Positions 1 through 64,000 of a DNA stretch of 64,000 nucleotides are shown here, piece by piece. A program made the position numbers and the translations under genes. The first letter of the stretch is position 1; every line of letters starts with the position of its first letter. The stretch is from IMG/VR virus record IMGVR_UViG_3300005670_000019. One strand, 5' to 3'. The notes under the pieces were generated by a model. It was not told where the DNA came from, did not search any database, and saw nothing but the letters and a program-made list of their open reading frames with translations. This DNA comes from a virus (lineage: Duplodnaviria; Caudoviricetes).

Positions 1-249
1 CTGTATCTTCTCTGATACGAAGTTATTCTTGACCCGAGACTGATGTCCTTGAATAAAGTCTCGATAACCTCTTGTAATATCAAGAAATTTTGGCTCCTCA
101 TCACAACCACATTTACACTTCGGAGCAATGTCATTCAAAAAGTATTTGGTATAAAACTCTTTTGATGAAACCTTGTGTCCTTTTCTGCAATGAGCAGAAA
201 GAGAAATGAGTGATGGATAACTGTTTTGACAATATGGACAAATAAACAT
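1..249 (-). CDS. Zinc-finger protein, probable homing endonuclease (5' part; runs off the window edge)
   Basis: Hand translation from ATG 249: MFICPYCQNSYPSLISLSAHCRKGH...PKCKCGC...FIQGH. The C2H2-like finger and CxCGC motif are typical of phage endonuclease N-termini; the catalytic domain is not visible. Confidence 0.6.
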   Translation of the reverse strand, partial: MFICPYCQNSYPSLISLSAHCRKGHKVSSKEFYTKYFLNDIAPKCKCGCDEEPKFLDITRGYRDFIQGHQSRVKNNFVSEKIQ

Positions 250-279
250 GGCTACAACCTCTTAATTGAAGTGTAGCCA
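249..279 (-). promoter_or_regulatory. Hairpin sequestering the RBS, with late-promoter-like CAATTA in the loop
   Basis: Minus strand TGGCTACA-CTTC-AATTAA-GAGG-T-TGTAGCCA(TG); the stem covers GAGG and the A of ATG. Confidence 0.65.
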
Positions 280-308
280 CTCAAGACTGCATTGTCTAAA
301 GATATAGT

Positions 309-797
309 CTAAAACTGCAAAACCGCGTTGTCAAATCGGATTGTAAGAGAAATTTCAACAAGGTCAGAACCTTCCATTGCCAAGTCACCAAAGGTTGCGT
401 TTGTAATGAAAGCACCCTTGATATCCCAAAGTTGAATGACTGTTCCAACAGGATCAAGCATCTTGATTTGAATGTCGCGCTTGTAGAAATCAGCATAGCC
501 GGAACGACCTGAGACGCTTTCAAAGCAAAGACGAACCCATTCCATAACCTGCTGAGCGCCTGATGGAGCGATGGCGTCATGAAGCGTAACAGTCATTGTT
601 TCAAAGGTTGTTTTTCCTGCAATGTAGCGAGTGCTGTTGATCCAAGGAATAGCAACTTCCTCTGTTGCCATTGTTGGACGAGCTGCTGTCTTGATAAGGA
701 AACTGTCAATTCCCTCAATTGCAAGAACAAATCGACGCTTTGCGATTGGTTCAAATTTCGTAGGAAGCATTTCGGTTACGCCTAATGTAGTTGCCAT
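309..797 (-). CDS. Tail tube protein (T4 gp19-like)
   Basis: 162 aa with FEP..RRFVL, YIAGK, SGRSGYADFYKRDI and W.IKGAF motifs; downstream of the sheath genes. Confidence 0.9.
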   Translation of the reverse strand: MATTLGVTEMLPTKFEPIAKRRFVLAIEGIDSFLIKTAARPTMATEEVAIPWINSTRYIAGKTTFETMTVTLHDAIAPSGAQQVMEWVRLCFESVSGRSGYADFYKRDIQIKMLDPVGTVIQLWDIKGAFITNATFGDLAMEGSDLVEISLTIRFDNAVLQF

Positions 798-993
798 CTT
801 TTATCTCCAAATATCAGCTATTCTGATTTCTTTGTTTAATTAGTCTTATTTTTTCTTTTTTCGAAAGTTGCTTATCAGTTGATGAAACTTTGGTTGAATG
901 TTCAAAATCAAATACAGAAGTCCACCAATGAACAAGGTATTGGCAATAGAAAGAACCAATACCATTATGAGAAAGTAAACCATCCAAACGAGA

Positions 994-1272
994 TCAGAAA
1001 TCACGTTCCATGCCCATGCCTGGATTATCTTTCCAAGCGGCATCAGAAACTCTCTTTTCTAAATCCTCAACTTCAATTAGAAGAACTTCTAATTCTTTTA
1101 TAACTGGCTCAACTATATCTCTTGCCCATCCAAGAGGACGATTTCCCATTTTATCCAAAAGTTTTTGAAGTACAGAAATAATCTTCTTTATTTTTACAGT
1201 TGGACTCGTTTTCAAATGATCACTGACAACTTGCTCAACCAATTTACTAAGTTGTTTCTTTGTAATTTTCAT
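994..1272 (-). CDS. Hypothetical protein with MKITKKQLSKLVEQ leader (putative internal head protein)
   Basis: Tightly packed in the operon; N-terminal motif shared with several ORFs here. Confidence 0.65.
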   Translation of the reverse strand: MKITKKQLSKLVEQVVSDHLKTSPTVKIKKIISVLQKLLDKMGNRPLGWARDIVEPVIKELEVLLIEVEDLEKRVSDAAWKDNPGMGMERDF

Positions 1273-1273
1273 C

Positions 1274-1879
1274 TCATCCTACCTTATATCCGTATTTGTT
1301 CTTCAATCCACGAACAAGATACTTCCAAACAGTTTCATTTCCCTGGCAAATTTCTGCAATGTCTTCAAGAAGTTCTTCGTTTGAAAGACCATTCTCTGCT
1401 CTGAAACGAAATAACCAAGCAAGTTTACCATCAGTTTCCGGCTCGATTTGTTCCTCAAGTTTTTCGTCGCAACCTTCATCTAGTCCGCCGAATGAAATGC
1501 CGTGTTCACCACTCTTTTTCTTGGCAAGCTCTTTTGCATCCCAAACAATGTCATCATCATACAATGTTCCATATTCAAAAACAACGTCATCAAGCTGTTT
1601 TCGAATTTCTGGATCCAGACTTTCAATATCGATTTCGTCTTCGTATGAAGTTGACATGAGAAGTGGAACAACCTTAGAATGTTCCAAATCCATATCAAAG
1701 TTGGCTGGATCGATATTACGAGTCAAAAGTGAATAAGCAAGAGCCAGTTCATCACGTGAACGTCCTTTTGGACCAGACATTTCAGGCGAACTATCAAGCT
1801 GTTCTTTCATGACCTGCTTCAAAGAAGACAAAGTCAACTTCTCCGCTAGTTTATTTATTTGTTTCGAAGTTAACTTCAT
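1274..1879 (-). CDS. Hypothetical acidic protein with MKLTSKQINKLAE leader
   Basis: 201-aa ORF directly after sheath; same leader motif. Confidence 0.7.
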   Translation of the reverse strand: MKLTSKQINKLAEKLTLSSLKQVMKEQLDSSPEMSGPKGRSRDELALAYSLLTRNIDPANFDMDLEHSKVVPLLMSTSYEDEIDIESLDPEIRKQLDDVVFEYGTLYDDDIVWDAKELAKKKSGEHGISFGGLDEGCDEKLEEQIEPETDGKLAWLFRFRAENGLSNEELLEDIAEICQGNETVWKYLVRGLKNKYGYKVG

Positions 1880-1885
1880 CTTCTA

Positions 1886-4873
1886 TCATCCTGCAATAAA
1901 GTTGCCTCTGTTGTTGAGAACAAAGGAGATATCCAAGAATTCCAAAGTCTTCGTTGGTAGAATCATGATTCTTCCACGAATGGTGTTATTTTCGATATCT
2001 GCCAACGTGGTCGTTGTTGTATCGATTTGAACAAGATACTTGTCAACACCCTTGTTATCTTGCACGCGCTTCAAGATTGGTTTTACCAAGTTTGAGAAAC
2101 GCTCAAGTGTTGCTTCTCTGTTTTGCTCAAAGATGATTCGGTCAGCAATCTGTTTGACTTGACGACGAAGAGAAATCAAGAGACGACGAACGTTTACACG
2201 ATCAAATGCACTTTCAGTTTGAAGAAGTGTTCTTTGACCCCAAACAACCGTTCCTTCAGAACCTGCAAATACAGCCAATGGATTGATGTTTGCGGACTGC
2301 AAGTCATCCAAGTTGTCTCGTGAAAGACGAACCGCTGGACGAACTGTTGTTTCAAGAGCGCCCCTTGTGAAACCTGCTGGAGCAAACCATGGGTATCCAA
2401 CGCTGTCATTCTTAGCAAATGCACCAAGAACTGCTGCGGTTGAAGCTGCTGTTCTAGTTGTGTTGTTGAAGTCGTCACGGATAACAACGTCAGGGAAGTA
2501 TGCAGCACCGAAAGATGAATTCAATCCTCTGTTGTTGAAGTTGTTTGCAGTGTTGACAACAGAAAGAGTTTGTGAAGAACTTGAAACTTCTGTGCTGTTT
2601 ACATCGATGTTTTGAATATCCATCAAATACAAAGCATCATAACGGTTCTCAACCATATTCAATGCGTTGTCTGTAACGTAGGTGTTTCGAATTCCTGGAA
2701 GTGCAAGAAGTTGAATATCAACTTCTGTTACATCTGACAAGATGTTCAAAGCTGTAAGATATGAACTTACCGTTGGACCATCCACCGTTCCGCGGTTTGT
2801 GTTATCCATTTCTTCTTCAACAGCAACGTTCGTAAAGTAACGTGTTCCTTGATTGAAGATATTGACTCCATCAAATCCACCGAAAAGAGGTACTGTGAAC
2901 TTAGCCAACTGTCTTACAGAGCTGTCTGTAAGGTCTGAAGTTGCAAGAGCACGGAAACCGTTTGTTGAGTCATTTGAGATATTTCCTTGACGAACATAAG
3001 ACCATGTAACAGCATTCACAGTATCAACAAGACCTGTTGAAGGAGTGTACTTGATCTTGACTTTATTCAAAGTGAAATAGTTGTTATTGTATGCATCTGC
3101 ATCAACAATACCATTTTCAGTTGTTGCTTGAGCGCCTTGGTTGTCATAAACAACAAAGTCTGCCCAATTCGTTTGGAAATCTGGATAGTATTGAACGAAG
3201 CTTCCAATGCCTGTCTCAATCTCTGTCGATTTGTTTGGTTCAGTTACAGAGGTTTGACGCTCAAATTGAACACCCCAATACAAGCTGCGGTCAACTGTTT
3301 GGTTAGGTGAAGCTCCTCTTGAAAGAGACTTTCTGTAAGGAATTGGTGGCTGAACAAAGCGATAAGTGATTGGATCTGTACCCGAACCAGTTACGTAATA
3401 TGTTCCATCATCATTCTGATTTCCGAACGGCGCAGAGCCCGAAACTTGAAAATGTTGAACACCACGGAAACCAAATGGAAGTGCTGTTGGATCAATCTCA
3501 GCATCTTCAACTTGAGCGTCCATCTCTACACGAATGTAAGAGGAAGCATTTGGGTAGTTTCCTTGAGTGATGAGCTTTTGACGATCGGATGAGTTATCAA
3601 AGTTCCAGAATGTGTGGAAGTCTCCAATCACTTTTGCAACATAGTTTTGTGCATTTGGATTGAGGGACAAACCTCTCCATTGTTCAAGAACTTTTTTGTT
3701 CTTATCTGTGTCGTTGTAATCACGAACAATAAGGTCAAATGTACCATATTGGTCAACAGTGCTTACAGATGGTGTAATGTTCTCAATGGAGAACTTCACA
3801 CGCTTATTTGCATATTCACCGTCATCCAAAGACCAAACTCTAAAGAGATTTTGTGGTGAACCACCAAAGTTCTGAGACACAACCCAAGGGCTCTTTGGAG
3901 TCTTGTATCTGTCCTCGAAGTTTTCAAAGTTTGGCGTTACGGTTGAACCTGAGTTTCTGCTAAGAGAAGAAGAAACAAGGAAAGCAATCTGTTCTGTAAG
4001 GTATGTGCTTCCGGAAACAACACCTGAACCAGTTACGGTTGCAAGTGCTGGGTGAACAGGGAAATCCGCATAAAGGAAATGACCCTTTTCTTCAATCTTG
4101 AAAGGATCTGTATTGAAGACCTTTCCAAAATAGTTTGGAGCAGTTACATCGAAAGAAGCAGAAATAACATTTGGCTCATTCGAGTTTTTGAAACCGTTCA
4201 ACAGAAGAACGAACTCTTGTAGACTTCCCGAGATGTTTACAGAACCCGTTACCTGACCTCCAGCGTTCGTCCATGTTCCGGAAGAAGATGCTGGGGTGTT
4301 CCATGGGGATGCAGAAGATGAGAGCGTTAGAAGAACGCCTGATGGCGCGAAAACTACACCTCGAACAACTGGCGTTCCTTCGGTTGGAAGTCCTGCGGAA
4401 GAGAAGAAATCGCTTCCTGAAGTTTCTTTCATGATTGAAGCAAGAAAGTATGTTCTTCCTTCATCTCCACCTGCATATGCATATGGATTGTCATTGAAAG
4501 CACCACCTGATGCATTTTGTGGAAGGTCTGAACCGACAACAAATCCAGCATTTACAACCTTACCGGAGTTACTTCCGTCTGTTGTTCTTGCAAGTGCATT
4601 ACCTGCTCCAAGAACACGAAGATATGTAAGAGACTGAGCGTTCCTTAGCCATTCACTTGCTGCGATTGGACCATTGAAAATGTAGTCATTTGGACCACCA
4701 AAGACCTGATTGAAATCTTGAGTTGTCGGAACTGTAACAGGAACAAATGCCGGACCTCTTTGCGCAGCACCGACTACACCAGCAGGAATGCCAGTTGGTC
4801 GTGTTGCAGTTGGACCAGTTAGATTTTGAACTCTTACAGAGACACCTGCTGATTTGAAGCTGATTGTTGTCAT
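1886..4873 (-). CDS. Tail sheath protein 1 (gp18-like)
   Basis: N-terminal SAGV..GPAFVPV; C-terminal PWFAPAGFTRG, INP, WGQRTL and RVNVRRL motifs. Confidence 0.93.
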   Translation of the reverse strand: MTTISFKSAGVSVRVQNLTGPTATRPTGIPAGVVGAAQRGPAFVPVTVPTTQDFNQVFGGPNDYIFNGPIAASEWLRNAQSLTYLRVLGAGNALARTTDGSNSGKVVNAGFVVGSDLPQNASGGAFNDNPYAYAGGDEGRTYFLASIMKETSGSDFFSSAGLPTEGTPVVRGVVFAPSGVLLTLSSSASPWNTPASSSGTWTNAGGQVTGSVNISGSLQEFVLLLNGFKNSNEPNVISASFDVTAPNYFGKVFNTDPFKIEEKGHFLYADFPVHPALATVTGSGVVSGSTYLTEQIAFLVSSSLSRNSGSTVTPNFENFEDRYKTPKSPWVVSQNFGGSPQNLFRVWSLDDGEYANKRVKFSIENITPSVSTVDQYGTFDLIVRDYNDTDKNKKVLEQWRGLSLNPNAQNYVAKVIGDFHTFWNFDNSSDRQKLITQGNYPNASSYIRVEMDAQVEDAEIDPTALPFGFRGVQHFQVSGSAPFGNQNDDGTYYVTGSGTDPITYRFVQPPIPYRKSLSRGASPNQTVDRSLYWGVQFERQTSVTEPNKSTEIETGIGSFVQYYPDFQTNWADFVVYDNQGAQATTENGIVDADAYNNNYFTLNKVKIKYTPSTGLVDTVNAVTWSYVRQGNISNDSTNGFRALATSDLTDSSVRQLAKFTVPLFGGFDGVNIFNQGTRYFTNVAVEEEMDNTNRGTVDGPTVSSYLTALNILSDVTEVDIQLLALPGIRNTYVTDNALNMVENRYDALYLMDIQNIDVNSTEVSSSSQTLSVVNTANNFNNRGLNSSFGAAYFPDVVIRDDFNNTTRTAASTAAVLGAFAKNDSVGYPWFAPAGFTRGALETTVRPAVRLSRDNLDDLQSANINPLAVFAGSEGTVVWGQRTLLQTESAFDRVNVRRLLISLRRQVKQIADRIIFEQNREATLERFSNLVKPILKRVQDNKGVDKYLVQIDTTTTTLADIENNTIRGRIMILPTKTLEFLDISFVLNNRGNFIAG

Positions 4874-4901
4874 TTTTTACCCTATTCTAACTATTGTTCA
4901 A

Positions 4902-7900
4902 TCACTGAAACTCAACACCGGAGTTTGTAACAATGAAGTCGATTGCAATAAATTCAACTGCCTTCACTGGTACAAGTCTGATTTGACAGTTCAAACGATT
5001 TGCATCTGCATCTGCTTGTGTATTGTTTCTGTTATCACAGATTACATCAAAGAACTCAATTCCACCATTTGTTTGAACTTCTGACAAAAGTCTACGAAGT
5101 TGTTCACTCAAACGCTGTCTAAGTTCTGGAGTGATCTGTTCCCAAATCAAACTATTTCCAATTCCGATGACTTGGCGCTTTAGGTCAAGAAGAAGACGCT
5201 TCACGTTGATACGTTGAAGAGCCGTTCTCTCATTGTCCAATGTATTTTGTGAGAAGATAACGTAACCTTCACGAGGGAACTTGACGATTGGGTTAATTCT
5301 AACATCGGCAAGTCTTTCCTGATCTGGTTGGTTGATACGGACAGTCGTTCTTTCAACAAAGGAAAGTGCTGCACGGTTGAAACCTGCTGGTGCATACCAA
5401 GGATATGCAACCTTGTCATTGAATCCGATTGCAGCAAATGCAGCGACGGAGGCAGGAACAACAACACGGCGTTGAGTGTTCATATCTGTAATGATGATGT
5501 TTGGGAAGTAAGGAGCAACATATGAGTTGTCCAATGCTCGAAGCTCAAACTGATCTGCTGTGTTTTGAACGTCAGCACGTGTTGAAGCCGAAGCATCACC
5601 TTCTCCATCGAAAACTCTTTCAATGTCAACGTTGTAAGATGGAACGTCCATCGTGTAAAGGATAAGTCCATTTGTCGCAACAGCGTCAGCAACATAATCC
5701 GTCACAAGAGGCTCTCTTTGTCCAGGCACAGCAAGAAGATTGATTGAAGATGCCAAAGGATCTGTCATAATGTCCGTTGCTGTACGGAATGCAAAGATAC
5801 TGTTGTTCAAGATACCTGTTGCATTTTGGTTGAAACCAAATCCTGGCGAAGTGAACGCAGCGTTTGCATTTCCAATGGTTGTTCCACGAGCTTCAGTTGA
5901 AGTTGAACGGTCATTGAATGTCGCAGCATTTTTATCAAGAATGTTTGTTCCATCAAATCCACCTGCCATAAGAGCTGTGAACTTCGTGAAATCAGAGAAC
6001 TTGTTGAAGTCGGCTGCGCTTGTTCCCTTATTCAAAAGAGTTGCAAATGTGACTCTTTGAAGAGTTCCGTCCGTAATCTTGTAAGATGAAACATCTGGTT
6101 CACCATCACGAATGTAAGCTGCCTGTCGAATGTGTGTTTCAACAGATGAAGTTACGTCTGCAAGATTTTGGTTGTAAAGAGCAACACGAGCAAGAGTGAA
6201 CTTGTTGCTATTGAATCTGTTCACAAAAGCTCCAGTTACAACTGTATCAAGCTTTGAAATACCGGCAAACTTGGTGTAACTCTCAACCAATGGGTTTGGT
6301 TCAGAGGAAACATTTGGGTTTACAACGTTATTGTTTCTGCTGTCCTTGACGCCCCAAAAGAGACGACGGTCTACAACTTCAAGATTGCCAGGCGCACCTC
6401 TCCAAGTTCCAGTTGTATCAACTGAACCACGAGTTAGTTTGAAACGATATGGCAATGGAGGAACAATTGCTCCAAGAAGTCTTCCTTCGCCTGAACCGGA
6501 AGCTCCAAGACGAATCGAGCCTGCTGAACCTGTGTTGTCAAGCAACGTTGGGTTAGTTGAAAGAACTTCGTATCCCTCATAACCAAAAGGCAAAGCCTCT
6601 GGTGGAGTAAATCCTGAGTTTAGGCTCTCATCCATCTCTACACGAATGTATTTGGACTGTCCTTGATGAATTCCATATTGTTGAAGTCTCTTGTCTCTTT
6701 CATCAACAACATCGAAGTTGAAAGAAGCGTAACTGTCACCAACAACTTTTGCAATGTAGTTGTCATCTGATGGATTCAATGAGAGATTATTGAACTGCTC
6801 AACGACTTGAGGTTCATAGTCGTTATCATCAAATGCACGAACAACCAAAGAGAAAGTTCCATACTTGTTTCTCAAATCTGTAGATTTCTTGACGTTTACA
6901 ATAGAAACTTTGTATTTGTTGTTTGCGTAAGCACCATCATCTTTTGAGAAAATCTTGAAAAGACGATACTCATTCTTACCGAATGGTTGAGAAATGAACC
7001 ATGGGGTTGATGGCGTTGTAAATCTTGTGTCGAAACGTCCAAAGAGCTGACGGAATGGAGAAGAAGTATCTCCACCTGTTGTGGTTGTATTTGCTGAACC
7101 TGATGCAAGGAAAAGGTCAGCCGAACCTGTGTTGATTGAAGCAAGTTCTGCATCAACAGCGTAATCTCCGTAAAGAACGTGATATTCCGTGCCAAACTTC
7201 TCTGGATTTGTGTTCAAAACTTTTGCGATGTAGTTTACACTTGTTGGATCAAGAGAAGCAGTAACAATTCTTACACCTGCAAATCCATCACTATTGGCGA
7301 ATGAAGTTCCAACGGATGTTGAAATTGCCAACTTGAATGAACGGTCAAATGCCCCTGATGGAGCTGCAAAGCTATCAAGGTCTTCACTGTAGCTTTGGTT
7401 CCAATCAAGAACTTGAAGTCTTGTGCCCGAAGCTGCAAAGAGAACACCACGAACCAAGAACACTTCGTCGCTTGCACCTGAAGAAAGGAACGAAGCATTA
7501 TCTGTGAACATTGGCATGCCGTATGCCTCAGAACCAGTTAGAACGTGCTTACCGCCGATGAAGTAAACAGATCCTTCGGCATCACCAGGGAAACGTGAAG
7601 AGAAAGATGAAGAAACCTTGAAACCGGCATTAGTTACAGTTCCTTGAGTTCTGGTTGTGTCAATATCAGCAATAGTTGTATTTGCACCAGCACCAAGAAC
7701 ACGAACGAAAGAAACAGCGTTCTTACTTTCAAGGAATTTTTGCACAGTATAAGTTGATGGATGTTTGCTATCCAACTCACCGAAAGTGGTTACGAAATCT
7801 GAGAAAGTTCCAACTACAACTGGAACAAATGCTGGACCTTTCAAAGAAGATCCGATCACACCTGCTGGAACGCCTGTTGGTTGTTGTGAGGTTCTTGTAA

Positions 7901-7952
7901 GGTCAATCTCTCTTGGATAAAATCCTGGAGTTTTGAAAATCTGGTCTGCCAT
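4902..7952 (-). CDS. Tail sheath protein 2 (gp18-like paralog)
   Basis: TPGFYPREID, GPAFVPV, PWYAPAGFNR, INP, RINVKRL and AVEFIAIDF motifs. Confidence 0.93.
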   Translation of the reverse strand: MADQIFKTPGFYPREIDLTRTSQQPTGVPAGVIGSSLKGPAFVPVVVGTFSDFVTTFGELDSKHPSTYTVQKFLESKNAVSFVRVLGAGANTTIADIDTTRTQGTVTNAGFKVSSSFSSRFPGDAEGSVYFIGGKHVLTGSEAYGMPMFTDNASFLSSGASDEVFLVRGVLFAASGTRLQVLDWNQSYSEDLDSFAAPSGAFDRSFKLAISTSVGTSFANSDGFAGVRIVTASLDPTSVNYIAKVLNTNPEKFGTEYHVLYGDYAVDAELASINTGSADLFLASGSANTTTTGGDTSSPFRQLFGRFDTRFTTPSTPWFISQPFGKNEYRLFKIFSKDDGAYANNKYKVSIVNVKKSTDLRNKYGTFSLVVRAFDDNDYEPQVVEQFNNLSLNPSDDNYIAKVVGDSYASFNFDVVDERDKRLQQYGIHQGQSKYIRVEMDESLNSGFTPPEALPFGYEGYEVLSTNPTLLDNTGSAGSIRLGASGSGEGRLLGAIVPPLPYRFKLTRGSVDTTGTWRGAPGNLEVVDRRLFWGVKDSRNNNVVNPNVSSEPNPLVESYTKFAGISKLDTVVTGAFVNRFNSNKFTLARVALYNQNLADVTSSVETHIRQAAYIRDGEPDVSSYKITDGTLQRVTFATLLNKGTSAADFNKFSDFTKFTALMAGGFDGTNILDKNAATFNDRSTSTEARGTTIGNANAAFTSPGFGFNQNATGILNNSIFAFRTATDIMTDPLASSINLLAVPGQREPLVTDYVADAVATNGLILYTMDVPSYNVDIERVFDGEGDASASTRADVQNTADQFELRALDNSYVAPYFPNIIITDMNTQRRVVVPASVAAFAAIGFNDKVAYPWYAPAGFNRAALSFVERTTVRINQPDQERLADVRINPIVKFPREGYVIFSQNTLDNERTALQRINVKRLLLDLKRQVIGIGNSLIWEQITPELRQRLSEQLRRLLSEVQTNGGIEFFDVICDNRNNTQADADANRLNCQIRLVPVKAVEFIAIDFIVTNSGVEFQ

Positions 7953-8029
7953 TCTTGGGTTCCTTTTTCACGAAGACTAAATCTTGTCTTCCTTCTAATT
8001 AGGACTTGAATTGTCGTAATACTGCCGCT

Positions 8030-9247
8030 TCACTTATTCTTCAATACTATTTGCTGGATAAGTTCAAAATCGTTTGTGTAGAAAATCGACTCACCCTTTA
8101 GATTGAAACGTTGAAGAACTGGCACATATCGGAAAAACGTCTTTCCTGTCCTTTTATCTACAAATTCTTTCTTGACTAAATACTTCCTATCAGTTGTATC
8201 TTTCTGTTTAGTTTTCGGATTTTCTTGAATATCAGAAAGAATGAACTTGTCCTCAACTCCGAGAGCAACGGGCTCCCTCTCAAGGTTTTCTGATTTGTGT
8301 ACGTCATTCTCCATATTGTGGAAGTCAAATACAATGTCTGGAGCACTGATCCATTTTCTAACAGGCACAGGCTGCCCTGGGGCGTTCGTAGCAAGGATGT
8401 AGCCCTTTACTTTCATATTGATGGTGTATCTTAGGACACGGCGGTTATCTTTGAAGTCATCAAAGTTGTCACCACTTGCCATCTGATCTTCAACGTAAGC
8501 CAAGAACCAATAGCCTTTATCAGTATTTATTCGAAACATCTTGTCTTGAGGAAGATAAGAAGACATGAATGTTTCAATCATATAGGTCATGTGCTCTGTA
8601 AATGAAGTCCAAAACACAATCTCATAAGTTGCTGTAAAAAACTGAGGTTGTGGTATCGTATAGATTTCATAGATGTTTGCTGTTGATTTCAACTTCGGTT
8701 GAAGAAGTCCCCCTTGAATAACATCTTCTTCATACTGATCGATTCCCGTCTCTCTTGACGTTTCAGGAAGGTTCATATTTTCCAAGGCAAACTTGTTCAA
8801 ATAGTTTTGAAAGTCTCTGTCCTTGTCGGAAAGTTTCTTTGAAATCGTCAATGTACCTGTCTGTTGGTTTATTCCTCGACCATTGATATCCTCAGTGGTC
8901 TGTTCAATGCCGCGGCGTCTAATTGAGATAGCTGGAAGAATTATTCTTCCATCCTTATCTTTCAAAGGTTTCAGTTGTTTTGCTGTAGCAAATCTTTCTC
9001 CAGTTGCAAAGATAACACTTGGTTTCTTTACATCAACAGCTCCATTTGATGTCCGAACCTTAGCAATTGTAAATGGAATTTCACGATTGAATAGGTTAAA
9101 CATTCCTTCATCTGCATCAGTGATTCCGCATGGAGGAATGGTAAAATCAGTTGATGGAATATCCTCATATCCCGAATTCAAATGAGGTTTAGGGTCTGAA
9201 GGATCCCTTTCGATATTGAAACGAGTTGAGTTTTTGTTTTGAGACAT
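8030..9247 (-). CDS. Tail terminator/completion protein (gp15-like)
   Basis: VIFATGERF..DKDGRIILPAISIRR motif; lies between neck and sheath genes. Confidence 0.65.
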   Translation of the reverse strand: MSQNKNSTRFNIERDPSDPKPHLNSGYEDIPSTDFTIPPCGITDADEGMFNLFNREIPFTIAKVRTSNGAVDVKKPSVIFATGERFATAKQLKPLKDKDGRIILPAISIRRRGIEQTTEDINGRGINQQTGTLTISKKLSDKDRDFQNYLNKFALENMNLPETSRETGIDQYEEDVIQGGLLQPKLKSTANIYEIYTIPQPQFFTATYEIVFWTSFTEHMTYMIETFMSSYLPQDKMFRINTDKGYWFLAYVEDQMASGDNFDDFKDNRRVLRYTINMKVKGYILATNAPGQPVPVRKWISAPDIVFDFHNMENDVHKSENLEREPVALGVEDKFILSDIQENPKTKQKDTTDRKYLVKKEFVDKRTGKTFFRYVPVLQRFNLKGESIFYTNDFELIQQIVLKNK

Positions 9248-9295
9248 ATCAATAAATAGATAAACCCCAAGAGGAATATCGATTTAGGATAATGA

Positions 9296-9317
9296 ATGGA
9301 ACATAACCAATTAGAGA
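9296..9317 (+). repeat. 22-bp dispersed motif, copy 1 (ATGGAACATAACCAATTAGAGA)
   Basis: Matches copies at 32683-32704(-), 47228-47249(+) and 56247-56268(+) at 20-21 of 22 positions. Confidence 0.85.
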
Positions 9318-9348
9318 AGAGCTCAGACCCATGAGGGGTCATTCATTC

Positions 9349-10107
9349 TTATTGAGCCTGTTTCTTGGGAGGAGCAACAGTTGGAGCTTGATTTCCAGGG
9401 GTTTGTGCTGATGTTTTTGTTTTCACAGGTTTTCTAGTAGCACTGTCAGAACCAATCGACTTACCATCTTTTGCATACTCTGTATTTGCTGTGTTTTTGT
9501 CAAAACCATAATCCAAAAGAACAACACGACCATCTGGAGTTTTGCCCCAATGATCATGGAACTTCATATCACCACGAATAAGACCCTTCTTGACAAGGTT
9601 GTTGATAGCATTCAAGAAAATCAAGTCTTGTTTTGCTTTGACTTTCTGTTCAGGTGTTGACATTTTAGATTGATCAATGTCTGATGGTTCCCATTGATCA
9701 CCCATTGCATATCCGATAATCTCAGAAGAATATCCTTTGATTTTCTCAAACTCATTCCAAGATGTAAGAGGACGAACAAGTTGAGCCATGACCCAGTTAC
9801 CTTTTGGGTCACTGTTTTGAATTAAAGCAAGAGCAGGTTGCAGTGTTTTATCTTGAGCAAACTGAACTTCTGTTTTGTTTTGTGCAATGCCCTTTGAATT
9901 GGTTGCAAACTTCATAACAAAGCGATTACTCAAAAGAAAAACTTTTCTTGAAGATCCTTCTCCTAATACTTGAAACTGTTGTTCTAATTGCCGAAGCTGA
10001 TCAACGAAGGGCAAATTTTTCCATTGTTGGAAATTGAACTGTCCTTTGCTTTTCAGTTTCTCCATCAGAACCTCACTCTCGATTTTTTCGAATTCACGAA
10101 GGAACAT
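9349..10107 (-). CDS. Protein kinase-like fold protein, paralog 1
   Basis: LGEGSSRKVF, VMK, QN..E, GD....HWG and VLLDYG motifs. Confidence 0.75.
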   Translation of the reverse strand: MFLREFEKIESEVLMEKLKSKGQFNFQQWKNLPFVDQLRQLEQQFQVLGEGSSRKVFLLSNRFVMKFATNSKGIAQNKTEVQFAQDKTLQPALALIQNSDPKGNWVMAQLVRPLTSWNEFEKIKGYSSEIIGYAMGDQWEPSDIDQSKMSTPEQKVKAKQDLIFLNAINNLVKKGLIRGDMKFHDHWGKTPDGRVVLLDYGFDKNTANTEYAKDGKSIGSDSATRKPVKTKTSAQTPGNQAPTVAPPKKQAQ

Positions 10108-10146
10108 CAAAACCTCTTTTGTAAATATTTTCTTTTATTTGCTGCG

Positions 10147-10977
10147 TCAGGCATTGAATGCATAAAAGTTGATATAAACTTCATCGTTCAAACCATAATC
10201 AAGAAGAACAACTCTTCCGTCTGGTGTCTTGCCCCAATGTTCAATTTTCCCCGCGTCGCCCTCTGACAATCCATACTTCTTTCTTGCATATTCAACAGCT
10301 TCTTTATATTTTTTGAACTGTTCAGTTTCTTCTCCGAGATCAGCACGGAGCATTTCAATGTTCAGTTCCAAACTTTTTATATTTTTTTGATAATGTTGAA
10401 TATTCTTTTGTATTTCTTTGATATCTTTGGGATTTTCTGTCAGTTCTAAACTCTTTTGCAAACTGATGATCATTTGTTTTATCATTTCAAGATCATCAAG
10501 ATATGTTTCAAGGCGTCCAAATCGATCCGAACCATCAAAGAGGTCGTAAAAATCAAATCCGGCAATCTTGATGAATTCTTTCGTGGAATTATCAAATTGG
10601 TCCATTGGTTTCACCAAATCGGAAACAAGCCACATCCCTTCAGGATTGTGTTTGTAAACCTTGGCAAGAATGTGAGAAACTTCAGGATCCTGTGACATTT
10701 GTGTTTCGAGTTTGTTTTGGGCGAAACCTGCTTTATTCATTGCAATTTTCAAAACATATCTAGATGATAAAATGTAAACGGCTCGTGAAGATCCTTGACC
10801 TATCTTTTCAAGACTTTCTTTTGCATAATGATTTGCTACTGACCACTTTTCGCTATCAATCTGTTGGAATTCTTTGAAATTGAAGGAACTGTTTTGAGTG
10901 CCTTTTCTGCCTCTCAACTTCTCTTCAATGTCAGTTTGTTCCATTAGTTGCTTAAATCTTTTATCGATAAAATTCAT
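10147..10977 (-). CDS. Protein kinase-like fold protein, paralog 2 (with coiled-coil insertion)
   Basis: IGQGSSRAVY, VLK and HWGKTPDGRVVLLDYG; start placed at MNFIDK to avoid overlap. Confidence 0.75.
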   Translation of the reverse strand: MNFIDKRFKQLMEQTDIEEKLRGRKGTQNSSFNFKEFQQIDSEKWSVANHYAKESLEKIGQGSSRAVYILSSRYVLKIAMNKAGFAQNKLETQMSQDPEVSHILAKVYKHNPEGMWLVSDLVKPMDQFDNSTKEFIKIAGFDFYDLFDGSDRFGRLETYLDDLEMIKQMIISLQKSLELTENPKDIKEIQKNIQHYQKNIKSLELNIEMLRADLGEETEQFKKYKEAVEYARKKYGLSEGDAGKIEHWGKTPDGRVVLLDYGLNDEVYINFYAFNA

Positions 10978-10979
10978 TG

Positions 10980-11678
10980 CTACATTCCTAGATAGTGTTC
11001 GTCCCAAACGTCAAGAGAAAGACCATAGTCTAATAATACAATTCTACCAGAAGCAGTAATTCCCCAATGGTCATCATATGCGATATCGCCTCCATGTAAA
11101 CCGTATTTGATTGCTTCTTGAACGCCCTTGAACGTTTCAAAAAGTTTTTTGAAGTTTATTTTGTTTACATTTTCGCGATATCCTTGTGCCAACTCTTTCA
11201 AAACCGCCTCAGTTGGTACAGTTTTTTTAAAAAGGATTTTGTTCAAAACATAAAAGAAGAAAGTTTTGGTACATCCAAAAGCTCGAAGATAATCTCTGTT
11301 ATGCGCTTCTTTCACAATCTCGCAAACAAGCCATCTATAGTTGCTATCAAAGTCATAAATTTCTGTAAAGATTGACTTCAAATCTGGATTTGTGAAAACT
11401 TCAACTTCATTTTTGTTTTGAGCTACACCCTTCAAAGAAGCTAATCCTATTGGACCTGCTCCAAGAGCGGATTTCAACACAAAACGTGAGGATAAAACGA
11501 AGGCACATCTGGAAGATCCCGCTCCGAGCCATTGAAGCCGTTTTTGAGCATAGGTGTTCGCTTCTTCCATATTGTTTTTTTCTGCAAGTTTTTTGAACTC
11601 ATTCCAATTGAAAGACTTTGAACGAATTTTTTCTAAAAGCGTGTTCTTTTGAACTTGTTTGTAAATCTCATCAAACAT
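10980..11678 (-). CDS. Protein kinase-like fold protein, paralog 3
   Basis: LGAGSSRCAF, VLK and GDIAYDDHWG..GRIVLLDYG. Confidence 0.75.
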   Translation of the reverse strand: MFDEIYKQVQKNTLLEKIRSKSFNWNEFKKLAEKNNMEEANTYAQKRLQWLGAGSSRCAFVLSSRFVLKSALGAGPIGLASLKGVAQNKNEVEVFTNPDLKSIFTEIYDFDSNYRWLVCEIVKEAHNRDYLRAFGCTKTFFFYVLNKILFKKTVPTEAVLKELAQGYRENVNKINFKKLFETFKGVQEAIKYGLHGGDIAYDDHWGITASGRIVLLDYGLSLDVWDEHYLGM

Positions 11679-11679
11679 G

Positions 11680-13068
11680 TCATGCTTTCTTTACGATTGA
11701 TACAGCATCAACAATGCCTGTTGCAATTTCAACTGCCTTTACAGTAGAGGCTGCACCTTCTGCTGTTGCAAGTGCTGCTGATGTTGAGTGCAACAAACCC
11801 GAAATACCTTCTGCCGCAAAATAAACAAGAAGAAGTTTGTAAATGAGTGATTCAACTTTTTGTTTTGCGTGTTGTTTGTTTTGTGAGTAGTCTGCAAATT
11901 CAAGGAATGTCTTTGACGTCTTGAAGCCCTTTGCCCAAGCTTTCTTGTAGATAACATAAGAAAGTCTGTCAGGAATAATTATGTCAATTCCTTTTTCCTC
12001 AATCTTGTGAGCCACATGATATGCATGTTCAATCGCATGAGAAGTTTTTTCAAGACCTAGGAACTTTGAAAACTTGTAAAGACCTTTCAAAAGTAATGGA
12101 ATTCCTCCCATTATTCCAAGAACCAATCCAACAACAGTCGTTACTCCAAGTGCTTCATTCAGCGGTTGTGAAGCTTTGTCTGCGGAGTATTCAGCGATTG
12201 TTTCGTTTAGAATTCCTGTAAGTTGAATTGCAAAAGCTTCTTGAACACCTCTTTGGTTCTGAGGAACTTGCTGTCCTTGATTTACAACGTTACTTACCTG
12301 AGCTTTCAATCCATTTATTTCTTGTGAAGCTTCTTTGACTTTATTTGTAAGGTTTTGAGCAATTTGCATTGTGTTATCAATGGGAAACTTTTCACCCGTT
12401 TCCTTTTCAGCTTCATTTTTTATATCAACAATGAATTGAAGTTGAGGTTTCAACTTTGCAAGTTCAGGAGCTTTCTTTTGAATAATGCCTGATAGATTTG
12501 CGACAGCCGAACGCAACGCTCCTTGAACTTTCTCCCAACCTTGGCTTACACCTTGTTTTGCAGAAGCAACAGCTTTTTTGATTAGGTCAACAAGACCTTC
12601 ATTTAGATTTTCTTTCTTTGTCATTGTGCCTCCTACCAATTTCAAACTCTTTATCGCTGATGGATCCCAAATGCATCCTGATGCAACGTCCCAAGGATAG
12701 TACCATGACATTTCCAGTCTCATACTGTGAATATATGGGCAAATTTCAATGCCTGAATATTGACTAGCTACTTTTTTCCAATCTGGCGTCAGAGCATATT
12801 TTGGAATTTTAGATCCAGAATTCATTCCAAAATTTCTTACAAAATCTTTTAGTTCTTTCTCACTGCGAATCGTCAGTATTTTTGAATAATCAACTTCAAT
12901 TTGATAGATGTATTTTTTTGGGATTTTGTAACCTTCTGCTTTTGCCCAGTTTTCCCAATCATCTCCACAAGAATACCAAAAACCATCCGGTTTAGGTGGA
13001 AAATTATTTGTTTGCTCCGCAGCGCGGACCCGTTCAATAGGTTTTGGTGAAAAGTGTAAAAGTTTCAT
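11680..13068 (-). CDS. Two-module protein: possible ART-like N domain plus helical/hydrophobic C domain
   Basis: LLHFS..KPDGFWYS..WDVASGCIWD N module; in-frame ATG 12624 with GGAGG; LNE sites; hydrophobic segments near the C terminus. Confidence 0.55.
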   Translation of the reverse strand: MKLLHFSPKPIERVRAAEQTNNFPPKPDGFWYSCGDDWENWAKAEGYKIPKKYIYQIEVDYSKILTIRSEKELKDFVRNFGMNSGSKIPKYALTPDWKKVASQYSGIEICPYIHSMRLEMSWYYPWDVASGCIWDPSAIKSLKLVGGTMTKKENLNEGLVDLIKKAVASAKQGVSQGWEKVQGALRSAVANLSGIIQKKAPELAKLKPQLQFIVDIKNEAEKETGEKFPIDNTMQIAQNLTNKVKEASQEINGLKAQVSNVVNQGQQVPQNQRGVQEAFAIQLTGILNETIAEYSADKASQPLNEALGVTTVVGLVLGIMGGIPLLLKGLYKFSKFLGLEKTSHAIEHAYHVAHKIEEKGIDIIIPDRLSYVIYKKAWAKGFKTSKTFLEFADYSQNKQHAKQKVESLIYKLLLVYFAAEGISGLLHSTSAALATAEGAASTVKAVEIATGIVDAVSIVKKA

Positions 13069-13074
13069 TTTTCC

Positions 13075-13785
13075 TCAATCATCGCTGTAAATAAATGGAG
13101 TTGACTCATTGTCAAATGTATTTGTTTCATCTGGCTTTTCATCATCCAGAACAATTTCTCTTGGACCTTCACCGAGAGCAATAGGAGCCATTTCTCCTGC
13201 AAGTCTATCTCTGATTTGTCTGAAGTCATTTGTTTCTTCATTGTTTGGAGTTACAGGAAGACCTCTTTGCTGACTCCAAGTTTTTTCAACGTCACTATTT
13301 GCAAACTCCTTGGCATCGACAGAAGGTCCATTGAAGTTTTTAGGATTGAAGACGTCAGAAGAAACAGTTTTTGCAATAATCTTATATCCGTTCTCATACT
13401 CTTCTTGACCATACAAATTAGAGAGTTGAACATAAGAAACGATTTCAAATGCACTATCACCATAAGTGAAGAAATCTCCCTCACTTATTTTTATATCTTT
13501 GTCCATCAAATCTCTTGCTTGTAAAAACAGTTCAAGAGTTGTATCAATGGAAGAACCAAAGATATCAGCAACACTTTCCTTTTTTGGTTGTCCGATCAAA
13601 CAATCAAGTTTGACTGGAGACTTGAAAACCTTTTTGATAGCTTCCTGATAAACAGGATGTGTTTGTGTTCGTTCAACATCAACAGCGTAATAGTAGATGT
13701 ATTGACCAATAACATCCTTGATCAATTCTTTTGTGATATCATTGATGAATGCAATCTCTTTACGTGTTATGAATAAACGAGCCAT
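13075..13785 (-). CDS. Neck/head-closure protein (gp14-like)
   Basis: ELIKDVIGQYIYYY..VYQEA..EGDF motifs; near the gp13-like gene. Confidence 0.75.
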   Translation of the reverse strand: MARLFITRKEIAFINDITKELIKDVIGQYIYYYAVDVERTQTHPVYQEAIKKVFKSPVKLDCLIGQPKKESVADIFGSSIDTTLELFLQARDLMDKDIKISEGDFFTYGDSAFEIVSYVQLSNLYGQEEYENGYKIIAKTVSSDVFNPKNFNGPSVDAKEFANSDVEKTWSQQRGLPVTPNNEETNDFRQIRDRLAGEMAPIALGEGPREIVLDDEKPDETNTFDNESTPFIYSDD

Positions 13786-13799
13786 GACATTTCAACCTA

Positions 13800-14231
13800 T
13801 CAGTGAACAGGTGTTGTATTGTAGTGGAGATTCAAAAGTCTTCTTGAAGCAGAACCAACTGATCCACCAACGATTTGAAGAATTGCAATCAATCCTCTTT
13901 CATCAATACCTTGTTTTTTTGCTTCGTCTTCAATTGCACGAAATAGATGACCAAGTTTTGCGTCGTCATGGAAATTTTCCTGATTGACAAACTGCTGCAT
14001 TGGTTTCTTCATTTTTGCACGAAGTTCAACAGCTTTTTGTCCCTTTGGGTCTTGTCCCTTGGTTATGTTTACCAACATTCTTGCTGCTTCTCTATAAGGA
14101 GCCAATTCTTTTTCTTTGGCTGCACCTGGCACTGGAGCAGGTTGTTTTCCTTGAGGACTTTGAGGTTGAGCTTGAGGAGAAGTTGGTTGAACTTCTCTTT
14201 CAAAGATTAATTGTTTGATTGTTTTCATCAC
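13800..14231 (-). CDS. Hypothetical protein with KTIKQLIFE leader
   Basis: ATGA overlap with the neck gene; shared leader motif. Confidence 0.65.
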   Translation of the reverse strand: MMKTIKQLIFEREVQPTSPQAQPQSPQGKQPAPVPGAAKEKELAPYREAARMLVNITKGQDPKGQKAVELRAKMKKPMQQFVNQENFHDDAKLGHLFRAIEDEAKKQGIDERGLIAILQIVGGSVGSASRRLLNLHYNTTPVH

Positions 14232-15496
14232 TCTCTCCTAATTGCATATTTTGCAGGAAATGGAAGATACTGCAATTGCTTTTGAATGTTCTCTGCCTTT
14301 TGAGCTTCTCTTTCGGCAAGCTTGTCGTATGTAAGTTCATTCAATCTTCCATACAATCCAGTTGTGTCAGAATTCAACAACTTATCTTTGTCTTCTCTGC
14401 CTTGTTGGACAAGATCACTTCCATCCAAATCTACTTGACTTTCTGGAATTGGAATAGTCTTCATCTTTGAACGAACGCGTCCAAGCATTTCTGTACAAAT
14501 TGCCAAAGCATATTGAAAAATCCAATTTCTTGCCCAAGGGTTCAATGACTTGTAATCTATCAAACCAAATGGAATATTGGCAGGGTTGTTTGCTCCATAA
14601 AGTGTGTCAAGCTCTATTGGATTACTTCCTGAAATACCAATACCCACTCCAGAGCCGGAAAGAGGCATTCCAATGATGCCAGGAGCAACAGATGAAGGAA
14701 AGGAGACACGAATCCACAATTTGTCATTGAAGGTTGGCACCAGATTGTTTGGAACTGGGTAAATCCTAATCTTTCTTCCTGTGACACGGAAACTGTAATG
14801 AGATCGTCTTATTTTTTGTGCAGTTTCAAGCATTCCACCACGAAGAGCGTCTTCGAAAACTGGGAGGACATAGAAACGTGTATCTGGAATATAACTTTCA
14901 ACAGGCATACCAGAAGCAATGAAGTTGCTTGCAAGATTTGAATTGAAAGCATATTGAACAGGTGTGTCATGAAAGACTTCCAATATTTTCATTCTTCCAA
15001 CACTTTCACTTGGTTGGTAGTTGGTAAGAGGAATATTGTTTTGATCCACAAGGTCAGTGTATAAATCGTAATCTTGTTGACCTGTTCTAAGAGTTATAGA
15101 ACCAGAATAACTTTCTTGACTTTGACCATAACCAATTTCAGCAGCATAAGGTTCAGCAAGTCTTGTAAGAAATTCGAAGTTCGGAAAAGTGTAAACGTTT
15201 GTAAGGTTGATAGTTGAATAATAGTTGTTTGAACTATCAAGGGAACCAGTATTTGTACCAAGAAGACTGGTGAGGTCAGATTTGGCTCTATATTCAATAA
15301 TGGCAGCATTGAATGCCATGGTAGCTTCTTCTAAAGCTGACCAAATCATCTTCTTTGTAAGCTCAACGGAAAGAACATCTTCACCTAAACGTCTCAAAAC
15401 AAAGATGACCAACTTATCAGCATCATTTTGATAAGCTGGATCGGAGTCCCAGTAGCCGAACGGACACGGATTTTGTGTTTGAATAAACGAAGGCAT
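14228..15496 (-). CDS. Neck/head-tail adaptor (gp13-like)
   Basis: PFGYWD..RRLGEDVLSVELT..WIFQYALA..LGRVRSK..LDG; ATG 15496 overlaps the upstream stop (TAATG). Confidence 0.82.
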   Translation of the reverse strand: MPSFIQTQNPCPFGYWDSDPAYQNDADKLVIFVLRRLGEDVLSVELTKKMIWSALEEATMAFNAAIIEYRAKSDLTSLLGTNTGSLDSSNNYYSTINLTNVYTFPNFEFLTRLAEPYAAEIGYGQSQESYSGSITLRTGQQDYDLYTDLVDQNNIPLTNYQPSESVGRMKILEVFHDTPVQYAFNSNLASNFIASGMPVESYIPDTRFYVLPVFEDALRGGMLETAQKIRRSHYSFRVTGRKIRIYPVPNNLVPTFNDKLWIRVSFPSSVAPGIIGMPLSGSGVGIGISGSNPIELDTLYGANNPANIPFGLIDYKSLNPWARNWIFQYALAICTEMLGRVRSKMKTIPIPESQVDLDGSDLVQQGREDKDKLLNSDTTGLYGRLNELTYDKLAEREAQKAENIQKQLQYLPFPAKYAIRRE

Positions 15497-16209
15497 TATA
15501 ACAATCTCCATCCTTTGTGAGAATTCGCTTTACCACATAAAACTCTACCCAAATTTGCTTTATCTAATCCATGCATTTTGCAAAATTCAGAAAGGTTCCT
15601 TTGTAAAATCACTTTTTCACCCTCTGGATTTACTAGCCAGATGTTGTATTCTTTTGCTCGGATCAAAGACACTCGTTCATATAACCATTTCACGTATTCT
15701 GGATTTTCTCTTTGTTTCTTTGCGCTTTCTGACTTTATTTTTCGCGCCCTTTCACTTTTATTCCACTCTATAACTTTTTCATGTCCAAACCTTTTCTCTT
15801 TGTGTTGTTTCTTTGCACATTCTTTCAATTTTGAAAGTCCACTTTCGCTCATTGATGGCACAATTGCGATAGAAGAAAGATTTAGACAGTTTGTGTCTTT
15901 GTAGTGAAAATCTAAAAGTTCTTGCTCTTTTTCGAAAGCTTCCTGACGATTAGAACAATAAATGAAAAACTCCTTTATCTCGTCTTTATATTTTTGACAA
16001 ACTCTTGAAAACCATGAATTGTTATGTTTGTTCTTTTTGACGTCACAAAAATGTTGATTTATTCTATGGGAACATTTGTTGCTTGAACCAATATAGAAAT
16101 ATTTTTTAGCAAATACAAGTATGTATACACCTGGTAGATTGCACCTGTCCAAAGAGACATTCCAATATCCCCAAGGTGTCGGGTTCATTGTTTGGATGAA
16201 TGTAGGCAT
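15496..16209 (-). mobile_element. GIY-YIG homing endonuclease fused to a copy of the neck-gene 5' end
   Basis: GVY..FYIGSS..RI.QH..HNN..EQ..N; C-terminal FCKMHGL..HKGW; first 16 aa resemble the neck N-terminus. Confidence 0.85.
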
Positions 16210-16253
16210 ACGATAGATAAATAGCTATGAATTTCTTAGCCATGTCGCTTTAT

Positions 16254-16282
16254 TTGAGAAAAATGCCCAGGTGTGCTATCCT
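16254..16282 (+). promoter_or_regulatory. Sigma70-type promoter TTGAGA-N17-TATCCT
   Basis: TG-extended -10; ATG 16289 lies 6 nt downstream. Confidence 0.6.
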
Positions 16283-16288
16283 TGTTAC

Positions 16289-16807
16289 ATGAGGAGATTG
16301 CACATATTTGATTTTGATGATACCTTGGCGAAAACCTCGAACATTGTGCGTGTTCGGAAGGGTAATGGCTCAGTCATCGAACTAAATTCACAAGACTATC
16401 TCACTTATCAAAAAGAAGAAGAAGATATTTTTGATTTCACTGACTTTAGAGAGCCCCGCGATGCAGACAAGATTGATGAAATTGTAAACATCCTTGTACA
16501 GGCTGTAAAGAAAGATGGAATTAACTCCGTTGTCATTCTAACAGCGAGAACTACGGATGTGCCTGTAGTTCACTTTCTAAAACAACATGACCTTCCACCT
16601 GTGCAAATCATGCCTGTGGGAAGGGAGCATATGCATTCTCATCCTACAGATAAAGCCATTTGGATTTCGTGGGTTATCGAAAAGTTCAAAATAAATGAGG
16701 TCATCTTTTATGATGACCATCCAGGGAATATTGAAGCTGTAAAAAAGTTGTGTCACTCAAACACTAAGATTGTGACTCATCTCATCAAAACAAAATCGCC
16801 AATTTGA
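16289..16807 (+). CDS. HAD-superfamily phosphatase (Pnkp 3'-phosphatase-like)
   Basis: IFDFDDTL, ILTAR, K and FYDD: all four HAD motifs. Confidence 0.8.
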   Translation: MRRLHIFDFDDTLAKTSNIVRVRKGNGSVIELNSQDYLTYQKEEEDIFDFTDFREPRDADKIDEIVNILVQAVKKDGINSVVILTARTTDVPVVHFLKQHDLPPVQIMPVGREHMHSHPTDKAIWISWVIEKFKINEVIFYDDHPGNIEAVKKLCHSNTKIVTHLIKTKSPI

Positions 16808-17124
16808 ATGGAATTTCTTTTACACCAACCACTTCGAACCTCAAGAACATATTTTGAGTTTGGAACAAGGTGACTTTTTTCGTTATTTGCTTTCAAAGTT
16901 CCAATATGAACAACATCAAGTGTTGCTGAAAGTCCTATAACATCTAGGTCAAATGGAACGTTTTTCATCCAAAAAGAATGGGTTTCTTGACTTGGGAATA
17001 CGAACATCAACCCTTCATGATCTTTGGGCTCTGTTCCAAACATAAAACCCTTTGTTCTTTCTTCTGGCGAAAGAAGAAGTTTTAGTTTGAGAGGATTACC
17101 ATTGATAGATACTTCAATCTTCAT
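16777..17124 (-). CDS. DUF192 family protein
   Basis: KGFMF..GLMFVF..FWMKNVPFDLDVI..YVLEV..G. Confidence 0.85.
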   Translation of the reverse strand: MKIEVSINGNPLKLKLLLSPEERTKGFMFGTEPKDHEGLMFVFPSQETHSFWMKNVPFDLDVIGLSATLDVVHIGTLKANNEKSHLVPNSKYVLEVRSGWCKRNSIQIGDFVLMR

Positions 17125-17261
17125 AAGAGTAAGTATCACTTCATCTTCTTTGAATGACCTCGAATGAGCCACCTAAAAATGTGTGCATACCAAGGCTCAG
17201 GTTTTCCAATCCTTCTTACAAGTTCTTGTTCTTCCATACAATAAAGTATAAGAAAAATCTC

Positions 17262-17290
17262 TTGAAATTCCAACCAAAACCCAGTATTCT
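17262..17290 (+). promoter_or_regulatory. Sigma70-type promoter TTGAAA-N17-TATTCT
   Basis: Directly upstream of ATG 17299. Confidence 0.65.
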
Positions 17291-17298
17291 ATATCTAT

Positions 17299-18015
17299 AT
17301 GGCTAACAGAATTCAAACATCATTCGACAAACAAATTTTCTTCTTATTTCCGAAGGATGCTGATGAAGTTGAACTTGAAACATTCAAAATCTCAGCAACC
17401 CAAAAAGAGAGATCCAGTTCATATTGGCGAACAAAATATAACCAATTTACGATTTTTGAAAAAGAATCTTTGGATCAAGAGGGTAATCCTATTTGGAGAT
17501 CAATTGGAATAATTGATGAAGGTTATTTTAGTGAATACTTTTTGTCGGACACGACGAGGCTTTATGCTCGACAAGACGAGAATACCGGAGCCAGTATTCT
17601 TCCTGAAAAGAAGAAGAAGTTGATTGCGGAAATCAATCAACATATCGAAAAGCAACGAAGGGAGAGGAACAAAATCCTTCAAAAGGAACGTAAACAAAAG
17701 AACGAAGCACTTGCTAAGTCGAAGGGTCTTTCGGTTGAAGATTTCATGTTCCAAAAGAAAGTCCAGAGAATGTCAAAAACTCAGGACAAGAATGTGGAAA
17801 AGTTGAAGAAGCAGGTTTCTCTTGTATTCAAATACAATGATGAGCTTGATAAGCTAGAAAAAGAAATCGCAAAGGCAAGAGAAGTTCTTGGAACAATTGA
17901 ACTTGAAAAACTTGCACTTCGCGATAATATGCACCAGTTTCAATGGAAAATTCGTGACATGAAAAATGCTTTGAGTTACTATATCAAACTCAAAAATGAC
18001 GAGGAAAAGAAATGA
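17299..18015 (+). CDS. Hypothetical coiled-coil protein
   Basis: 238-aa ORF; shares the A..G(L/I)(S/T)V...F..K motif with the next ORF. Confidence 0.75.
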   Translation: MANRIQTSFDKQIFFLFPKDADEVELETFKISATQKERSSSYWRTKYNQFTIFEKESLDQEGNPIWRSIGIIDEGYFSEYFLSDTTRLYARQDENTGASILPEKKKKLIAEINQHIEKQRRERNKILQKERKQKNEALAKSKGLSVEDFMFQKKVQRMSKTQDKNVEKLKKQVSLVFKYNDELDKLEKEIAKAREVLGTIELEKLALRDNMHQFQWKIRDMKNALSYYIKLKNDEEKK

Positions 18016-18767
18016 GTCATTATTCTAGCGGATATGATACCTATTCCTCAGCTTTGTTGCCTGACCTGAACTTTGGAGAATATGAAATTGTTAGAGTTTC
18101 TCCAAAATATCTTCTCCTTTGTACAAAGGAAGGAAGTTGGTATGGTCAATCGTACAACCTCGAAAAAGAAGAGTTTGTAACTCTTCCAAAAGAACTTTCA
18201 GCAATCAGGTCGAAGCTCGGTGCGGACTATCAAATAATTGTTATCAAATCAGAAGAAGACCCAACACTGAGAGATTTAGCAAGTCTCAAATGGCAAAACA
18301 AATTCGTTGGAACAGTTTATGATTCTTACAGCATATTTTGGAGTCTGAAACGTGGCAACAGCCAACAGCAAGAAGTTCATGAACACATTTTAGAATATGT
18401 TCGTGAAAAAGCAAAGAAAGTTCAAAGAGAAGCTGCAAAACAAAAGCGTCTTGCAGATAAAGTCGAAGCAAATAGACTTGGGATTACTGTAAGTGAACTT
18501 CGTTTCCGTCGCAAATCAGCAAAAGTTGATCAGGTAAATGAAGTTGTAAGAGCACGACTTACAGCAGAGCTTTCACGCTCAATGAGTATTTGTGAAGCAA
18601 TGAGAAAAACAATTTCTCAACTTGAAAAAACTTGTGAAAAGTTGGAAACTGCTGATTGGAATGAACTTCAAGTTCGTTGGGACGATAAACTAAAAGAACA
18701 ATTACAAGCAGTTGAAAAACTACTTCCAAAAGTTTCCAAGTTGAAGAGTGAAAGAAAGAATAAATGA
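18012..18767 (+). CDS. Hypothetical coiled-coil protein (probable paralog of the previous gene)
   Basis: 251-aa ORF; ATGA overlaps on both sides. Confidence 0.75.
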   Translation: MSHYSSGYDTYSSALLPDLNFGEYEIVRVSPKYLLLCTKEGSWYGQSYNLEKEEFVTLPKELSAIRSKLGADYQIIVIKSEEDPTLRDLASLKWQNKFVGTVYDSYSIFWSLKRGNSQQQEVHEHILEYVREKAKKVQREAAKQKRLADKVEANRLGITVSELRFRRKSAKVDQVNEVVRARLTAELSRSMSICEAMRKTISQLEKTCEKLETADWNELQVRWDDKLKEQLQAVEKLLPKVSKLKSERKNK

Positions 18768-19591
18768 GTAAAACTGACAGGCTATCTCTCGGAGATAGAA
18801 TGAAATCTTATGAAAGAGTTTGGACACAAACTCTTCCTATGCGAATGCCTCTTATTATCCGTTTGGATGGCAAAGCTTTTCATTCCTATACGACTCATGC
18901 TGAGAAACCTTTTGATGATCACTTAATGAAGGTTCTCGATGAAACAACTCAGATCCTTATGAAAGAAATCTCTGGAGCGATGATTGCATACGTTCAGAGT
19001 GATGAAGTTTCAATTCTTGTAAACTCATATAGAAACCATGAGGAACAGCCATGGTTTGCAAATGAACTTCCAAAGATTCTTTCTGTTTCAGCCGGAATGA
19101 TGTCAGCTCATTTTACGGCTAAAAGCTATCAGATTTGGCAAAAGAACTCAGAAATGATTGAGTCAATCAAGAAGACATATCCCGAAGATCAAAGAAACGG
19201 AGTTCTTATTTCAGACCTTTATCGTCCCGCTGTTTTTGATTCTAGAGCATTTGTAATGCCAGAGAATGATGTTTCAAACTATTTTCTTTGGAGACAAAGA
19301 GACTGTATTCGAAACAGTGTCAATACCGTTGCGAGAGAATACTTTTCTCAAAAACAACTCTTCAAAAAGAGCACAGACGAAGTAAAGAAGATGCTCCTTG
19401 AGAAGGATGTTGATTTGGATGACCAAGAAGCTTGGGAGCCTTATTACACCAGAGGGCGTTGTATCTTTAGAACACCTTCTCAAATCTCAGACAATGTTTA
19501 TCGTAATGTTCTATCTGTTGATAGAAAAATCCCGGTCTTTTCAGAAAACCGGGATTACATAAACAGATTTCTTTCGATGAAAGATGAGTGA
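18764..19591 (+). CDS. thg1: tRNA-His guanylyltransferase / Thg1-like 3'-5' polymerase
   Basis: RMKSYE, IRLDGKAFH, YVQSDEVS, FDSRAF and YFLWRQRDC motifs. Confidence 0.92.
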   Translation: MSKTDRLSLGDRMKSYERVWTQTLPMRMPLIIRLDGKAFHSYTTHAEKPFDDHLMKVLDETTQILMKEISGAMIAYVQSDEVSILVNSYRNHEEQPWFANELPKILSVSAGMMSAHFTAKSYQIWQKNSEMIESIKKTYPEDQRNGVLISDLYRPAVFDSRAFVMPENDVSNYFLWRQRDCIRNSVNTVAREYFSQKQLFKKSTDEVKKMLLEKDVDLDDQEAWEPYYTRGRCIFRTPSQISDNVYRNVLSVDRKIPVFSENRDYINRFLSMKDE

Positions 19592-19593
19592 AA

Positions 19594-20283
19594 TTATCTT
19601 ACGCGCTTTCTGAGAGCGTTTAGGGCAGCTCCAAGCTGTTCTGAGTGATACTCCACAGCGCCTCGAATATTTTCAGTCCCAGGTGTACCCGAAAGAGCCG
19701 TTTCAAGTTGACGGCTCTTTTCTAGTATTGAGCTTACCTGTGGAAGTAGCTCTTGAAGAAGTTGTTTAGCTTCATCTGTTCTATCGTAGTCTTCACAAAG
19801 CTCGTCTTCTTCTCGAAGGTCTTTCTTGATGGCAGCTCTTTTTCTTTGAGCATCCATTCTCATTTTCTTTTCCTTCTGTCTTTGAAGAGCTGCGTTTAAT
19901 TCGTCTTTTGAAAGTGCAGAGCTGTCCGGGGCAAATAAAGGATGACTGTCATGCCTTCCGCGGTCTTCATTTTGAAGTTCTGCTTCAACAATACTTTCAA
20001 CAAGTTTCTTCAATTCTTTTTTCGTCATACGTCTTTCCTCTATTTTTGAAAGCCTGGAATAATAATCCGGAAGTTCTTTTAGATGAGCAAGAGCTATTCT
20101 TGCTGTTTTTTCCAAATCATTACCTGTTACGTTTGTTTGAGGTCCAAGTTCTGTTCCATGTTCAAGTTCAACCTTGATGCCTTTTCTGAACTGTTCAAGG
20201 TCGACTTCATTCCAATCAACTCCAATAGCATCTCCAATTTTTCTTGCGGCTGATGCACTTATTGATTTCGGAACCTTCATCAT
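19594..20283 (-). CDS. DUF5661-like domain plus internal MTKKELKKLVE module
   Basis: QFRKGIKVELEH..IALAHLKELPDYYSRL; internal ATG 20028 with GAGG. Confidence 0.7.
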   Translation of the reverse strand: MMKVPKSISASAARKIGDAIGVDWNEVDLEQFRKGIKVELEHGTELGPQTNVTGNDLEKTARIALAHLKELPDYYSRLSKIEERRMTKKELKKLVESIVEAELQNEDRGRHDSHPLFAPDSSALSKDELNAALQRQKEKKMRMDAQRKRAAIKKDLREEDELCEDYDRTDEAKQLLQELLPQVSSILEKSRQLETALSGTPGTENIRGAVEYHSEQLGAALNALRKRVR

Positions 20284-20528
20284 AACCTATCAATCGTTTG
20301 TTTGAGTTTCTCAGCAACTTTCAAAAGCTTTTCAAGGTCATACCCAGGACTTCCGCCTGAAAGTTCAATCATATCTTGAAGGTTAGCTACAACTCTTTCC
20401 ATATGAGCCTTTGTGCTCTCAACCATGCCAAGATATTCTTCATCAGGAAAGACTTCTCCAAATGGACCAGTTTCTTCTTGAATGATTTGCTCAATGAGAG
20501 CTCCTAGTTTTTTCTTTGAAAGTTTCAT
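20280..20528 (-). CDS. Hypothetical protein with MKLSKKKLGALIEQ leader
   Basis: TACTTA motif upstream; shared leader. Confidence 0.7.
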   Translation of the reverse strand: MKLSKKKLGALIEQIIQEETGPFGEVFPDEEYLGMVESTKAHMERVVANLQDMIELSGGSPGYDLEKLLKVAEKLKQTIDRL

Positions 20529-20550
20529 AATGAATAAGTATAGTCCTCGG

Positions 20551-22359
20551 CTATCGTCTAAGGTAATAGTTGTTCCAAACTTGTTTATTCAAACCAAAAT
20601 CCACAAGAACAAGTTTTTCTTTTCCATTTCTCTTCACAACACCCCAAGAAGAAATTCTTGTAATGTCTCCATGAGTCATATCAAGGTCAGCCATAATTTG
20701 AACAATTGTTTTGAACGATTCATTCTCTGAAAGACTTGGATCAATTGTGCTATTACTTCCCCATCCATGAAGTCTATTGCTAATGACCTTCAAACTATCA
20801 AAGAAGACTTCCATTGGAAACCCAATCAAATTTGGAAAATCAGATGGCTTCGCTTTTCTTGCAAGTTCCATTTCTACCCACAAATTATCTTCATCATGGT
20901 CAAAGACTTTTGCGGTTATGACACCATCGCTATCATATTGGGAAACTTCAATCTCTAGCTCGTTTTGAGCTAAGCCTTTTTTATTTTTAGCTACCTTTAT
21001 AGCTGTTTGATCATCTGCAACAAAAACAACTCTGGAAGATCCAGCTCCAATACGTGCAAGATGTTTCATTGCATATCCAGTTTTCTGCGCATATGAAGGA
21101 AGAGATTTGAGTTTCTCAAGCGAGAAGCCTTCCGGATAGTTTGCTATCTCTTCAATGTCACCTTCACTTAGATCCAACTGCTCGTTGAGTCCATTTCCGA
21201 CAAGTGAAATACTGCTAGCTGGTATTGAATGTTTGATGGCAAGGTTAGCCGGAAGGTTGAACTTTGCTGCCGTCTCCAACTCTTTCGCTGCTGTTGGCTC
21301 TACGCCATCTTCTGGGTCAGAAATCAAGTCAGATAGCCTGACCTTGATAGCAATAACGGCATCAGATCCCTTTTCTTCTGCATACCACTGAGCACTCTCG
21401 GCATAGTTGGTCACATAGAGATATTTTGGGTTGCCTTGTTGAGAACCACGAAAACCAGAATAAGGTTGCCAACCATTTTTCAACATGTTTTCCGCTGATG
21501 AGCGCGTTGTTCCATGATAGACGGTAAGTTCCGGATCGCCGTCTTCTAGTTCTTCAAAAATAAGAGATTTCAACAACATGTTCTTCCCAACACTTTCCTC
21601 TAATTTCTTTTGAAGAATTTTCAGCATCTCATCTCTTTTGTTTTTGAGTTTTTGTCTTTGTTCTTCTATGTCTTTATTTCGAAGGTTATTCAAAATCCTT
21701 TGCATTTCTGGATTTCTATGAGAAACAACTCTGTGAAGATCAGGATGTGCCAATCTCAACATCTTTTCAAAATCAACCTTTTGAAGACTTTCAATCATTT
21801 TTTGAATTTCTTCTTTTGAAAGAAGTTTGATGGACGAAGCAAGTTTTTCTGGTTCTAACTTTAGAATGACATTGGCGTCAAACATTCTTGGAGATGAGGG
21901 TTTCATTCCAATTGTTGGATGATTGAATTGAGGACCTTGAATTTCTTTTTTGTGGTCTGTTCTCTTTCCAATGATCTTTAGATTTTTCATCAAATCTTCT
22001 GGGATGAATGTCTCTTCATCCCAAAAGAAAGCTCCATGCAGGTTCTTGACACCCGCAGCTTGAAGCTCATCAAAACGCTTCCAGTGCCTCTCTACGGCTT
22101 GTTGATAATCTTCCATAGGAAGACTGAGGGTATAAAGAGTTATGGTTTTGAACGAACCCTGGGGGCGTTTGTGATAGGGTAAATCACGTCTTCCTGGGGC
22201 TCTGTCTTTTGAACTTGCCCATCCAACCCAAGAGTTTTGCATTGCTGATGGTTTTGAAGAAACAAAAAGACCCTTCATGCCAAACTTTGGTGAATAACGT
22301 GGACGAAGAACATTCACGTTCTCTGGTGAAGCATGATAAAGGGTCTTTAGCCTTGGCAT
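20551..22359 (-). CDS. Multidomain protein: two ART-like domains plus kinase-like domain
   Basis: LYHAS..GLFVS..EE; VYHGTT..LYVT; IGAGSSRVVF..IK..GD....SWG..LVDFG; modules separated by LEE/IFEE/LNE. Confidence 0.7.
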   Translation of the reverse strand: MPRLKTLYHASPENVNVLRPRYSPKFGMKGLFVSSKPSAMQNSWVGWASSKDRAPGRRDLPYHKRPQGSFKTITLYTLSLPMEDYQQAVERHWKRFDELQAAGVKNLHGAFFWDEETFIPEDLMKNLKIIGKRTDHKKEIQGPQFNHPTIGMKPSSPRMFDANVILKLEPEKLASSIKLLSKEEIQKMIESLQKVDFEKMLRLAHPDLHRVVSHRNPEMQRILNNLRNKDIEEQRQKLKNKRDEMLKILQKKLEESVGKNMLLKSLIFEELEDGDPELTVYHGTTRSSAENMLKNGWQPYSGFRGSQQGNPKYLYVTNYAESAQWYAEEKGSDAVIAIKVRLSDLISDPEDGVEPTAAKELETAAKFNLPANLAIKHSIPASSISLVGNGLNEQLDLSEGDIEEIANYPEGFSLEKLKSLPSYAQKTGYAMKHLARIGAGSSRVVFVADDQTAIKVAKNKKGLAQNELEIEVSQYDSDGVITAKVFDHDEDNLWVEMELARKAKPSDFPNLIGFPMEVFFDSLKVISNRLHGWGSNSTIDPSLSENESFKTIVQIMADLDMTHGDITRISSWGVVKRNGKEKLVLVDFGLNKQVWNNYYLRR

Positions 22360-22377
22360 ATTTTGGTCAAAGTTTGT

Positions 22378-23253
22378 TTAGAGATTTCTTATCTCTTCTT
22401 CAATAAGAGCACCGACAATTTGTCGAATTCTTCTTTCATAAGTGACACCACCCTCAACTTCTTTTGGTTTTGAAAGCGGTTTCTTTACACGAACTTTGCC
22501 CTTCGGAGAAGGAGGAGCATCTGTTACATATTTCCAAATGAACCATGTGATAGCTTGAACTTGTTGTGGTGTCAAACCGACAATGTCTGCAACTTTCTTA
22601 TAGTCCTGAATGACTGCGATGCGTTCTCTCTTTGTTAGACCCTTCAAGTTCTTCAAAGCAGCCTTCTGTCCTCTCCAAACATTGATTGCATGTCCATCAA
22701 GAACAAGATCACGTTGAAGTTGTTGTGGATTTGCAAGAGACTGAAAGAATACCGTAACTTTTGGTCCATTTACAATTGAAAGGTCACCTGTATCCAAAAT
22801 TGCATAAGCTTTATTTACATTGCTCTTATATGCAGGGATCTTATCATAATGTTGGGCTGTTTCATCACCATTCATTCTCTTCCAATTTGAGATTGTACGG
22901 TCTGCTGCCATCAAGTTCATCTTCCAACCAAGGTTAGGAGAAAGAACAGCACAAACACCAGCACAAACCTCAACAGGAATATCCCATTTCTGTGCAAGTT
23001 GCTTCACATGATTGTGAGCATGTTCATACCAGTTTCCCCAATAGTCAATCTCTGCTTTTGTTGCTTTCTTCAAGACAGCAAGGATGTTGTGATATCCTTC
23101 ATTCTTGTGAAGATTGAGAGACTGAGAGTGGATCTTCTCTCTCTTTGGTTCATTCATGACATAATCGATGCTGCTTACATCAACATCTTCTTGTTCGTTC
23201 AAGAATGGAAGTTTGTGAAACAGGAAATTTTGTAGTTGTTCAAAGATATTCAT
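22378..23253 (-). CDS. DUF7178-like protein, possible helical DNA glycosylase-like fold
   Basis: WY..A..AVLSP..W..N, GPKV..F, LDGHA and QAITW motifs. Confidence 0.6.
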   Translation of the reverse strand: MNIFEQLQNFLFHKLPFLNEQEDVDVSSIDYVMNEPKREKIHSQSLNLHKNEGYHNILAVLKKATKAEIDYWGNWYEHAHNHVKQLAQKWDIPVEVCAGVCAVLSPNLGWKMNLMAADRTISNWKRMNGDETAQHYDKIPAYKSNVNKAYAILDTGDLSIVNGPKVTVFFQSLANPQQLQRDLVLDGHAINVWRGQKAALKNLKGLTKRERIAVIQDYKKVADIVGLTPQQVQAITWFIWKYVTDAPPSPKGKVRVKKPLSKPKEVEGGVTYERRIRQIVGALIEEEIRNL

Positions 23254-23311
23254 ATTTTATTGATCTCTAGGCAATAAATAGTGTTTGTTATTTTGTTGTC
23301 AAACACTAATA

Positions 23312-23647
23312 TCAAATTTGAATGTATAAACTACAAAATTCGGCTGGAATTGGAATTTTTGACCAAAATTCATGAGGACAGATTACAGGTTTTCCTGTTG
23401 CCCATGATATTTTTGCACCAATCTCTTCTTTGAAACTGCTTACGTCTACAGCAATCACTTTTGGTTGATGTTGTTCTATCCACCTTGTTCCACATTGAGT
23501 TTCCAAGATGAATTTGGGATTGTCTGTCAACCAAACTACAGGCTTCGGGTTTATTGTAGTTATTCCTTTTGTCTTACATGGAATAAGACCTTCATTTAGA
23601 ATGTTTTCAACTGTACATGCCTTGGCAACATGATAAAGGTATATCAT
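23312..23647 (-). CDS. Small ART-fold (Tpt1/KptA NAD-binding-like) protein
   Basis: LYHV..ILNEGLIP..VWLT..IP.E. Confidence 0.6.
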   Translation of the reverse strand: MIYLYHVAKACTVENILNEGLIPCKTKGITTINPKPVVWLTDNPKFILETQCGTRWIEQHQPKVIAVDVSSFKEEIGAKISWATGKPVICPHEFWSKIPIPAEFCSLYIQI

Positions 23648-23730
23648 AATTTCATTGTCTTTACCTTTCTAGTTAGAAAGCATCGATAAGGGAAAAGTGT
23701 ATAACCCATGTCAAGTGGAGAAGACAAGAA

Positions 23731-23756
23731 AAAGAGGGCGATTTCTCGCCCTCTTT
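23731..23756 (-). terminator. Intrinsic terminator after the major capsid gene
   Basis: AAAGAGGGCGA-N4-TCGCCCTCTTT stem with T tract. Confidence 0.85.
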
Positions 23757-23782
23757 CTTAGTTTAGTAGACTATAAGGTCCG

Positions 23783-25690
23783 TCAGATGATTCCCATATC
23801 AAGAACCGTAACGGTTGCGTAGAAGTCCGAACGAACCATCTTCTTACCGTAACGTGTCATGATACCCTTACGAGGCGTGAAATCCTCCTGTGCGTAGATC
23901 ACAGGTGTAAGGATAAGAGGAATGTATGGAGCGTAGATATAACCACTCTCAAGGAAAGTGTTACCCTTCAATCCGATAAGAATCTTGTTCGCTGGGAAGT
24001 AAGGATCCTTATAGACTGTGTAGCGGCTGTTAAGTTGACCTGCTGGCTCTGCACCAACTGTCATTCCATCACGAACCTGTCCATCGCTATCGATCTTGTA
24101 CTGAGGCTTGTAAGCAACCATGTGCTCAAAGATTGTGCAGACCTGTGGTGAGGTCACAATGAAGTTACCTGAACCACGGAGCGTCTTTGTGTGAATGGTG
24201 TTTGCAGCGTCAGAGATTGTCTCGACAAGTGTCTGGTACCACTGTTGAACGTCAGCGTAGACCATTGGTCCTGGGCTGAGGGTGTTGTTCTGAAGAGCTT
24301 CACCACCAGTGTACTTGTTGACCAAACGTCCTGGAGCACGGCTCCAGAAGAGGTTTGCAGCGTTTGCCTGCGTAAGAAGGTCATTCAAGATTTCACGGTC
24401 GATTTCCAACGTGATCATTTCGCTGAGGATGTTGGTCAACTCAACTTCAATGTCAATGTTGTAGAAAGCCGTAAGGTCTTGAGCCATTTCTGGCGACCAC
24501 TTAGCACGAAGCTTACGGGTCTTTGCAGTCACAGAGGTTGACTCAATCTTGATATCAACATCTGGAATCTTTGGTGATGGCTCATCAACAGCGAAGTTAG
24601 ACTCGAACGATGGGATCGTAAGAGTTGCACCGTCGTTGTTTACTGAGAGTGCGTCTGTGATAACAGCCGAACCAGTTACGAACTCACCCGATGGAACTGC
24701 ACCAGTGTTGCTCAAACGAACAACGAACTGAATGTGGCTTCCGTTGAATGGATCTGGAACGAAGGTTCCGTTTACAGGATCGAAGTTACCGCGCTTGTTC
24801 AACTTACGAAGGTTGAGAACGCCTGCTCCGCCTTGGTAGTTTTCACCCCATGCGACAGCGCCTCCTGGCGTTGGTTGACCTGCGGTTGCAGCGAAACGTG
24901 AAAGAACGATTTGGTCAAGAGCAGAGCTGTCGAAACCGCCAACTGCTGAGGTCCAAAGAGAAGCTGAAACGTGAACGAAAGCGTAGTCAAGGACTGCGGT
25001 TTCAACGTCACGCTCAACATTCGAATCGTAATCTACGAAACGTGCATTGAAGCCTGTGAAATCTGCTGAAGAACCAACGGTTGCAGCAGGGGTCCAAGTT
25101 GAACCTGAAACCCAAGCACCGATGGAGTTTGAAAGAACAGCTACAACACCTGTCTTATGAACACGGCTGTATCCTGTACCAACGTTGTCATACATACCAC
25201 CTGTTGCAAGTGAACCGGAGCGAACTCCTGCGCCTGCTGGGTTGTTGTAGACTGATTGACCACGAGCGTATCCGTAGACTCCGCCTGTTCCGGAAAGGTC
25301 AACACCAGCGTCGCCACCAACGTTGTTTCCGTATGTGTAATCAAGATAGAACAAAAGTCCTGATGGAAGGCTCATTGGCTGAACGCTAACGACCTCATTT
25401 GCAATCAATCCTGCGAATACTCGACGGACGATTGGGAATGCGACGTTAGAGAAACCAACAACCTGACCACTTGAAACAAGACTTGCTCCACCCGTTGAAA
25501 GGGAGTTTGCTTCGCGAAGAAGCTCTGCTGTCTGGTTCTCAAGAAGGATAGCAAGGTTGTCTCGCTTCAAACCACGAAGACCCTCAAGCAAGCCATGCTC
25601 TTTCCATTTCTTTACAAGACGAGGTGCATCTGCTGCAACCTTCGATCTGTGAAGATTTTCCGCTAACTGCGATAGTGTAAATTTACTCAT
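23783..25690 (-). CDS. Major capsid protein (gp23-like)
   Basis: LLENQ, VSVQPM.LPSGLLFYLD, TRKLRAKWS.E.AQDL, EIDREI, YAPY and TRYG motifs. Confidence 0.96.
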   Translation of the reverse strand: MSKFTLSQLAENLHRSKVAADAPRLVKKWKEHGLLEGLRGLKRDNLAILLENQTAELLREANSLSTGGASLVSSGQVVGFSNVAFPIVRRVFAGLIANEVVSVQPMSLPSGLLFYLDYTYGNNVGGDAGVDLSGTGGVYGYARGQSVYNNPAGAGVRSGSLATGGMYDNVGTGYSRVHKTGVVAVLSNSIGAWVSGSTWTPAATVGSSADFTGFNARFVDYDSNVERDVETAVLDYAFVHVSASLWTSAVGGFDSSALDQIVLSRFAATAGQPTPGGAVAWGENYQGGAGVLNLRKLNKRGNFDPVNGTFVPDPFNGSHIQFVVRLSNTGAVPSGEFVTGSAVITDALSVNNDGATLTIPSFESNFAVDEPSPKIPDVDIKIESTSVTAKTRKLRAKWSPEMAQDLTAFYNIDIEVELTNILSEMITLEIDREILNDLLTQANAANLFWSRAPGRLVNKYTGGEALQNNTLSPGPMVYADVQQWYQTLVETISDAANTIHTKTLRGSGNFIVTSPQVCTIFEHMVAYKPQYKIDSDGQVRDGMTVGAEPAGQLNSRYTVYKDPYFPANKILIGLKGNTFLESGYIYAPYIPLILTPVIYAQEDFTPRKGIMTRYGKKMVRSDFYATVTVLDMGII

Positions 25691-25724
25691 ATTTCACCTT
25701 TGTAACTTATCAACCAAATTTTAT

Positions 25725-27917
25725 TCAGTCGGCATCCTTTTTCTTAATTCCTGAAAGGACCTGCCAACGTTCGAAGGAACCAATTGCTGGTTCATACGAG
25801 CTTTCGCGGAGGGCTGCCGATGGAGATCCCGACTTGGTTGTCGCAGATGTAGAACCTGGCATTTTCTGTCCTTTGCTTGCCTTCTCGTTAAGAACCTTCT
25901 CAACTTTAAGATAAACATCTTTTGCTTCGGCGAGAGATTTTGCGTTATCCAAGAACTCTGCGATCTTAATCTTTTGAGTTTTTGTAACATCCTCACGAGC
26001 GAACAAACGGTTTGCATATACAAGCTTAGCCGTTGTTAGTCTTTCTTCTTGTAGCTTCTTCTCAAGATTCTTCTTCTCAAGAAGTGCTTTTTGAACCATC
26101 TTCTTAGCTTGTTCGCTAACTACTGGTTTACGAACTGGTGCTGGAGCTGGTTTGCGTGCTTGTGGCTTTGAAGGAGCCTTCTTTGAGGTCTTTGACTCTT
26201 GAAGTTTCTTAAGTTGTGAAACAACCTTACGACGGATGGACTCAACCAACTCATCATCAAGGAGCATTTCCTCACCCTCGTCACCAAGGTCTGAACCACC
26301 AAGTTCATCTCCACCAAGCTCTGAATCAAGGTCATCTCCACCAAAATCATCTGATGCACCAAGACCCTCGGCGTCATCAACAACCTCAAGCTCTTCATCG
26401 TCGCCAAGGTCAGACAGGTCAAGATCCATTCCATTTACTGTAAGAAGGAATTCGTCCTCGCCTTCCATATCAGAATCCATGTCGTGATCAATGTCAATAG
26501 CAAGGTCACCCTCACCCATGTCACTGTACTCACCAAGATCCATGTCTTCTGCCATAGCCATTTTCTTCTTGTCGGTATTTCCGATCTTTGCTCCGCCCTC
26601 TTCCCACTCAAGGTCAAGTGCGTGACCGCCTTCATCAGCTTCTTTCAAAGCCTTCTTGAGACGTGCAATATTTTCTTTCTTTAGACGACGGAAGACTTCA
26701 CGAAGCTCTTCTTCTTCAACTTCGAACTCCTCGGACTCGGCAACAGTCTTTGCAGCAAGAGACTTTGATTTGTCGTGTACATCTTTTGAAGCAGTCTCAG
26801 CACCGGAAGCTTCTGAACCATCACCGAATGGTGAGCCAGCATCTTCAAGATCACTGTTTGTGCTTTCTTCTTTCATAAGATCAACATCGTCTGCACCATC
26901 TACTGATTGTGCGTGTGAAGTTGCCTTGTCATCTGTTGGTACTCCTGTATCACCTGTTGAATCGGAGTCTTGCGCGAGGTTCTCTTCCTCGAACAATTTT
27001 GCTGCCATTTCTTTAAGAGTTGCCATCGTTGTCTTACCCTTTTCTTCTCCATAACTATTGCTGGATTTTGCTTCTTTCAATTTCAAATTGAGAAATTCTA
27101 ACTTATTCTCTTCATTTTTTTGTTTTTTGGCATTAATTTCACCCGTTTCTCGAAGATAATCGAGTGTTTCTACCAAAGAGAATAATTGATTTTTCAAACT
27201 ATCAAACACAATTCTTGGAGTATTTTTTCTAAAGAAAGCTCTGTCAATTTTGTTTGATACTTCGGAAAGCTTTGTTTTATAGCCTTCATAAGTACGTGTT
27301 TCTGGAAGTGTTGGCTCTGTTTGTTCTGCCTCAACACCTGCAAGTGCATCAAGAGATGTGTCAAGACCGGCTTCTGCTCCAGGCTCTTGTCCTGCTGCTG
27401 CATTTACGTCTTGACTCTCTGGTGTGTTTGTTGATGGCAATGCTGGTTGTTCTGCTGGAGCACCAACATCCAATGAGGATGCATCAACTGAAGATGGAAG
27501 AGCTTCTGGATCGTTGTCATCTGTTTGAACAAACAATTGATCAAAATCAACAACAATCTTTCCGTCTTCATCTGGAAGTTGAAGTCCTGCAATATCATTT
27601 TGCGGTTGTACTGGGGCTGGTGAAGCATCTCCACCCATTGAAGCTGGTGTCGTTTCAACCGAAGCTGCATTCATATCTGCTCCAGTGTTTCCAGCATCAA
27701 GTCCTGTATCAAGACCAAGATCCCCTGTACCGTCTTCAGTTTCATCAAACTGAAGTTCTTCCTGCTCAAGGAGTGTCTTTCCAGAAGAAATCTCTGCTGA
27801 AATTGCTCTTCGAATTACAGGAGTAATCTGTTCCAAGATTTTATTTCTTGCTTCCTGAACAGCCAATTCTCTAATTTTGTTGGCATCTGCCAACGCTTCA
27901 TCATATAGTTTACTCAT
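25725..27917 (-). CDS. Prohead scaffold/core protein
   Basis: Acidic low-complexity 730 aa directly upstream of capsid; AKLVYAN..; many LxE sites. Confidence 0.78.
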   Translation of the reverse strand: MSKLYDEALADANKIRELAVQEARNKILEQITPVIRRAISAEISSGKTLLEQEELQFDETEDGTGDLGLDTGLDAGNTGADMNAASVETTPASMGGDASPAPVQPQNDIAGLQLPDEDGKIVVDFDQLFVQTDDNDPEALPSSVDASSLDVGAPAEQPALPSTNTPESQDVNAAAGQEPGAEAGLDTSLDALAGVEAEQTEPTLPETRTYEGYKTKLSEVSNKIDRAFFRKNTPRIVFDSLKNQLFSLVETLDYLRETGEINAKKQKNEENKLEFLNLKLKEAKSSNSYGEEKGKTTMATLKEMAAKLFEEENLAQDSDSTGDTGVPTDDKATSHAQSVDGADDVDLMKEESTNSDLEDAGSPFGDGSEASGAETASKDVHDKSKSLAAKTVAESEEFEVEEEELREVFRRLKKENIARLKKALKEADEGGHALDLEWEEGGAKIGNTDKKKMAMAEDMDLGEYSDMGEGDLAIDIDHDMDSDMEGEDEFLLTVNGMDLDLSDLGDDEELEVVDDAEGLGASDDFGGDDLDSELGGDELGGSDLGDEGEEMLLDDELVESIRRKVVSQLKKLQESKTSKKAPSKPQARKPAPAPVRKPVVSEQAKKMVQKALLEKKNLEKKLQEERLTTAKLVYANRLFAREDVTKTQKIKIAEFLDNAKSLAEAKDVYLKVEKVLNEKASKGQKMPGSTSATTKSGSPSAALRESSYEPAIGSFERWQVLSGIKKKDAD

Positions 27918-27924
27918 GTTCTAA

Positions 27925-28440
27925 TCACTCGCTGCTTGAACGTCCGTAAATCAATCTGCCAATCTTTTGGCTACTAATTTTCTCTGCTGTATCTTTTGGA
28001 ACAGCGAACCCATCAGTGTTTGCGCCTGGAGGAGTATTGAATGCTCCGCCACCACCGCGCTTACGTTGAGTTGCTTCAACACCTGCTGCTGGAATGTTTG
28101 CTGGGTTGTGTGGATCCTCAGCTGCCACTGCAATGTTAGGAGCATAAGGACTTCCCGGAAGACCTCCGCCACCAACTTCAACATCTGCAAAATCAGGAGC
28201 ACCATCAGGGTTACTTGTAGAAGGACCGTAATCCAAATTTACTGTACCAAACGTATGTCCCTCATCACTAATTGTTCCATCTTGGAAGCTTTGTGCCAAA
28301 GCAGTAACTTGGGCGTCTTTGTATTCACCAGAATACACAGGAGAGCCTGGATAGAGAATTTGCATATCTCTTGTATCACTGGATCCCATTCCGAATGTTC
28401 TTACTGGTGGTTCGACTTTGATTTGTTTGTGTGAAGGCAT
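27925..28440 (-). CDS. Hypothetical head-module protein
   Basis: Gly/Pro-rich 171 aa; AAGGAG RBS and TATTTA upstream. Confidence 0.75.
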   Translation of the reverse strand: MPSHKQIKVEPPVRTFGMGSSDTRDMQILYPGSPVYSGEYKDAQVTALAQSFQDGTISDEGHTFGTVNLDYGPSTSNPDGAPDFADVEVGGGGLPGSPYAPNIAVAAEDPHNPANIPAAGVEATQRKRGGGGAFNTPPGANTDGFAVPKDTAEKISSQKIGRLIYGRSSSE

Positions 28441-28485
28441 TGAATAGCTCCTTAGCTTTTTCTAAATATACGTTCAAAATCAAAA

Positions 28486-28986
28486 TCAACGAGGTCTTTG
28501 AGACTTAGAGAATGCAAGCTCTGCCCAACGAGAAGCAAACTGTCCTTCTTGACGAGGAGGAGCAACTGGCGTTGGCATTTCTTGTTGTTCTTGAAGCATG
28601 TGAGGCTGTTGATAGTTTTCTTGATAACTTTGGTGCATTCCTTGTTGAAGAACGCCCATGTGTTGAGCGTGCCTATCTCCCAAAACGTGAGGATGGTTTG
28701 CAGCCGTGTCTGAAAATATTTCGTAGAGAGCACTCATTTGATTTGGATTGCCTTTTGCCATATTCGAAGCCAATGTTGAAATAGCTCCTGCGGCTGGGTG
28801 TCCGTGCATCATTTGGTTATAGTGAGGCTGCGGGAAACCGTTTTGTGGAGGCATTATTTGAGGATTAGAAGGCATTGAAACTTGCTTCATGCTTTCCATC
28901 ATCATTTGTTGAAAATGACCTTCTTGAATTAATTCTTTCAAACACTCTTTGATTAGTGATTTGAATTGCTTACCTGACATTTTCAT
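28486..28986 (-). CDS. Hypothetical protein with MKMSGKQFKSLIKECLKE leader
   Basis: ATGA overlap with the protease gene; Q/M/P rich. Confidence 0.75.
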   Translation of the reverse strand: MKMSGKQFKSLIKECLKELIQEGHFQQMMMESMKQVSMPSNPQIMPPQNGFPQPHYNQMMHGHPAAGAISTLASNMAKGNPNQMSALYEIFSDTAANHPHVLGDRHAQHMGVLQQGMHQSYQENYQQPHMLQEQQEMPTPVAPPRQEGQFASRWAELAFSKSQRPR

Positions 28987-29627
28987 TTTTTATTACCCTT
29001 TTTGATCTGTTCGTGAAAGTCGAGAACTTCATTTGCTACACGATCAATCATGTCACTCTTTTTGAAGAAACCTTGAAGTGAGCTAACATCAACTTCCTTT
29101 CCTTCTTTAAACATGAAGGCGCCCGGAGTGGAAGGTTCAGAGACAAAATCCCAACAAATAAGTTGAAGGTCGTCTTGAACAACATTTACATCTCCATGTC
29201 GTTCGACAGAGCCCAATGCACGAGAAGAAATTCCGACCTTGATGTCATTCTCAAACAGAACCTTCAATTGTCTTCCTTGGTCCATGTTTTCAAGAATTTC
29301 AACTTCACCATAAACAACATCGTCTTCCCACCAAACATCTGTAATGACGTGAGAAACAAACTTTAGGTTTACAGTTGGTTCGTCTGCATGATCAAGTTCT
29401 CCTGTTGCTCGGCGTTCATCGATTAGTTTCTTATAGTTTGAAACTTCGCGCCTAAGAACATCAAGTGGATAAACTCGTCCATTTGCATTTTGAGTATTTG
29501 CTCTTTGAAGGACTCCACGTACAAGCATGTTTCCGTATTTTGAACGACGAACCTTTTTTTGTCCTTCGGTTTCGTCATACAACTTCTCATATTCAAACTC
29601 AGCAAACTCTTTTAGAAATTTAGCCAT
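28983..29627 (-). CDS. Prohead protease (gp21-like)
   Basis: NANGRVYP, GELDH, VSH, GISSRALGS and DFVSEPSTPGA motifs. Confidence 0.93.
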   Translation of the reverse strand: MAKFLKEFAEFEYEKLYDETEGQKKVRRSKYGNMLVRGVLQRANTQNANGRVYPLDVLRREVSNYKKLIDERRATGELDHADEPTVNLKFVSHVITDVWWEDDVVYGEVEILENMDQGRQLKVLFENDIKVGISSRALGSVERHGDVNVVQDDLQLICWDFVSEPSTPGAFMFKEGKEVDVSSLQGFFKKSDMIDRVANEVLDFHEQIKKGNKK

Positions 29628-30483
29628 TGAAATACTCCTTTTCGAACTTGCTGACAATCATATACATTTTGATGGTTGCTTCATTGATAGATGATGTGTC
29701 ATACTCATCTAAGATAGATTTGATAGAAGAGAGTTTTTCAAGAAGTGGTTTCTTGAATTCTTCATTAGATTTTGCATCTTCAAAAATACGAAGTGCTTTG
29801 CTTTTGATTTCTTCAAGCTTTGAAACAAGTTGTTTTTGATGTTCTTGTGAGCCTCCAAAAAACAACTTGATAATCTGCTTTTGATCTTCGTTCAAACTAG
29901 TTTCATATTTGCTGTTGAACTTGTTTGTCATAATCTGATAAGCAAGTCCGTTTATGTCATCTTGTGTCATTGACAAACAAGATGGATCTCCTTCGTTCTC
30001 TTTCTTCTCTCGAAGAAGCCATGACAAAACAGTTTCTTCTAGTGAGGCAACATCAGAAGCACTTTCCAGAAGAGTTTCATTTGACTTCCAATAATTCAAA
30101 AGAATTTGAATGCTAGCAAGTTCTTTGTATTCATTGATGGAACGATTCCAAAACTCTGGATCATTTAGTTTGAAGTTGACGTTTTGAATGAAGGCATTCT
30201 TTTCAGTTTCCAACTTTTTGTTGTCCAACTTCTTCACATGAGATTTGACTTGTTCCATTAGTTTCAAAGCAATCTCTTTGTTTTTGAATTTTGAACCATG
30301 AAGTGCTTTGAAGGCAAGAAATTCTTTATTCATTTCAGTGCCAGGTCTTAGAGCATTCTTCCAAAGAACAATAGCCTTATCAACTCCTTTCTCATCCTGT
30401 GCAAGGACACAGTGAGAAATGTGTTGTGAGACAAACTCAGTCAATAATCCAATGTTTCTTTTTTTGTTGTGTTTAAAAGCCAT
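29620..30483 (-). CDS. Hypothetical protein between portal and protease
   Basis: KHNKKRNIGLL.E N-terminus; AAGGA RBS. Confidence 0.75.
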   Translation of the reverse strand: MAFKHNKKRNIGLLTEFVSQHISHCVLAQDEKGVDKAIVLWKNALRPGTEMNKEFLAFKALHGSKFKNKEIALKLMEQVKSHVKKLDNKKLETEKNAFIQNVNFKLNDPEFWNRSINEYKELASIQILLNYWKSNETLLESASDVASLEETVLSWLLREKKENEGDPSCLSMTQDDINGLAYQIMTNKFNSKYETSLNEDQKQIIKLFFGGSQEHQKQLVSKLEEIKSKALRIFEDAKSNEEFKKPLLEKLSSIKSILDEYDTSSINEATIKMYMIVSKFEKEYFNG

Positions 30484-30531
30484 TTGGGCTATTCCTTCAG
30501 CCAAATCTTTGTTTAATTATAGAAGAGTTTT

Positions 30532-32634
30532 TCAAGAAGACGAATTTTCCAATTCTTCTTTTATTTTTTGCTCCATTTCATCAGTTTCACTAAGTTCTAA
30601 GCCCTCAAAGTCTACTTCTTCAAGTAGTTGTTCAACGGAAGACTTTTCATCGGTCAAAGTGAAATCGATTTCTTGCTCTTCATTCAAAACCTTTGATACT
30701 TTGTGGTGTCTGTCAAAGCTATCAAAGATTGATCTCATACTCTTGGAGATTATGGCTGACGGCTTCAAAACAGAACGGATTTCACTTTCCAAATCTGCCC
30801 TTAGAAGATCCTTGATTGTGATACTTTCTTTTCTTAGAGGGTTTCTAAGATATTCCAAATCATACGGATCTTCAGCGTCTCTATTTGATGGTGACAACAT
30901 AGAAGCAAAGTCTGGATTTAGATTTTGAATTGAACCGGCTCTTCTTTGGTAGTTTTTCTTGTTTCTGTCAAGAATTGGTGTAGCAGAAGCTCCGATTGGA
31001 AGTTGACCACGTTCACCTGAACCCAAAAGAGGTGCAGTGTCCCCATCTTGGTTTTTTGGTGTAGGATTGAGGGCTGCAAGATAATCAACTTCTCCTTGTG
31101 TTTGAGGTTGATTTACAATTTGTTTTGAAGGCTCTCTTTCTACAGAAGTTTGAGAGTATGCAGAAGGATCAAACGGATCAACATCACGTTGCTGTTGTTG
31201 AGGAAGGTTTTCTGCGGTAATAGTCTCGATTTCAGCCTCAGAAATCTTGTCTCTTCTAAGACCAATCTCAATATCTGCCATTTCTTGTGAAGTCAATCCG
31301 AGAATGTTCTTTTTGATCCAATTCTCATCAACAAGCTTGGTTTCTTTTGCTGCTCCACCAATTTCAAATCTGTTCTTCCACAAATCCAACTTTTGTTGAA
31401 CTGCCACAGATGAAGGATTTGACAATTTGATTTCAAAATTAACAAGGTCTTCTCCATCAAAACCTCTTGCATAAAGATGAAGCATTGCAATTTTGTTCAA
31501 CTCTGCAATAACCATCTTTTGAAAGATCGAAACTGTTCTGCTGAAACGAATATCTTCTTGTGCTAGTGTTGCTTTACCACCAAGAGCTTCATCGAAACCA
31601 AGGTAAGCTTTTGGAACTTGCAAAGCAGAAAACAATTTACGTTGAATGTATTCAACGTCTTCAATCGCTGTATTGTTAGTACCCCCAGGAAGAGTTTCGA
31701 TCTTTGTAGCTTCGTTAGCACCTCTTTTTGGAACCCAATAGTCTTCAAGAACAGAAACAGGATTCCATCGTCGGTCTTCACGACCTGACATTTTTTCAAC
31801 CATGTTCTTTGAAGAAAGTTGGCTCTTTACACCTTCCATGTAACTTGGAATGTCGTTTGGAGCAATGTTTGCTACGTCAACATAGAATACTCGGCGTTCA
31901 GGGCTTCTAACAATTCTATAAACCAACATGGCATCTTCAAGCATTCCAAGTTGATGCCAAACTCTTCGAGCTGGGTCCAAGATTGAGGAACCGTATGGAA
32001 GGAACCTGTCATTTCCAAGAATACGGAAATGAGTAACTTGCCAGTTCTCCAAAATCTTTCCTCCATGAGTCAACCATTTGAAGCGGACGGCGTATGGATC
32101 TTCTGGATCATATCCTTCCACTCTTTCAACTTGGTCAACAGGAATCGGAACAACGTTGATTATACCATGTTCTGGAATGATTTCATTGTAAAGAAAGAAA
32201 TCTCCGAACTTACAGAGATTTCTTACCCATGGTCTGAGATTGAATTCAACATTGATGATATCATAAAAAAGTTCATCTAAGGTTTTCTTGATTTCACTAT
32301 TTTCACTAAAGATATGAAGACTTCTGCCTCTATCATCAACAGATGAGATTTCGTCTGCATAAATGTTCAAAGCAGTAGCAATCTCAGCAGTGTTTTCCAT
32401 TTCAACGAATTCACTGTAACGAGCGAAACGATCAATCATTCCATAAGAACCAAGAACTGAGAATGGAGAAGCCTCTCTTCCAAATGGTGCTCCTGCTCTG
32501 TATCCAATGTTGTTTCGAAGGATGTCATTATCGAACATAGCCTTGGTATCGATGTTCTTGATTTTTCTTGTAATCGACGGACCAGATCGAAATAACTTTG
32601 TCAGTCTCTTGTAGAAGTCTTTAGGATTTGCCAT
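30532..32634 (-). CDS. Portal protein (gp20-like)
   Basis: LEDAMLVYRIVRSPERRVFYVD, EDYW.P, IETLPGG and EDIRFSRT motifs. Confidence 0.95.
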   Translation of the reverse strand: MANPKDFYKRLTKLFRSGPSITRKIKNIDTKAMFDNDILRNNIGYRAGAPFGREASPFSVLGSYGMIDRFARYSEFVEMENTAEIATALNIYADEISSVDDRGRSLHIFSENSEIKKTLDELFYDIINVEFNLRPWVRNLCKFGDFFLYNEIIPEHGIINVVPIPVDQVERVEGYDPEDPYAVRFKWLTHGGKILENWQVTHFRILGNDRFLPYGSSILDPARRVWHQLGMLEDAMLVYRIVRSPERRVFYVDVANIAPNDIPSYMEGVKSQLSSKNMVEKMSGREDRRWNPVSVLEDYWVPKRGANEATKIETLPGGTNNTAIEDVEYIQRKLFSALQVPKAYLGFDEALGGKATLAQEDIRFSRTVSIFQKMVIAELNKIAMLHLYARGFDGEDLVNFEIKLSNPSSVAVQQKLDLWKNRFEIGGAAKETKLVDENWIKKNILGLTSQEMADIEIGLRRDKISEAEIETITAENLPQQQQRDVDPFDPSAYSQTSVEREPSKQIVNQPQTQGEVDYLAALNPTPKNQDGDTAPLLGSGERGQLPIGASATPILDRNKKNYQRRAGSIQNLNPDFASMLSPSNRDAEDPYDLEYLRNPLRKESITIKDLLRADLESEIRSVLKPSAIISKSMRSIFDSFDRHHKVSKVLNEEQEIDFTLTDEKSSVEQLLEEVDFEGLELSETDEMEQKIKEELENSSS

Positions 32635-32682
32635 AATGAATACTGTCTAAATAGTCCTTGCTCTTGAGCATAGACTGTAGTC

Positions 32683-32704
32683 TCTCTAATTGGTTATGTT
32701 CCAC
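32683..32704 (-). repeat. 22-bp dispersed motif, copy 2
   Basis: GTGGAACATAACCAATTAGAGA on the minus strand, upstream of portal. Confidence 0.85.
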
Positions 32705-32740
32705 TGAATATCAGAACATATTCAACACATAATTACTCAT

Positions 32741-33139
32741 ATGTCTAACATTCTGTCTCAAAACCAAAAAGACCGGATTATCTACGTTTCATCATTTGTT
32801 CAAAACACAACAGATGATTGGGTTCGTGTCAAAACTGAAATTGTCAAACTATTTCCCCCAAAAGAAAGAAAACTCTTTACAAGAAGACATTACAGTACAA
32901 AAAAACATAGTATCAATGATTTTGAAAAAGAAGTAATCAAGTTTTGGAAGTCACAAACAGGAATTGAACTTGTTCTCGCCGAGGAAGATAAACATCCGGA
33001 AGATTGGATCAGAAGACCTTCTGGTTGGGGATTACAAATCATCAATGAACAGAGGAAGCTATTTAGCAAAGGGAAGTCAAATGTCAAAAAAAGAAAAAGA
33101 AAAAAAGCTAAAAGAAAAGCTTCTCGAAGCAATCATTGA
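32741..33139 (+). CDS. Hypothetical basic protein
   Basis: 132-aa ORF; TAATTA 5 nt before ATG. Confidence 0.7.
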   Translation: MSNILSQNQKDRIIYVSSFVQNTTDDWVRVKTEIVKLFPPKERKLFTRRHYSTKKHSINDFEKEVIKFWKSQTGIELVLAEEDKHPEDWIRRPSGWGLQIINEQRKLFSKGKSNVKKRKRKKAKRKASRSNH

Positions 33140-34124
33140 AGAAAGTATTGATCAAGTTCTTCGTGAAGAAGAAAGTCTTCTTGGAGGCTTCCTTTCTCCT
33201 TTTGCAGATGTGATGCGCTCTGCTGCATGGGGCGTTGAGAGTCTCGGAGCAAAAACAACAAACGCAATCAAATCAACCTTTGATGAACTTCGTGGTTTGA
33301 TGATTCCGGGTGTTGAATATGATTGGGAAAAATTCAAAAATGATGAAAAGGCTTTGATGGGAAACATCGACGCAAAATACCAAGACATTATTCAAAAGAA
33401 TATGGAAGCATTGAAAAACTCTGACCTTCCCCTTTTCATGTTCGCACTTGATCCGACTTCAACAATTTCTTACAAGATAGCACCCAAAGCACCTTCAGCA
33501 GCTCTTGCTCTTGCTGAACCAATCGTTGGTGCCGTTTCTCCTAAAGCAGGAGCCGCTGTAGGGCGTTGGAAGAATTGGTGGACCAAGGCTGCGAAGAATT
33601 TTTCTTTGGGCGGTGGAAAGGCTGCTACGGTTTCTGGAGATGGTAGCTATGACATGTCTGCTGACGTTGCTCTAGGTTCGATTGGGGAGGGAAAGATTTT
33701 TGAACAACAAGCTCCTCAACCTCAACCTACAACACAAAAACAACCACCAAATCTAAACCAACTTCTTCAAAATCCTGACTTTGTCAAAGCAATGAACTCT
33801 AGTCCCATTACAAAACAAATGAGACAAGGAGCTCTTGATGCTCTTGTGAAAAGAATTGAAGCTGTTATGAAAGCTGACAGTCTTCAAACAATGCAAAAGA
33901 TTGTTGGACCCGAATTGGCTTCAAAAATACAAACAATAATTGATAAACAAGATAAAACTATTTCAAAAGAAGAACAAGCAAAACTTGACCAAGCTTCAAT
34001 GAAAGAAATTCAAAATGTTTTCAAAGCTGTTTATTTGAAACAGTTGAACGACCTTTCTCAAAAACTTCCAAACGCAAAAAATGACATTTTGAATACAATT
34101 AAACGCATTTCTGCTCTAAAGTAA
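33081..34124 (+). CDS. Hypothetical protein (putative internal head protein)
   Basis: LLEAIIEESIDQVLREEE leader; TATTTA at 33060-33065. Confidence 0.7.
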   Translation: MSKKEKEKKLKEKLLEAIIEESIDQVLREEESLLGGFLSPFADVMRSAAWGVESLGAKTTNAIKSTFDELRGLMIPGVEYDWEKFKNDEKALMGNIDAKYQDIIQKNMEALKNSDLPLFMFALDPTSTISYKIAPKAPSAALALAEPIVGAVSPKAGAAVGRWKNWWTKAAKNFSLGGGKAATVSGDGSYDMSADVALGSIGEGKIFEQQAPQPQPTTQKQPPNLNQLLQNPDFVKAMNSSPITKQMRQGALDALVKRIEAVMKADSLQTMQKIVGPELASKIQTIIDKQDKTISKEEQAKLDQASMKEIQNVFKAVYLKQLNDLSQKLPNAKNDILNTIKRISALK

Positions 34125-34185
34125 CAATTTTCAATACAACTTTGGTTATTTTCATCAACCTCCTAAGTGTTTAGGAGGTTTTTTC

Positions 34186-34446
34186 ATGACAGATAGACAA
34201 CCAACCGAACTTTCTGAACTAAAAGAAACAGTTCGGGAGTTTATGAAGCGATTGACAAACATTGAGAATGAAATCACGTTGCTCAATGAAGATAAGAAAA
34301 ATTTGGTAGAGGAGTTTTCCGACAAGCTTGATGTGAAAACTCTCAAGCAAGCGATTAGAATGGTAAAGATCAGAGAAAAGGTCGATCACAAAGACGCTTT
34401 CGACGCATTTGTTGACATTCTTGAAAAAGATGATTTGGTAGATTGA
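34186..34446 (+). CDS. GapR/DsbA-like dsDNA-binding protein
   Basis: L.E.V.EF..RL..IE.E....EDKK...E....DVKTLKQAIR pattern; AGGAGG RBS. Confidence 0.72.
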   Translation: MTDRQPTELSELKETVREFMKRLTNIENEITLLNEDKKNLVEEFSDKLDVKTLKQAIRMVKIREKVDHKDAFDAFVDILEKDDLVD

Positions 34447-34453
34447 GGTTTGA

Positions 34454-34684
34454 ATGAGTGTAAATGCAACAGTGTTTTATAAAACCCCAGTAGAGGTTTC
34501 CGAGGAAGAAAGAAAGAAGGTTTCTCGCCAACTAAAGAAGGCTGTGAAAAATCTTACCGAAGCTACTCCTGTAGTAATCTTTTTGAGTGGCGATGCTGTA
34601 GGACATGATCCTGGCGTCAAAGTTGTGGTCACACAATATTCGGGTTCAGGAACAATTTTATCCGTTCAGGAGTTTTCTGTATGA
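34454..34684 (+). CDS. Hypothetical protein
   Basis: GAGG RBS; coupled to the next gene. Confidence 0.65.
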   Translation: MSVNATVFYKTPVEVSEEERKKVSRQLKKAVKNLTEATPVVIFLSGDAVGHDPGVKVVVTQYSGSGTILSVQEFSV

Positions 34685-35121
34685 GTTTGAAAAAGTTAGA
34701 TAAAGTTCCTGTACTTCTTTACGAGCAATCAATGGACGGTTCTTGGGAAAGTGCTCTTCCTTACATTGAAGTCGGTGTTGATGAAACTATGCCAGAAATG
34801 TTGTTTGTTCAAGAGTACAAACTTACTGGAGAGTTCGAACCAGACATGGAAGGTAACGACTGTCCGCTTTATGATGCTTACATGCACAGTTATGTCAATA
34901 TGACAACCTTGAAGGAAAAACTTTCTCCGAAACTTTATGATGATGTACGTGTTTCTCTTGGATTGAAACCATTGAAAGAAGCCAAGAAAGCCGGACGAGA
35001 AATTTTGAAGGATGTAATCCTTGAAACAGAAAAGAATTTGGCAGATAAGAATTTGAGTGGAAAAGCAAAAGAAATGGTTCAAGATGCTCTTGAACAAGCA
35101 AAAAAAGGATTGAAAAAATGA
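34681..35121 (+). CDS. Hypothetical protein
   Basis: ATGA overlaps; AGGAG RBS. Confidence 0.7.
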   Translation: MSLKKLDKVPVLLYEQSMDGSWESALPYIEVGVDETMPEMLFVQEYKLTGEFEPDMEGNDCPLYDAYMHSYVNMTTLKEKLSPKLYDDVRVSLGLKPLKEAKKAGREILKDVILETEKNLADKNLSGKAKEMVQDALEQAKKGLKK

Positions 35122-35318
35122 AGTTACACGAGTCAGTAGTAAAGAAGTTGCTTTATCTCTTTGAGACATATGGCGGACATGAGACAGATCAAAAACTTAG
35201 GAAGATGATCTCTTCTCTTGAGTTCACTGTATATGAAAGAAAAACAACTTCAAATAATGAAAATGTACTTGTTCTAACAGAGGACTACATTTCTGAGCTT
35301 CAAAATCGTCGTAGGTGA
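35118..35318 (+). CDS. Hypothetical protein
   Basis: ATGA overlap within the operon. Confidence 0.6.
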   Translation: MKLHESVVKKLLYLFETYGGHETDQKLRKMISSLEFTVYERKTTSNNENVLVLTEDYISELQNRRR

Positions 35319-35321
35319 TAA

Positions 35322-35876
35322 ATGCCTTTGAAAAAGCTAAATGTTGGACAAGTTGTCTACATTCTTTCAAATAAGGCACAAGCCGTTCTCCCTGCTCTTG
35401 TCATCAAAGAACATAGAACAATCCACCTTGATGCAGAAGAAGTAACTTGGACAGTTCAATACGGACCTCCAGGGAAACAAAGAGTAATCGAGTCACACAA
35501 AGTTGATGGAGAACTCTTTGGAACTCTCGAAGAGGTTCGTGACGTAATGAACCTAAGATTTCAGGAATTCGTTCAAAGTTTGATTGAGAATGCAGCTTCT
35601 TTGCAAAATAAATGGTATCCAAAAACACCATCAGCACGAAGCCAAAATTCAACAACAGACAGGCTTGATCCAGAGGCTATGATTCAAGAGATTGAGGGCA
35701 CTTCTCCACCACAGTCTCATCCAGTTCAACGTCCGATGCCAAACCCAAAAAGGCAAAGGATTTTTGATAGAGAAGAGTTGAAACAAGCTCTTCAAGCTGA
35801 CGATGATTTTGATGGCGAGTTTGAAGAAAACGAAAAAATGAAACTAAGACCTGATGGGTCAATTGAAGTGGAGTGA
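35322..35876 (+). CDS. Hypothetical protein (possible SH3-like N domain)
   Basis: LNVGQVVYIL start; AGGTG RBS. Confidence 0.7.
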   Translation: MPLKKLNVGQVVYILSNKAQAVLPALVIKEHRTIHLDAEEVTWTVQYGPPGKQRVIESHKVDGELFGTLEEVRDVMNLRFQEFVQSLIENAASLQNKWYPKTPSARSQNSTTDRLDPEAMIQEIEGTSPPQSHPVQRPMPNPKRQRIFDREELKQALQADDDFDGEFEENEKMKLRPDGSIEVE

Positions 35877-35883
35877 ACAAGTA

Positions 35884-37599
35884 ATGAAAAAGAAAGTTGT
35901 TTTTGGGCATGAAGGTCATAAAAAGCTTCTAGATGGAGCCACCATTCTTGCTCAAGCTGTAAGATCAACCATGGGTCCATCAGGTCATAATGTCATTATT
36001 GACAATGAAAATGGTTCTCCTTACATCACAAAAGATGGAGTCACCGTTGCTCGTTCAATCAAATTAAAAGACAAGCTCGAAAGTGTTGGTGCTGAACTTA
36101 TAAAAGAGGTCGCTTCCAAAACAAATGAGATGGCAGGAGATGGAACAACTTCATCAACTGTTTTAGCTCATTCCATTCTAGAGAATGGATTCAAACAAAT
36201 GTCTTCAGGACGTTCAGCTATTGAATTGAAAAAAGGAATCGACCTGGCAAAAGAAGAGGCTCTGTCATTTTTGATGGGATCAGCTATCAAATGTCGTGAT
36301 GCAAAAGATATCAAAAACGTTGGAACCATTTCTGCAAATGGTGATGATGAAATCGGAAAACTCTTAGCTGAAGCAATCACTTCAGTTGGACCAAATGGAC
36401 TAGTTTCAATTGAGTTAGCTAAATCAACTCATACAACACTTGATTTGGCTGAGGGAATGCAAGTTGATGCCGGATATTGTTCTCCATATTTTGTAACAAA
36501 CGCTGAAAAGAGCGTTTGTGAATTTGAGAATCCTTACGTACTGCTTACAACCAACAACATTTCAGCAAACAAAGACATTGTTTCAATCCTTGAAAGAATT
36601 CTTGAAACAGATCGACCTGTTGTGATCTTTGCTGATAGTGTTGAGGGTGAGGCTCTTCACACTTTGATTGCAAATAAGATGAAGGGCATTCTAAAAGTGT
36701 GTGCAGTGAAGACTCCAAGTTATGGAGAATATCGTATTGATATTCTCAATGACATTAGAAGTCTTACTGGTGGCGAAGTCATTGGTTCTGCCTCAACAAC
36801 TTCATTGGCAAATATGAAACTTGAACATCTTGGCTCTGCCAAGAAGATTGTTGTTGGAAAAAATGGAACAACTTTCATTGCTCACGACGACAAGGCAGAT
36901 AGTGTAAAAGAACGTGTTGATTTGCTCCGAACACAACTCGACAATCCAAATCTTGATGAATTGAGTTTGAACAAACTTCGTTCAAGACTTGCAAAGTTAT
37001 CAGGTGGTGTGGCTGTTATTCGAGTTGGCGGCTCTACAGAAGTTGAAATCTTGGAAAAGAAAGACCGAGTAGAGGATGCAGTGAATGCAACACAAGCTGC
37101 TGCGCAAGAAGGAATAGTTTCCGGAGGTGGATGTGCTTTGTTTTATACGGCTCAACATCTAAAGAAATATCCTGCTCTGTTGAGAAATTTGGGAAAGAAT
37201 GATGATTTGATTGCTGGAGTTGAAATCGTCATTTCTGCATGTGAGGCTCCAATGAAACAGATTGTTGAAAACACCGGAGCTTCATTTGAGATCGTAAAAC
37301 ACAATCTTATTGAGAATCAAAAGAAATATGTTTGGCTTGATACAACACATGCAGCTACAGTTGAAAAGCTTCTTGCTGTAAAAGATGCAGACAAAATTCT
37401 TGATTCAGAGAAAGATGCAATTACTGCTTCAATGCGTTATGGATATGATGCAGCAACTCATAAGTTTGTCGATATGATTGATGTTGGGATTATCGATCCG
37501 GTCAAAGTTACAAGATATGCTTTAGAACATGCCGCCTCAATTGTCGGTTTGATGCTTACTTGTAACTCAATAATTGTAAGTGAAGAAGAGGAAGAGTGA
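35884..37599 (+). CDS. groEL: GroEL-like chaperonin
   Basis: [48 protein letters not shown] and GIIDP motifs. Confidence 0.96.
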
Positions 37600-37602
37600 A
37601 GT

Positions 37603-37938
37603 ATGGCAAAAGGTGACGTCATAAAAGTTCATCAATTTGATGAGGGTAAAAATGTTGCAGTGTTTGAACCAATTTTAGATCCAACACGCCCTGGTTATTA
37701 CATAACCGATGCAAAGAACAATGTTCTTGTTCGTCCTGTCGGTGGAGTGAAGCCTGGAAGTCTTGGAAAGATTGACGGAGATGGAATTAAGGTTCCTGCT
37801 GGAGCGATTGGTATAAAAAATCAATTAGGACTTGGAAATGACAGTATCATGATTTATCCGGTCTTTTTTGATGAATATCAAAAAGTTGCCTGGTTGTCCG
37901 CTGATAGTTTTCGAATTGTTGAAGGTGGTTCTTTCTGA
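37603..37938 (+). CDS. Hypothetical beta-rich protein
   Basis: 111-aa ORF 3 nt after groEL. Confidence 0.7.
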   Translation: MAKGDVIKVHQFDEGKNVAVFEPILDPTRPGYYITDAKNNVLVRPVGGVKPGSLGKIDGDGIKVPAGAIGIKNQLGLGNDSIMIYPVFFDEYQKVAWLSADSFRIVEGGSF

Positions 37939-37972
37939 GTTTGCTAATTAAGCGTGAAATCTGGAGAAACTA

Positions 37973-38386
37973 ATGTCAAGAGGTCCTTTCAACTATCCTT
38001 CAAGTGGTCCAAACAATGTAGCTGAATATCAAGCTTCGGGACTTCCATATGTCACGCAATCCGCAGCTTCAACAACCATTTCATCAATTGAATTTCCATA
38101 TGTAACAAACTTCTTCACAGTGAAGAATTTGAGCGCAGGAGTAATTGAGTTTGGATTTACAACGGCAGGCTTACAGGGCACAAATAAAATCACTGTCTTT
38201 CCATCTTCCAGTCAAACATTTGACATTAGATGCAAGACTTTGTTTGTTCGATCACCGAGTTCAGCCACCTATGAAGTTGTTGCTGGATTGACAACCATCC
38301 CACGTGAAAGGTTTCCATTCCTAACGCAGTCCTTGCACTATAACAGTGCTTCCCTTGAAGGAACATTTGGATATCCGGGCATTTGA
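37973..38386 (+). CDS. Probable virion structural protein
   Basis: GPNNVAEYQASGLPYVT; S/T rich; TAATTA and GGAG upstream. Confidence 0.6.
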   Translation: MSRGPFNYPSSGPNNVAEYQASGLPYVTQSAASTTISSIEFPYVTNFFTVKNLSAGVIEFGFTTAGLQGTNKITVFPSSSQTFDIRCKTLFVRSPSSATYEVVAGLTTIPRERFPFLTQSLHYNSASLEGTFGYPGI

Positions 38387-38407
38387 ACATTCAATAGATA
38401 AATGAGA

Positions 38408-38431
38408 AAAAGGAGCCGAATGGCTCCTTTT
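38408..38431. terminator. Bidirectional intrinsic terminator
   Basis: AAAAGGAGCC-GAAT-GGCTCCTTTT between convergent genes. Confidence 0.85.
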
Positions 38432-38461
38432 CTTTTTGGTTGTTTGTGATGTGTTTGTGAA

Positions 38462-38842
38462 TTATTGTCCGTCTACAAAAGACCTAATACAGCTTGCAAT
38501 CGCATCAAAAGTCTTTTCAGCTTCCTCTCGAAGTTTCCTATTTGCAAGAACCTTGTAAGGATTGGAGTCAATCCTTGTAAAGACCTCCAAAGAAAGTTCA
38601 TAGAGTTCATCCACGACTTCTTCCAAAGTTCCCTCCATTTCAAAAACATTCAAAGCCCTGTTTTTTAGGTCAGCAAAGAAAGGCAATGGAAGATCGGGGT
38701 TCTCAAACTCTTTGAGAGCAGCCGCATTTGAAGCAAGAACCGTATTCAAGTTCTTTCCAATCGAAGTAACTTCTTTCAACTTCATATGAATTTGTTTTTG
38801 TGTTACCGGATCATAGGCATAAATCGTATCAGTAATTTTCAT
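38462..38842 (-). CDS. Hypothetical protein
   Basis: Last gene of the operon; GAGGG RBS. Confidence 0.7.
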   Translation of the reverse strand: MKITDTIYAYDPVTQKQIHMKLKEVTSIGKNLNTVLASNAAALKEFENPDLPLPFFADLKNRALNVFEMEGTLEEVVDELYELSLEVFTRIDSNPYKVLANRKLREEAEKTFDAIASCIRSFVDGQ

Positions 38843-39128
38843 TTTTCCCTCTCAAACTTTTGAGAAATTTGGCAAACCACAAAGGATATATCAAAGTCGC
38901 TTCAAGTCCAAAGATGCGAAAGTAGAGTGCGTCCTTGTCGAGGTAGCCATCAACAGACCAATAGTTTTCGTCAACAAATTCATCCCATGCCCACTTTCGA
39001 ATGATTGTAATCAAACTTCCACCTGGAAGGTGCTGACAGAGAATGTACCCATTCTTTTTCTTCCATTCCTTGAGTTCGAGCTTTTCTTCATCACTCTCCA
39101 AATCATCAAAATCGTATTCAAAGGGCAT
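38829..39128 (-). CDS. Hypothetical protein
   Basis: GGAG RBS; overlaps the ligase 3' end. Confidence 0.65.
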   Translation of the reverse strand: MPFEYDFDDLESDEEKLELKEWKKKNGYILCQHLPGGSLITIIRKWAWDEFVDENYWSVDGYLDKDALYFRIFGLEATLIYPLWFAKFLKSLRGKNENY

Positions 39129-39726
39129 CGCATTTCTCCCCATAAAGATTTTTCACGTGCGCTTTCCAGTCATTGCTTTTGTGTTTGAACATCAAAAGTG
39201 GTTTCTGTCTTCCTCCGAAGGCTTTTCCAACAATTCCTTCATAGGTCATTCCAGAAATTTTCCTTTCTTCAACATCACGAAGGAAAATTTGGTTCACAAA
39301 ACCATGATGGATCAAGGTTGGAGTTAGAACTTGTCCGGAAAAAGTCTTCAAAAACTCTTTAGGATCAAGCATTCCCTGCTTGAAAACGTCAACATCCAAA
39401 AGATAAACTCTCTTGTTATCTTCGTTTCCTTCTTCGTGAACCCCAGCAAAAGAATTGTCCCCAAAGAATTCAAAAAACAATGTGCATTGTTGAATTCGTA
39501 GATCATTCAGACACTTCTCAAGTTTTGAACTTTGAGCAAGAATAAGTTCTTTTGCTAAAGCAACAGCACTACTCTCACTCAAAAGAACTTTCCTCGATCC
39601 GAACTTATGAAAACCTTTCTTTCGGTCCCATTCAGCTCGAATATTAGAACCATCAATTTTGTCAAAGACATAATATGGTCTAGAAGTATCAAAACCGTCT
39701 ACTTGAATAGATGGATATTGTTTCAT
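39118..39726 (-). CDS. RNA ligase-like nucleotidyltransferase (compact Rnl2-like)
   Basis: Motif I DKIDGSN, III FFEFFG, IV EGIV and V FKHK. Confidence 0.78.
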   Translation of the reverse strand: MKQYPSIQVDGFDTSRPYYVFDKIDGSNIRAEWDRKKGFHKFGSRKVLLSESSAVALAKELILAQSSKLEKCLNDLRIQQCTLFFEFFGDNSFAGVHEEGNEDNKRVYLLDVDVFKQGMLDPKEFLKTFSGQVLTPTLIHHGFVNQIFLRDVEERKISGMTYEGIVGKAFGGRQKPLLMFKHKSNDWKAHVKNLYGEKCDAL

Positions 39727-40241
39727 AGTTTTCTTTCTTTTTTCAGTCTCCAATCATACAAAGCCATGCCAACTGCCACAGCCAGATTGAAGTCATTGTG
39801 CAAGCCCCACATTGGAATATAGACAATGTCTGCGGCTTTTTCAAGAAGATGCTGAGGAATCCCTTCCTTTTCGCATCCGAATAACAGAATAGGGTCCTGT
39901 GGATATTGGAAATACTGTAGGTCTTTGCCATCAAGTCCTTCTCGCTTCTCAAAAGCAATGATAGGACGCTTATCAGCAAGCCTCAAAAATTCTTCGGAAT
40001 TGACCTTGAACAAGTTTTCCCATTTATGGGTTCCCATTGTTGCCTTCTTGTAAAATCCGCCCGGAATATCAACAAGAAATATTTCCTTCGCTAAGAAGGA
40101 ATGGGAAGTTCTAATGATAGAACCCATATTGAAGTAGTTTGTACTTCCCCACACAGCCACAGAGAAGGGCATTCTTACTTCATTCAAGGTTTCTCGAATT
40201 TCTTCTTTTGAAAGTCCGTCTAAGGTCGGTGCCTGTGTCAT
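39723..40241 (-). CDS. SPOUT (SpoU/TrmH/TrmL-like) RNA 2'-O-methyltransferase
   Basis: NMGSIIRT, LLFGCEKEGIP and YIPM.G...FNLAVA; minimal catalytic domain. Confidence 0.88.
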   Translation of the reverse strand: MTQAPTLDGLSKEEIRETLNEVRMPFSVAVWGSTNYFNMGSIIRTSHSFLAKEIFLVDIPGGFYKKATMGTHKWENLFKVNSEEFLRLADKRPIIAFEKREGLDGKDLQYFQYPQDPILLFGCEKEGIPQHLLEKAADIVYIPMWGLHNDFNLAVAVGMALYDWRLKKERKL

Positions 40242-40618
40242 TTTACTTCCAGAATTTGACCCCTCAAAGAGAAAGGATCAGAAATAGGTTGCCAATTTGT
40301 AAGTTCATTGCTGTGAAATGGTTTTCCTCCACCATTTCGATTCACAGCAATTGTGATATGCTTTATCTTGTTTGTTGAGGGAGTTACTCCCTCAACTCCG
40401 ACAGCAAGAACCCTGTCGTCTATTGCCCAGGAAGAAACTATAAGAGTTTCAAATGTCCCCACAGCTTTTGGAAAACGAGCAAGAGGACCATTGGAAATAT
40501 TTCCAATGTTAATTGTCATATGATGAGCAATAACCTCCCAACCCTCGGGGATAAGATGCTTCATCTTTTCGACAAGTTTTAGATGAGACTTATCGTTTAG
40601 AACCAACGCTGTGTACAT
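40238..40618 (-). CDS. 2H phosphoesterase (cyclic phosphodiesterase-like)
   Basis: Two HxT motifs (HHMTI, KHITI) and KP..SN. Confidence 0.8.
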   Translation of the reverse strand: MYTALVLNDKSHLKLVEKMKHLIPEGWEVIAHHMTINIGNISNGPLARFPKAVGTFETLIVSSWAIDDRVLAVGVEGVTPSTNKIKHITIAVNRNGGGKPFHSNELTNWQPISDPFSLRGQILEVK

Positions 40619-40638
40619 TCCAATTCCTCTCTCAAAAG

Positions 40639-40667
40639 ATTATGGCACATTCCTGATGGATTTTCAA
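40639..40667 (-). promoter_or_regulatory. Sigma70-type promoter TTGAAA-N17-CATAAT within an inverted repeat
   Basis: Member of the repeated promoter family; arms ATGGCACATT (40642-40651) and AATGTGCCAT (40670-40679). Confidence 0.75.
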
Positions 40668-40700
40668 GAAATGTGCCATGGTTGGTTGATTATGGTGTGA

Positions 40701-41387
40701 TCAATCGCAGTAAAGACTGCGAAGAAGTTTTCTGTCATTATCTGTCATACGCATTGTACCAACAGAATTGTCTGTGATTTCTGGAAACATCAGAGACATT
40801 TCAAAATCATCATGTCCAAGTCCAAGAACATGTCCAAGTTCATGCTCTAAAGTAAGAGCCATCAAATCAATTGTTGGAACCCCATAAAGAGTTAGAGAAG
40901 CTTTTTGTTCTCCATCTTCAAGAAAGTGGGTGACGCTTCCACCCTCACCGTGACCTTCACCAACAGGAATTGCGCCCTCAAGATTTACGAAAACGCGAGC
41001 TTCTGCTCTTTTGGTTGTTTCACGAAGAACTGTGCATCCAACTTGACTGTTTGTATTTCTTACAGCAACACTCAAAGCACGACGTCTATCTCTGTTTCCA
41101 TTTTCAGCAAAGACAGGAAGAGGCAATGTATCCATTGTCCAAAGAATATCTTCACCCTCTGTTTGAGAATAACTTACAACACGGTCGCCAGACCATGTTG
41201 CTTTCAACAATCCAACTTCTTCATGTTTGAGGATGCCAAGAACAACAAAGAAAAGAGCCAGAACAGTCATTGCGATGACAATTCCAACCATTACTCGGTA
41301 AGACTTTACACTCTTTTTTTCTTCTTTGGTCTTCACTTTTGGTTCAAGTCCCAGGCGGTCTTCTAAATCTTTCATGTCTTTGATCAT
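40701..41387 (-). CDS. Membrane-anchored metzincin (matrixin-like) metalloprotease
   Basis: One TM helix; HELGHVLGLGH and Met-turn SLMFP. Confidence 0.88.
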   Translation of the reverse strand: MIKDMKDLEDRLGLEPKVKTKEEKKSVKSYRVMVGIVIAMTVLALFFVVLGILKHEEVGLLKATWSGDRVVSYSQTEGEDILWTMDTLPLPVFAENGNRDRRRALSVAVRNTNSQVGCTVLRETTKRAEARVFVNLEGAIPVGEGHGEGGSVTHFLEDGEQKASLTLYGVPTIDLMALTLEHELGHVLGLGHDDFEMSLMFPEITDNSVGTMRMTDNDRKLLRSLYCD

Positions 41388-41421
41388 GACAGTAAGTATG
41401 TCATGAAGAAACTATGAATGA

Positions 41422-41673
41422 TCATTCTTCTGAAAGATTTGCTTCCAACTTATCAAGCTCTTGATGAAAGAGCTCAAGTTCTTCAAATCCATGTTCAATT
41501 TCGCACTCAATCCAAAGAAGATAAAGATCATCCTTCCTTAGATTGAAATCCGGACAAATATAATCCGGGCTTTGATCTTTCATTGGAGCGAACCATTCTT
41601 CACTTGTCACCCCATTTTTGATCAAAGCCAAAATTACTTTTGCTGGTTCCGTTAGATGTTCGTCTTTTTCCAT
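41422..41673 (-). CDS. Hypothetical protein
   Basis: 83-aa ORF in the co-directional cluster. Confidence 0.55.
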   Translation of the reverse strand: MEKDEHLTEPAKVILALIKNGVTSEEWFAPMKDQSPDYICPDFNLRKDDLYLLWIECEIEHGFEELELFHQELDKLEANLSEE

Positions 41674-42101
41674 AGATCCATCACGCCAGTGAGGTATACA
41701 AAAGATTTGTTGTACTTCATGAGACGAGCGTGGTCCTTCTCGGACAGACCCTTCAAGCGAGTAATGTCGCTGTTGTCTCGAAGGTCCTCCAACTTTACCA
41801 AGGTTGCATCCCGACTGGTTCCAATCTTTCGGATGTAGACCTCGTAACTATCACCCTTCTTGTGGGTGAGGAGGTCAAGAGCATCAGTCACGCGAGAAGA
41901 AAATCCCATCTTGGTCAGGTCTTCGAGCGTAACATCACTATCCTCCACAACGTCATGGAGTACAGCAATACTCATGAGTTCTTCATCATCCGAGCGAAGG
42001 CGCATCATTAGACGCAAAGGATGAAGGATGTAAGGCTTCCCGCCCTTATCCCTCTGGTTTTCATGAACCTTCGAAGCTAGAGCAATGGCAGTACCAAGCA
42101 T
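41652..42101 (-). CDS. HD-domain RelA/SpoT-type hydrolase (small alarmone hydrolase-like)
   Basis: HENQRDKGGKPYILHP, AVLHDVVED and VKLEDLRDN motifs. Confidence 0.85.
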   Translation of the reverse strand: MLGTAIALASKVHENQRDKGGKPYILHPLRLMMRLRSDDEELMSIAVLHDVVEDSDVTLEDLTKMGFSSRVTDALDLLTHKKGDSYEVYIRKIGTSRDATLVKLEDLRDNSDITRLKGLSEKDHARLMKYNKSFVYLTGVMDLWKKTNI

Positions 42102-42113
42102 GACAGTTTCCTT

Positions 42114-42497
42114 TCACGAAATCATCGTTGCGATAGCGCAAGCGAGTTTCCAACCATCTTCGGTCGGTTCGAATCGAGCAATGGGAGAACGAAACTTTCC
42201 ACCCTTTGCAAAGTGAGGGTCGACCAACTTTTGCCCAAGCAACTTGCTGATCGTCAGGTTCTTATAGACCATGATCTTTCGTCCCTCGTAATTCGTGCAG
42301 TCTGGATACTTCAACTCAACGACCAGATTCTTTCCGATCTGGTGAGAACGAAGCACCTCGTAGTTCGAGGGGTTTGGATTTCCCGAAACCACACGAGGTT
42401 CCTGTGGAATCGCAACGTAAACTGTCCGAGTCGGCGGAGCCGAAGGGGCATAGTCGAAGTCGTCGCCACGCGTACTCTTGAAAGGTCCGATACCCAT
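42114..42497 (-). CDS. Hypothetical phage protein
   Basis: AGGAG RBS and own promoter; YPDCTNYEGRKI. Confidence 0.75.
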   Translation of the reverse strand: MGIGPFKSTRGDDFDYAPSAPPTRTVYVAIPQEPRVVSGNPNPSNYEVLRSHQIGKNLVVELKYPDCTNYEGRKIMVYKNLTISKLLGQKLVDPHFAKGGKFRSPIARFEPTEDGWKLACAIATMIS

Positions 42498-42516
42498 GAT
42501 TTTCTCCTATACTTAC

Positions 42517-42545
42517 AGCCTAGCACAGACTGTGAGGATTTTCAA
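42517..42545 (-). promoter_or_regulatory. Sigma70-type promoter TTGAAA-N17-TAGGCT
   Basis: Member of the repeated promoter family. Confidence 0.7.
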
Positions 42546-42551
42546 TTATTG

Positions 42552-42857
42552 CTATAGGCGCCAATTTTTGGGAAGACGGGGCGTGACCGTTTGTTGAACG
42601 CGACAAGCACTCAAGTAAAGCTCGACAAACTTCTGAGCCTCTTCAAGGGTTTTGAAACCTTTACCGTCGTCGATTGCAATCTGTTCAACGCCCCATTCCA
42701 CTCGAAAATACCCTGAGCGACCATCAATTTGAAAAATTAGTGTTCGCCTCTTTTCGCTCTCGAAAAGCTGAACGAGAGCAACATACAAGTTGCTCTCAAG
42801 TTCTTGAAACTGTGGAGTGGAAAGGTCCATTGTGTTCACTGCTCGTTGCATGAGCAA
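42552..42857 (-). CDS. Hypothetical protein (start uncertain)
   Basis: Co-directional ORF. Confidence 0.5.
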   Translation of the reverse strand: MLMQRAVNTMDLSTPQFQELESNLYVALVQLFESEKRRTLIFQIDGRSGYFRVEWGVEQIAIDDGKGFKTLEEAQKFVELYLSACRVQQTVTPRLPKNWRL

Positions 42858-43066
42858 CTGAAAGAATCCTCTTGCACCTCGAAATGCATCGAAGCTTTCC
42901 CCTCACAAAACTGTGAGCATTGGACGCGGATGACCTCGCTCGGATCGGGTTTGGCAAGGAACAGAATTGCCATCAACACAATTGCAAACCCAACAATCAA
43001 AGACATGATTGCGATCGTCTCGCCATGGTCGTCCCAAAAGTCCTGCAACTTTTTGATCATCACCAA
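42836..43066 (-). CDS. Small membrane protein with Cys-rich C terminus
   Basis: One TM segment; CxxxC..CxC. Confidence 0.55.
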   Translation of the reverse strand: MVMIKKLQDFWDDHGETIAIMSLIVGFAIVLMAILFLAKPDPSEVIRVQCSQFCEGKASMHFEVQEDSFSCSCNEQ

Positions 43067-43238
43067 TCTCCTCGAAGGTCAGCAGCGAAACGGGCATTCG
43101 ATCGCATCACGCGACGAGCATCCTTTCGCAAAAGGACGTCAGAAGATGCGCTATGCGAAACGCAACGATAACGCTTCTTCAAGCGTGAGTAACGGCGCTT
43201 CCAAAGCGCATTGCCAACGAGAGAGATCGGTGCGGACA

Positions 43239-43412
43239 TTAGGGCTCCTTGTTGAGAATTTCTGCTGCCTTCAAAAGCAGGAAAACATCGGACGAAGTGA
43301 TCGTCGGGTCACTCTCACAAAGGTGAGAAAAGATTTCCTCCGGAGTGCAGTCGTAGCCAAGCATGCAGCGAACACGCTGAATGTGGCAGTCGAATCGATC
43401 CTGAATTTCCAT
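43239..43412 (-). CDS. Hypothetical protein
   Basis: MEIQDRFDCH..; GGAG RBS. Confidence 0.55.
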   Translation of the reverse strand: MEIQDRFDCHIQRVRCMLGYDCTPEEIFSHLCESDPTITSSDVFLLLKAAEILNKEP

Positions 43413-43417
43413 GTTTT

Positions 43418-43594
43418 TCACTCCGGCTGAGAAAGAAGAAGGTCTTCGATTTCCGAGAAATAGACCCACTTGGTTCCGTCATTTTCGAACCAAACGAGCA
43501 GTCCGACAGCATCCCAAGACTGGTCTTGGATCGTGAAGGTTTCGCCGTCCAACTTGAACTGACAGCCTCGATAGTTCTTTCCGGTGTTCGCCAT
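43418..43594 (-). CDS. 58-aa protein, not in the ORF track (probably leaderless)
   Basis: MANTGKNYRGCQF...SQPE; ATG 6 nt after the -10 box. Confidence 0.6.
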   Translation of the reverse strand: MANTGKNYRGCQFKLDGETFTIQDQSWDAVGLLVWFENDGTKWVYFSEIEDLLLSQPE

Positions 43595-43600
43595 GATTTT

Positions 43601-43629
43601 AATATAGCATAGCCGGGAAGGATTTTCAA
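43601..43629 (-). promoter_or_regulatory. Sigma70-type promoter TTGAAA-N17-TATATT
   Basis: Member of the repeated promoter family; extended -10. Confidence 0.8.
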
Positions 43630-43672
43630 GTAATGCTAAGTATGTGTAATTGCAGGGAATTTTTCCCTGCCC

Positions 43673-43996
43673 TCACTCAGGGACAGAGGTATCAGCATCG
43701 ATACCTGTGTCGGTCGGACCAGCATCCTGAACACCAGCATCCGTCCCCGTTTGGGTACAGTCACGCTCCCAAGCCCTTGCAGTTTGGCACGAAGCTTGCC
43801 TGCTTCCCTCACTTATATTCTGTGAGGTTTCGCACCATCTAAGAGCTGTTTCGTATTCCTGTACGAAATCTGCACACTGCTGTTGCTGGTGTTCGATCAG
43901 ATAGTTTGTGGTCGGTTGTGCAGGTGGAGGCGTGGGGGATGCACAAGCAACTAAAAATAGACTAATAAAGGAGTTTTCTATCACTGATTTTTTCAT
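43673..43996 (-). CDS. Putative lipoprotein
   Basis: Lipobox LVAC; four further Cys; DAG-type acidic tail. Confidence 0.65.
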   Translation of the reverse strand: MKKSVIENSFISLFLVACASPTPPPAQPTTNYLIEHQQQQCADFVQEYETALRWCETSQNISEGSRQASCQTARAWERDCTQTGTDAGVQDAGPTDTGIDADTSVPE

Positions 43997-44399
43997 AAAA
44001 ATTAATTCCTGCCTGATTCCAGGCTTCTTCTACGAAGAGAACTTTCTTCGGTGTTTGTTCGGCAAGTCTGTCAAGCAATCTTGTCCCGACTCCCTTTCTT
44101 CTAAAGTCATGATGAACAAACGTTCCAATTGTGGAAACATAGATTGTTTGCAATCTATTGTTCATGTAGAATGTTCGTTTACTTGGTGCTTCTAACCAGA
44201 TCCACCCAATTACTTCACCTTCATGCCAAGCCAACCAAAACTTATGTTTGCTTTTTGCTGTAAGATGCTGTAGAAGCGGATAAAGCGTACTTCCTCTGCG
44301 ACCGAAGCCACCATTGGTAAGCTGCTCAAGTCTCTTTTTGAGTTTGGGTCGCTGGAGAATGTTTTTTGATGTATATGGTCCGAGAACTCTGAACATCAT
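43962..44399 (-). CDS. GNAT acetyltransferase
   Basis: FVHHDFRRKGVGTRL and A..FYEK motifs. Confidence 0.85.
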   Translation of the reverse strand: MMFRVLGPYTSKNILQRPKLKKRLEQLTNGGFGRRGSTLYPLLQHLTAKSKHKFWLAWHEGEVIGWIWLEAPSKRTFYMNNRLQTIYVSTIGTFVHHDFRRKGVGTRLLDRLAEQTPKKVLFVEEAWNQAGINFYEKISDRKLLY

Positions 44400-44938
44400 T
44401 TTGTATCTCCAGATTTCATTCCCTTTACAAAGTTTTCAACTTCCGGAATGAAAGTCTTTTCCAGTTCCTCAAAACCTTTGTTTGAAAAATGGTTTTGGTA
44501 AAGAATTTCTGTTGCACCTGTAAATGTAACTTTCAGCAACTTATCTGTTTGTCTACTAAGAAGCGGGCGCGGTGCCGAGAAAACATCAAAAATTTTCTCC
44601 AGTTCATCCTTCATTTTGTCATCAAAGACAAAATATCCATCGAAAAAGGAGGCAAATCCGATAAATACTCCAGCTAGAACAAAGAATGGAATGAGTAAGA
44701 TAGTTGCTGGTTTTTCCAAAAAGTCTTTACCTACATACTTCAGGTAACTTGAATAGAAGGGGATGAATGACCTCGAAGGTTTTTCACCAAACCCAAACAA
44801 GTGCCAAGTAAGTTGAGCTAGATAGAAATAGGTGCAAATTCTCCTTACTCCAAGATACCAAAGAAAAAGTAGGGAGATTAGAAAGATGCCAAGAAACATG
44901 TTGTTATCCTTTGAAAGAATTTCTAAAGTTTGGAACAC
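44396..44938 (-). CDS. Hypothetical membrane protein
   Basis: Two hydrophobic segments. Confidence 0.6.
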   Translation of the reverse strand: MFQTLEILSKDNNMFLGIFLISLLFLWYLGVRRICTYFYLAQLTWHLFGFGEKPSRSFIPFYSSYLKYVGKDFLEKPATILLIPFFVLAGVFIGFASFFDGYFVFDDKMKDELEKIFDVFSAPRPLLSRQTDKLLKVTFTGATEILYQNHFSNKGFEELEKTFIPEVENFVKGMKSGDTK

Positions 44939-45425
44939 GACTTACTTCAAAATCAACTTCATCCATTCCAAGGATTTCATCAATGTTGAAATGAACGTAC
45001 TTTGTTGCCCAAAGAAGTCGTAACAGCTTTAGATTGTAGCTAGAGAAGGACGAGCTTTCAACGAGAATTTCAGGATTCACCCACTTTACAACACCTGTTT
45101 CCCCATTTAGAGGACTTCCAACTTTCCAAGATGAAATTACCTTGTCCAAGTCTTTCACGTCACAACGCGGAAGAAAAGTGGTAGTAAGATAATCTGTTTC
45201 GCCCTTAACTTTGTAAATGAAGAAAGTTGTTAGTTCGTCTGCTTTATATCCGGTTTCTTCATAAAGTTCTCGGATGGCAGCAGAAGTTGCATCTTCATTT
45301 TCTTCAATCTTGCCGCCGGGAAGTCCAAAATCGTTTGGATTATTCTTTCGAGAAACAGCAAGAATTTGGTTCTTTTCTGGAGAATAGAGAAGAACACAGG
45401 CAGCGAGTTTAATTTGTTCGGTCAT
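44904..45425 (-). CDS. NUDIX hydrolase
   Basis: LPGGKIEENE....AAIRELYEETG Nudix box. Confidence 0.92.
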   Translation of the reverse strand: MTEQIKLAACVLLYSPEKNQILAVSRKNNPNDFGLPGGKIEENEDATSAAIRELYEETGYKADELTTFFIYKVKGETDYLTTTFLPRCDVKDLDKVISSWKVGSPLNGETGVVKWVNPEILVESSSFSSYNLKLLRLLWATKYVHFNIDEILGMDEVDFEVSRVPNFRNSFKG

Positions 45426-45784
45426 AGTCGTCTTCGGCGCCCAAGAATTTCTGTTTTTTTGAAATCTTGAGTCTCGTCTCGGTCTACAATTTGAAATCGT
45501 TCATGGATATTCATTCCCGGATCAATGAATTCCCAGGAATAAAACTTGTTTTTTATTTTGATTAGGAGTCGATGTATTTTTCTGGTTTCATCATATTGAA
45601 AACAGAAATGTGCAGCAACCCAAATCTTTTCATCTGTTTCAATGAAAAGAGGGTTTTCATCCTCTTTTACATGAAGAGATTGTGATTTTCGAGCAATTAA
45701 AGTCAAGTTTTCCAGTGAAGAAATCACTGGAGCCCTTGCTTCATTTGAAGCCGTTGGTTTATATGAAGGCTTATCTTTGCTCAC
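45422..45784 (-). CDS. Hypothetical protein
   Basis: TATTTA 5 nt upstream of GTG; ATGA overlap. Confidence 0.65.
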   Translation of the reverse strand: MSKDKPSYKPTASNEARAPVISSLENLTLIARKSQSLHVKEDENPLFIETDEKIWVAAHFCFQYDETRKIHRLLIKIKNKFYSWEFIDPGMNIHERFQIVDRDETQDFKKTEILGRRRRL

Positions 45785-45812
45785 GCCAATAAATAGCTGA
45801 GCAAAGGCTCAT

Positions 45813-46055
45813 TCAGTTGAAAAGAGAGGGCTTCGCCATCAAGTCAGGGCTTTTTAGAAACTGTGGAATGATTTTCCACATTTGGTCCTTCACAAACTTT
45901 TCCTCGCCCTTGGAGAGGGTAAGACAGTGGATAGCAAGGTCTTCAACCAGCTTTTCACGCCACTCAGTGTCACGAATAAGATACTTCTCCTCATGAAGAA
46001 GATCATTTGCCAACTGCTTTAGACGAATAAACTCAAAAGGCGCAATGGTATCCAT
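45813..46055 (-). CDS. Hypothetical protein
   Basis: GGAGG RBS. Confidence 0.65.
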   Translation of the reverse strand: MDTIAPFEFIRLKQLANDLLHEEKYLIRDTEWREKLVEDLAIHCLTLSKGEEKFVKDQMWKIIPQFLKSPDLMAKPSLFN

Positions 46056-46076
46056 ATTTCCTCCAATTGTTAGAAA

Positions 46077-47177
46077 TCAGTTATATTCCGTCCCATCCTT
46101 ACGCGTCAAATAATCTCCAGAAACACTCTTGAGTTGCAAGCGATTTCCCGGAAGACCTTCGGCACAAGTTTCCACCATTGGACGAAGAATTACGCCCTCA
46201 CGAATATGAGACTTCTTACCAGAATACGTCTCATATCCATCAGTAAGTTCGTAAAGCTTTTCCTTGGTGAAAGGACCACGATAAAGGACCGGAACTCTTG
46301 TAAGTTCCAGAACTTCACAAAAACGGTCAAGTTCATCACTCGAAAGGTAGAAACCTTCTCGGTTGTCACCGACGAAGACATCGAAAACACGGAAATCAAT
46401 CTGATCTCCAGTCATTCCGTACTTGAGGTCTTGTACACCAGACCCGAAAGTTTCTCCAAGCACGAAAATTCTATCTCCTCCATTCAGGAAACTTTCACGA
46501 ACTTCATCGCTCAACAGAAACCACTTTTCAGCAAGATTGAGCTTTCGGGCAATCCGCCAATAAAGGTTATTCTTGTTGGCTTCATTGTTCTTGAGAGCAA
46601 GACCCTTCGCAGCCAAACCCTTTGAAGAAACAAAGGTATTTCCAATGTCAGGATGTTCCCACGCCGGGGGCATAATACCGATCATTGTCCAAGTGCCATG
46701 AAGCTTTTCCGTCATAACAACTTGTTCGTTTTCGGAAAAAAGCTCTGGATACTTCTTGAAGTTTTCGACATCATACTTGACGGTTCGATGCCCTCCAACG
46801 TGAGCAACCTCGCCAGCCATAGATGCAGGCACAGTTGGTTCCCACTTTGTAATCCCAAGTTCGTCCGCAACGTTTTGTCCGAGACTCCAATGCGGACGAG
46901 CGGGATACACAAGCCCCTGACTCAGAACACCACGAAGCTTGATTGCCTTTACTCTGTCCTTGTTGGACCCGGACAACTTTCCGTCAACGTTGATATCCTG
47001 TTGAATGGACAGTGGAACGAGCGACTGCTCCGGAATATAGGCAACCAAGTCACCAGACTTGTACTTTCCCTTCGGGACAACGCAAAGATACTCTCCAACT
47101 TGAGCAAGCTCAAGAGTATCAGCATTTTGGTGAGGCTTAATTTGAACCTCAACTACTTCGACAGAAAATGAAGACAT
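46077..47177 (-). CDS. RNA ligase, DRB0094 family
   Basis: N-terminal PH.NAD.LE..LRG.LSQGL; TEKLHGT, GE.FG, FDV, VP.LY.G, REG and LK..S.DYL motifs. Confidence 0.9.
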   Translation of the reverse strand: MSSFSVEVVEVQIKPHQNADTLELAQVGEYLCVVPKGKYKSGDLVAYIPEQSLVPLSIQQDINVDGKLSGSNKDRVKAIKLRGVLSQGLVYPARPHWSLGQNVADELGITKWEPTVPASMAGEVAHVGGHRTVKYDVENFKKYPELFSENEQVVMTEKLHGTWTMIGIMPPAWEHPDIGNTFVSSKGLAAKGLALKNNEANKNNLYWRIARKLNLAEKWFLLSDEVRESFLNGGDRIFVLGETFGSGVQDLKYGMTGDQIDFRVFDVFVGDNREGFYLSSDELDRFCEVLELTRVPVLYRGPFTKEKLYELTDGYETYSGKKSHIREGVILRPMVETCAEGLPGNRLQLKSVSGDYLTRKDGTEYN

Positions 47178-47195
47178 GTTGTCACCTATGCTTCA

Positions 47196-47224
47196 ACGAT
47201 AGCAGGGCGGAGGAGGATTTTCAA
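47196..47224 (-). promoter_or_regulatory. Sigma70-type promoter TTGAAA-N17-TATCGT
   Basis: Member of the repeated promoter family. Confidence 0.75.
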
Positions 47225-48150
47225 GTAATGGAAGATAACCAATTAGAGATTGTCTTCATTCCACTGTGTATCAGAAGGCGCTGTGGGAATGTTGGAAAAC
47301 AACTTACCTTATTTTCCGTTGAAATCCATTTCCGAGTTCCAGAAAATGGAGGATTTATTCCTGCCGCGGAAATAACATCCGGAAAATTCACGGTTCGTCG
47401 TACCAAAACTAGGTTACCATTTTTATCGAAAATGGTTTTACGAAACTCGTCTTGAAGAATTTGTGTTAGTCTTGAGGCTACTTGCTTCATGACAACAGGG
47501 TCGCCGGTGCGACCCGACACTTTTGATTCAATCAAAAGCTCGTGAACAATCTGATGAAACTCCATGAAAGATTCGCATTTCTGATAGAAATCAGTCGCGT
47601 AAATGCTTTTTGGAGTTTTTCCGCTCTTTACAAGAGTCTGTTCAAGTGTATCGAGATAGGTTTCAAAAAACCTATAGAAGATAGTGGAATTTTGTGTTAT
47701 GGTATGATGAAATGAATAAAGTTCATCATTCTCTTGATCAAAAGCTTCATCTGCCTCATACCAAAATCCATAGTTTGCGATATTATCAAGATGCCAACGA
47801 ACACCCGCAATCCCATCAAGAAAACCTTTGATAGGTTTGATTTTCCCCTTTACAAGGGGGTCAATTGTACGAAGAACTTCTGTTTTCCAAGTTTGGAGAT
47901 ATAGTTCACCAAACAACTCTTTGTTCCAAATAGTCGAAGGTAACGAACCGCTCATTTTATGCTGCTTGATCAGCATTTGGAGCTTCTCTGATTGAAGGAT
48001 CAGATCAAAAAAGGGGGAAACAAGTGGTGAACTAAGAACGTTTTTATAAAACGCGGCTTCAACCTCTACAAACTCTGTCCATTCGGAGATATAGAGTGAT
48101 CTCAACCCCTTTTGTTGCTCTGTTAGATTTAGGTTGGAAAGGTCGATCAT
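47221..48150 (-). CDS. Hypothetical protein
   Basis: 309-aa ORF. Confidence 0.7.
   Translation of the reverse strand: MIDLSNLNLTEQQKGLRSLYISEWTEFVEVEAAFYKNVLSSPLVSPFFDLILQSEKLQMLIKQHKMSGSLPSTIWNKELFGELYLQTWKTEVLRTIDPLVKGKIKPIKGFLDGIAGVRWHLDNIANYGFWYEADEAFDQENDELYSFHHTITQNSTIFYRFFETYLDTLEQTLVKSGKTPKSIYATDFYQKCESFMEFHQIVHELLIESKVSGRTGDPVVMKQVASRLTQILQDEFRKTIFDKNGNLVLVRRTVNFPDVISAAGINPPFSGTRKWISTENKVSCFPTFPQRLLIHSGMKTISNWLSSIT
47228..47249 (+). repeat. 22-bp dispersed motif, copy 3
   Basis: ATGGAAGATAACCAATTAGAGA. Confidence 0.85.
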
Positions 48151-48159
48151 GGCTCAATT

Positions 48160-48366
48160 TCAGGAGACTTCGGTCTTGAAACCCCAAGTCCAGTCACCGC
48201 GCGGATCTTGCACAACCAGATAGTTCCACGTCCCATCCGTCATGTAGAGGTTCGTCCCGCCATTCTTGAGCTTGGACTGTCGAGAAATTGCGATCTTTCC
48301 CTCTTCGTAGAGGCGCGAAAGACGCGAAAGGTCTTCATCCGTCAGAGGATAAGAAACGGTTCCCAT
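48160..48366 (-). CDS. Hypothetical protein
   Basis: 68-aa ORF, GC-richer codons. Confidence 0.6.
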   Translation of the reverse strand: MGTVSYPLTDEDLSRLSRLYEEGKIAISRQSKLKNGGTNLYMTDGTWNYLVVQDPRGDWTWGFKTEVS

Positions 48367-48369
48367 GAT

Positions 48370-48489
48370 TCACCAACCTTCGTCAGGGTTTTCTTGAGGA
48401 GTTTGCTCTTCACCTTCGAGCATCCAGACAATCGCTCGGAGAACGAAGTCCATTGCGGGCAACGTGCTCAATCCAAGCGCCACCAACAT
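48370..48489 (-). CDS. Small hydrophobic peptide (39 aa)
   Basis: MLVALG..WMLEGEEQ; resembles the upstream ORF. Confidence 0.45.
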   Translation of the reverse strand: MLVALGLSTLPAMDFVLRAIVWMLEGEEQTPQENPDEGW

Positions 48490-48496
48490 GATCGTC

Positions 48497-48649
48497 TCAA
48501 TCAAGGCGCACCTCCGTGGACTCCATGTCCTCATTCGAGGACATTTCCTGCTCTGGTCCCTCAAGAAGGAACACAAAAACCCAGCAGAAAATCGTCATCA
48601 AAAGGATGATGGAAATCATGTCGCGGCAAATGTCGGGCGCTTCGTTCAT
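48497..48649 (-). CDS. Small membrane peptide (50 aa), not in the ORF track
   Basis: MNEAPDIC..FLLEGPEQ..; ATG 6 nt after the -10 box. Confidence 0.55.
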   Translation of the reverse strand: MNEAPDICRDMISIILLMTIFCWVFVFLLEGPEQEMSSNEDMESTEVRLD

Positions 48650-48655
48650 TCCTAT

Positions 48656-48684
48656 ACATTAGCATACCTCGGGACGATTTTCAA
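48656..48684 (-). promoter_or_regulatory. Sigma70-type promoter TTGAAA-N17-TAATGT
   Basis: Member of the repeated promoter family. Confidence 0.75.
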
Positions 48685-48715
48685 GAAATGCAGCGAAAAA
48701 AATTCCTCAATAATT

Positions 48716-49018
48716 TCAAGGGTTTGGACGCTGTGCCTTCGTGGCATAGTAATACTCGTCCAATTCGAGCCTTTTGAACGAGGTGATATTTATGTCCCAT
48801 TTTGGGGACCCAATTACAAGGACACTGTATTTTCTTGGTTCATAAATCCCTTTTTCGAGGGTTGAAAACCATTCAAATTTCCACTTTCCTCTACCTGGGG
48901 CTGTAAAAACTCTCAAAAATCTGCGATCGGTAATGTACTCTTCCCATACCCAACCACCTTCGTCAAGAAATTGGAAAATTTTCCTCTTTTTCTTTTTGGG
49001 GTTCACAACTCCCTCCAC
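48716..49018 (-). CDS. Hypothetical protein
   Basis: Co-directional ORF. Confidence 0.5.
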   Translation of the reverse strand: MEGVVNPKKKKRKIFQFLDEGGWVWEEYITDRRFLRVFTAPGRGKWKFEWFSTLEKGIYEPRKYSVLVIGSPKWDINITSFKRLELDEYYYATKAQRPNP

Positions 49019-49491
49019 GCAAAAATTGTTGGATCGAAGTCTTTGATCATTTTTGAAAATAGATAGGCGTGAAAATCTACATCATTTATTGCAGTTGCAT
49101 TCAATGTTTCATGAAGTGAGGATGCCGGACTAAGCCAAATCAACTCTTGTTTGATCCAATTTTCTCTAAAGGATTTGAGATCATATTTTCTTTGGAAGTT
49201 GATACGCATCATAACCAATAACATGAGTGCCTCTTCAAGGGCATTGGATGTTGTAAAAAAGAGTTTTGGTCTGCGAAGTATATCTCTGATTTGAGCGTCA
49301 TGAAGGTCTGCTAACAAAACATCAACTTCCTTCTGTGTCTCCGTCGAAACTTCCGGAGTTTTCGATGTAATAACCGGAGATAAGTCTTCCGGTTTCTCTT
49401 CCCCATGGTAAGGGAGCATAACTATCTCTTGTGCTAGTGTTGGAGTTGTTTCTTCCTGCATCACAAACTTTTTCTTTTTGATTGCATTCAT
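49003..49491 (-). CDS. Hypothetical protein
   Basis: Co-directional ORF. Confidence 0.6.
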   Translation of the reverse strand: MNAIKKKKFVMQEETTPTLAQEIVMLPYHGEEKPEDLSPVITSKTPEVSTETQKEVDVLLADLHDAQIRDILRRPKLFFTTSNALEEALMLLVMMRINFQRKYDLKSFRENWIKQELIWLSPASSLHETLNATAINDVDFHAYLFSKMIKDFDPTIFAWREL

Positions 49492-49750
49492 CTTTGTAGT
49501 ATGATTTTTTCTTTGATGGCTGTTTAGTCAATACAACTTCATCATTGTTCTCATAGAAGCAATAGCCAAAAAAGAAGATTGAAAGAAGTATCGGAATGGA
49601 ACAAAACGTAAAAGTAAACTTTGGAAAAGAAAACCATTTCCAAAGAATCAATCCAAACAATCCAATAACGGCACCAATAACAAATAAAAACAAACCTAAA
49701 ATAAAACACAAAACTTTTATGACGATGTGTATTTCTGGTTTGTCTTCCAT
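49322..49750 (-). CDS. Hypothetical membrane protein
   Basis: GAGG RBS; two TM segments; 3' end overlaps the next ORF. Confidence 0.55.
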   Translation of the reverse strand: MEDKPEIHIVIKVLCFILGLFLFVIGAVIGLFGLILWKWFSFPKFTFTFCSIPILLSIFFFGYCFYENNDEVVLTKQPSKKKSYYKDECNQKEKVCDAGRNNSNTSTRDSYAPLPWGRETGRLISGYYIENSGSFDGDTEGS

Positions 49751-49767
49751 GTCAGTACCTCATTTAT

Positions 49768-49998
49768 TCAATCTGTGTCTTGCTGATACCAAGAAGAGTA
49801 CAGAGGATATCCATAATCTTCATCATAATCTTCCTCGGGATGTGTCATCGAATTGTTTTTCTGACCTTGTAGAGTTTCGTATTTTGAAAGAAGCGGTGCA
49901 GAGAAGTTCTGACAAGAAGGCGTAATGCATTCCGCAGAGATAAACAATAACTGACAAGGGTTTCCGCAACAGGGACAATTACTCCAATTCATCAACAT
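49768..49998 (-). CDS. Zinc-ribbon protein
   Basis: CPCC..C....C; GGAGG RBS. Confidence 0.6.
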   Translation of the reverse strand: MLMNWSNCPCCGNPCQLLFISAECITPSCQNFSAPLLSKYETLQGQKNNSMTHPEEDYDEDYGYPLYSSWYQQDTD

Positions 49999-50272
49999 CC
50001 TCTTTCTTATCTTTCTGTCTCTTATCTTGAAGCAACTTCTCTAAAAATTCAATCTTTAATTCAAGTCCGTGCGTTTCAGAAGAGCCTTCGTAAAAGGCAT
50101 GTTCGAGATTCCTCCAAAGAATTTCTCGTAACAAATCAAGTTTTTCTTCACTCAAATGAGCCGTCTCGGCAGAATAGAAAATTTCTTCGACTTCTTTCAT
50201 GAGGAGATCAATCACCTCAGTAAGAACTCGAATTTTTTTTCCTTCTTCAATCTGTTTTTCTTTTTTGCCCAC
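49979..50272 (-). CDS. Hypothetical protein
   Basis: TAATTA directly upstream. Confidence 0.55.
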   Translation of the reverse strand: MGKKEKQIEEGKKIRVLTEVIDLLMKEVEEIFYSAETAHLSEEKLDLLREILWRNLEHAFYEGSSETHGLELKIEFLEKLLQDKRQKDKKEDVDELE

Positions 50273-50295
50273 AACCTAATTAACCCGTTCAAACA

Positions 50296-50475
50296 TTACC
50301 CAAGAAGAGTATTTGAGGTCTTTTGTCTTTTTAGAAAGATTTTGTAGAATCTTTGGCTTTCAAAAACAGAAACTAACTCCCATCCATTCTCCCCATGTTC
50401 TGCTAATTTTTGTTCACAAACAAACATGTTTGGAACAGTTTCAACTTTATACTCCCACTTAGTCATATTCATCAT
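50296..50475 (-). CDS. DUF4177-like small protein
   Basis: KWEYK..L...G.NGWELVSV..FLKR; start trimmed to avoid the divergent gene. Confidence 0.7.
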   Translation of the reverse strand: MMNMTKWEYKVETVPNMFVCEQKLAEHGENGWELVSVFESQRFYKIFLKRQKTSNTLLG

Positions 50476-50494
50476 CTTTCTTCTATTTATTTTT

Positions 50495-51769
50495 ATGGCT
50501 CTACACGGTTTATATCGCTGTCTGCTAAACCCTTCAGGCGTTTCATATTCTACTTCAAACATTGTTGAAGTAGAATCGCAGAATGCATATGTAAATATCT
50601 TTAGATTTCTTTCAACCTTGACAGGATCAGGAGAAGTTTCAAGAATTGCATACAATATTGGTCATGTAAACTCTGGAGCTTTGGGAAATGGTCTTGGTTT
50701 TTGGGGAGAAGCTAACCAATGTGGAGGTAATGCTTGGTCTGTTTGGCGTTTCAACTCTGGAAGCAACCGAACATTTGATTTTTACATACTGTTTCAACAT
50801 GCGGGTGGTCAGTTCACGGCAACATTAGGAAATACTTCGGCTTCTTATGGGTTTATTCCAGTCGCCGATTCCACATATCCAAACACATATCGTGGAATGT
50901 TGGCTTATCAGATTGCTGCGTCCGTAGATCCAACAACCGGAATTTCTTCAAACCCTTGGAACGGCACAACAAACAATAATGGAACAGATGCAAAAGGAAC
51001 TCCAACATGGGTAACAGGCTCGGTTGGACATGATCTTTTTGTTGTTCCTGCTAACAATAACGAAAGACCAAACAAAGATAGTTTGGCAGCAATCTACTAT
51101 CGAGGAAATATTGCTACGGCATATCGATATGTAATGAACATACATTCATGGAATGATACCGATTTAGATGGAATGTTCTTCTCATTCTTTAGAGAAGATC
51201 AGTTTTCAAATAACCAATATTCTGCTGGGGGTCTTGATTATTTGGAACATGCTTGTTATATTGGAACTTATAAGCGAAGAGATTCTCTAACTGGGTCAGT
51301 CAAAGCTCCAATTGTTGGTGTCGGTGGTGATAGCATCCATAGTAGACCGCTCCAAAGTAATAGTAATCCCATCCTAATTCGTTCTGGTGCTGCTGGGATT
51401 GCGCTCTCTTCTTCAAATGTTGCAACACTTTATGCTTTCCCATTAGAAGGAATTGGAGGAATAATTTCTATTGCAAATCCAATGGGAATTGATCCTTCTT
51501 TTTTGAACAAGAAAGAAACTCATGAAATTTTCTTAGTTGCAACAGGAAGTACGGGTGGTTCGGCAGGAACCGGATCAGTTGGAATGGTTGGAAGCTTGGG
51601 AAACAATGTAAGAATTGCTTGGTCTATCTTGCCACTAGCTTGTAATCAAACACATATGATGGCGTCTTTACAGAACTCTTCAACAGTTGGAGGTGTCATT
51701 GTTCTTCCATGGTCAGGTTCAAATTCTTTTTGGACAGCAACGAGCCAATCTGGCTCAATATTATTTTGA
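50495..51769 (+). CDS. Probable virion fibre/decoration protein, paralog A
   Basis: G/S/T/N rich; start moved to ATG 50495, 5 nt after TATTTA. Confidence 0.65.
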   Translation: MALHGLYRCLLNPSGVSYSTSNIVEVESQNAYVNIFRFLSTLTGSGEVSRIAYNIGHVNSGALGNGLGFWGEANQCGGNAWSVWRFNSGSNRTFDFYILFQHAGGQFTATLGNTSASYGFIPVADSTYPNTYRGMLAYQIAASVDPTTGISSNPWNGTTNNNGTDAKGTPTWVTGSVGHDLFVVPANNNERPNKDSLAAIYYRGNIATAYRYVMNIHSWNDTDLDGMFFSFFREDQFSNNQYSAGGLDYLEHACYIGTYKRRDSLTGSVKAPIVGVGGDSIHSRPLQSNSNPILIRSGAAGIALSSSNVATLYAFPLEGIGGIISIANPMGIDPSFLNKKETHEIFLVATGSTGGSAGTGSVGMVGSLGNNVRIAWSILPLACNQTHMMASLQNSSTVGGVIVLPWSGSNSFWTATSQSGSILF

Positions 51770-51778
51770 GGATTGAAT

Positions 51779-52981
51779 ATGCCTATTTTTGCAGCAGTCG
51801 ATTGTGTAACCAACAGTGGTTCAATCAACAACAACTACATAAACGCAAATGAACTTTATGTTACTTGCTATAATGTTCTATTAGCAGCTCAAACAGCAGG
51901 ACATGTAACAAGAATTGCTTATGGAACTGGTTCTGCTGTTTCAGGAGCCTTGGGAACTGGAGTTGGATATTGGGACACTGGCAACGCTTCTGGTGGAAAC
52001 TCTTTTTCTGTTTGGAGGTTCAACTCTTCGTCGTATCGTTCATATGAGTTTTATTTGTATCTTGGATATGCAGCAACCGGAACAACGATTGGTGCAGAAC
52101 CAAGTCAGTCTCTTCAAAGAAACACAACTTCAACCTTGTATTCTCCTTTGATTTTCCAAATAGCCACATCTTTCAATCCAAATACAGGAGTTACAACAAA
52201 TCCTTGGAATGGGACGACTAACAATAACGGTACAGATACTTTCAATACACTGACCTCAACAATGTGGAGATCAGCTTCCGCAGGAAACATTCTTCATGTT
52301 TACCCAATGGGAAACACAACCGATAGTACATTCACTGGAAGTCGAAATCTTGTTGGATTGTTAGCCTCGGGTCTTGGAGCAACCAATCCAATGAGATTCA
52401 ACTTTTACGTTGCTGCTGGCACGCAAGGTGACGGAATTTTGATGACATACAAACCGAATGCTGCAAATGACACAGTTTGGAAGTGGAACTTTGCAACCAC
52501 TTATTCACCAAGAGTAGAAATCTCGTCTTCTATCAAAGTTCCACTTGTTTATTGCTCCAATGATGAAAGTTCCAATGATTTTTCAACTTCAATCACAACA
52601 GTTACTTGGCTGTCTGGTTCAAGTGGTATTGCATTGCCAAACAATCAACTTGGAAATCCATTTTTTGCTGATGTTGAATGGTGGGCAAAACCAGGAAACG
52701 TTCCAATGAACTCTTTCCTTGGAACACAACCAGCTCAAGAACTTTCTTATCCTCAACTTTGTATCAATGGAAATGTCGGAATTGGATTTCTTGGAGCAAT
52801 TGATAGTCCATTGATGAAGATTGTTGGTGGTCTATCAACAGACAGTCTTGTAAACTCACAAAATAACGTGATTTTCGGAGCGACCGGGGGAACTGCCACA
52901 TTGAAACTTATGGCACCATGGAGTTCATCAGTTGGAGCCGTTCCCGGAACATTGAACTACAGAACAGGAAGTACATTCTAA
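51779..52981 (+). CDS. Probable virion fibre/decoration protein, paralog B
   Basis: Shares RIAY..SGALG..GGN..SVWRFNS and NPWNGTTNNNGTD with paralog A; GAGG RBS. Confidence 0.65.
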   Translation: MPIFAAVDCVTNSGSINNNYINANELYVTCYNVLLAAQTAGHVTRIAYGTGSAVSGALGTGVGYWDTGNASGGNSFSVWRFNSSSYRSYEFYLYLGYAATGTTIGAEPSQSLQRNTTSTLYSPLIFQIATSFNPNTGVTTNPWNGTTNNNGTDTFNTLTSTMWRSASAGNILHVYPMGNTTDSTFTGSRNLVGLLASGLGATNPMRFNFYVAAGTQGDGILMTYKPNAANDTVWKWNFATTYSPRVEISSSIKVPLVYCSNDESSNDFSTSITTVTWLSGSSGIALPNNQLGNPFFADVEWWAKPGNVPMNSFLGTQPAQELSYPQLCINGNVGIGFLGAIDSPLMKIVGGLSTDSLVNSQNNVIFGATGGTATLKLMAPWSSSVGAVPGTLNYRTGSTF

Positions 52982-53214
52982 TGTCAGTAAATCTTCCATT
53001 CTCTTCACCTATTTCGTCCTCGATGGCAATTTCAAATGCTTTCAATTTTGATCCTGTTAATGCAGCAGGTGTTGGTCTTTCAATAGAAACAACAACAGAA
53101 AGTTCCGGAGATCCTGTGCCGATCTATCGTGGCATCTCCGGAGGTTCTTTTGTATATTCTGTCGGAATCCCTCCCGGCGGTGCAACATTCATAACCATCA
53201 TTGGCTACAAATGA
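52981..53214 (+). CDS. Small probable structural protein
   Basis: TAATG coupling; S/G rich. Confidence 0.6.
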   Translation: MSVNLPFSSPISSSMAISNAFNFDPVNAAGVGLSIETTTESSGDPVPIYRGISGGSFVYSVGIPPGGATFITIIGYK

Positions 53215-53215
53215 A

Positions 53216-53243
53216 AAAAGAGGCTCATTTTTGAGCCTCTTTT
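53216..53243. terminator. Bidirectional intrinsic terminator
   Basis: AAAAGAGGCTCA-TTTT-TGAGCCTCTTTT between convergent units. Confidence 0.85.
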
Positions 53244-53255
53244 CTTTTCTAAACT

Positions 53256-53638
53256 TGGTGGACACGACGGGGAATTGAACCCCGTGTCCAAAAAAACCTT
53301 AGAACTTCTTTTACGTTGCCTATGTAGTTTCCGCTTTTGCTGAGGAACTTTCGTTCGACTGCCAGGAAGCTCAGCGCATCTACCAACTGTCCTGTTTTCT
53401 TTACCCAAATCTCGTTCTGTAGTTAATGGTAAAGTGGTTCACTACAAAACCAGTCTTCTAAAATGATGCAACAAGAACTACGAAGACTTCTCATGCTTGT
53501 CACACCTCTTACTCAAGCGGCAAGAGGAAGGTATGCGTTTTCTGCATTTGTTTTTGAACACAGTATTTGATTGGTTATGTTCGCCCAATACAACGTGGAT
53601 ACATTCCTTGTGTTTCTCTGTCGAAACCTGTCATGCCC
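53256..53638 (-). ncRNA. ssrA: tmRNA
   Basis: 5' GGGCATGACAGGTTTCGAC; 3' T-arm CGGGG-TTCAATT-CCCCG then CGTGTCC-ACCA; acceptor stem with G3.U; tag frame 53545-53513 encodes AENAYLPLAA*; 383 nt. Confidence 0.95.
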
Positions 53639-53709
53639 GTAATTTTGAGGTCCGTAAGACCTCGTTCCAGTTTTACATCATAGAGGATCATGCATCATTG
53701 AAGGAAATG

Positions 53710-54264
53710 TTATTTCACCTCACTTAGAGAATAAATAAGTTGGTCCAATTCAATCCAACCAACAATTTCGTTCTCTTCAAAAGAGAACGAACCTAACTTT
53801 TTTTCAAAGTAATTCATAATTGAATCGATCATGTTATGAACTATCTTATTTGCGGATTTTTCCAAAACTGGAAATCTCAATGGATGAGGTTTTAGGTCCG
53901 TCAATTTTGGAAACTGACATGAATACCTTGTTGGACGAAGCAAGGCATTCACATGATATTGAACATGTAAAAGTATCTCTTTGCTTGCTTCGAAGTTATA
54001 AATGACATACCTTCGACCCCAAGAATATTCTTCAAAATCATCTTGATCCATCGCATCAGATTTTAGTTGAAGAATCTCACCTTCGAACACTTCAAAGAAG
54101 CAGATTTTGTCTTTGCTCAAATCATAGGCAATTCCTGAAATCGGACCATCCCAATAAGAATGAGTTGATAGTGTCAGAAATTTCCCATCCAGTTTCGGAT
54201 ACTTGTTTTTTACATCAATAAAAACTTTTGAAGATGTAATTTTGTTACTATCAACTAACGACAT
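53710..54264 (-). CDS. Hypothetical protein
   Basis: AAGGA RBS; YWDGPISG motif. Confidence 0.7.
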   Translation of the reverse strand: MSLVDSNKITSSKVFIDVKNKYPKLDGKFLTLSTHSYWDGPISGIAYDLSKDKICFFEVFEGEILQLKSDAMDQDDFEEYSWGRRYVIYNFEASKEILLHVQYHVNALLRPTRYSCQFPKLTDLKPHPLRFPVLEKSANKIVHNMIDSIMNYFEKKLGSFSFEENEIVGWIELDQLIYSLSEVK

Positions 54265-54273
54265 ATCGTTCCT

Positions 54274-54777
54274 TCATGCGCCGGTCTTGCGACGCGGACG
54301 GGGTGGTGTTGAAGGGGAAGGTTTTTCCTTTTTTTCAGTCTTTTGTTCAAGAGGATTGTCTTCAACAATTGGAAGACGCCTGCGTGGTGCAAGAGGCGGC
54401 GTTTGCATATATCCAGAAGACCCGAAACCTTGTACGGGCAAAGGTGCTGGTTGATTTGTTTCGTTTGTTGTGAGGCTTTGCGTATTCAAATGCTTTGATT
54501 GAATACTGTCAATCATTTTCTTCAATCGAGACTGTTCAGCTTCTACTTGATTTTTCAATTCTAAGAAAGCTGAAATCTCTTTCTTGTCAACTAAGAGGAA
54601 GCCTGTCATCAAAAATATGATGACAGAACAAACCAAGAGAAATAATCCAAATCCTGACAAGGAGCTTTGAGCAAAAATAAATCCTGCCAATGCTGCCATC
54701 ATGTTACTTAGATTGATTTTACTTACCACCTTATCAAAGAGGTTCGAAGCTTTTTGGAAAAAGTCAAGGACTGTCAT
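54274..54777 (-). CDS. Hypothetical membrane protein
   Basis: TM segments, coiled coil and Pro/basic tail; GGAG RBS. Confidence 0.65.
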   Translation of the reverse strand: MTVLDFFQKASNLFDKVVSKINLSNMMAALAGFIFAQSSLSGFGLFLLVCSVIIFLMTGFLLVDKKEISAFLELKNQVEAEQSRLKKMIDSIQSKHLNTQSLTTNETNQPAPLPVQGFGSSGYMQTPPLAPRRRLPIVEDNPLEQKTEKKEKPSPSTPPRPRRKTGA

Positions 54778-54921
54778 TGTTCAATCGTACTCCATGATGG
54801 ATTATCATTCAATCGTTCAGAGCCATCAGGAGGCTCTCTGTGGTCATCAAAAGAAGAAGATGAAGATTGGTACCTTCCAAATATCAAAAGCCCCTCGAAG
54901 GCTTTTGATTTATTCTAAAGG

Positions 54922-55092
54922 TCAATCGAAGATACTTACCTCAAATCCAAAAAGAACAAAGAACTTGTCTCCTTGGGTGTTGTTACTTCTGGTAAAGAAC
55001 CAATTCGGAAACACGTCCTTGTCCCAACTCTCACGGAAAGCCGAAAACGTCAGCCATCGGATATAAAGATTGTCACTTACCCACAAAATCAT
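54922..55092 (-). CDS. 56-aa hypothetical protein, not in the ORF track
   Basis: MILWVSDNLY..; ATGA coupling and GGAG RBS. Confidence 0.5.
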   Translation of the reverse strand: MILWVSDNLYIRWLTFSAFRESWDKDVFPNWFFTRSNNTQGDKFFVLFGFEVSIFD

Positions 55093-55421
55093 TGTTCTTC
55101 TCCTTCTGGAATTTCCCTGCCAAAGTAGATAACATGATTAGGAATATCTACGGGACCGCTGCCAACAAGTCGGCATGTTGGACAGGTTGTATAACCCTCA
55201 ATATTTCGAGGGTCAGAGTTACACTCTGGACAAGCATCGAGCTCAAACTCTGCTAGAGTACGAATGCTGTCGGACCACGAATCCAAAATTCGAAGGTCAG
55301 GGCGATTATCCTGAATGAAGATAATCATCATAAGGTGAGGCTTTTCAGGAACGGTTTCCTGGGCGTCTTCTTCATCCATTTCAGCCACCATTGCGACGGA
55401 ATTGTTTGTTGCTGATGTCAT
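55089..55421 (-). CDS. Zinc-ribbon protein
   Basis: CPEC..CPTC. Confidence 0.65.
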   Translation of the reverse strand: MTSATNNSVAMVAEMDEEDAQETVPEKPHLMMIIFIQDNRPDLRILDSWSDSIRTLAEFELDACPECNSDPRNIEGYTTCPTCRLVGSGPVDIPNHVIYFGREIPEGEEQ

Positions 55422-55824
55422 AAATGTATCCTTCTTCTTTTATCGGCTCGTCGATGCAGTTTGTAAGATAAAAATCAATTTCTTGCCACTTGCAAGAAAA
55501 GATGAGGGTTGTTGTTTCTGGAGAAAACAGATGAAACTTTGTTGTTGGGTTCTGTCCAACAGCCTCAACAAAGATTTCACTTACAAAGTAAACAGTTTGT
55601 GGATCAAGGTCCTTCCAAAGGACGTAGTCATATTCGTAAGGTGGAGTTTTACTTGAATAAGTTTTATGCTTCGTTTGCATCCACTGCCTGTATTGGAAAG
55701 AGCTTGGATCACATTCTCTTTTCGAACCAAGTATTGCAAGACGCCAGGCGGGCATACGTTGCGTGAATTTCACAAACTTATGCAGAAACTCATTCTGTGC
55801 TGTCTCTTGTAGGTGAATGGTCAT
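55381..55824 (-). CDS. Hypothetical protein
   Basis: Co-directional ORF. Confidence 0.6.
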   Translation of the reverse strand: MTIHLQETAQNEFLHKFVKFTQRMPAWRLAILGSKRECDPSSFQYRQWMQTKHKTYSSKTPPYEYDYVLWKDLDPQTVYFVSEIFVEAVGQNPTTKFHLFSPETTTLIFSCKWQEIDFYLTNCIDEPIKEEGYIYDISNKQFRRNGG

Positions 55825-55975
55825 TGGAAAACATTTTCAAAACTTCATATTTTGAAGTTAGTTTGACTTCTAAAGCTTCAACTGTTTTACTCAGAGGCAT
55901 ATGCCTCAAAGCATTTAGAAGCGTTTTGATCTCTTCTAATGAGAGTTGAATATCAGTCATCGATGTTTGGTCCAA
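55790..55975 (-). CDS. Hypothetical protein
   Basis: Co-directional ORF. Confidence 0.5.
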   Translation of the reverse strand: MDQTSMTDIQLSLEEIKTLLNALRHMPLSKTVEALEVKLTSKYEVLKMFSNDHSPTRDSTE

Positions 55976-56174
55976 GCTTCAAGTCTGCATCCGAAATATC
56001 AAAATCGGTCGGCATGAACTGTGGCTTGGAAGAATTCAAAGCCATGCCCGTCGTGCAGAGATAACAAAAATGTTCTGGGTTTGCTGCCCGAACAATTTCT
56101 GCCATTGGCTGTCCCTTGTGTACAGGGCAAAACTCTTTTACGTTCAACTTGCGGTTATTGTCTTTTTCTCTCAT
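55953..56174 (-). CDS. Small Zn-binding protein
   Basis: CPVH..CYLC; ATG 6 nt after promoter TTGATT-N17-TATCTT (56181-56209). Confidence 0.6.
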   Translation of the reverse strand: MREKDNNRKLNVKEFCPVHKGQPMAEIVRAANPEHFCYLCTTGMALNSSKPQFMPTDFDISDADLKLGPNIDD

Positions 56175-56246
56175 GGATCAAAGATAACAGGTTTTGCTGG
56201 AGAAATCAAGGGAAATATCAAGAAGCTGGAGATTGTGGTCTGTTGA

Positions 56247-56268
56247 GTGGAAGATAACCAATTAGAGA
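56247..56268 (+). repeat. 22-bp dispersed motif, copy 4
   Basis: GTGGAAGATAACCAATTAGAGA. Confidence 0.85.
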
Positions 56269-56640
56269 GACTCACAGTGGACATGCAAGGTCAAGAAACA
56301 CAAAAGGACTGGTGTTGTTCCAGTCCTTATCGCTCGTTTATTCTTAGTGTTGGTGGCTCTTACTTTGCCTATTCGTTATCAAACGACGCCGAACCTTTAC
56401 GACATTCGGCAAAGCTTACCACGAATATAGGACCGTCCCTTGAGTTTGAGAACTTCATTATTCTTCGATCAGACTTTCTTTGAACTTCTTGATTTTCTTT
56501 AGAGCCTCAAAGAAATCAATTCCCGGGTGAGATTTGATTTCCAATCCACCTGACTGAATTATCAGTTTACGGCTATCCGCATCCCAAGTACAGTAGTAGG
56601 ACTTTTTATCTTCAATTTTTACGAAGATACTGTCCATTCT

Positions 56641-56847
56641 TCATCGTCCAACCTTTCGTGAAGCAAGAACGACACGAAGGATTGCACTTTCGTCATTTAG
56701 ACTGTCGCCCCACGTCGGGTCCATCACGCGAATCCGAGCATTCAAAAGCTCGATTGCCTTCTCTTCCTCATCTGTCAGTTCAAGTTCAGACATAGCAATT
56801 TGCTCTGCCGTGTAATTATCCATGAACTTTTGATTACTGTCGGTCAT
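56641..56847 (-). CDS. Hypothetical protein
   Basis: GGAGG RBS; ATGA overlap. Confidence 0.6.
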   Translation of the reverse strand: MTDSNQKFMDNYTAEQIAMSELELTDEEEKAIELLNARIRVMDPTWGDSLNDESAILRVVLASRKVGR

Positions 56848-57410
56848 GATGAACCTCCGGCTTTTATGAAGCTAATCTTTTGCCCACAGTCCAGACACTT
56901 CCACTCATGCTCCGTCCCAAGTCTAATGGCTTTGGCAAAAGTGTGGTAATGTGCCCAGGAGTGGGTTCGAATTTTCTTTTCGCGAATGCGCTTAATTTGT
57001 TTATCGTGATTTTGATTTGCCATCAAAATGAATGTTGCCTTCGAGGGCTTTCCCGCGGAGGTTTGCGCAGGAATAGGAGAATTTTCAATCTCCCGAATAA
57101 GCTTCAGTTTCTTCGCTTCAAGAAACTTTTCGGCGACTTCCAAGTCGCAATCTTCTTTTCCAACAAGAAAGTTTAGTGCCTGGAAGAGGAAAATGAAGGT
57201 ATTTTCCTGAAAAGTCTCTGCAACTTCTCTAAGTTGCAAGACTTGAAATTCGTTGGCATCCGAAATCTTCGATTCCTTGAGGACGTTCTCAACGAGCTGC
57301 CTAAAGGATTGTTTGTCGAAGGTGAATTTATCGTATAGCGTGTACTGCCTTGTATGCTCCATACTTCTTCTCAATGTCGGACTGTGCAGTCCTTCCACCA
57401 TCCGCAACAA
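56844..57410 (-). CDS. Hypothetical protein (start uncertain; C-terminal CxxC)
   Basis: Co-directional ORF. Confidence 0.6.
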   Translation of the reverse strand: MLRMVEGLHSPTLRRSMEHTRQYTLYDKFTFDKQSFRQLVENVLKESKISDANEFQVLQLREVAETFQENTFIFLFQALNFLVGKEDCDLEVAEKFLEAKKLKLIREIENSPIPAQTSAGKPSKATFILMANQNHDKQIKRIREKKIRTHSWAHYHTFAKAIRLGTEHEWKCLDCGQKISFIKAGGSS

Positions 57411-57682
57411 ATCGTCCCATGCACCTCTCGGACCGTCACCGTGCCATCAGCATTGACAACGTTGCGCTTTGCTCGAAAATGGCTCTTGAAGGTGTCGTCG
57501 TCGCTACATGAGAAAGGTGCCCAATCTTCAACCACCACGTCATGAAAACCTTCGTCTCCAAGAACGTCTTCGGCATCCGATTGGCTGACCTGACAACCAA
57601 TCGACGAAAGAAATACGAGGCTCAAGACAAGCAAAAGGTTCAAAACCATTTGCGAAACAAGAAAAGTTCTGTTCTTCATCAT
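57371..57682 (-). CDS. Putative lipoprotein
   Basis: Signal peptide ending SIGC; C-terminal CCG..K.CTVR. Confidence 0.65.
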   Translation of the reverse strand: MMKNRTFLVSQMVLNLLLVLSLVFLSSIGCQVSQSDAEDVLGDEGFHDVVVEDWAPFSCSDDDTFKSHFRAKRNVVNADGTVTVREVHGTICCGWWKDCTVRH

Positions 57683-57704
57683 TGTCTTTCCGTGAGAAGT
57701 TTCT

Positions 57705-57986
57705 TCACTTTTTTGACCCTGGGTGAGCCCGAGCCACCTTTTGTAGAAACCCCTTCTCAAGGAGGAGGAAATCTACGGGATCAAGCTTCGCCATCCTCAG
57801 AGCGATTTCTGATTCAATGTTCTCGATCACTTCGATCTTGAGAGTCGACCAAGCATCCACCTTCTTTTCTGCTTCGTATCGATCGAAGGAAACGAAAAGA
57901 ACCTTTCCTCCCTCGTATATGGGGGCGCCACGTCCCTTGCCACCACCAGGCAAAGATACAACCTTGTAGATGATTTTATCGGTCAT
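57705..57986 (-). CDS. Hypothetical protein
   Basis: GGAG RBS. Confidence 0.6.
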   Translation of the reverse strand: MTDKIIYKVVSLPGGGKGRGAPIYEGGKVLFVSFDRYEAEKKVDAWSTLKIEVIENIESEIALRMAKLDPVDFLLLEKGFLQKVARAHPGSKK

Positions 57987-57989
57987 CCC

Positions 57990-58376
57990 TCACTCCTTGT
58001 TTTGAGGGGATTTCTCGAAGAGCAACTTCGCTGCCTTCAAGCGCCAATGAAACTTCTTTTCCTCAGAAGCTCGCGCCCAGGCATCAGCCCCATAAAGGTT
58101 CTTGTCTGCATCCCCTGCCAGGTTCGCGGCAATCGTTTCTAGACCCTCCAGACGCGACGCCGGAACAAGCGTCCATTGAAAGTCATGAGTGTAATGACGC
58201 GTCTTACATCCCTCGCATACAACATACTGCATGCTTCGCTCACGCGGGTCACTGCTATCAACCTCGCTCCACTTCACGTCATGTTCTTGCACGATGTAGG
58301 TGCATCCACATGTCGAGCACTGCCACAAGCAAGCCTTGACCTTCCGAACCGAAAAATCCTGTCCCAAGAACTTCAT
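57990..58376 (-). CDS. Zinc-ribbon protein
   Basis: CSTC..CEGC. Confidence 0.6.
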   Translation of the reverse strand: MKFLGQDFSVRKVKACLWQCSTCGCTYIVQEHDVKWSEVDSSDPRERSMQYVVCEGCKTRHYTHDFQWTLVPASRLEGLETIAANLAGDADKNLYGADAWARASEEKKFHWRLKAAKLLFEKSPQNKE

Positions 58377-58377
58377 G

Positions 58378-58632
58378 TCACTTTCCCTTCTTCTTGCCGA
58401 GGCTTTGAACGCGCTTCAACAGCATTCGCAACTGGATCTCAACCTCACGAGCCTTCGTACACATGCCAGAAAAATAGTCGTCGTCTGGATACCGTTCGCT
58501 TCCGATCGTGAACAGCTCCGACTTGAGCTTTTCGACTCCGGTTTCCAACATTTCGTACTTTTCCTTGAGGAGACGAAGCTCCTCACGAAGCTCGGCAGCC
58601 TCATGGCTTGCGTAGATGAAATCGCTACTCAT
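58378..58632 (-). CDS. Hypothetical coiled-coil protein
   Basis: Start MSSDF with GGAGG RBS; ATGA overlap. Confidence 0.6.
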   Translation of the reverse strand: MSSDFIYASHEAAELREELRLLKEKYEMLETGVEKLKSELFTIGSERYPDDDYFSGMCTKAREVEIQLRMLLKRVQSLGKKKGK

Positions 58633-58862
58633 ACTTCCTCCACAGAAATGAAAGAGCCCTTCGGGAGAGCACGAACCTGCTTGAAGAACGCGACGCCCTC
58701 GTCGCTGCATCCGTAGTGAAAAGCCGTGTCCAACCGCGACATGAACCATTCTCGCGTAATCAGACAACCCTTGACACTTCCGAGGATCGCTTTGATCGTC
58801 TCTTGCGTCGCACGATGCACTGGCATCAAAGGAAGCTCCACAATGTTTACTGTCCGTTGCAT
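58629..58862 (-). CDS. Hypothetical protein
   Basis: AAGGTG RBS. Confidence 0.55.
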   Translation of the reverse strand: MQRTVNIVELPLMPVHRATQETIKAILGSVKGCLITREWFMSRLDTAFHYGCSDEGVAFFKQVRALPKGSFISVEEV

Positions 58863-58958
58863 GATGCGTCACCTTGGTTACTTGCGTTCCCTCTTTTCTG
58901 GTCCCAAGTCAACTTCGCTCGACCAGTAGTCTAGTCCCGCTCAGAGTGCTTGGAGCCA

Positions 58959-59000
58959 GAAAAGAAGGGTGGTGCTTTCTTAGCAATGCACCACCACTTC
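58959..59000 (-). terminator. Intrinsic terminator
   Basis: GGTGGTGC..GCACCACC stem followed by CTTCTTTT. Confidence 0.65.
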
Positions 59001-59245
59001 CCATCTCAATTTTTATCTTTAGTTTTTTTGTAAGCGGCTGCTCACCGCTCAGCAATCATCAGCTCGAATCAGGTTCATTATCATTACCTCTGTTCACTAC
59101 GCCTAGGGTCAATTCACACTCACAAAAAGACATTCACAAAGCTTAGCTCGGACCGTCTCGGATCATGTCAGATCCCCTTATGCTAGTACGATGTTCGGTG
59201 ACTTATGAACCGGAAGAGAGGAGAGGAGAAGAAGGTGAGCCAGGC

Positions 59246-59692
59246 TCACTCCGCGCTGACGCGGTTCTCCTTGCGGCGCATGTCCTTCTCCGTGCGAAGG
59301 GTGCGCGTCTTGTTGCCGTGGTTGCCCGTGCCGCAGCCGAGGTTCGTCAGGGGACGACCGCTCTGCACCGCCTTGAGCACGCTCACGAGCGTACGCTCGA
59401 AACGACGGTCGAGAGCCGCGTTGTAGAAGACCGACTTGCCGGTCGCCGTGCCACCCCAAGAGACGAGCTGGAGACTGTCGGCGGACGCACCCGCGTCCGA
59501 AAGAGCCTGAGCGAGTCGCTGACGAGCGACGTCCTCACCGAGAGCCGGACGACCGAGACGCGACTTGACGCTGTCGACGCCCTGGTTGAAAGCGTTGCGG
59601 ATCAGACCCGCGACCTGGCGCTTGGAGTAGGACTCCTGCTCGCCCTTGATGACGTTGACGATGAGGGTTTCGAGGATGGAATTCGTGGACAT
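59246..59692 (-). CDS. GC-rich basic hypothetical protein (alternative in-frame start 59815)
   Basis: Strong G/C third positions; CAA-rich leader and AGGT RBS; own promoter and terminator. Confidence 0.75.
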   Translation of the reverse strand: MSTNSILETLIVNVIKGEQESYSKRQVAGLIRNAFNQGVDSVKSRLGRPALGEDVARQRLAQALSDAGASADSLQLVSWGGTATGKSVFYNAALDRRFERTLVSVLKAVQSGRPLTNLGCGTGNHGNKTRTLRTEKDMRRKENRVSAE

Positions 59693-59821
59693 GTTTTTAC
59701 CTGTTTTTCTGTTCTGTTGTTGTTGTAGTTGAGTTTTGTCGGTTTTTCGTCTCGACGGCGACGGGGCGTTTGGTTGCCCAACTGGTTCAAGGAACCTCTT
59801 CGTTCCCCTCACCATGTATTC

Positions 59822-59850
59822 ACTATAACCGACCCGGCAGGCATTTTCAA
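59822..59850 (-). promoter_or_regulatory. Sigma70-type promoter TTGAAA-N17-TATAGT
   Basis: Member of the repeated promoter family. Confidence 0.8.
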
Positions 59851-60028
59851 GTAATGGGGTCATCTTTTTTTCTTTTTCGCTAACCCCTTGATTATATTGG
59901 CATTTTGGGTTTCTAGCGTTACTTCCATGAAGGTGTGCCTAAAGGGCACACAATATTGCCGGGTCGTATTCAGTTTTCAGGAGACTTTGGGTTCCGGGCT
60001 TTCCTTCGCCCCGTTCCCTTATGCTCTC

Positions 60029-60057
60029 AATATAGCAGGACCCTACCCGGTTTTCAA
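60029..60057 (-). promoter_or_regulatory. Sigma70-type promoter TTGAAA-N17-TATATT
   Basis: Member of the repeated promoter family; no credible ORF follows. Confidence 0.8.
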
Positions 60058-60203
60058 GAAATACCCCAAAATTTTCTAAGTGCCCGAAATTGTTAGCGTT
60101 TCTGGAAGTGGAAAGCTTCATGAACGTTGACTTGGGACGCATTAGGTTTGGAGGCATTATCATGCGTGATACACCCCATAAATTACAGGGAAAATTGAAT
60201 GAA

Positions 60204-60229
60204 AAAACCCCGGATTTACCGGGGGTTTT
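60204..60229 (-). terminator. Intrinsic terminator
   Basis: AAAACCCCCGG-TAAAT-CCGGGGTTTTTT. Confidence 0.8.
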
Positions 60230-60354
60230 CGAAAGGTTTTCATGTCATTTTCTTCGAGTTTTGAAGAGGTCGATTCGACAGGGGTATTTACAGTCAGACT
60301 GTATTCTAATGTCAACGTAATTCCAAACTCACTGTAATTCTAGTGCTAGAGGAA

Positions 60355-61131
60355 TTACATTCCTGCTGTAATTTGTCTCCATCGCTCTAGAAGCATCTTT
60401 GCATATATCGTACTTGATACTCCATAGTTTCCTAGTGCATATGCATCGTTTACTTCAACAAGAAGAGTTTTTCCGTCCGAAACGCCAACATCCAGGCTAT
60501 AAGCCACGATCGATTCATGGTCGTTCATGTTTTGAACCATGTTTTCGACAACTTCCCTATCAGGCACAAGAAATGGATTTCCATTGTAGTGCTTGATTGC
60601 TTCAAGCCGTCCATTCAAAATGTAGCAACGATATTCAGTTTCAAACTTGACTGGAGTTGAAATCCAAACAGGAAAATCTCCATCAATAGAGCCGAGCGTT
60701 ATGAGGTCTTTGAAAGACCGGAATACTTTTCCTGTCCAACTTTTTTGAGGAACGGGCTTGATAAAGAGCGGGTTTGGAAACCCATTCTTTTCATCTTCTT
60801 GACCGAGCAATTTCCATGCTTTACTAAAGGTCGTTTTTTGGACTTTTCTTCCAAGAAAGGAACGCAAACATTTTGGATAGTCAAATGGTTCGGGTGGGAT
60901 TTTTCCTTGTTGTTCAATTGCTAGTCGAACAACAGGAATGTTGCCGACAAAAAGATCGCCCTCATTTATTTTCAGTTTTTGCTGGAGAATATCAGAAACC
61001 AGAAAAGGTTTCCATTGATGCCCAAGGTCAATTAAACCTTCAAGGGCTGCATAAATATTTCTATTTAGAGGCAGCCCTTTGTCCGAAAACTGAATATATG
61101 CGATTGGATCATTGCCAGTCATAGGTGACAT
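60355..61131 (-). CDS. ATP-grasp domain protein (DUF4343/R2K-like)
   Basis: DYP..L..FLGR, LFIKP...K, EYRCYI, SLDVG and LVEVND motifs. Confidence 0.82.
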   Translation of the reverse strand: MSPMTGNDPIAYIQFSDKGLPLNRNIYAALEGLIDLGHQWKPFLVSDILQQKLKINEGDLFVGNIPVVRLAIEQQGKIPPEPFDYPKCLRSFLGRKVQKTTFSKAWKLLGQEDEKNGFPNPLFIKPVPQKSWTGKVFRSFKDLITLGSIDGDFPVWISTPVKFETEYRCYILNGRLEAIKHYNGNPFLVPDREVVENMVQNMNDHESIVAYSLDVGVSDGKTLLVEVNDAYALGNYGVSSTIYAKMLLERWRQITAGM

Positions 61132-61504
61132 TTTTTCTTATTCCATTCGGATCGACATATTCCATATCTACCCTTTCGGAATAATAACCGTTCGATGCTC
61201 CAAGCCATCGCATCGTCACCACACCATTTTGCGTTCGAAGATGATAGAAAGTCCATGTTCCGGACTCTCCGATTTCCTCTCCTGCTTCCTCGGAAATGCA
61301 GTCGAAAGAAATAACCTTTCCAGTTATTTCTCCAAAGAGTTCATAATCTGAAAGAGAAACGGATTCGCAACAATCCTGTTCATGGTAAAATACCAGTTCG
61401 CCGCCGTCAGCAAAGTTGAGAACGACTCGGTCAGAACCTTCTTTAAGTCCATCAACCGAGACAATTACTGAACCAACTATGTCAAATTTCGTGTCTGTGC
61501 TCAT
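61109..61504 (-). CDS. Hypothetical phage protein (DUF7448-like)
   Basis: YHEQDCCESV, TWTFY and RW.G.SNGYYSE motifs. Confidence 0.75.
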   Translation of the reverse strand: MSTDTKFDIVGSVIVSVDGLKEGSDRVVLNFADGGELVFYHEQDCCESVSLSDYELFGEITGKVISFDCISEEAGEEIGESGTWTFYHLRTQNGVVTMRWLGASNGYYSERVDMEYVDPNGIRKNVTYDWQ

Positions 61505-61510
61505 ATCTCC

Positions 61511-61539
61511 AATGTAACCTATCAAGTGCGGGATTTCAA
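61511..61539 (-). promoter_or_regulatory. Sigma70-type promoter TTGAAA-N17-TACATT
   Basis: ATG 61504 lies 6 nt downstream. Confidence 0.7.
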
Positions 61540-61764
61540 ACGATTCGCTCCAACCACTTGCCAAAACAAAATTCGAAGGTCTTGAATGTCATGGACACTT
61601 GAAGGCTCACAGGTGAATGCCTTGTCCTTGATCTCAAAAAGTAGATCCTTTTCCATTTGATTAAATGGAAAATCTTGCTTTGAAATCCAATCAGCCAAAG
61701 CAAAACTTGAAGTAAAGAGAGGGTTTGGATGATCGAGTGATGACTTAGGATGCAAAGGATCCAT
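61522..61764 (-). CDS. Hypothetical protein
   Basis: Co-directional ORF. Confidence 0.5.
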   Translation of the reverse strand: MDPLHPKSSLDHPNPLFTSSFALADWISKQDFPFNQMEKDLLFEIKDKAFTCEPSSVHDIQDLRILFWQVVGANRLKSRT

Positions 61765-61768
61765 ACAT

Positions 61769-62047
61769 TCAACTCTCTTTCACAAAGAGAAGAAACCACA
61801 AGAGTTTAGAAGGGTCGATAATTGGGAGAAAGACATTCTCAACGCTGCACAAAAGCTTTTGTGCGTCATGACCGTGATTTTTGGCAATCTTATCAGCTTC
61901 AAGAATGTTTTCGGCAGTGCAAACAAAGACCACGTTCTTCCATTGAAGAACGGGTGAAGCGTTCAGGTTTGAAGAGCTGTGCGGATAAGAAATCCCCGGC
62001 TGCCGATAGAAGTAAATCTTCATCGAAGATGATGAATGAAAATCCAT
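61769..62047 (-). CDS. Hypothetical protein
   Basis: Co-directional ORF. Confidence 0.5.
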   Translation of the reverse strand: MDFHSSSSMKIYFYRQPGISYPHSSSNLNASPVLQWKNVVFVCTAENILEADKIAKNHGHDAQKLLCSVENVFLPIIDPSKLLWFLLFVKES

Positions 62048-62260
62048 GGTACATTACCGATAAGGTCCACTTGGAGACTCGAAAGCGTCACCATTTTTTT
62101 GGTTCGATCCACTTCTCGAAAAAGGCGATTACATCGTAAGGACGGGTAGGATTATGCATGGAGACTACTGATACAAGTCTCCATCCATCCTTTGCTTGTT
62201 CGTTTGCTTCTCTTGCAACTTGATAGAAAGGAAGCTGTCGTTCGTCATAAACGTAAGGCA

Positions 62261-62902
62261 TCAGTCTCTTTCACTAAAACCGTTGAACTTCACAGGCTTA
62301 TTTAGCCAGTGTTCGTCAGTTTGAACGTGCTTTGGACGAACCCACTTTGCACAAAAAACTCCGAAGTTTTCATACGAAAACCTCTCACTTCGACGAACAA
62401 CATAACCCTCTTGCTTAGAAAGGTCAAGTTTTTCATGAAGCGTCATCATCGTGGTTTCATCCCACAATCCCCGATAAAGAACAGGAACGTGCTGGAGATC
62501 AAGCAACGAACACCATTCCACGGTTTCGTCCCATGAAAGACACTCGTTCTTCTCATTCCAGATCGAGAAGACCATGAAGAAGCTCGGAAGCTTTTCGTAT
62601 TCGATGGAATGAACAGCGGCAATATTCTCGCCACAAACTCGCCAACCTTCCGGAATGTCCTTTGCTACACGAGCGTGCAGGCGTCGGACGAAGGTGCGTG
62701 AAGGATGCTTTGCAAGCGTTTCAACAGCGCGTGCATGAAGATGGTCGTGGTAAAGCGAAGTATTTTCGCCATCCATCTTTTCCGTTACCACCACGTCCTG
62801 ACCAACAAAATGAGAAAGGTCGTAAAGAAACCGATCATCACTTTGCGTCCCTGGCGACCAAGGAACGTGATAGGTTCGTGGATATTTTACTGAGACTGTC
62901 AT
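62261..62902 (-). CDS. RNA ligase family protein
   Basis: KYPRTYH.PWSPG..DD, TEKMDGEN, GEN, EGYVVR and AKWVR motifs. Confidence 0.88.
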   Translation of the reverse strand: MTVSVKYPRTYHVPWSPGTQSDDRFLYDLSHFVGQDVVVTEKMDGENTSLYHDHLHARAVETLAKHPSRTFVRRLHARVAKDIPEGWRVCGENIAAVHSIEYEKLPSFFMVFSIWNEKNECLSWDETVEWCSLLDLQHVPVLYRGLWDETTMMTLHEKLDLSKQEGYVVRRSERFSYENFGVFCAKWVRPKHVQTDEHWLNKPVKFNGFSERD

Positions 62903-63068
62903 TGTTTTATCCACTTGAAAAAACAAACCAAACCCTGACCAATCAGGGTTCGAATTCGAACGGCATCATCTATACCAAAAGCGTTTGGAAAATCCAAAGG
63001 ATGCGAATGCATCCGATACTGATTTCGGATCCTCCAAAGTTTCTTTTGGTTTGGAATGTGCGTTTTCA

Positions 63069-63365
63069 TCACTTGAAGTACAGATGCGAAACGGTGTCTC
63101 GATCTGCACCCTTGTATCCAAGGCGGAAGTAGTGGAAACGGAAAACCTTTCCGTTCTGAAAGACCTGAAACTCCTCCGGTCCGCAACACGGACAGGCAGT
63201 GTAGACATAGGTCTGCACGTTGTGCGTCTTGAGCTTTTGCTCAAGCTCCACGGCAAAACCACCGCGAACGACACTTCGAGCAACGACCTGAGCGGTCATG
63301 AAATCCATTCCGTCCCGACGAAGCTCCTTCGCGAAACGCTGCACCTGGCGCTTTAGAGTTGCCAT
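63069..63365 (-). CDS. Hypothetical protein with CPCC
   Basis: GAGGTG RBS and own promoter. Confidence 0.7.
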   Translation of the reverse strand: MATLKRQVQRFAKELRRDGMDFMTAQVVARSVVRGGFAVELEQKLKTHNVQTYVYTACPCCGPEEFQVFQNGKVFRFHYFRLGYKGADRDTVSHLYFK

Positions 63366-63384
63366 CTATTCACCTCGTATTTAT

Positions 63385-63413
63385 AGACTACCATAGCACG
63401 AGGTGATTTTCAA
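63385..63413 (-). promoter_or_regulatory. Sigma70-type promoter TTGAAA-N17-TAGTCT
   Basis: Member of the repeated promoter family. Confidence 0.75.
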
Positions 63414-63431
63414 GAAATAGCTGTCGATTTT

Positions 63432-63638
63432 CTAAGTGCTTGATTTCGTTGAGTTTTTCAACTGCTTTTCTAGGCAGAAACCACACACGTATTCGTAGCA
63501 AATTCCGGACAAATGGTGCCCGCAATTGGTACAGTTATTGCTTTCGGGGTCCCTGTAGCAATTTTGACACACATCACTGTCAAGTCCCGAAATGGGGACG
63601 TCGCAAGCAATGCATGTCCTTATTTGGTGACTGTTCAT
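63432..63638 (-). CDS. Double zinc-ribbon protein
   Basis: Four CxxC pairs. Confidence 0.6.
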   Translation of the reverse strand: MNSHQIRTCIACDVPISGLDSDVCQNCYRDPESNNCTNCGHHLSGICYEYVCGFCLEKQLKNSTKSST

Positions 63639-63949
63639 TTGTCAGAAACCTTCGGACAAAATCTATCCATACAGTTCAAGTAGCTATTCATGGCATACCA
63701 TGAATTCTTTTCGACGATTTCCAAAAACTGTCCAGCATACCATCGAACAGTTTTATCGTCACCCTCTTTCATGTCTTCACCAACAAAACAATTAGTTGCA
63801 AGTCCTTCTTCTTCAAGAAGTTCTTTTATCCTAAAGTAGGCTGTCTGTGCTTCACGCACATCACCATTTTCTACCTTGATAAGGATCGAGCGAAGCTTCT
63901 TACGAAACTCAAGGTTCTGTTCTGGTGTTTTTGTTTCAAATACATTCAT
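63635..63949 (-). CDS. Hypothetical protein
   Basis: ATGA overlap with the next gene. Confidence 0.6.
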   Translation of the reverse strand: MNVFETKTPEQNLEFRKKLRSILIKVENGDVREAQTAYFRIKELLEEEGLATNCFVGEDMKEGDDKTVRWYAGQFLEIVEKNSWYAMNSYLNCMDRFCPKVSDK

Positions 63950-64000
63950 CGATATGGACCATTGAAAATGGTTTGTTTAGTTGCTTTGGTTGAAAAGAGA

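Follow-up and report, generated by a model that had tools for sequence, protein, structure and literature searches.

In phage T4 the internal proteins IPI-III carry a capsid-targeting sequence (CTS), and the protease gp21 removes propeptides from Alt, gp23, gp24, gp67 and gp68 (Mullaney and Black, 1996; reviewed in PMC9026906, PMC3012670, PMC5694885). These propeptides are 10-19 residues long, of which the first 10 are enough to have a protein packaged, and Alt loses a piece at either end, with cuts at ITE-6 and LTE-619 (PMC9026906, PMC5694885). Read directly from the T4 sequences, ipII and ipIII start with MKTYQEFIAE and gp22 with MLKEQLIAE. In the phiKZ-like giant phages SPN3US and 201phi2-1, the propeptides of ejection proteins are cut at A/S/G-x-E (PMC5694885), and a further point of reference is provided by the polyvalent proteins found in phages and in conjugative elements, for which truncated kinase domains and cassette-like variation have been described (Iyer et al., 2017, PMC5512222).

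The DNA analysed here is a stretch of 64,000 nucleotides, which we call the window, from IMG/VR record IMGVR_UViG_3300005670_000019 (Duplodnaviria; Caudoviricetes); its source is a ~300-kb uncultured relative of T4. About ten otherwise unrelated late proteins bear a short shared peptide, and we put at roughly 60% the probability that this peptide is the lineage's own version of the T4 CTS, cut after [LIV]-x-Glu. As in T4, homologous protease, portal and capsid genes accompany a short N-terminal peptide that ends in [LI]-x-Glu on unrelated proteins, together with variable cargo genes, and Alt is a precedent both for an ADP-ribosyltransferase (ART) as cargo and for a C-terminal propeptide. The layout is also the same (M-K, hydrophobic residues, I/L-x-E), but the consensus here is MK-x-[ST]-KKQL-x-x-L-[IV]-E as against MKTYQEFIAE in T4, and the cargo tags have no significant identity. 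There is also more putative cargo than in T4, and of other kinds (a protein-kinase-like family, a putative H-Y-E-type ART fold, DUF5661 and DUF7178), and tags lie inside fused proteins as well. With SPN3US and 201phi2-1 it shares a related protease, predicted cutting after Glu, and N-termini that stay conserved where paralogues have diverged (gp53 and gp54 in SPN3US), whereas the propeptides of those phages are mostly longer than 100 residues with a small P3 residue, and those here are T4-sized tags with Leu, Ile or Val at P3.

Head genes and tag copies in the window

The window holds a head-maturation gene set of T4 type, with a Peptidase_S77 protease, a Gp23 capsid protein and a Gp20 portal.

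28983-29627, minus strand: gp21-family (T4) prohead protease, probably starting with MAKFLKEFAEFEY at 29627
30532-32634, minus strand: T4-type portal protein (Pfam Portal_T4, 4.5e-65)
23783-25690, minus strand: gp23-type major capsid protein (Pfam Gp23, 2.9e-73)
25511-25690, minus strand: predicted capsid propeptide, residues 1-60, holding four [LI]-x-E sites
25725-27917, minus strand: scaffold-like acidic coiled-coil protein of 730 aa, flanked by the core genes and the capsid gene

The protease (open reading frame 28983-29657) matches Pfam Peptidase_S77 (PF03420) with E 2.4e-20 and phrog_207 with E 2.9e-44. Four of the seven [LI]-x-E sites of the capsid protein fall within residues 1-60 (at 9, 34, 49 and 58), the next one comes only at 422, and L58-R59-E60|A61 aligns with the T4 cleavage site L63-T64-E65|A66. 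The scaffold-like protein has 21 such sites, or 2.9 per 100 aa, and scaffold N-termini in relatives read MSELYKEAIAEA, close to MKTYQEFIAEA of T4. No cultured phage has a nucleotide match to positions 19000-34000 of the window. The window has a single T4 late promoter, TATAAATA, no more than expected by chance, so the promoter gives no evidence of late timing, and the DNA 5' of the tagged genes has no common repeat.

The tag is laid out as an amphipathic helix of 10-20 residues, first a basic stretch (M-K-x-[ST]-K-K-Q) and then a hydrophobic core with Glu (L-x-x-L-[IVA]-E). The copies considered here are listed with their scores from a leave-one-out matrix and, in bits, from a profile HMM trained solely on N-termini of other phages; three further features that bear on them are given with the cargo proteins below.

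28918-28986, minus strand: tag MKMSGKQFKSLIKECLKELIQEG, N-terminus of the 166-aa ORF 28486-28986; best match of the independent HMM, 13.0 bits
33081-33143, plus strand: tag MSKKEKEKKLKEKLLEAIIEE, corrected start of ORF 33081-34124; 8.8 bits
19978-20028, minus strand: internal tag MTKKELKKLVESIVEAE, residues 86-102 of ORF 19594-20283; matrix 17.8, 7.6 bits
20472-20528, minus strand: tag MKLSKKKLGALIEQIIQEE of the 82-aa ORF 20280-20528; leave-one-out 16.0, 6.7 bits
1234-1272, minus strand: tag MKITKKQLSKLVE of the 92-aa ORF 994-1272; leave-one-out 17.9, 5.1 bits
1841-1879, minus strand: tag MKLTSKQINKLAE of the 201-aa ORF 1274-1879; leave-one-out 12.9, against 4.9 for the next N-terminus
14196-14228, minus strand: candidate tag MKTIKQLIFER of ORF 13800-14231; next-best N-terminus in three of four leave-one-out rounds, not significant alone

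A preliminary description of this DNA had quoted nine peptides as copies of one shared motif. All nine are present at the coordinates given, and six copies are statistically solid, namely the N-termini of 994-1272, 1274-1879, 20280-20528, 28486-28986 and 33081-34124 and the internal copy in 19594-20283; KTIKQLIFE, LLKSLIFEE and the C-terminal RIRQIVGALIEEE are not significant alone in the window. Only relatives lend support to two to four further copies. The peptide LLEAIIEE at 33081, taken before as one more copy, belongs to an N-terminal tag, because the true start is the ATG at 33081. Beyond the tag, the tagged proteins have no similarity to one another.

Scored with the leave-one-out matrix against 106 N-termini, MKITKKQLSKLVE, MKLTSKQINKLAE, MKLSKKKLGALIEQ (20528) and MKMSGKQFKSLIKE (28986) each rank above all N-termini outside the training set (8.0-17.9 for these four, at most 6.3 for the others), and the internal MTKKELKKLVESIVE (20028) is the top non-seed match among 18,614 positions. 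The HMM from other phages recovered five sites (the 5.1 to 13.0 bits listed above), while its controls gave almost none: the best reversed-sequence score was 2.7, and shuffles gave 0.1 matches of at least 6 bits per proteome. The strong copies are confined to the virion half of the window: matrix matches of at least 10 all lie in 1-34 kb and none in 34-64 kb, the non-virion half. A loose form of the pattern occurs at 18% of N-termini versus 5% of internal positions in 1-34 kb, and at 5% versus 3.5% in 34-64 kb.

Read directly, the tags end in the protease motifs LVE, LAE, LIE, IKE/LKE/IQE, LVE/IVE, IIE and LME. With 1.41 such [LI]-x-E sites per 100 aa overall, the motif is frequent throughout, so that a site after a tag is weak evidence alone, and the earlier proposal that such sites bound the enzyme modules is not supported, since their density in the module is about equal to that elsewhere (1.49 vs 1.31 per 100 aa) and thus at background frequency.

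The tag in related phages

The comparison covered 86 sets, comprising 78 IMG/VR kinase-gene loci, seven protease loci and the window. Among non-homologous ORFs of the same locus, 32 pairs of N-termini score at least 35, versus none for internal segments, and in the 78 kinase loci the loose pattern is found at 15.4% of N-termini versus 5.6% of internal windows. The ORF that follows the protease gene in relatives begins in every case with MK[ML]x[RK]S[QE]FKxL[MI]KEC, and in one locus (L007) five ORFs start with MK[KR]SELKxLI. The cargo genes occupy variable slots.

Individual tagged genes of the window can be followed in the same way. ORF 28486-28986 lies directly downstream of the protease gene, which is a prohead-core position, and its orthologues in L001, L003, L004 and L006 keep the tag at 26-33% identity; ORF 33081-34124 is divergent from the portal gene, and its orthologues L003_5423 and L004_3030 have an equivalent helix at the N-terminus. 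ORF 994-1272 sits between the sheath and tube genes. Neither the tagged 166-aa protein nor the tagged small protein of L044 has a match among 50,697 phage records, and the closest cultured relative, Microcystis phage Mel-JY01, has only faint versions of the tag. The kinase-like ORF170 of phage XacN1 starts with MKQVRLSQFLSE; it is not mentioned in the text of the XacN1 virion proteomics paper.

Kinase-like and ART-fold proteins and their fusions

The proteins that most resemble enzymes are a family of kinase-like paralogues and a fused protein of 602 aa.

9349-11678, minus strand: three tandem kinase-like paralogues, 9349-10107, 10147-10977 and 10980-11678 (phrog_4301)
10936-10977, minus strand: tag-like MNFIDKRFKQLMEQ with which kinase-like gene 10147-10977 opens once its start is set at ATG 10977, 2 nt past the upstream stop
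20551-22359, minus strand: 602-aa protein with three domains (N-terminal, ART-fold, kinase-like), its N-terminus untagged
21910-22359, minus strand: N-terminal domain of the 602-aa protein, residues 1-150, untagged; family HMM E 7e-55
21550-21579, minus strand: internal MLLKSLIFEE, residues 261-270 of the 602-aa protein; 2.3 bits, noise level in the window
21175-21543, minus strand: ART-fold domain, residues 273-395; AF2 pLDDT 91
20554-21174, minus strand: fourth kinase-like paralogue, C-terminal domain of the 602-aa protein; E 2.1e-41 with a family HMM built without window sequences
22381-22434, minus strand: C-terminal tag RRIRQIVGALIEEEIRNL of the DUF7178 protein 22378-23253; 1.5 bits, noise level in the window

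That there are four kinase-like modules, as first described, holds, and structure prediction supports a protein-kinase-like fold for the four phrog_4301 paralogues. The AF2 model has a pLDDT of 90, its best Foldseek matches are APH(2''), LicA, PRPK and Rio, and VIA-align gives Z 7-8.5, "middling" by the tool's scale, for APH(2''), LicA, PRPK, Rio2 and CDKL1. Conserved in the family are G-x-G-S-S-R, VLK and LLDYG, with G62, S63, R65, K77, D241 and D260 invariant. Bar one, none of 37 family members matches the Pfam kinase families (Pkinase, Phage_T7_kinase, polyvalent-protein kinase) at E <=1; one member has a marginal match to the AceK kinase domain (E 0.079), the family has no match to PDB sequences at E <0.1, and in the Atlas a cluster neighbouring the family contains Phage_T7_kinase at 17%. 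An N-terminal helix ending in [LIV][LIV]-E-K-I-R-S is found in nearly all of 44 kinase-family homologues and in most ORFs in the 78 loci, and the AF2 model places it at residues 3-13, followed by a low-confidence linker and then the domain. The tag-like start at ATG 10977 had been overlooked in the preliminary description.

The domain at 21175-21543 has, in its predicted model, a clear ADP-ribosyltransferase fold. Its top Foldseek matches, at probability 1.0, are TreX, KptA/Tpt1 and pertussis toxin S1, and in VIA-align, run without Foldseek, KptA scores Z 8.4 and TreX 8.1, nearly all of the top 50 being ARTs. A candidate H-Y-E triad is made up of the His of LYHGT, the Tyr of YLYLT and the acidic DPED, with a conservation of 90% or more. 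This is the single fold that bears out an earlier mention of several ART-like modules, the other such calls being unconfirmed; no ORF in 994-34124 has a signal in Pfam or PHROGs for the glycosylase-like module that had been listed beside them. The ART-domain HMM gives weak values for the 111-aa ORF 23312-23647 (E 0.29) and for 11680-13068 (E 3.4). For the N-terminal domain of the 602-aa protein the single lead towards ARTs comes from the Atlas (Arr-ms and DarT/PARP clusters) and stands at 0.92, and hhalign of its family against the ART family gives a probability of 1.9%. Searched against PDB sequences, neither the 602-aa protein nor DUF7178 gave a significant match, and nor did the kinase and N-terminal domain families.

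For both of the N-terminal domains in the 602-aa protein there are homologues that stand alone and bear N-terminal tags, and among homologues of the first domain many carry the tag before VYH-x-SP. The internal MLLKSLIFEE lies directly before the ART-fold cassette, is kept in P0047 and P0048, marks the cassette insertion point, and is nearly identical to the N-terminal tag (MSSTKLLKSLIIE) of P0080, a stand-alone homologue from the N-terminal domain family; a 97%-identical strain is without the ART cassette that follows LIKSLIFEE. In ORF 19594-20283 the DUF5661 domain occupies residues 13-84 and the internal tag comes directly after it, and related arrangements are tag-DUF5661-kinase in L064 and DUF5661-...-LLLREMY-kinase in L075. 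The match of internal tags to N-terminal tags borne by stand-alone homologues gives them the look of fusion junctions, that is, of former N-terminal tags of fused genes and candidate cut points. We know of no case in which an internal tag targets a protein. The C-terminal tag of 22378-23253 might have been the split-off N-terminal tag of an in-frame downstream gene, but we rejected this as the main reading because an orthologue in L095 (64% identical), which also ends in a tag-like helix (KRKLGILIKEQLDIIVSAW), has its C-terminal tag before a different downstream gene.

As in the polyvalent proteins (Iyer et al., 2017, PMC5512222), several effector-type domains are joined in one chain in the 602-aa protein, and its ART-fold domain and DUF5661 recur in polyvalent proteins of 1,100-3,000 aa beside ART-PolyVal, C39 peptidase, GNAT and SprT domains. 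It differs in being small, in having no peptidase domain of its own and in carrying CTS-like helices at its junctions, so that its processing would fall to the prohead protease. No window protein matches the Pfam polyvalent-protein families.

Possible functions of the tag

If the peptide is a CTS, the sequence of events may be drawn by analogy with T4. The helix would dock its protein onto the scaffold or core during prohead assembly, the gp21-family protease would then cut after the [LIV]-x-Glu that ends the tag, and the mature protein would remain in the head, from which it could exit with the DNA. The tagged set would comprise the prohead-core protein beside the protease gene, the conserved protein beside the portal gene, several small proteins, the DUF5661 fusion, the DUF7178 protein with its C-terminal tag and the widespread kinase-like family. 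The tagged proteins, kinase-like and ART-fold enzymes included, are thus probably loaded into the capsid like the internal proteins of T4, and by the same analogy fused proteins may be cut into separate enzymes, and the proteins may be retained in the head and injected.

A rather unlikely alternative is that the helix is solely an assembly element of the prohead core or scaffold, and that tagged proteins are transient like gp67, gp68 and gp22 of T4, degraded and expelled at maturation and never delivered as enzymes. The clearest tag is indeed on the small protein beside the protease gene, the slot of gp67 and gp68 in T4, where L007 has three tagged small ORFs; relatives have a similar helix at their scaffold N-termini, and a number of the tagged proteins are small ones in which no enzyme domain can be recognised. 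Yet tags also stand before the kinase-like fold and, in many phages, before ART-fold and related domains that stand alone, an enzyme destroyed inside the head makes little sense, and in T4 one signal serves core and delivered proteins alike.

It seems less likely still that the helix is a general N-terminal module, a signal for oligomerisation, localisation or degradation with no link to the capsid, spread by recombination among accessory genes. What speaks for this is that in some loci kinase-like and tagged genes lie among replication genes and not virion genes: those of L014, L027 and L044 adjoin RNR, UvsX-like and gp32-like genes, and no S77 gene was found on the five replication-gene contigs, although these are only 9-45% complete. 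The ip and alt genes of T4 likewise lie outside the head module, however, all strong copies in the window are in its virion half, and the tag ends in a protease motif, with the same helix on core, scaffold and capsid proteins. That the resemblance is one of chance or composition, a by-product of N-termini rich in K, E and L where the genome is AT-rich, is very improbable overall and is refuted for the six strong copies; the three weakest are at noise level and MK starts are common, but the leave-one-out ranks, the shuffled and reversed controls, the absence from 34-64 kb and the conservation of the tag in orthologues at 26-64% identity all argue against it.

A wider version of the CTS reading can be put forward tentatively, and we hold it more doubtful than not. 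The address helix might define the packaged proteome in a broad clade of T4-related phages of ~100-350 kb from aquatic habitats and wastewater, and may be a joint at which effector cassettes (the ART fold, DUF5661 and the near-universally tagged kinase-like family) are swapped or fused, with the prohead protease splitting fused polyvalent precursors into enzymes that reach the host along with the DNA. If this is true, protein kinases would be among the cargo that these phages deliver from their virions, and of such a cargo we found no published account in the literature searched. Should the tag work as it does in T4, a simple rule, the helix with [LIV]-x-Glu beside an S77 protease, would make it possible to read from sequence which proteins many large uncultured phages package and probably inject, and could be checked by mass spectrometry of virions or metaproteomes. 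In that case the tag might also serve as a handle by which foreign proteins are brought into the heads of non-coli phages, and kinase-like and ADP-ribosyltransferase enzymes could act on the host before phage gene expression.

The T4-type virion module

The virion module occupies 1-34 kb, the left half of the window, and belongs to a phage that is a distant T4-superfamily member; its genes include the following.

309-797, tail tube protein, gp19-type
1886-4873 and 4902-7952, (-), two tail-sheath paralogues in tandem, ~1,000 aa each
14228-15511, gp13-like neck gene, accompanied by a gp15-like neck gene
capsid protein, Gp23 (2.9e-73)
portal, Gp20 (4.5e-65)
28983-29627, prohead protease, Peptidase_S77 (T4 gp21 family)

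Among cultured phages, Microcystis phage Mel-JY01 gives the best match for both the capsid protein and the protease, with an identity of only 35-46%, and no nucleotide match to 19000-34000 was found among 50,697 phage records. In an alignment with T4 gp23, its propeptide corresponds to residues 1-60 of the window's capsid protein, with L58-R59-E60|A61 at the position of the T4 cut at L63-T64-E65|A66; this segment holds four of the seven [LI]-x-E sites of the window's protein.

Several other features of the region were observed. The tandem sheath pair is found in a related locus (L064) too; genes for a Thg1-like tRNA-His guanylyltransferase (18764-19591) and a DUF192 protein (16777-17172) lie within the module, and a Cpn60-family chaperonin (35854-37599) is encoded just outside it. 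In the product of 11680-13068 (-), the C-terminal half contains hydrophobic stretches that resemble membrane spans (GVTTVVGLVLGIMGGIPLLL), and L087_8536 and L082_19 are stand-alone homologues of this half; the protein may be an ejection protein that acts on membranes. A GIY-YIG homing-endonuclease ORF at 15496-16209 (-) begins MPTFIQTMNPTPWGYW, nearly the same 16-17 residues as the start, MPSFIQTQNPCPFGYW, of the gp13-like gene directly downstream, and it seems from the sequences that the endonuclease gene inserted carrying a second copy of its target's 5' end. In locus L094, whose DUF7178 gene is 100% identical, the capsid gene and the 111-aa ORF are separated by a further GIY-YIG endonuclease ORF (1472-2125), which is missing from the corresponding stretch of the window (23648-23782).

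A conserved tag confined to the virion half

The window carries a short helical tag, ending in LVE, LAE, LIE, IKE, IVE, IIE or LME, that is restricted to its virion half and conserved in related loci. All nine peptides listed in the preliminary description were located where it had placed them. When a matrix was trained on the four most similar N-termini, leaving one out in turn, and 106 N-termini were scored, each held-out peptide outscored every N-terminus outside the training set. Over 18,614 positions, the top non-seed match (17.8) was the internal MTKKELKKLVESIVE of ORF 19594-20283, all scores of at least 10 fell in 1-34 kb and none in 34-64 kb, and six matches reached at least 12 (four of them seeds) versus 0.5 in shuffled proteomes. 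The looser pattern [LIVMFY]xx[LIVMFA][LIVM]x?E within the first 20 residues occurs in 18% of N-termini versus 5% of internal segments in the virion half, and in 5% versus 3.5% elsewhere.

The sharing of the peptide is also borne out by an independent HMM, built from 35 aligned N-termini of other phages only, each matching within one locus between ORFs without other similarity. It scores 28486 at 13.0 bits, 33081 at 8.8, the internal copy of 19594 at 7.6, 20280 at 6.7 and 994 at 5.1, against a maximum of 2.7 for reversed sequences; on the window data alone, LLKSLIFEE at 2.3 bits and the C-terminal RIRQIVGALIEEE at 1.5 bits do not rise above noise. The true start of ORF 32964-34124 is ATG 33081, which places LLEAIIEE within an N-terminal tag, and orthologues of 33081-34124 start with the same helix. 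A copy missed in the preliminary description, MNFIDKRFKQLMEQ, begins the kinase-like gene, which starts at ATG 10977.

In eight IMG/VR loci retrieved via the protease (43-68% identity), the ORF after the protease begins MK[ML]x[RK]S[QE]FKxL[MI]KEC. Five ORFs of locus L007 begin MK[KR]SELKxLI, and in L001 and L003 the ORFs that follow the capsid gene begin ...L-x-A-L-I-E-E-I; beyond the tag, the tagged proteins of one genome share no similarity. In 78 further loci, retrieved via the kinase-like gene, non-homologous ORFs of the same locus gave 32 N-terminus pairs at a score of at least 35, the majority being MKLT-x-x-QLR-x-LIKEE-type helices, versus 0 for internal segments, and the loose pattern occurs in 15.4% of N-termini versus 5.6% of internal windows. 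Tagged genes sit among replication genes in some related loci; no S77 protease gene was found on the five contigs concerned, which are only 9-45% complete. Tags are only faint in Mel-JY01, the nearest cultured phage. In the cultured jumbo Xanthomonas phage XacN1 (L092), the N-termini of the kinase-like ORF170 (MKQVRLSQFLSE) and its upstream neighbour ORF171 (VSKKKLNQLFDE) are both tag-like, and XacN1 could therefore serve as an experimental system.

Tagged domains and their fusions

The four kinase-like paralogues proposed earlier belong to phrog_4301 and were confirmed with a family HMM from which window sequences had been left out (E 1e-41 to 1e-72). An AF2 model from 37 sequences (pLDDT 90) has as its leading Foldseek matches only protein-kinase-like folds (APH(2''), choline kinase LicA, PRPK, Rio and Lpg2603), with middling VIA-align Z scores of 7-8.5; the invariant positions comprise the Gly-rich loop, the VLK lysine and the LLDYG aspartate. 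As no curated kinase family matched these sequences, the paralogues form, on this model, a family of their own, kinase-like in fold and putative in activity. Nearly all homologues start with an N-terminal helix ending [LIV][LIV]-E-K-I-R-S, which a low-confidence linker separates from the domain in the model.

Of the several ART-like modules of the preliminary description, one was confirmed, in the three-part 602-aa protein (20551-22359). Its residues 273-395 adopt a predicted ART fold (pLDDT 91) with Foldseek matches to TreX, KptA/Tpt1 and pertussis toxin S1, and an independent comparison with 48,161 chains by VIA-align placed ARTs at nearly all of the first 50 ranks (best Z 8.4 and 8.1). An ART-like identity could not be confirmed for the N-terminal domain of the same protein, for the N-terminal part of 11680-13068 or for ORF 23312-23647 (111 aa), and the region gave no glycosylase signal for the glycosylase-like module also suggested. 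In P0047, from a strain with 97% identity, precisely the ART cassette is missing and the sequence runs LIKSLIFEE|LDLNEGDIEE; the cassette (21175-21543, (-)) is a clean single-domain presence/absence polymorphism.

The idea that modules are bounded by L/I-x-E sites was not supported by the density of such sites, which is at background both for the 602-aa protein, with 1.33 per 100 aa, and for the whole module; within the 602-aa protein, [LI]-x-E sites do cluster at both cassette borders (267 and 391-402). Stand-alone homologues of both its N-terminal domain families often carry the tag at their N-terminus, immediately preceding the first strand, as in MSSTKLLKSLIIEILNE...VTVYH and MNRILSIIKEELAKQ...LDLYHGT, and fusions occur as a single tag-DUF5661-kinase ORF in L064 and as DUF5661, linker, LLLREMY and kinase in L075. 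Judged from these sequences, internal tags appear to be the N-terminal tags of once separate genes, kept at fusion joints. The ART-fold domain and DUF5661 recur in proteins of 1,100-3,000 aa with ART-PolyVal, C39, GNAT and SprT domains, the polyvalent proteins of Iyer et al. (PMC5512222). ORFs 22378-23253 and 20551-22359 lie in one frame, separated by TAA and 18 nt (22357-22380, (-)), and read-through would yield a protein of ~900 aa.

Relation to T4 capsid targeting

The window tags resemble the T4 capsid-targeting sequence in size and layout, and the scaffold N-termini of the window's relatives (MSELYKEAIAEA) are close to that sequence itself: in the T4 record ipII and ipIII begin MKTYQEFIAE, gp22 MLKEQLIAE and gp67 MEGLIEAIK. 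Propeptides of T4 internal proteins are 10-19 residues long, and the first ten residues of IPIII are enough for packaging, with residues 4 and 7 serving targeting and 8 and 10 processing (PMC9026906, PMC5694885). The C-terminal tag of the DUF7178 protein, for which L095 encodes an orthologue of 64% identity that likewise has a tag-like helix at its C-terminus, with a different gene downstream, has a precedent in T4 Alt, which is cleaved at ITE-6 and also near its C-terminus at LTE-619 (PMC9026906, PMC5694885). By strong analogy with the homologous machinery of T4, the tag would direct proteins to the prohead core and would be removed by the S77 protease; delivery of the tagged proteins into the host would be one more inferential step.

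Follow-up and report, generated by a model that had tools for sequence, protein, structure and literature searches.

A five-gene operon of a T4-like phage encoding a CNPase-type 2H phosphoesterase, a TrmH-like SPOUT methyltransferase and a minimal RNA ligase

Introduction

Does a ribose methylase encoded between an RNA end-healing enzyme and an RNA ligase take part in RNA repair, or does it act on its own? The question is raised by one operon in a 64,000-nucleotide stretch of phage DNA (hereafter the window), which an earlier note had read as a tRNA-repair operon and as a functional analogue of bacterial Pnkp-Hen1 built on a SPOUT enzyme. Bacteria have many defence systems that cleave tRNA, and RNA repair is among the few responses known from phages. 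Were the methylase to cooperate with the repair pair, 'repair plus immunise' would have been invented a second time, independently, with a knotted SPOUT enzyme as its basis, and 2'-O-methylation would gain a function in phage-host conflict.

Results

Five overlapping genes were found on the minus strand between 40667 and 38407, running from a promoter-like site through the 2H phosphoesterase, SPOUT methyltransferase and RNA ligase genes and two orphan ORFs to a hairpin. The sequence was re-examined, and the coordinates of all features described earlier were borne out, on this strand. ORF1 (40238..40618, 126 aa) and ORF2 (39723..40241, 172 aa) share an ATGA overlap at 40241-40238, and ORF2 and ORF3 (39118..39726, 202 aa, start ATG at 39726) share another at 39726-39723, so that both overlaps claimed for the 2H, SPOUT and ligase genes are real. 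ATGA overlaps are frequent in phage gene arrays, even between unrelated neighbours. The two overlapping downstream genes of no known family were likewise present. ORF4 (38829..39128, minus strand, 99 aa) starts at ATG 39128, with an alternative in-frame ATG at 39143, and overlaps the ligase stop by 11 nt; ORF5 (38462..38842, minus strand, 126 aa) overlaps ORF4 by 14 nt. ORF4 lies 3' of the ligase in four of five related phages, its relatives form only 4 clusters among the 1.84 billion representatives searched, and it had no match in Pfam, PHROG, NCBIfam or PDB. ORF5 was predicted to be helical and is weakly conserved in the related operons (25-35% identity); family searches with it gave no match.

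The terminator expected after the operon is a strong hairpin at 38432-38407 (11-bp G+C-rich stem, 5 G-C pairs, T-runs on both strands), a bidirectional intrinsic terminator common to two convergent operons. Upstream of ORF1, a TG-extended sigma-70-like promoter candidate (TTGAAA-17 nt-CATAAT; 40639..40667, minus strand) was identified by consensus match only, with a ribosome-binding site, GAGAGAGGA, 3' of it. Sigma-70-like hexamer matches were not enriched (8 seen vs. 7.4 expected from shuffled sequence), and an equally good match lies within the SPOUT gene (39844-39816). Of the 'one promoter' described earlier, the site itself is present at 40667-40639, and its role as the single promoter of the operon is therefore no more than plausible.

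The ORF1 product carries two His-x-Thr motifs, HHMT at residues 32-35 and HIT at 87-89. Across 46 homologues H32, H33 and T35 were invariant, and H87 and T89 nearly so (at least 90%). The match to PF08302 (tRNA_lig_CPD) fell just below the cut-off (9.4e-5, 22.4 bits, cut-off 23), a precomputed match to the same family exists for about one quarter of the homologues, and ORF1 matches phrog_36523; a profile search of PDB sequences with the 2H family returned noise only. As the PF08302 score was below cut-off, the 2H identity was settled from structure. The AlphaFold2 model (pLDDT 97.4) was superimposed on mouse CNPase (2xmi) with Z = 13.0 and an rmsd of 2.3 Å over 124 of 126 residues (VIA-align), and the next structural matches were the phage BCSR5 phosphodiesterase (Z = 7.4), Acb1 (7t27, Z = 7.2) and LigT-like proteins (Z = 6.3-6.8). 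Foldseek matches included CNPase and the Trl1 KIN-CPD structure 6u05, and only 2H enzymes stood at the top of both structure searches. With its two motifs and the pseudo-symmetric, two-lobed alpha+beta fold of the model, ORF1 belongs to the 2H superfamily, as the first gene had been called, and the modelled fold places it in the CNPase/Trl1-CPD branch, closest to CNPase and Trl1-CPD rather than to LigT-, Acb1-, AKAP7- or Usb1-type enzymes. It is a near-minimal form of this type, taking an otherwise eukaryote-centred branch into phages. Characterised CNPase/Trl1-CPD-type enzymes yield 3'-OH,2'-PO4 ends (PMC6379707, PMC7145591). From family membership only, ORF1 is predicted to do likewise and should leave a 2'-phosphate from a 2',3'-cyclic phosphate.

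ORF2 matched PF00588 (SpoU_methylase) well above cut-off (3.8e-20, 72.9 bits, cut-off 29.7), in agreement with the earlier call of a SPOUT 2'-O-methyltransferase, and N38, R44, E124, G127 and N152 were invariant among 32 sequences. By its three conserved motifs (Asn/Arg in motif 1, Glu in motif 2, Asn in motif 3) it is assigned to the SpoU/TrmH family. The best full-length sequence relatives were TrmH enzymes (Thermus 1v2x, Aquifex 1zjr) and the human TARBP1 domain (2ha8). The phmmer alignment with Thermus TrmH (2.8e-10) spans residues 14-165, N-terminal helix included, with R44 opposite the catalytic Arg; the Asn, Glu and Asn of the motifs are also kept, the size is similar and neither protein has an extra RNA-binding domain. 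The N-terminal L30e-like RNA-binding domain of RlmB/Tsr-type enzymes is missing from ORF2, which matched only their C-terminal domain. ORF2 differs from TrmH in being phage-encoded, only about 25-30% identical and below all NCBIfam equivalog cut-offs (NF008295 TrmH, 29.8 bits against 227; TIGR00185 TrmL, 37.1 against 190.6; TIGR00186 RlmB, 41.9 against 160), and it is therefore labelled TrmH-like rather than TrmH. The best NCBIfam E-value was obtained for the RlmB catalytic domain (7.6e-11). When the SPOUT family profile was searched against PDB, four Gm18 enzymes of the TrmH and TARBP1 types scored 1.2e-20 to 3.9e-15, the wobble-position enzyme TrmL about 1e-11 to 1e-9 (best 2e-11) and rRNA methyltransferases from 2e-8, and the lead of the Gm18 enzymes over TrmL or rRNA enzymes was 4 to 9 orders of magnitude. 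Judged from sequence, the most likely target is the ribose of G18 in the tRNA D-loop.

ORF3 scored above cut-off against PF09414 (1e-6, 29.4 bits, cut-off 27) and matched the RNA ligases of phrog_548 (1.3e-11). Motifs I (KxDGxN, here KIDGSN), III, IIIa, IV (EGxxxK) and V (KxK) are all present, and K23, D25, G26, S27, F85, E86, S92, A94, G95, E163, G164, K168, K181 and K183 were invariant in 37 homologues; the earlier call of an RNA ligase for the third gene stands. In the model (pLDDT 92.1) the protein stops one helix past motif V. Foldseek matched it to T4 Rnl2, TbREL1, NgrRnl, T4 Rnl1 and Trl1-LIG over their nucleotidyltransferase domains only, with E-values of 2e-7 to 5e-6 for Rnl2, REL1, NgrRnl and Rnl1 and TM scores by target of 0.34-0.54; a sequence search of PDB gave no match. 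Neither the C-terminal accessory domain of Rnl1, Rnl2, Rnl3 and Trl1 nor the N-terminal OB domain of Rnl5 was found in ORF3. It is an ATP-dependent RNA ligase reduced to a bare nucleotidyltransferase domain, outside the named families Rnl1-Rnl5 and Trl1-LIG, and its family is large in huge phages (>900 relatives).

The triplet of 2H, SPOUT and ligase genes occurs in three related phages, that of the window and two others (L013, L016), and the 2H and ligase genes are adjacent in all 5 phages of the window's ligase clade (support 100/100). Two relatives nested among them (L006, L012) have the 2H and ligase genes without SPOUT; the SPOUT gene was lost from the operon in this sub-branch while the pair remained. 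The synteny search proposed in the earlier note thus recovered the triplet, but in one lineage only. Among the triplet operons SPOUT is the best conserved protein (73-87% identity, vs. 44-59% for the 2H); its gene is translationally coupled to both neighbours and has kept its place despite substantial divergence. The M10 peptidase-GroES interval gains and loses genes: L016 has a 203-aa and a 90-aa ORF there, and L006 a cRec-like gene.

In other settings the same mini-2H lies near RlaP and a DNA-ligase-like gene, or has another PF09414 ligase at a distance of about 4 kb, and some ligase was near it in every context examined. It was not within 4 kb of the ligase in any of 80 IMG/VR loci of the ligase family. 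In 17 of these 80 other loci the upstream side of the ligase carries a different small 2H (2H-SAK-like), often together with a His_Phos_1 phosphatase; its presence in the 2H position is a case of analogous gene displacement, which argues for a real 2H-ligase partnership.

SPOUT homologues were distributed over about 15 lineages, five with the gene within 5 kb of this ligase, three of which also have the 2H. About two thirds of the lineages carry it away from any ligase, mostly beside IF-1 and tRNA genes: the gene found next to it most often is that of a phage IF-1 (PF01176), directly upstream in at least 6 lineages, and the homologues often lie just 3' of tRNA genes. In two genomes (G003, G004) 2H and SPOUT are separated by 42 kb and about 270 kb, and the ligase has no SPOUT nearby in about 75 of the 80 other loci. 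With few lineages placing it by ligase or 2H, IF-1 and tRNA genes as its neighbours, distant locations in those two genomes and loss in the sub-branch, SPOUT appears to be autonomous. At two loci (L031, L045) SPOUT is 0.4-2.3 kb from the ligase, and at two more (L098, L100) a SpoU gene of a second, distantly related type starts before the stop codon of a ligase from this family has been passed, an independent juxtaposition which argues that the linkage is more than accidental.

Partners that a complete repair pathway would use were sought as well. Pfam gave no kinase or 2',3'-phosphatase in the operon or the neighbouring ORFs scanned; for a polynucleotide 5' kinase, the window ORFs scanned had no Pfam match and no convincing Walker A motif, so the heal-and-seal pathway is incomplete as seen. 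No Tpt1 (PF01885) turned up in the records of four related phages or in the window ORFs scanned with Pfam. By analogy with Trl1, a junction sealed where Tpt1 is lacking would keep its 2'-phosphate. The window also encodes two further RNA ligases, along with a Thg1-like enzyme and a tmRNA. The ORF at 46077-47177 is a full Rnl5/DRB0094 ligase, unlike ORF3.

Discussion

Of the known systems, the fungal and plant ligases Trl1 and AtRNL (LIG-KIN-CPD) resemble the operon in pairing a 2H enzyme of the branch that also includes vertebrate CNPase, with its two His-x-Thr motifs, with an ATP-dependent RNA ligase, and the expected order is the same, opening to 2'-PO4/3'-OH and then sealing. Trl1 and AtRNL are single polypeptides, whereas the phage proteins are separate and small: the 2H domain of Trl1-CPD and CNPase comprises about 210-250 aa compared with 126 aa in ORF1, and ORF3 is missing the C-terminal domain of the Trl1 ligase and resembles Trl1-LIG no more closely than it does Rnl1, Rnl2 or Rnl5. 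The GTP-dependent kinase module and the Tpt1 partner of the Trl1 pathway were not found with the phage operon. T4 Pnkp-Rnl1, directed against the anticodon nuclease PrrC, likewise defends the tRNA pool by phage-encoded healing and sealing, but heals through a HAD phosphatase-kinase to a 2',3'-diol, where the window operon would use a CNPase-type 2H. End-healing by 2H enzymes beside ATP-grasp RNA ligases has already been proposed in a review of jumbo phages (PMC7824862); no mention of a SpoU/SPOUT methylase in repair contexts was found in this review.

An RNA (tRNA) repair theme for the operon is reasonable. The earlier reading as a tRNA-repair operon stands as far as the three enzymes and that theme go (the extra ligases, the Thg1-like enzyme, the tmRNA and the recurrent small 2Hs, of two different types, near the ligase family). 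Starting from the observed gene structure, folds, catalytic motifs and linkage distribution, we consider it moderately probable that the operon is tRNA-centred, with a heal-and-seal pair beside a TrmH-like tRNA methylase that works independently. It would be a lineage-specific accessory operon of a T4-like phage of about 300 kb, whose three tRNA-acting enzymes work in two separate modes. ORF1 would open the 2',3'-cyclic phosphate left on cut tRNA by transesterifying ribotoxins and ORF3 would reseal the break, a cooperation that, like the substrates, we infer. The 5'-OH would be phosphorylated by a kinase encoded elsewhere, by phage or host, and any 2'-phosphate would be removed by another enzyme or tolerated. 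ORF2 would 2'-O-methylate intact tRNA, likeliest at G18 of the D-loop, as a free-standing enzyme and not on the repair junction; it may modify the numerous tRNAs of the phage itself, those of the host, or both sets. Its position between the repair genes would reflect synteny that was inherited and the common tRNA theme, not a pathway in which all three steps are obligatory.

Like Pnkp-Hen1 and Pnkp1-Rnl-Hen1 (PMC4411300, PMC3675462), the operon encodes an RNA ligase together with an end-healing phosphoesterase and a ribose 2'-O-methyltransferase, and the concept of those systems is repair with protection from recutting. Hen1 is a Rossmann-fold enzyme whose target is the terminal ribose once a metallophosphatase has made a 2',3'-diol, whereas ORF2 is of the knotted SPOUT/TrmH type, the phage healer is a 2H expected to leave a 2'-phosphate, no kinase accompanies it, and the arrangement is confined to a single small lineage. 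It is unlikely that a TrmH-like SPOUT enzyme was recruited as the protective arm of phage RNA repair, methylating tRNA either pre-emptively or at the healed end so that host tRNA nucleases could not cut or recut it; SPOUT would then be a non-homologous counterpart of Hen1. The distantly related SpoU gene next to this ligase family in L098 and L100 nevertheless lends the idea of a protective methylation some weight. Methylation at the break in particular, with SPOUT modifying the 2'-OH of the 3'-terminal nucleotide after healing to make the junction uncuttable, is very improbable, even though the coupled order 2H-SPOUT-ligase mirrors heal-methylate-seal and recurs in L013 and L016. CNPase/Trl1-CPD-type 2H enzymes leave 3'-OH,2'-PO4 (PMC6379707, PMC7145591), a phosphate on the very oxygen to be methylated, so the predicted 2'-phosphate would block Hen1-style end methylation, and neither a 2'-phosphatase nor Tpt1 was found in the records scanned. 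Moreover, ORF2 aligns full-length with TrmH, a recogniser of folded tRNA, the Pnkp kinase and phosphatase modules are absent from the operon, and the ligase does without SPOUT in L006, L012 and most other loci. On homology only, the poorly conserved linkage and the Gm18-type profile thus lean against the earlier claim of a SPOUT-based analogue of Pnkp-Hen1, which also lacks a kinase, phosphatase or Tpt1 in the material scanned, has the wrong predicted 2H chemistry and finds its linkage in one lineage. A related, likewise unlikely possibility is that the CNPase-type 2H and the ligase, lacking Tpt1, deliberately leave a junction 2'-phosphate that itself blocks recleavage.

A division of labour in which SPOUT pre-emptively methylates the nuclease target nucleotide of intact tRNA, removing the 2'-OH nucleophile in the anticodon loop or, should a nuclease cut the D-loop, in that loop, while 2H and ligase repair tRNA already cut, is rather unlikely. 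We are aware of no defence nuclease from bacteria with its cleavage site 3' of G18, the profile prefers Gm18-type enzymes over the wobble-position TrmL, most SPOUT homologues sit with IF-1 and tRNA genes far from repair genes, and the L006/L012 operon does without SPOUT. Such a scheme would nevertheless account for the retention of an ATGA-coupled SPOUT gene in the operons of three diverged phages, its proximity to the ligase in L031 and L045 and the recruitment of a second SpoU type directly 3' of the ligase in L098 and L100, and a 2'-O-methyl group blocks transesterifying RNases, the principle on which Pnkp-Hen1 works (PMC4411300). It is quite improbable that the three genes are mixed accessory genes, adjacent by mere synteny, with the mini-2H acting, as Acb1 does, on small cyclic molecules (2',3'-cNMPs or immune signalling nucleotides) rather than RNA ends. 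Free 2',3'-cyclic nucleotides are substrates of CNPase itself, the phage enzymes Acb1 and BCSR5 phosphodiesterase are the next-best structure matches, the mini-2H is absent from the vicinity of the ligase in 80 of 80 IMG/VR loci, and the M10 peptidase-GroES interval turns over genes in L016 and L006; but the CNPase match is far above that to Acb1, some ligase is always near the mini-2H, and a different 2H takes the same position at 17 loci.

We regard methylation of ribosomal RNA by SPOUT, reprogramming or protecting host ribosomes, as highly unlikely. The upstream IF-1 homologue and the best NCBIfam E-value, that for RlmB, though far below cut-off, would fit an rRNA target. ORF2, however, has no L30e-like domain, the family profile prefers Gm18 tRNA enzymes over rRNA enzymes by more than 10 orders of magnitude, and tRNA genes flank many of the homologues. 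The recurrent association of SPOUT with phage IF-1 and tRNA genes offers a clue of its own to the way in which huge phages may tune translation.

Operon layout and gene assignments

The operon layout proposed in the earlier note was re-found on the minus strand at 40667-38407. Its five genes, ORF1 (40618-40238, 126 aa), ORF2 (40241-39723, 172 aa), ORF3 (39726-39118, 202 aa from the ATG at 39726), ORF4 (39128-38829) and ORF5 (38842-38462), overlapped end to end, with ATGA at the ORF1/ORF2 and ORF2/ORF3 junctions. The operon head carried a TG-extended promoter-like site followed by a Shine-Dalgarno sequence, and a strong bidirectional hairpin terminator was located at 38432-38407. The claim of one promoter stood in part: a promoter-like site lies upstream of ORF1, but such hexamers were not enriched relative to shuffled sequence and ORF2 itself contains one, therefore a single transcription unit is likely, not firm. 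All three enzyme calls of the earlier note were upheld, ORF1 as a 2H phosphoesterase by conserved His-x-Thr pairs and a structural match to CNPase, ORF2 as a SPOUT 2'-O-methyltransferase by PF00588 (3.8e-20) and invariant motif residues (N38, R44, E124, N152), and ORF3 as an RNA ligase by passing the PF09414 cut-off with all ligase motifs invariant across 37 relatives.

The motifs of ORF1 (H32-H33-x-T35 and H87-x-T89) were kept among 67 relatives. Its score against the Pfam fungal tRNA-ligase phosphodiesterase domain was narrowly under threshold (22.4 bits, cut-off 23), and the family profile returned noise alone from PDB sequences (Myb, ROR-gamma; E above 0.009). An AlphaFold2 model (46 sequences, pLDDT 97.4) was compared exhaustively with known structures; the mouse CNPase catalytic domain was matched with Z 13.0 and rmsd 2.3 Å over 124/126 residues, followed by a phage phosphodiesterase (Z 7.4), Acb1 (7.2) and LigT-type enzymes (6.3-6.8), and the Trl1 kinase-CPD structure was also among the Foldseek matches. 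As CNPase was far ahead and the Trl1 CPD was recovered by Foldseek, the model indicates that ORF1 belongs to the CNPase/Trl1-CPD branch in a stripped-down form; an Acb1-type anti-CBASS nuclease was ranked lower, given the gap in Z to CNPase. Characterised enzymes of this branch convert 2',3'-cyclic phosphates to 2'-phosphates (PMC6379707, PMC7145591). This minimal CNPase-type 2H enzyme (mini-2H) is a worthwhile side result.

The fold of ORF3 was a bare nucleotidyltransferase domain, matched about equally by T4 Rnl2, REL1, NgrRnl, Rnl1 and Trl1-LIG and carrying none of their accessory domains. No match to PDB was obtained by phmmer, and the ORF3 profile gave marginal PDB matches alone. Whether ORF4 might provide the accessory domain that ORF3 lacks was addressed by predicting their complex; the score was 0.00 with an uncertain partner fold, which weighs neither for nor against the idea. 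ORF4 and ORF5 had no relatives in Pfam, PHROG, NCBIfam or PDB, and exhaustive search gave just 4 clusters for ORF4. One ligase homologue (L087:4001-5806, 601 aa in total) had a C-terminal AAA ATPase domain fused to it.

When the ORF2-family profile (32 members) was searched against PDB, four solved Gm18 tRNA methyltransferases ranked first (1.2e-20 to 3.9e-15), in the order Aquifex, Thermus, a third TrmH and the human TARBP1 domain, ahead of the wobble-position enzyme TrmL (2e-11 to 1e-9) and rRNA enzymes (~1e-8). Every NCBIfam equivalog cut-off was missed by ORF2. Judged by its sequence, ORF2 is a TrmH-like methylase, with TrmH the closest known relative, and its target would probably be tRNA.

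Conservation of the gene linkage

Three proteins (the rare 2H, SPOUT and the ligase) each served as an anchor of its own for the linkage survey. The locus was common to a five-phage clade, where it adjoined GroES-like and 137-aa genes, and the ligase tree of the clade had support of 100/100 with the shape (L016,(window,(L013,(L006,L012)))). Gene order was 2H-SPOUT-ligase-ORF4-ORF5 in the window and L013, 2H-203aa-SPOUT-90aa-ligase in L016, and 2H-ligase-ORF4-ORF5 plus a cRec-like gene, without SPOUT, in L006/L007 and L012. The simplest history, as the sequences suggest, would be an ancestral operon that held SPOUT and one later loss; this history depends on the midpoint root of the ligase tree. 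The 147-aa protein that ends the operon in L006 and L012 (L006:6648-7091, L012:6654-7097) had a weak match, just under the cut-off, to cREC_REC (cyclic-phosphate-processing receiver domain; E 2.9e-5). Linkage of 2H, SPOUT and ligase was thus found in the window, L013 and L016, but SPOUT was gone from L006/L012 and linkage was looser outside the clade.

Elsewhere, mini-2H had a different PF09414 ligase ~4 kb away in L008-L010, and a DNA-ligase-like gene and RlaP nearby in L014. Mini-2H was within 4 kb of the ligase in 0/80 IMG/VR ligase-family loci (L027-L106), and a distinct, 2H-SAK-like small 2H (HISI and HLTI motifs) was upstream in 17/80. Near the ligase family of ORF3, then, 2H genes of two unrelated types recur. 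A His_Phos_1 histidine phosphatase was the upstream neighbour in 15/80 loci; an HNH endonuclease (16/80) and GroES/Cpn10 (14/80) also recurred upstream (example neighbours at L096:1059-1571, L064:1811-2500 and L096:2935-3267). These neighbourhoods agree with the healing and sealing by 2H and ligase that earlier work (PMC7824862) put forward for jumbo phages at large, and a heal-and-seal partnership of 2H and ligase, as read from sequence, has good comparative support. The 300-510-kb relatives L008-L010 had a family A DNA polymerase gene between RNA ligase and mini-2H (L008/L009:799-3837, L010:958-4174), either split by a LAGLIDADG homing endonuclease or adjacent to one, and a TyrRS/TrpRS-class tRNA synthetase gene ~1.5-2 kb downstream.

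Proposed repair pathway and probable role of the methylase

From sequence and the structural model, ORF1 and ORF3 would together heal and seal tRNAs that transesterifying nucleases have cut, and ORF2 would be a TrmH-like tRNA methylase working independently of them, probably on intact tRNA. The heal-and-seal pathway is incomplete as seen. For the 5' kinase, no convincing Walker A was found in the window and no Pfam match among the scanned ORFs, and an AAA_33 kinase was encoded elsewhere in related phages; no Tpt1, the enzyme clearing the junction 2'-phosphate, was found in the records of four related phages. A candidate for "Tpt1-like ART" and "kinase" (ORF 20551-22359) was rejected as neither Pfam nor PDB gave a match, and a HAD phosphatase candidate (ORF 16271-16807) as HAD matches were faint (E 0.04-0.13).

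The earlier note had read the operon as a SPOUT-based functional analogue of Pnkp-Hen1, repairing and immunising tRNA. Four points count against this: ORF1 is CNPase-type and expected to leave a 2'-phosphate, the methylase has a TrmH-like profile, kinase and phosphatase modules are absent, and the ligase dispenses with SPOUT in most genomes. Pnkp-Hen1 is the closest known concept, and a Trl1/CNPase healing domain with ligase the closest known chemistry, but the operon falls outside the Pnkp-Hen1 system, since it lacks the kinase-phosphatase and the Rossmann-fold methylase that define it. A looser version, whereby methylation protects tRNA while the 2H-ligase pair repairs it, appears improbable. 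It is favoured by retention of the SPOUT gene inside the operon, and by an independent pair in L098 (4001-6864; likewise L100), where a distantly related second SpoU gene (PF00588, 5.5e-19) begins on the final base of an ORF3-family ligase gene. Shortly after this pair come a 161-aa ORF, a gene for Hsp20 and a metallophosphatase of the calcineurin-like type, all lying in a 12-gene tRNA array, and the juxtaposition cuts the other way from an autonomous SPOUT enzyme. Outside the main survey of RNA-repair neighbourhoods (Burroughs and Aravind 2016), the literature searched gave no account of a SPOUT gene sited within an RNA-repair operon of a phage.

SPOUT neighbourhoods and the surrounding window

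SPOUT was within 5 kb of the ligase in 5 of ~15 homologue lineages (window, L013, L016, L031, L045) and 9 kb from it in L003/L095; the remaining lineages had it elsewhere, and 2H and SPOUT were 42 kb and ~270 kb apart in two phage records. The commonest SPOUT neighbour was a phage IF-1 homologue (PF01176, 5e-11 to 7e-13) directly upstream in at least 6 huge-phage lineages (L003:4074-4364, L031:615-887, L045:890-1168; ~100-500 nt upstream in L111/L119 and L114-L120). The pair was often preceded by tRNA genes (Pro, Met, Gly and Arg just before it in L114-L120). No IF-1 match was present in the window; the IF-1-SPOUT pairing is a worthwhile side result.

The source of the window is a large T4-like phage, with genes for a Gp23-type capsid protein, a Gp20 portal, 2 sheath-like proteins and GroEL (35854-37599). 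A DNA search of INPHARED phages gave no close relative; the one match covered 75 nt of an uncultured phage of 635 kb. Beyond the operon, the scan of ORFs gave 2 more RNA ligases, a full Rnl5/DRB0094-type with N-terminal OB domain (46077-47177, minus strand; TIGR02306, 6e-71) and one of 221 aa (62261-62926, minus; PF09414, 8e-33), and a Thg1-like 3'-5' nucleotidyltransferase (18764-19591, plus; PF04446, 4e-27). Directly upstream of the operon were genes for an M10/matrixin-like metalloprotease (40701-41387, minus, 228 aa) with an N-terminal hydrophobic segment, and a SpoT/RelA-type HD hydrolase domain protein (41652-42101, minus, 149 aa; phrog_990, 1e-51; TIGR00691, 9e-15, covering the hydrolase N-terminus), both conserved in L006 and L012 (~80% identity). 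An ATP-grasp protein of the R2K clade (258 aa; 60355-61131, minus; PF18299, 1.3e-37) adjoined a DUF7448 protein, and a phage-encoded tmRNA was called by ARAGORN at 53256-53638 (minus), with tag peptide AENAYLPLAA.
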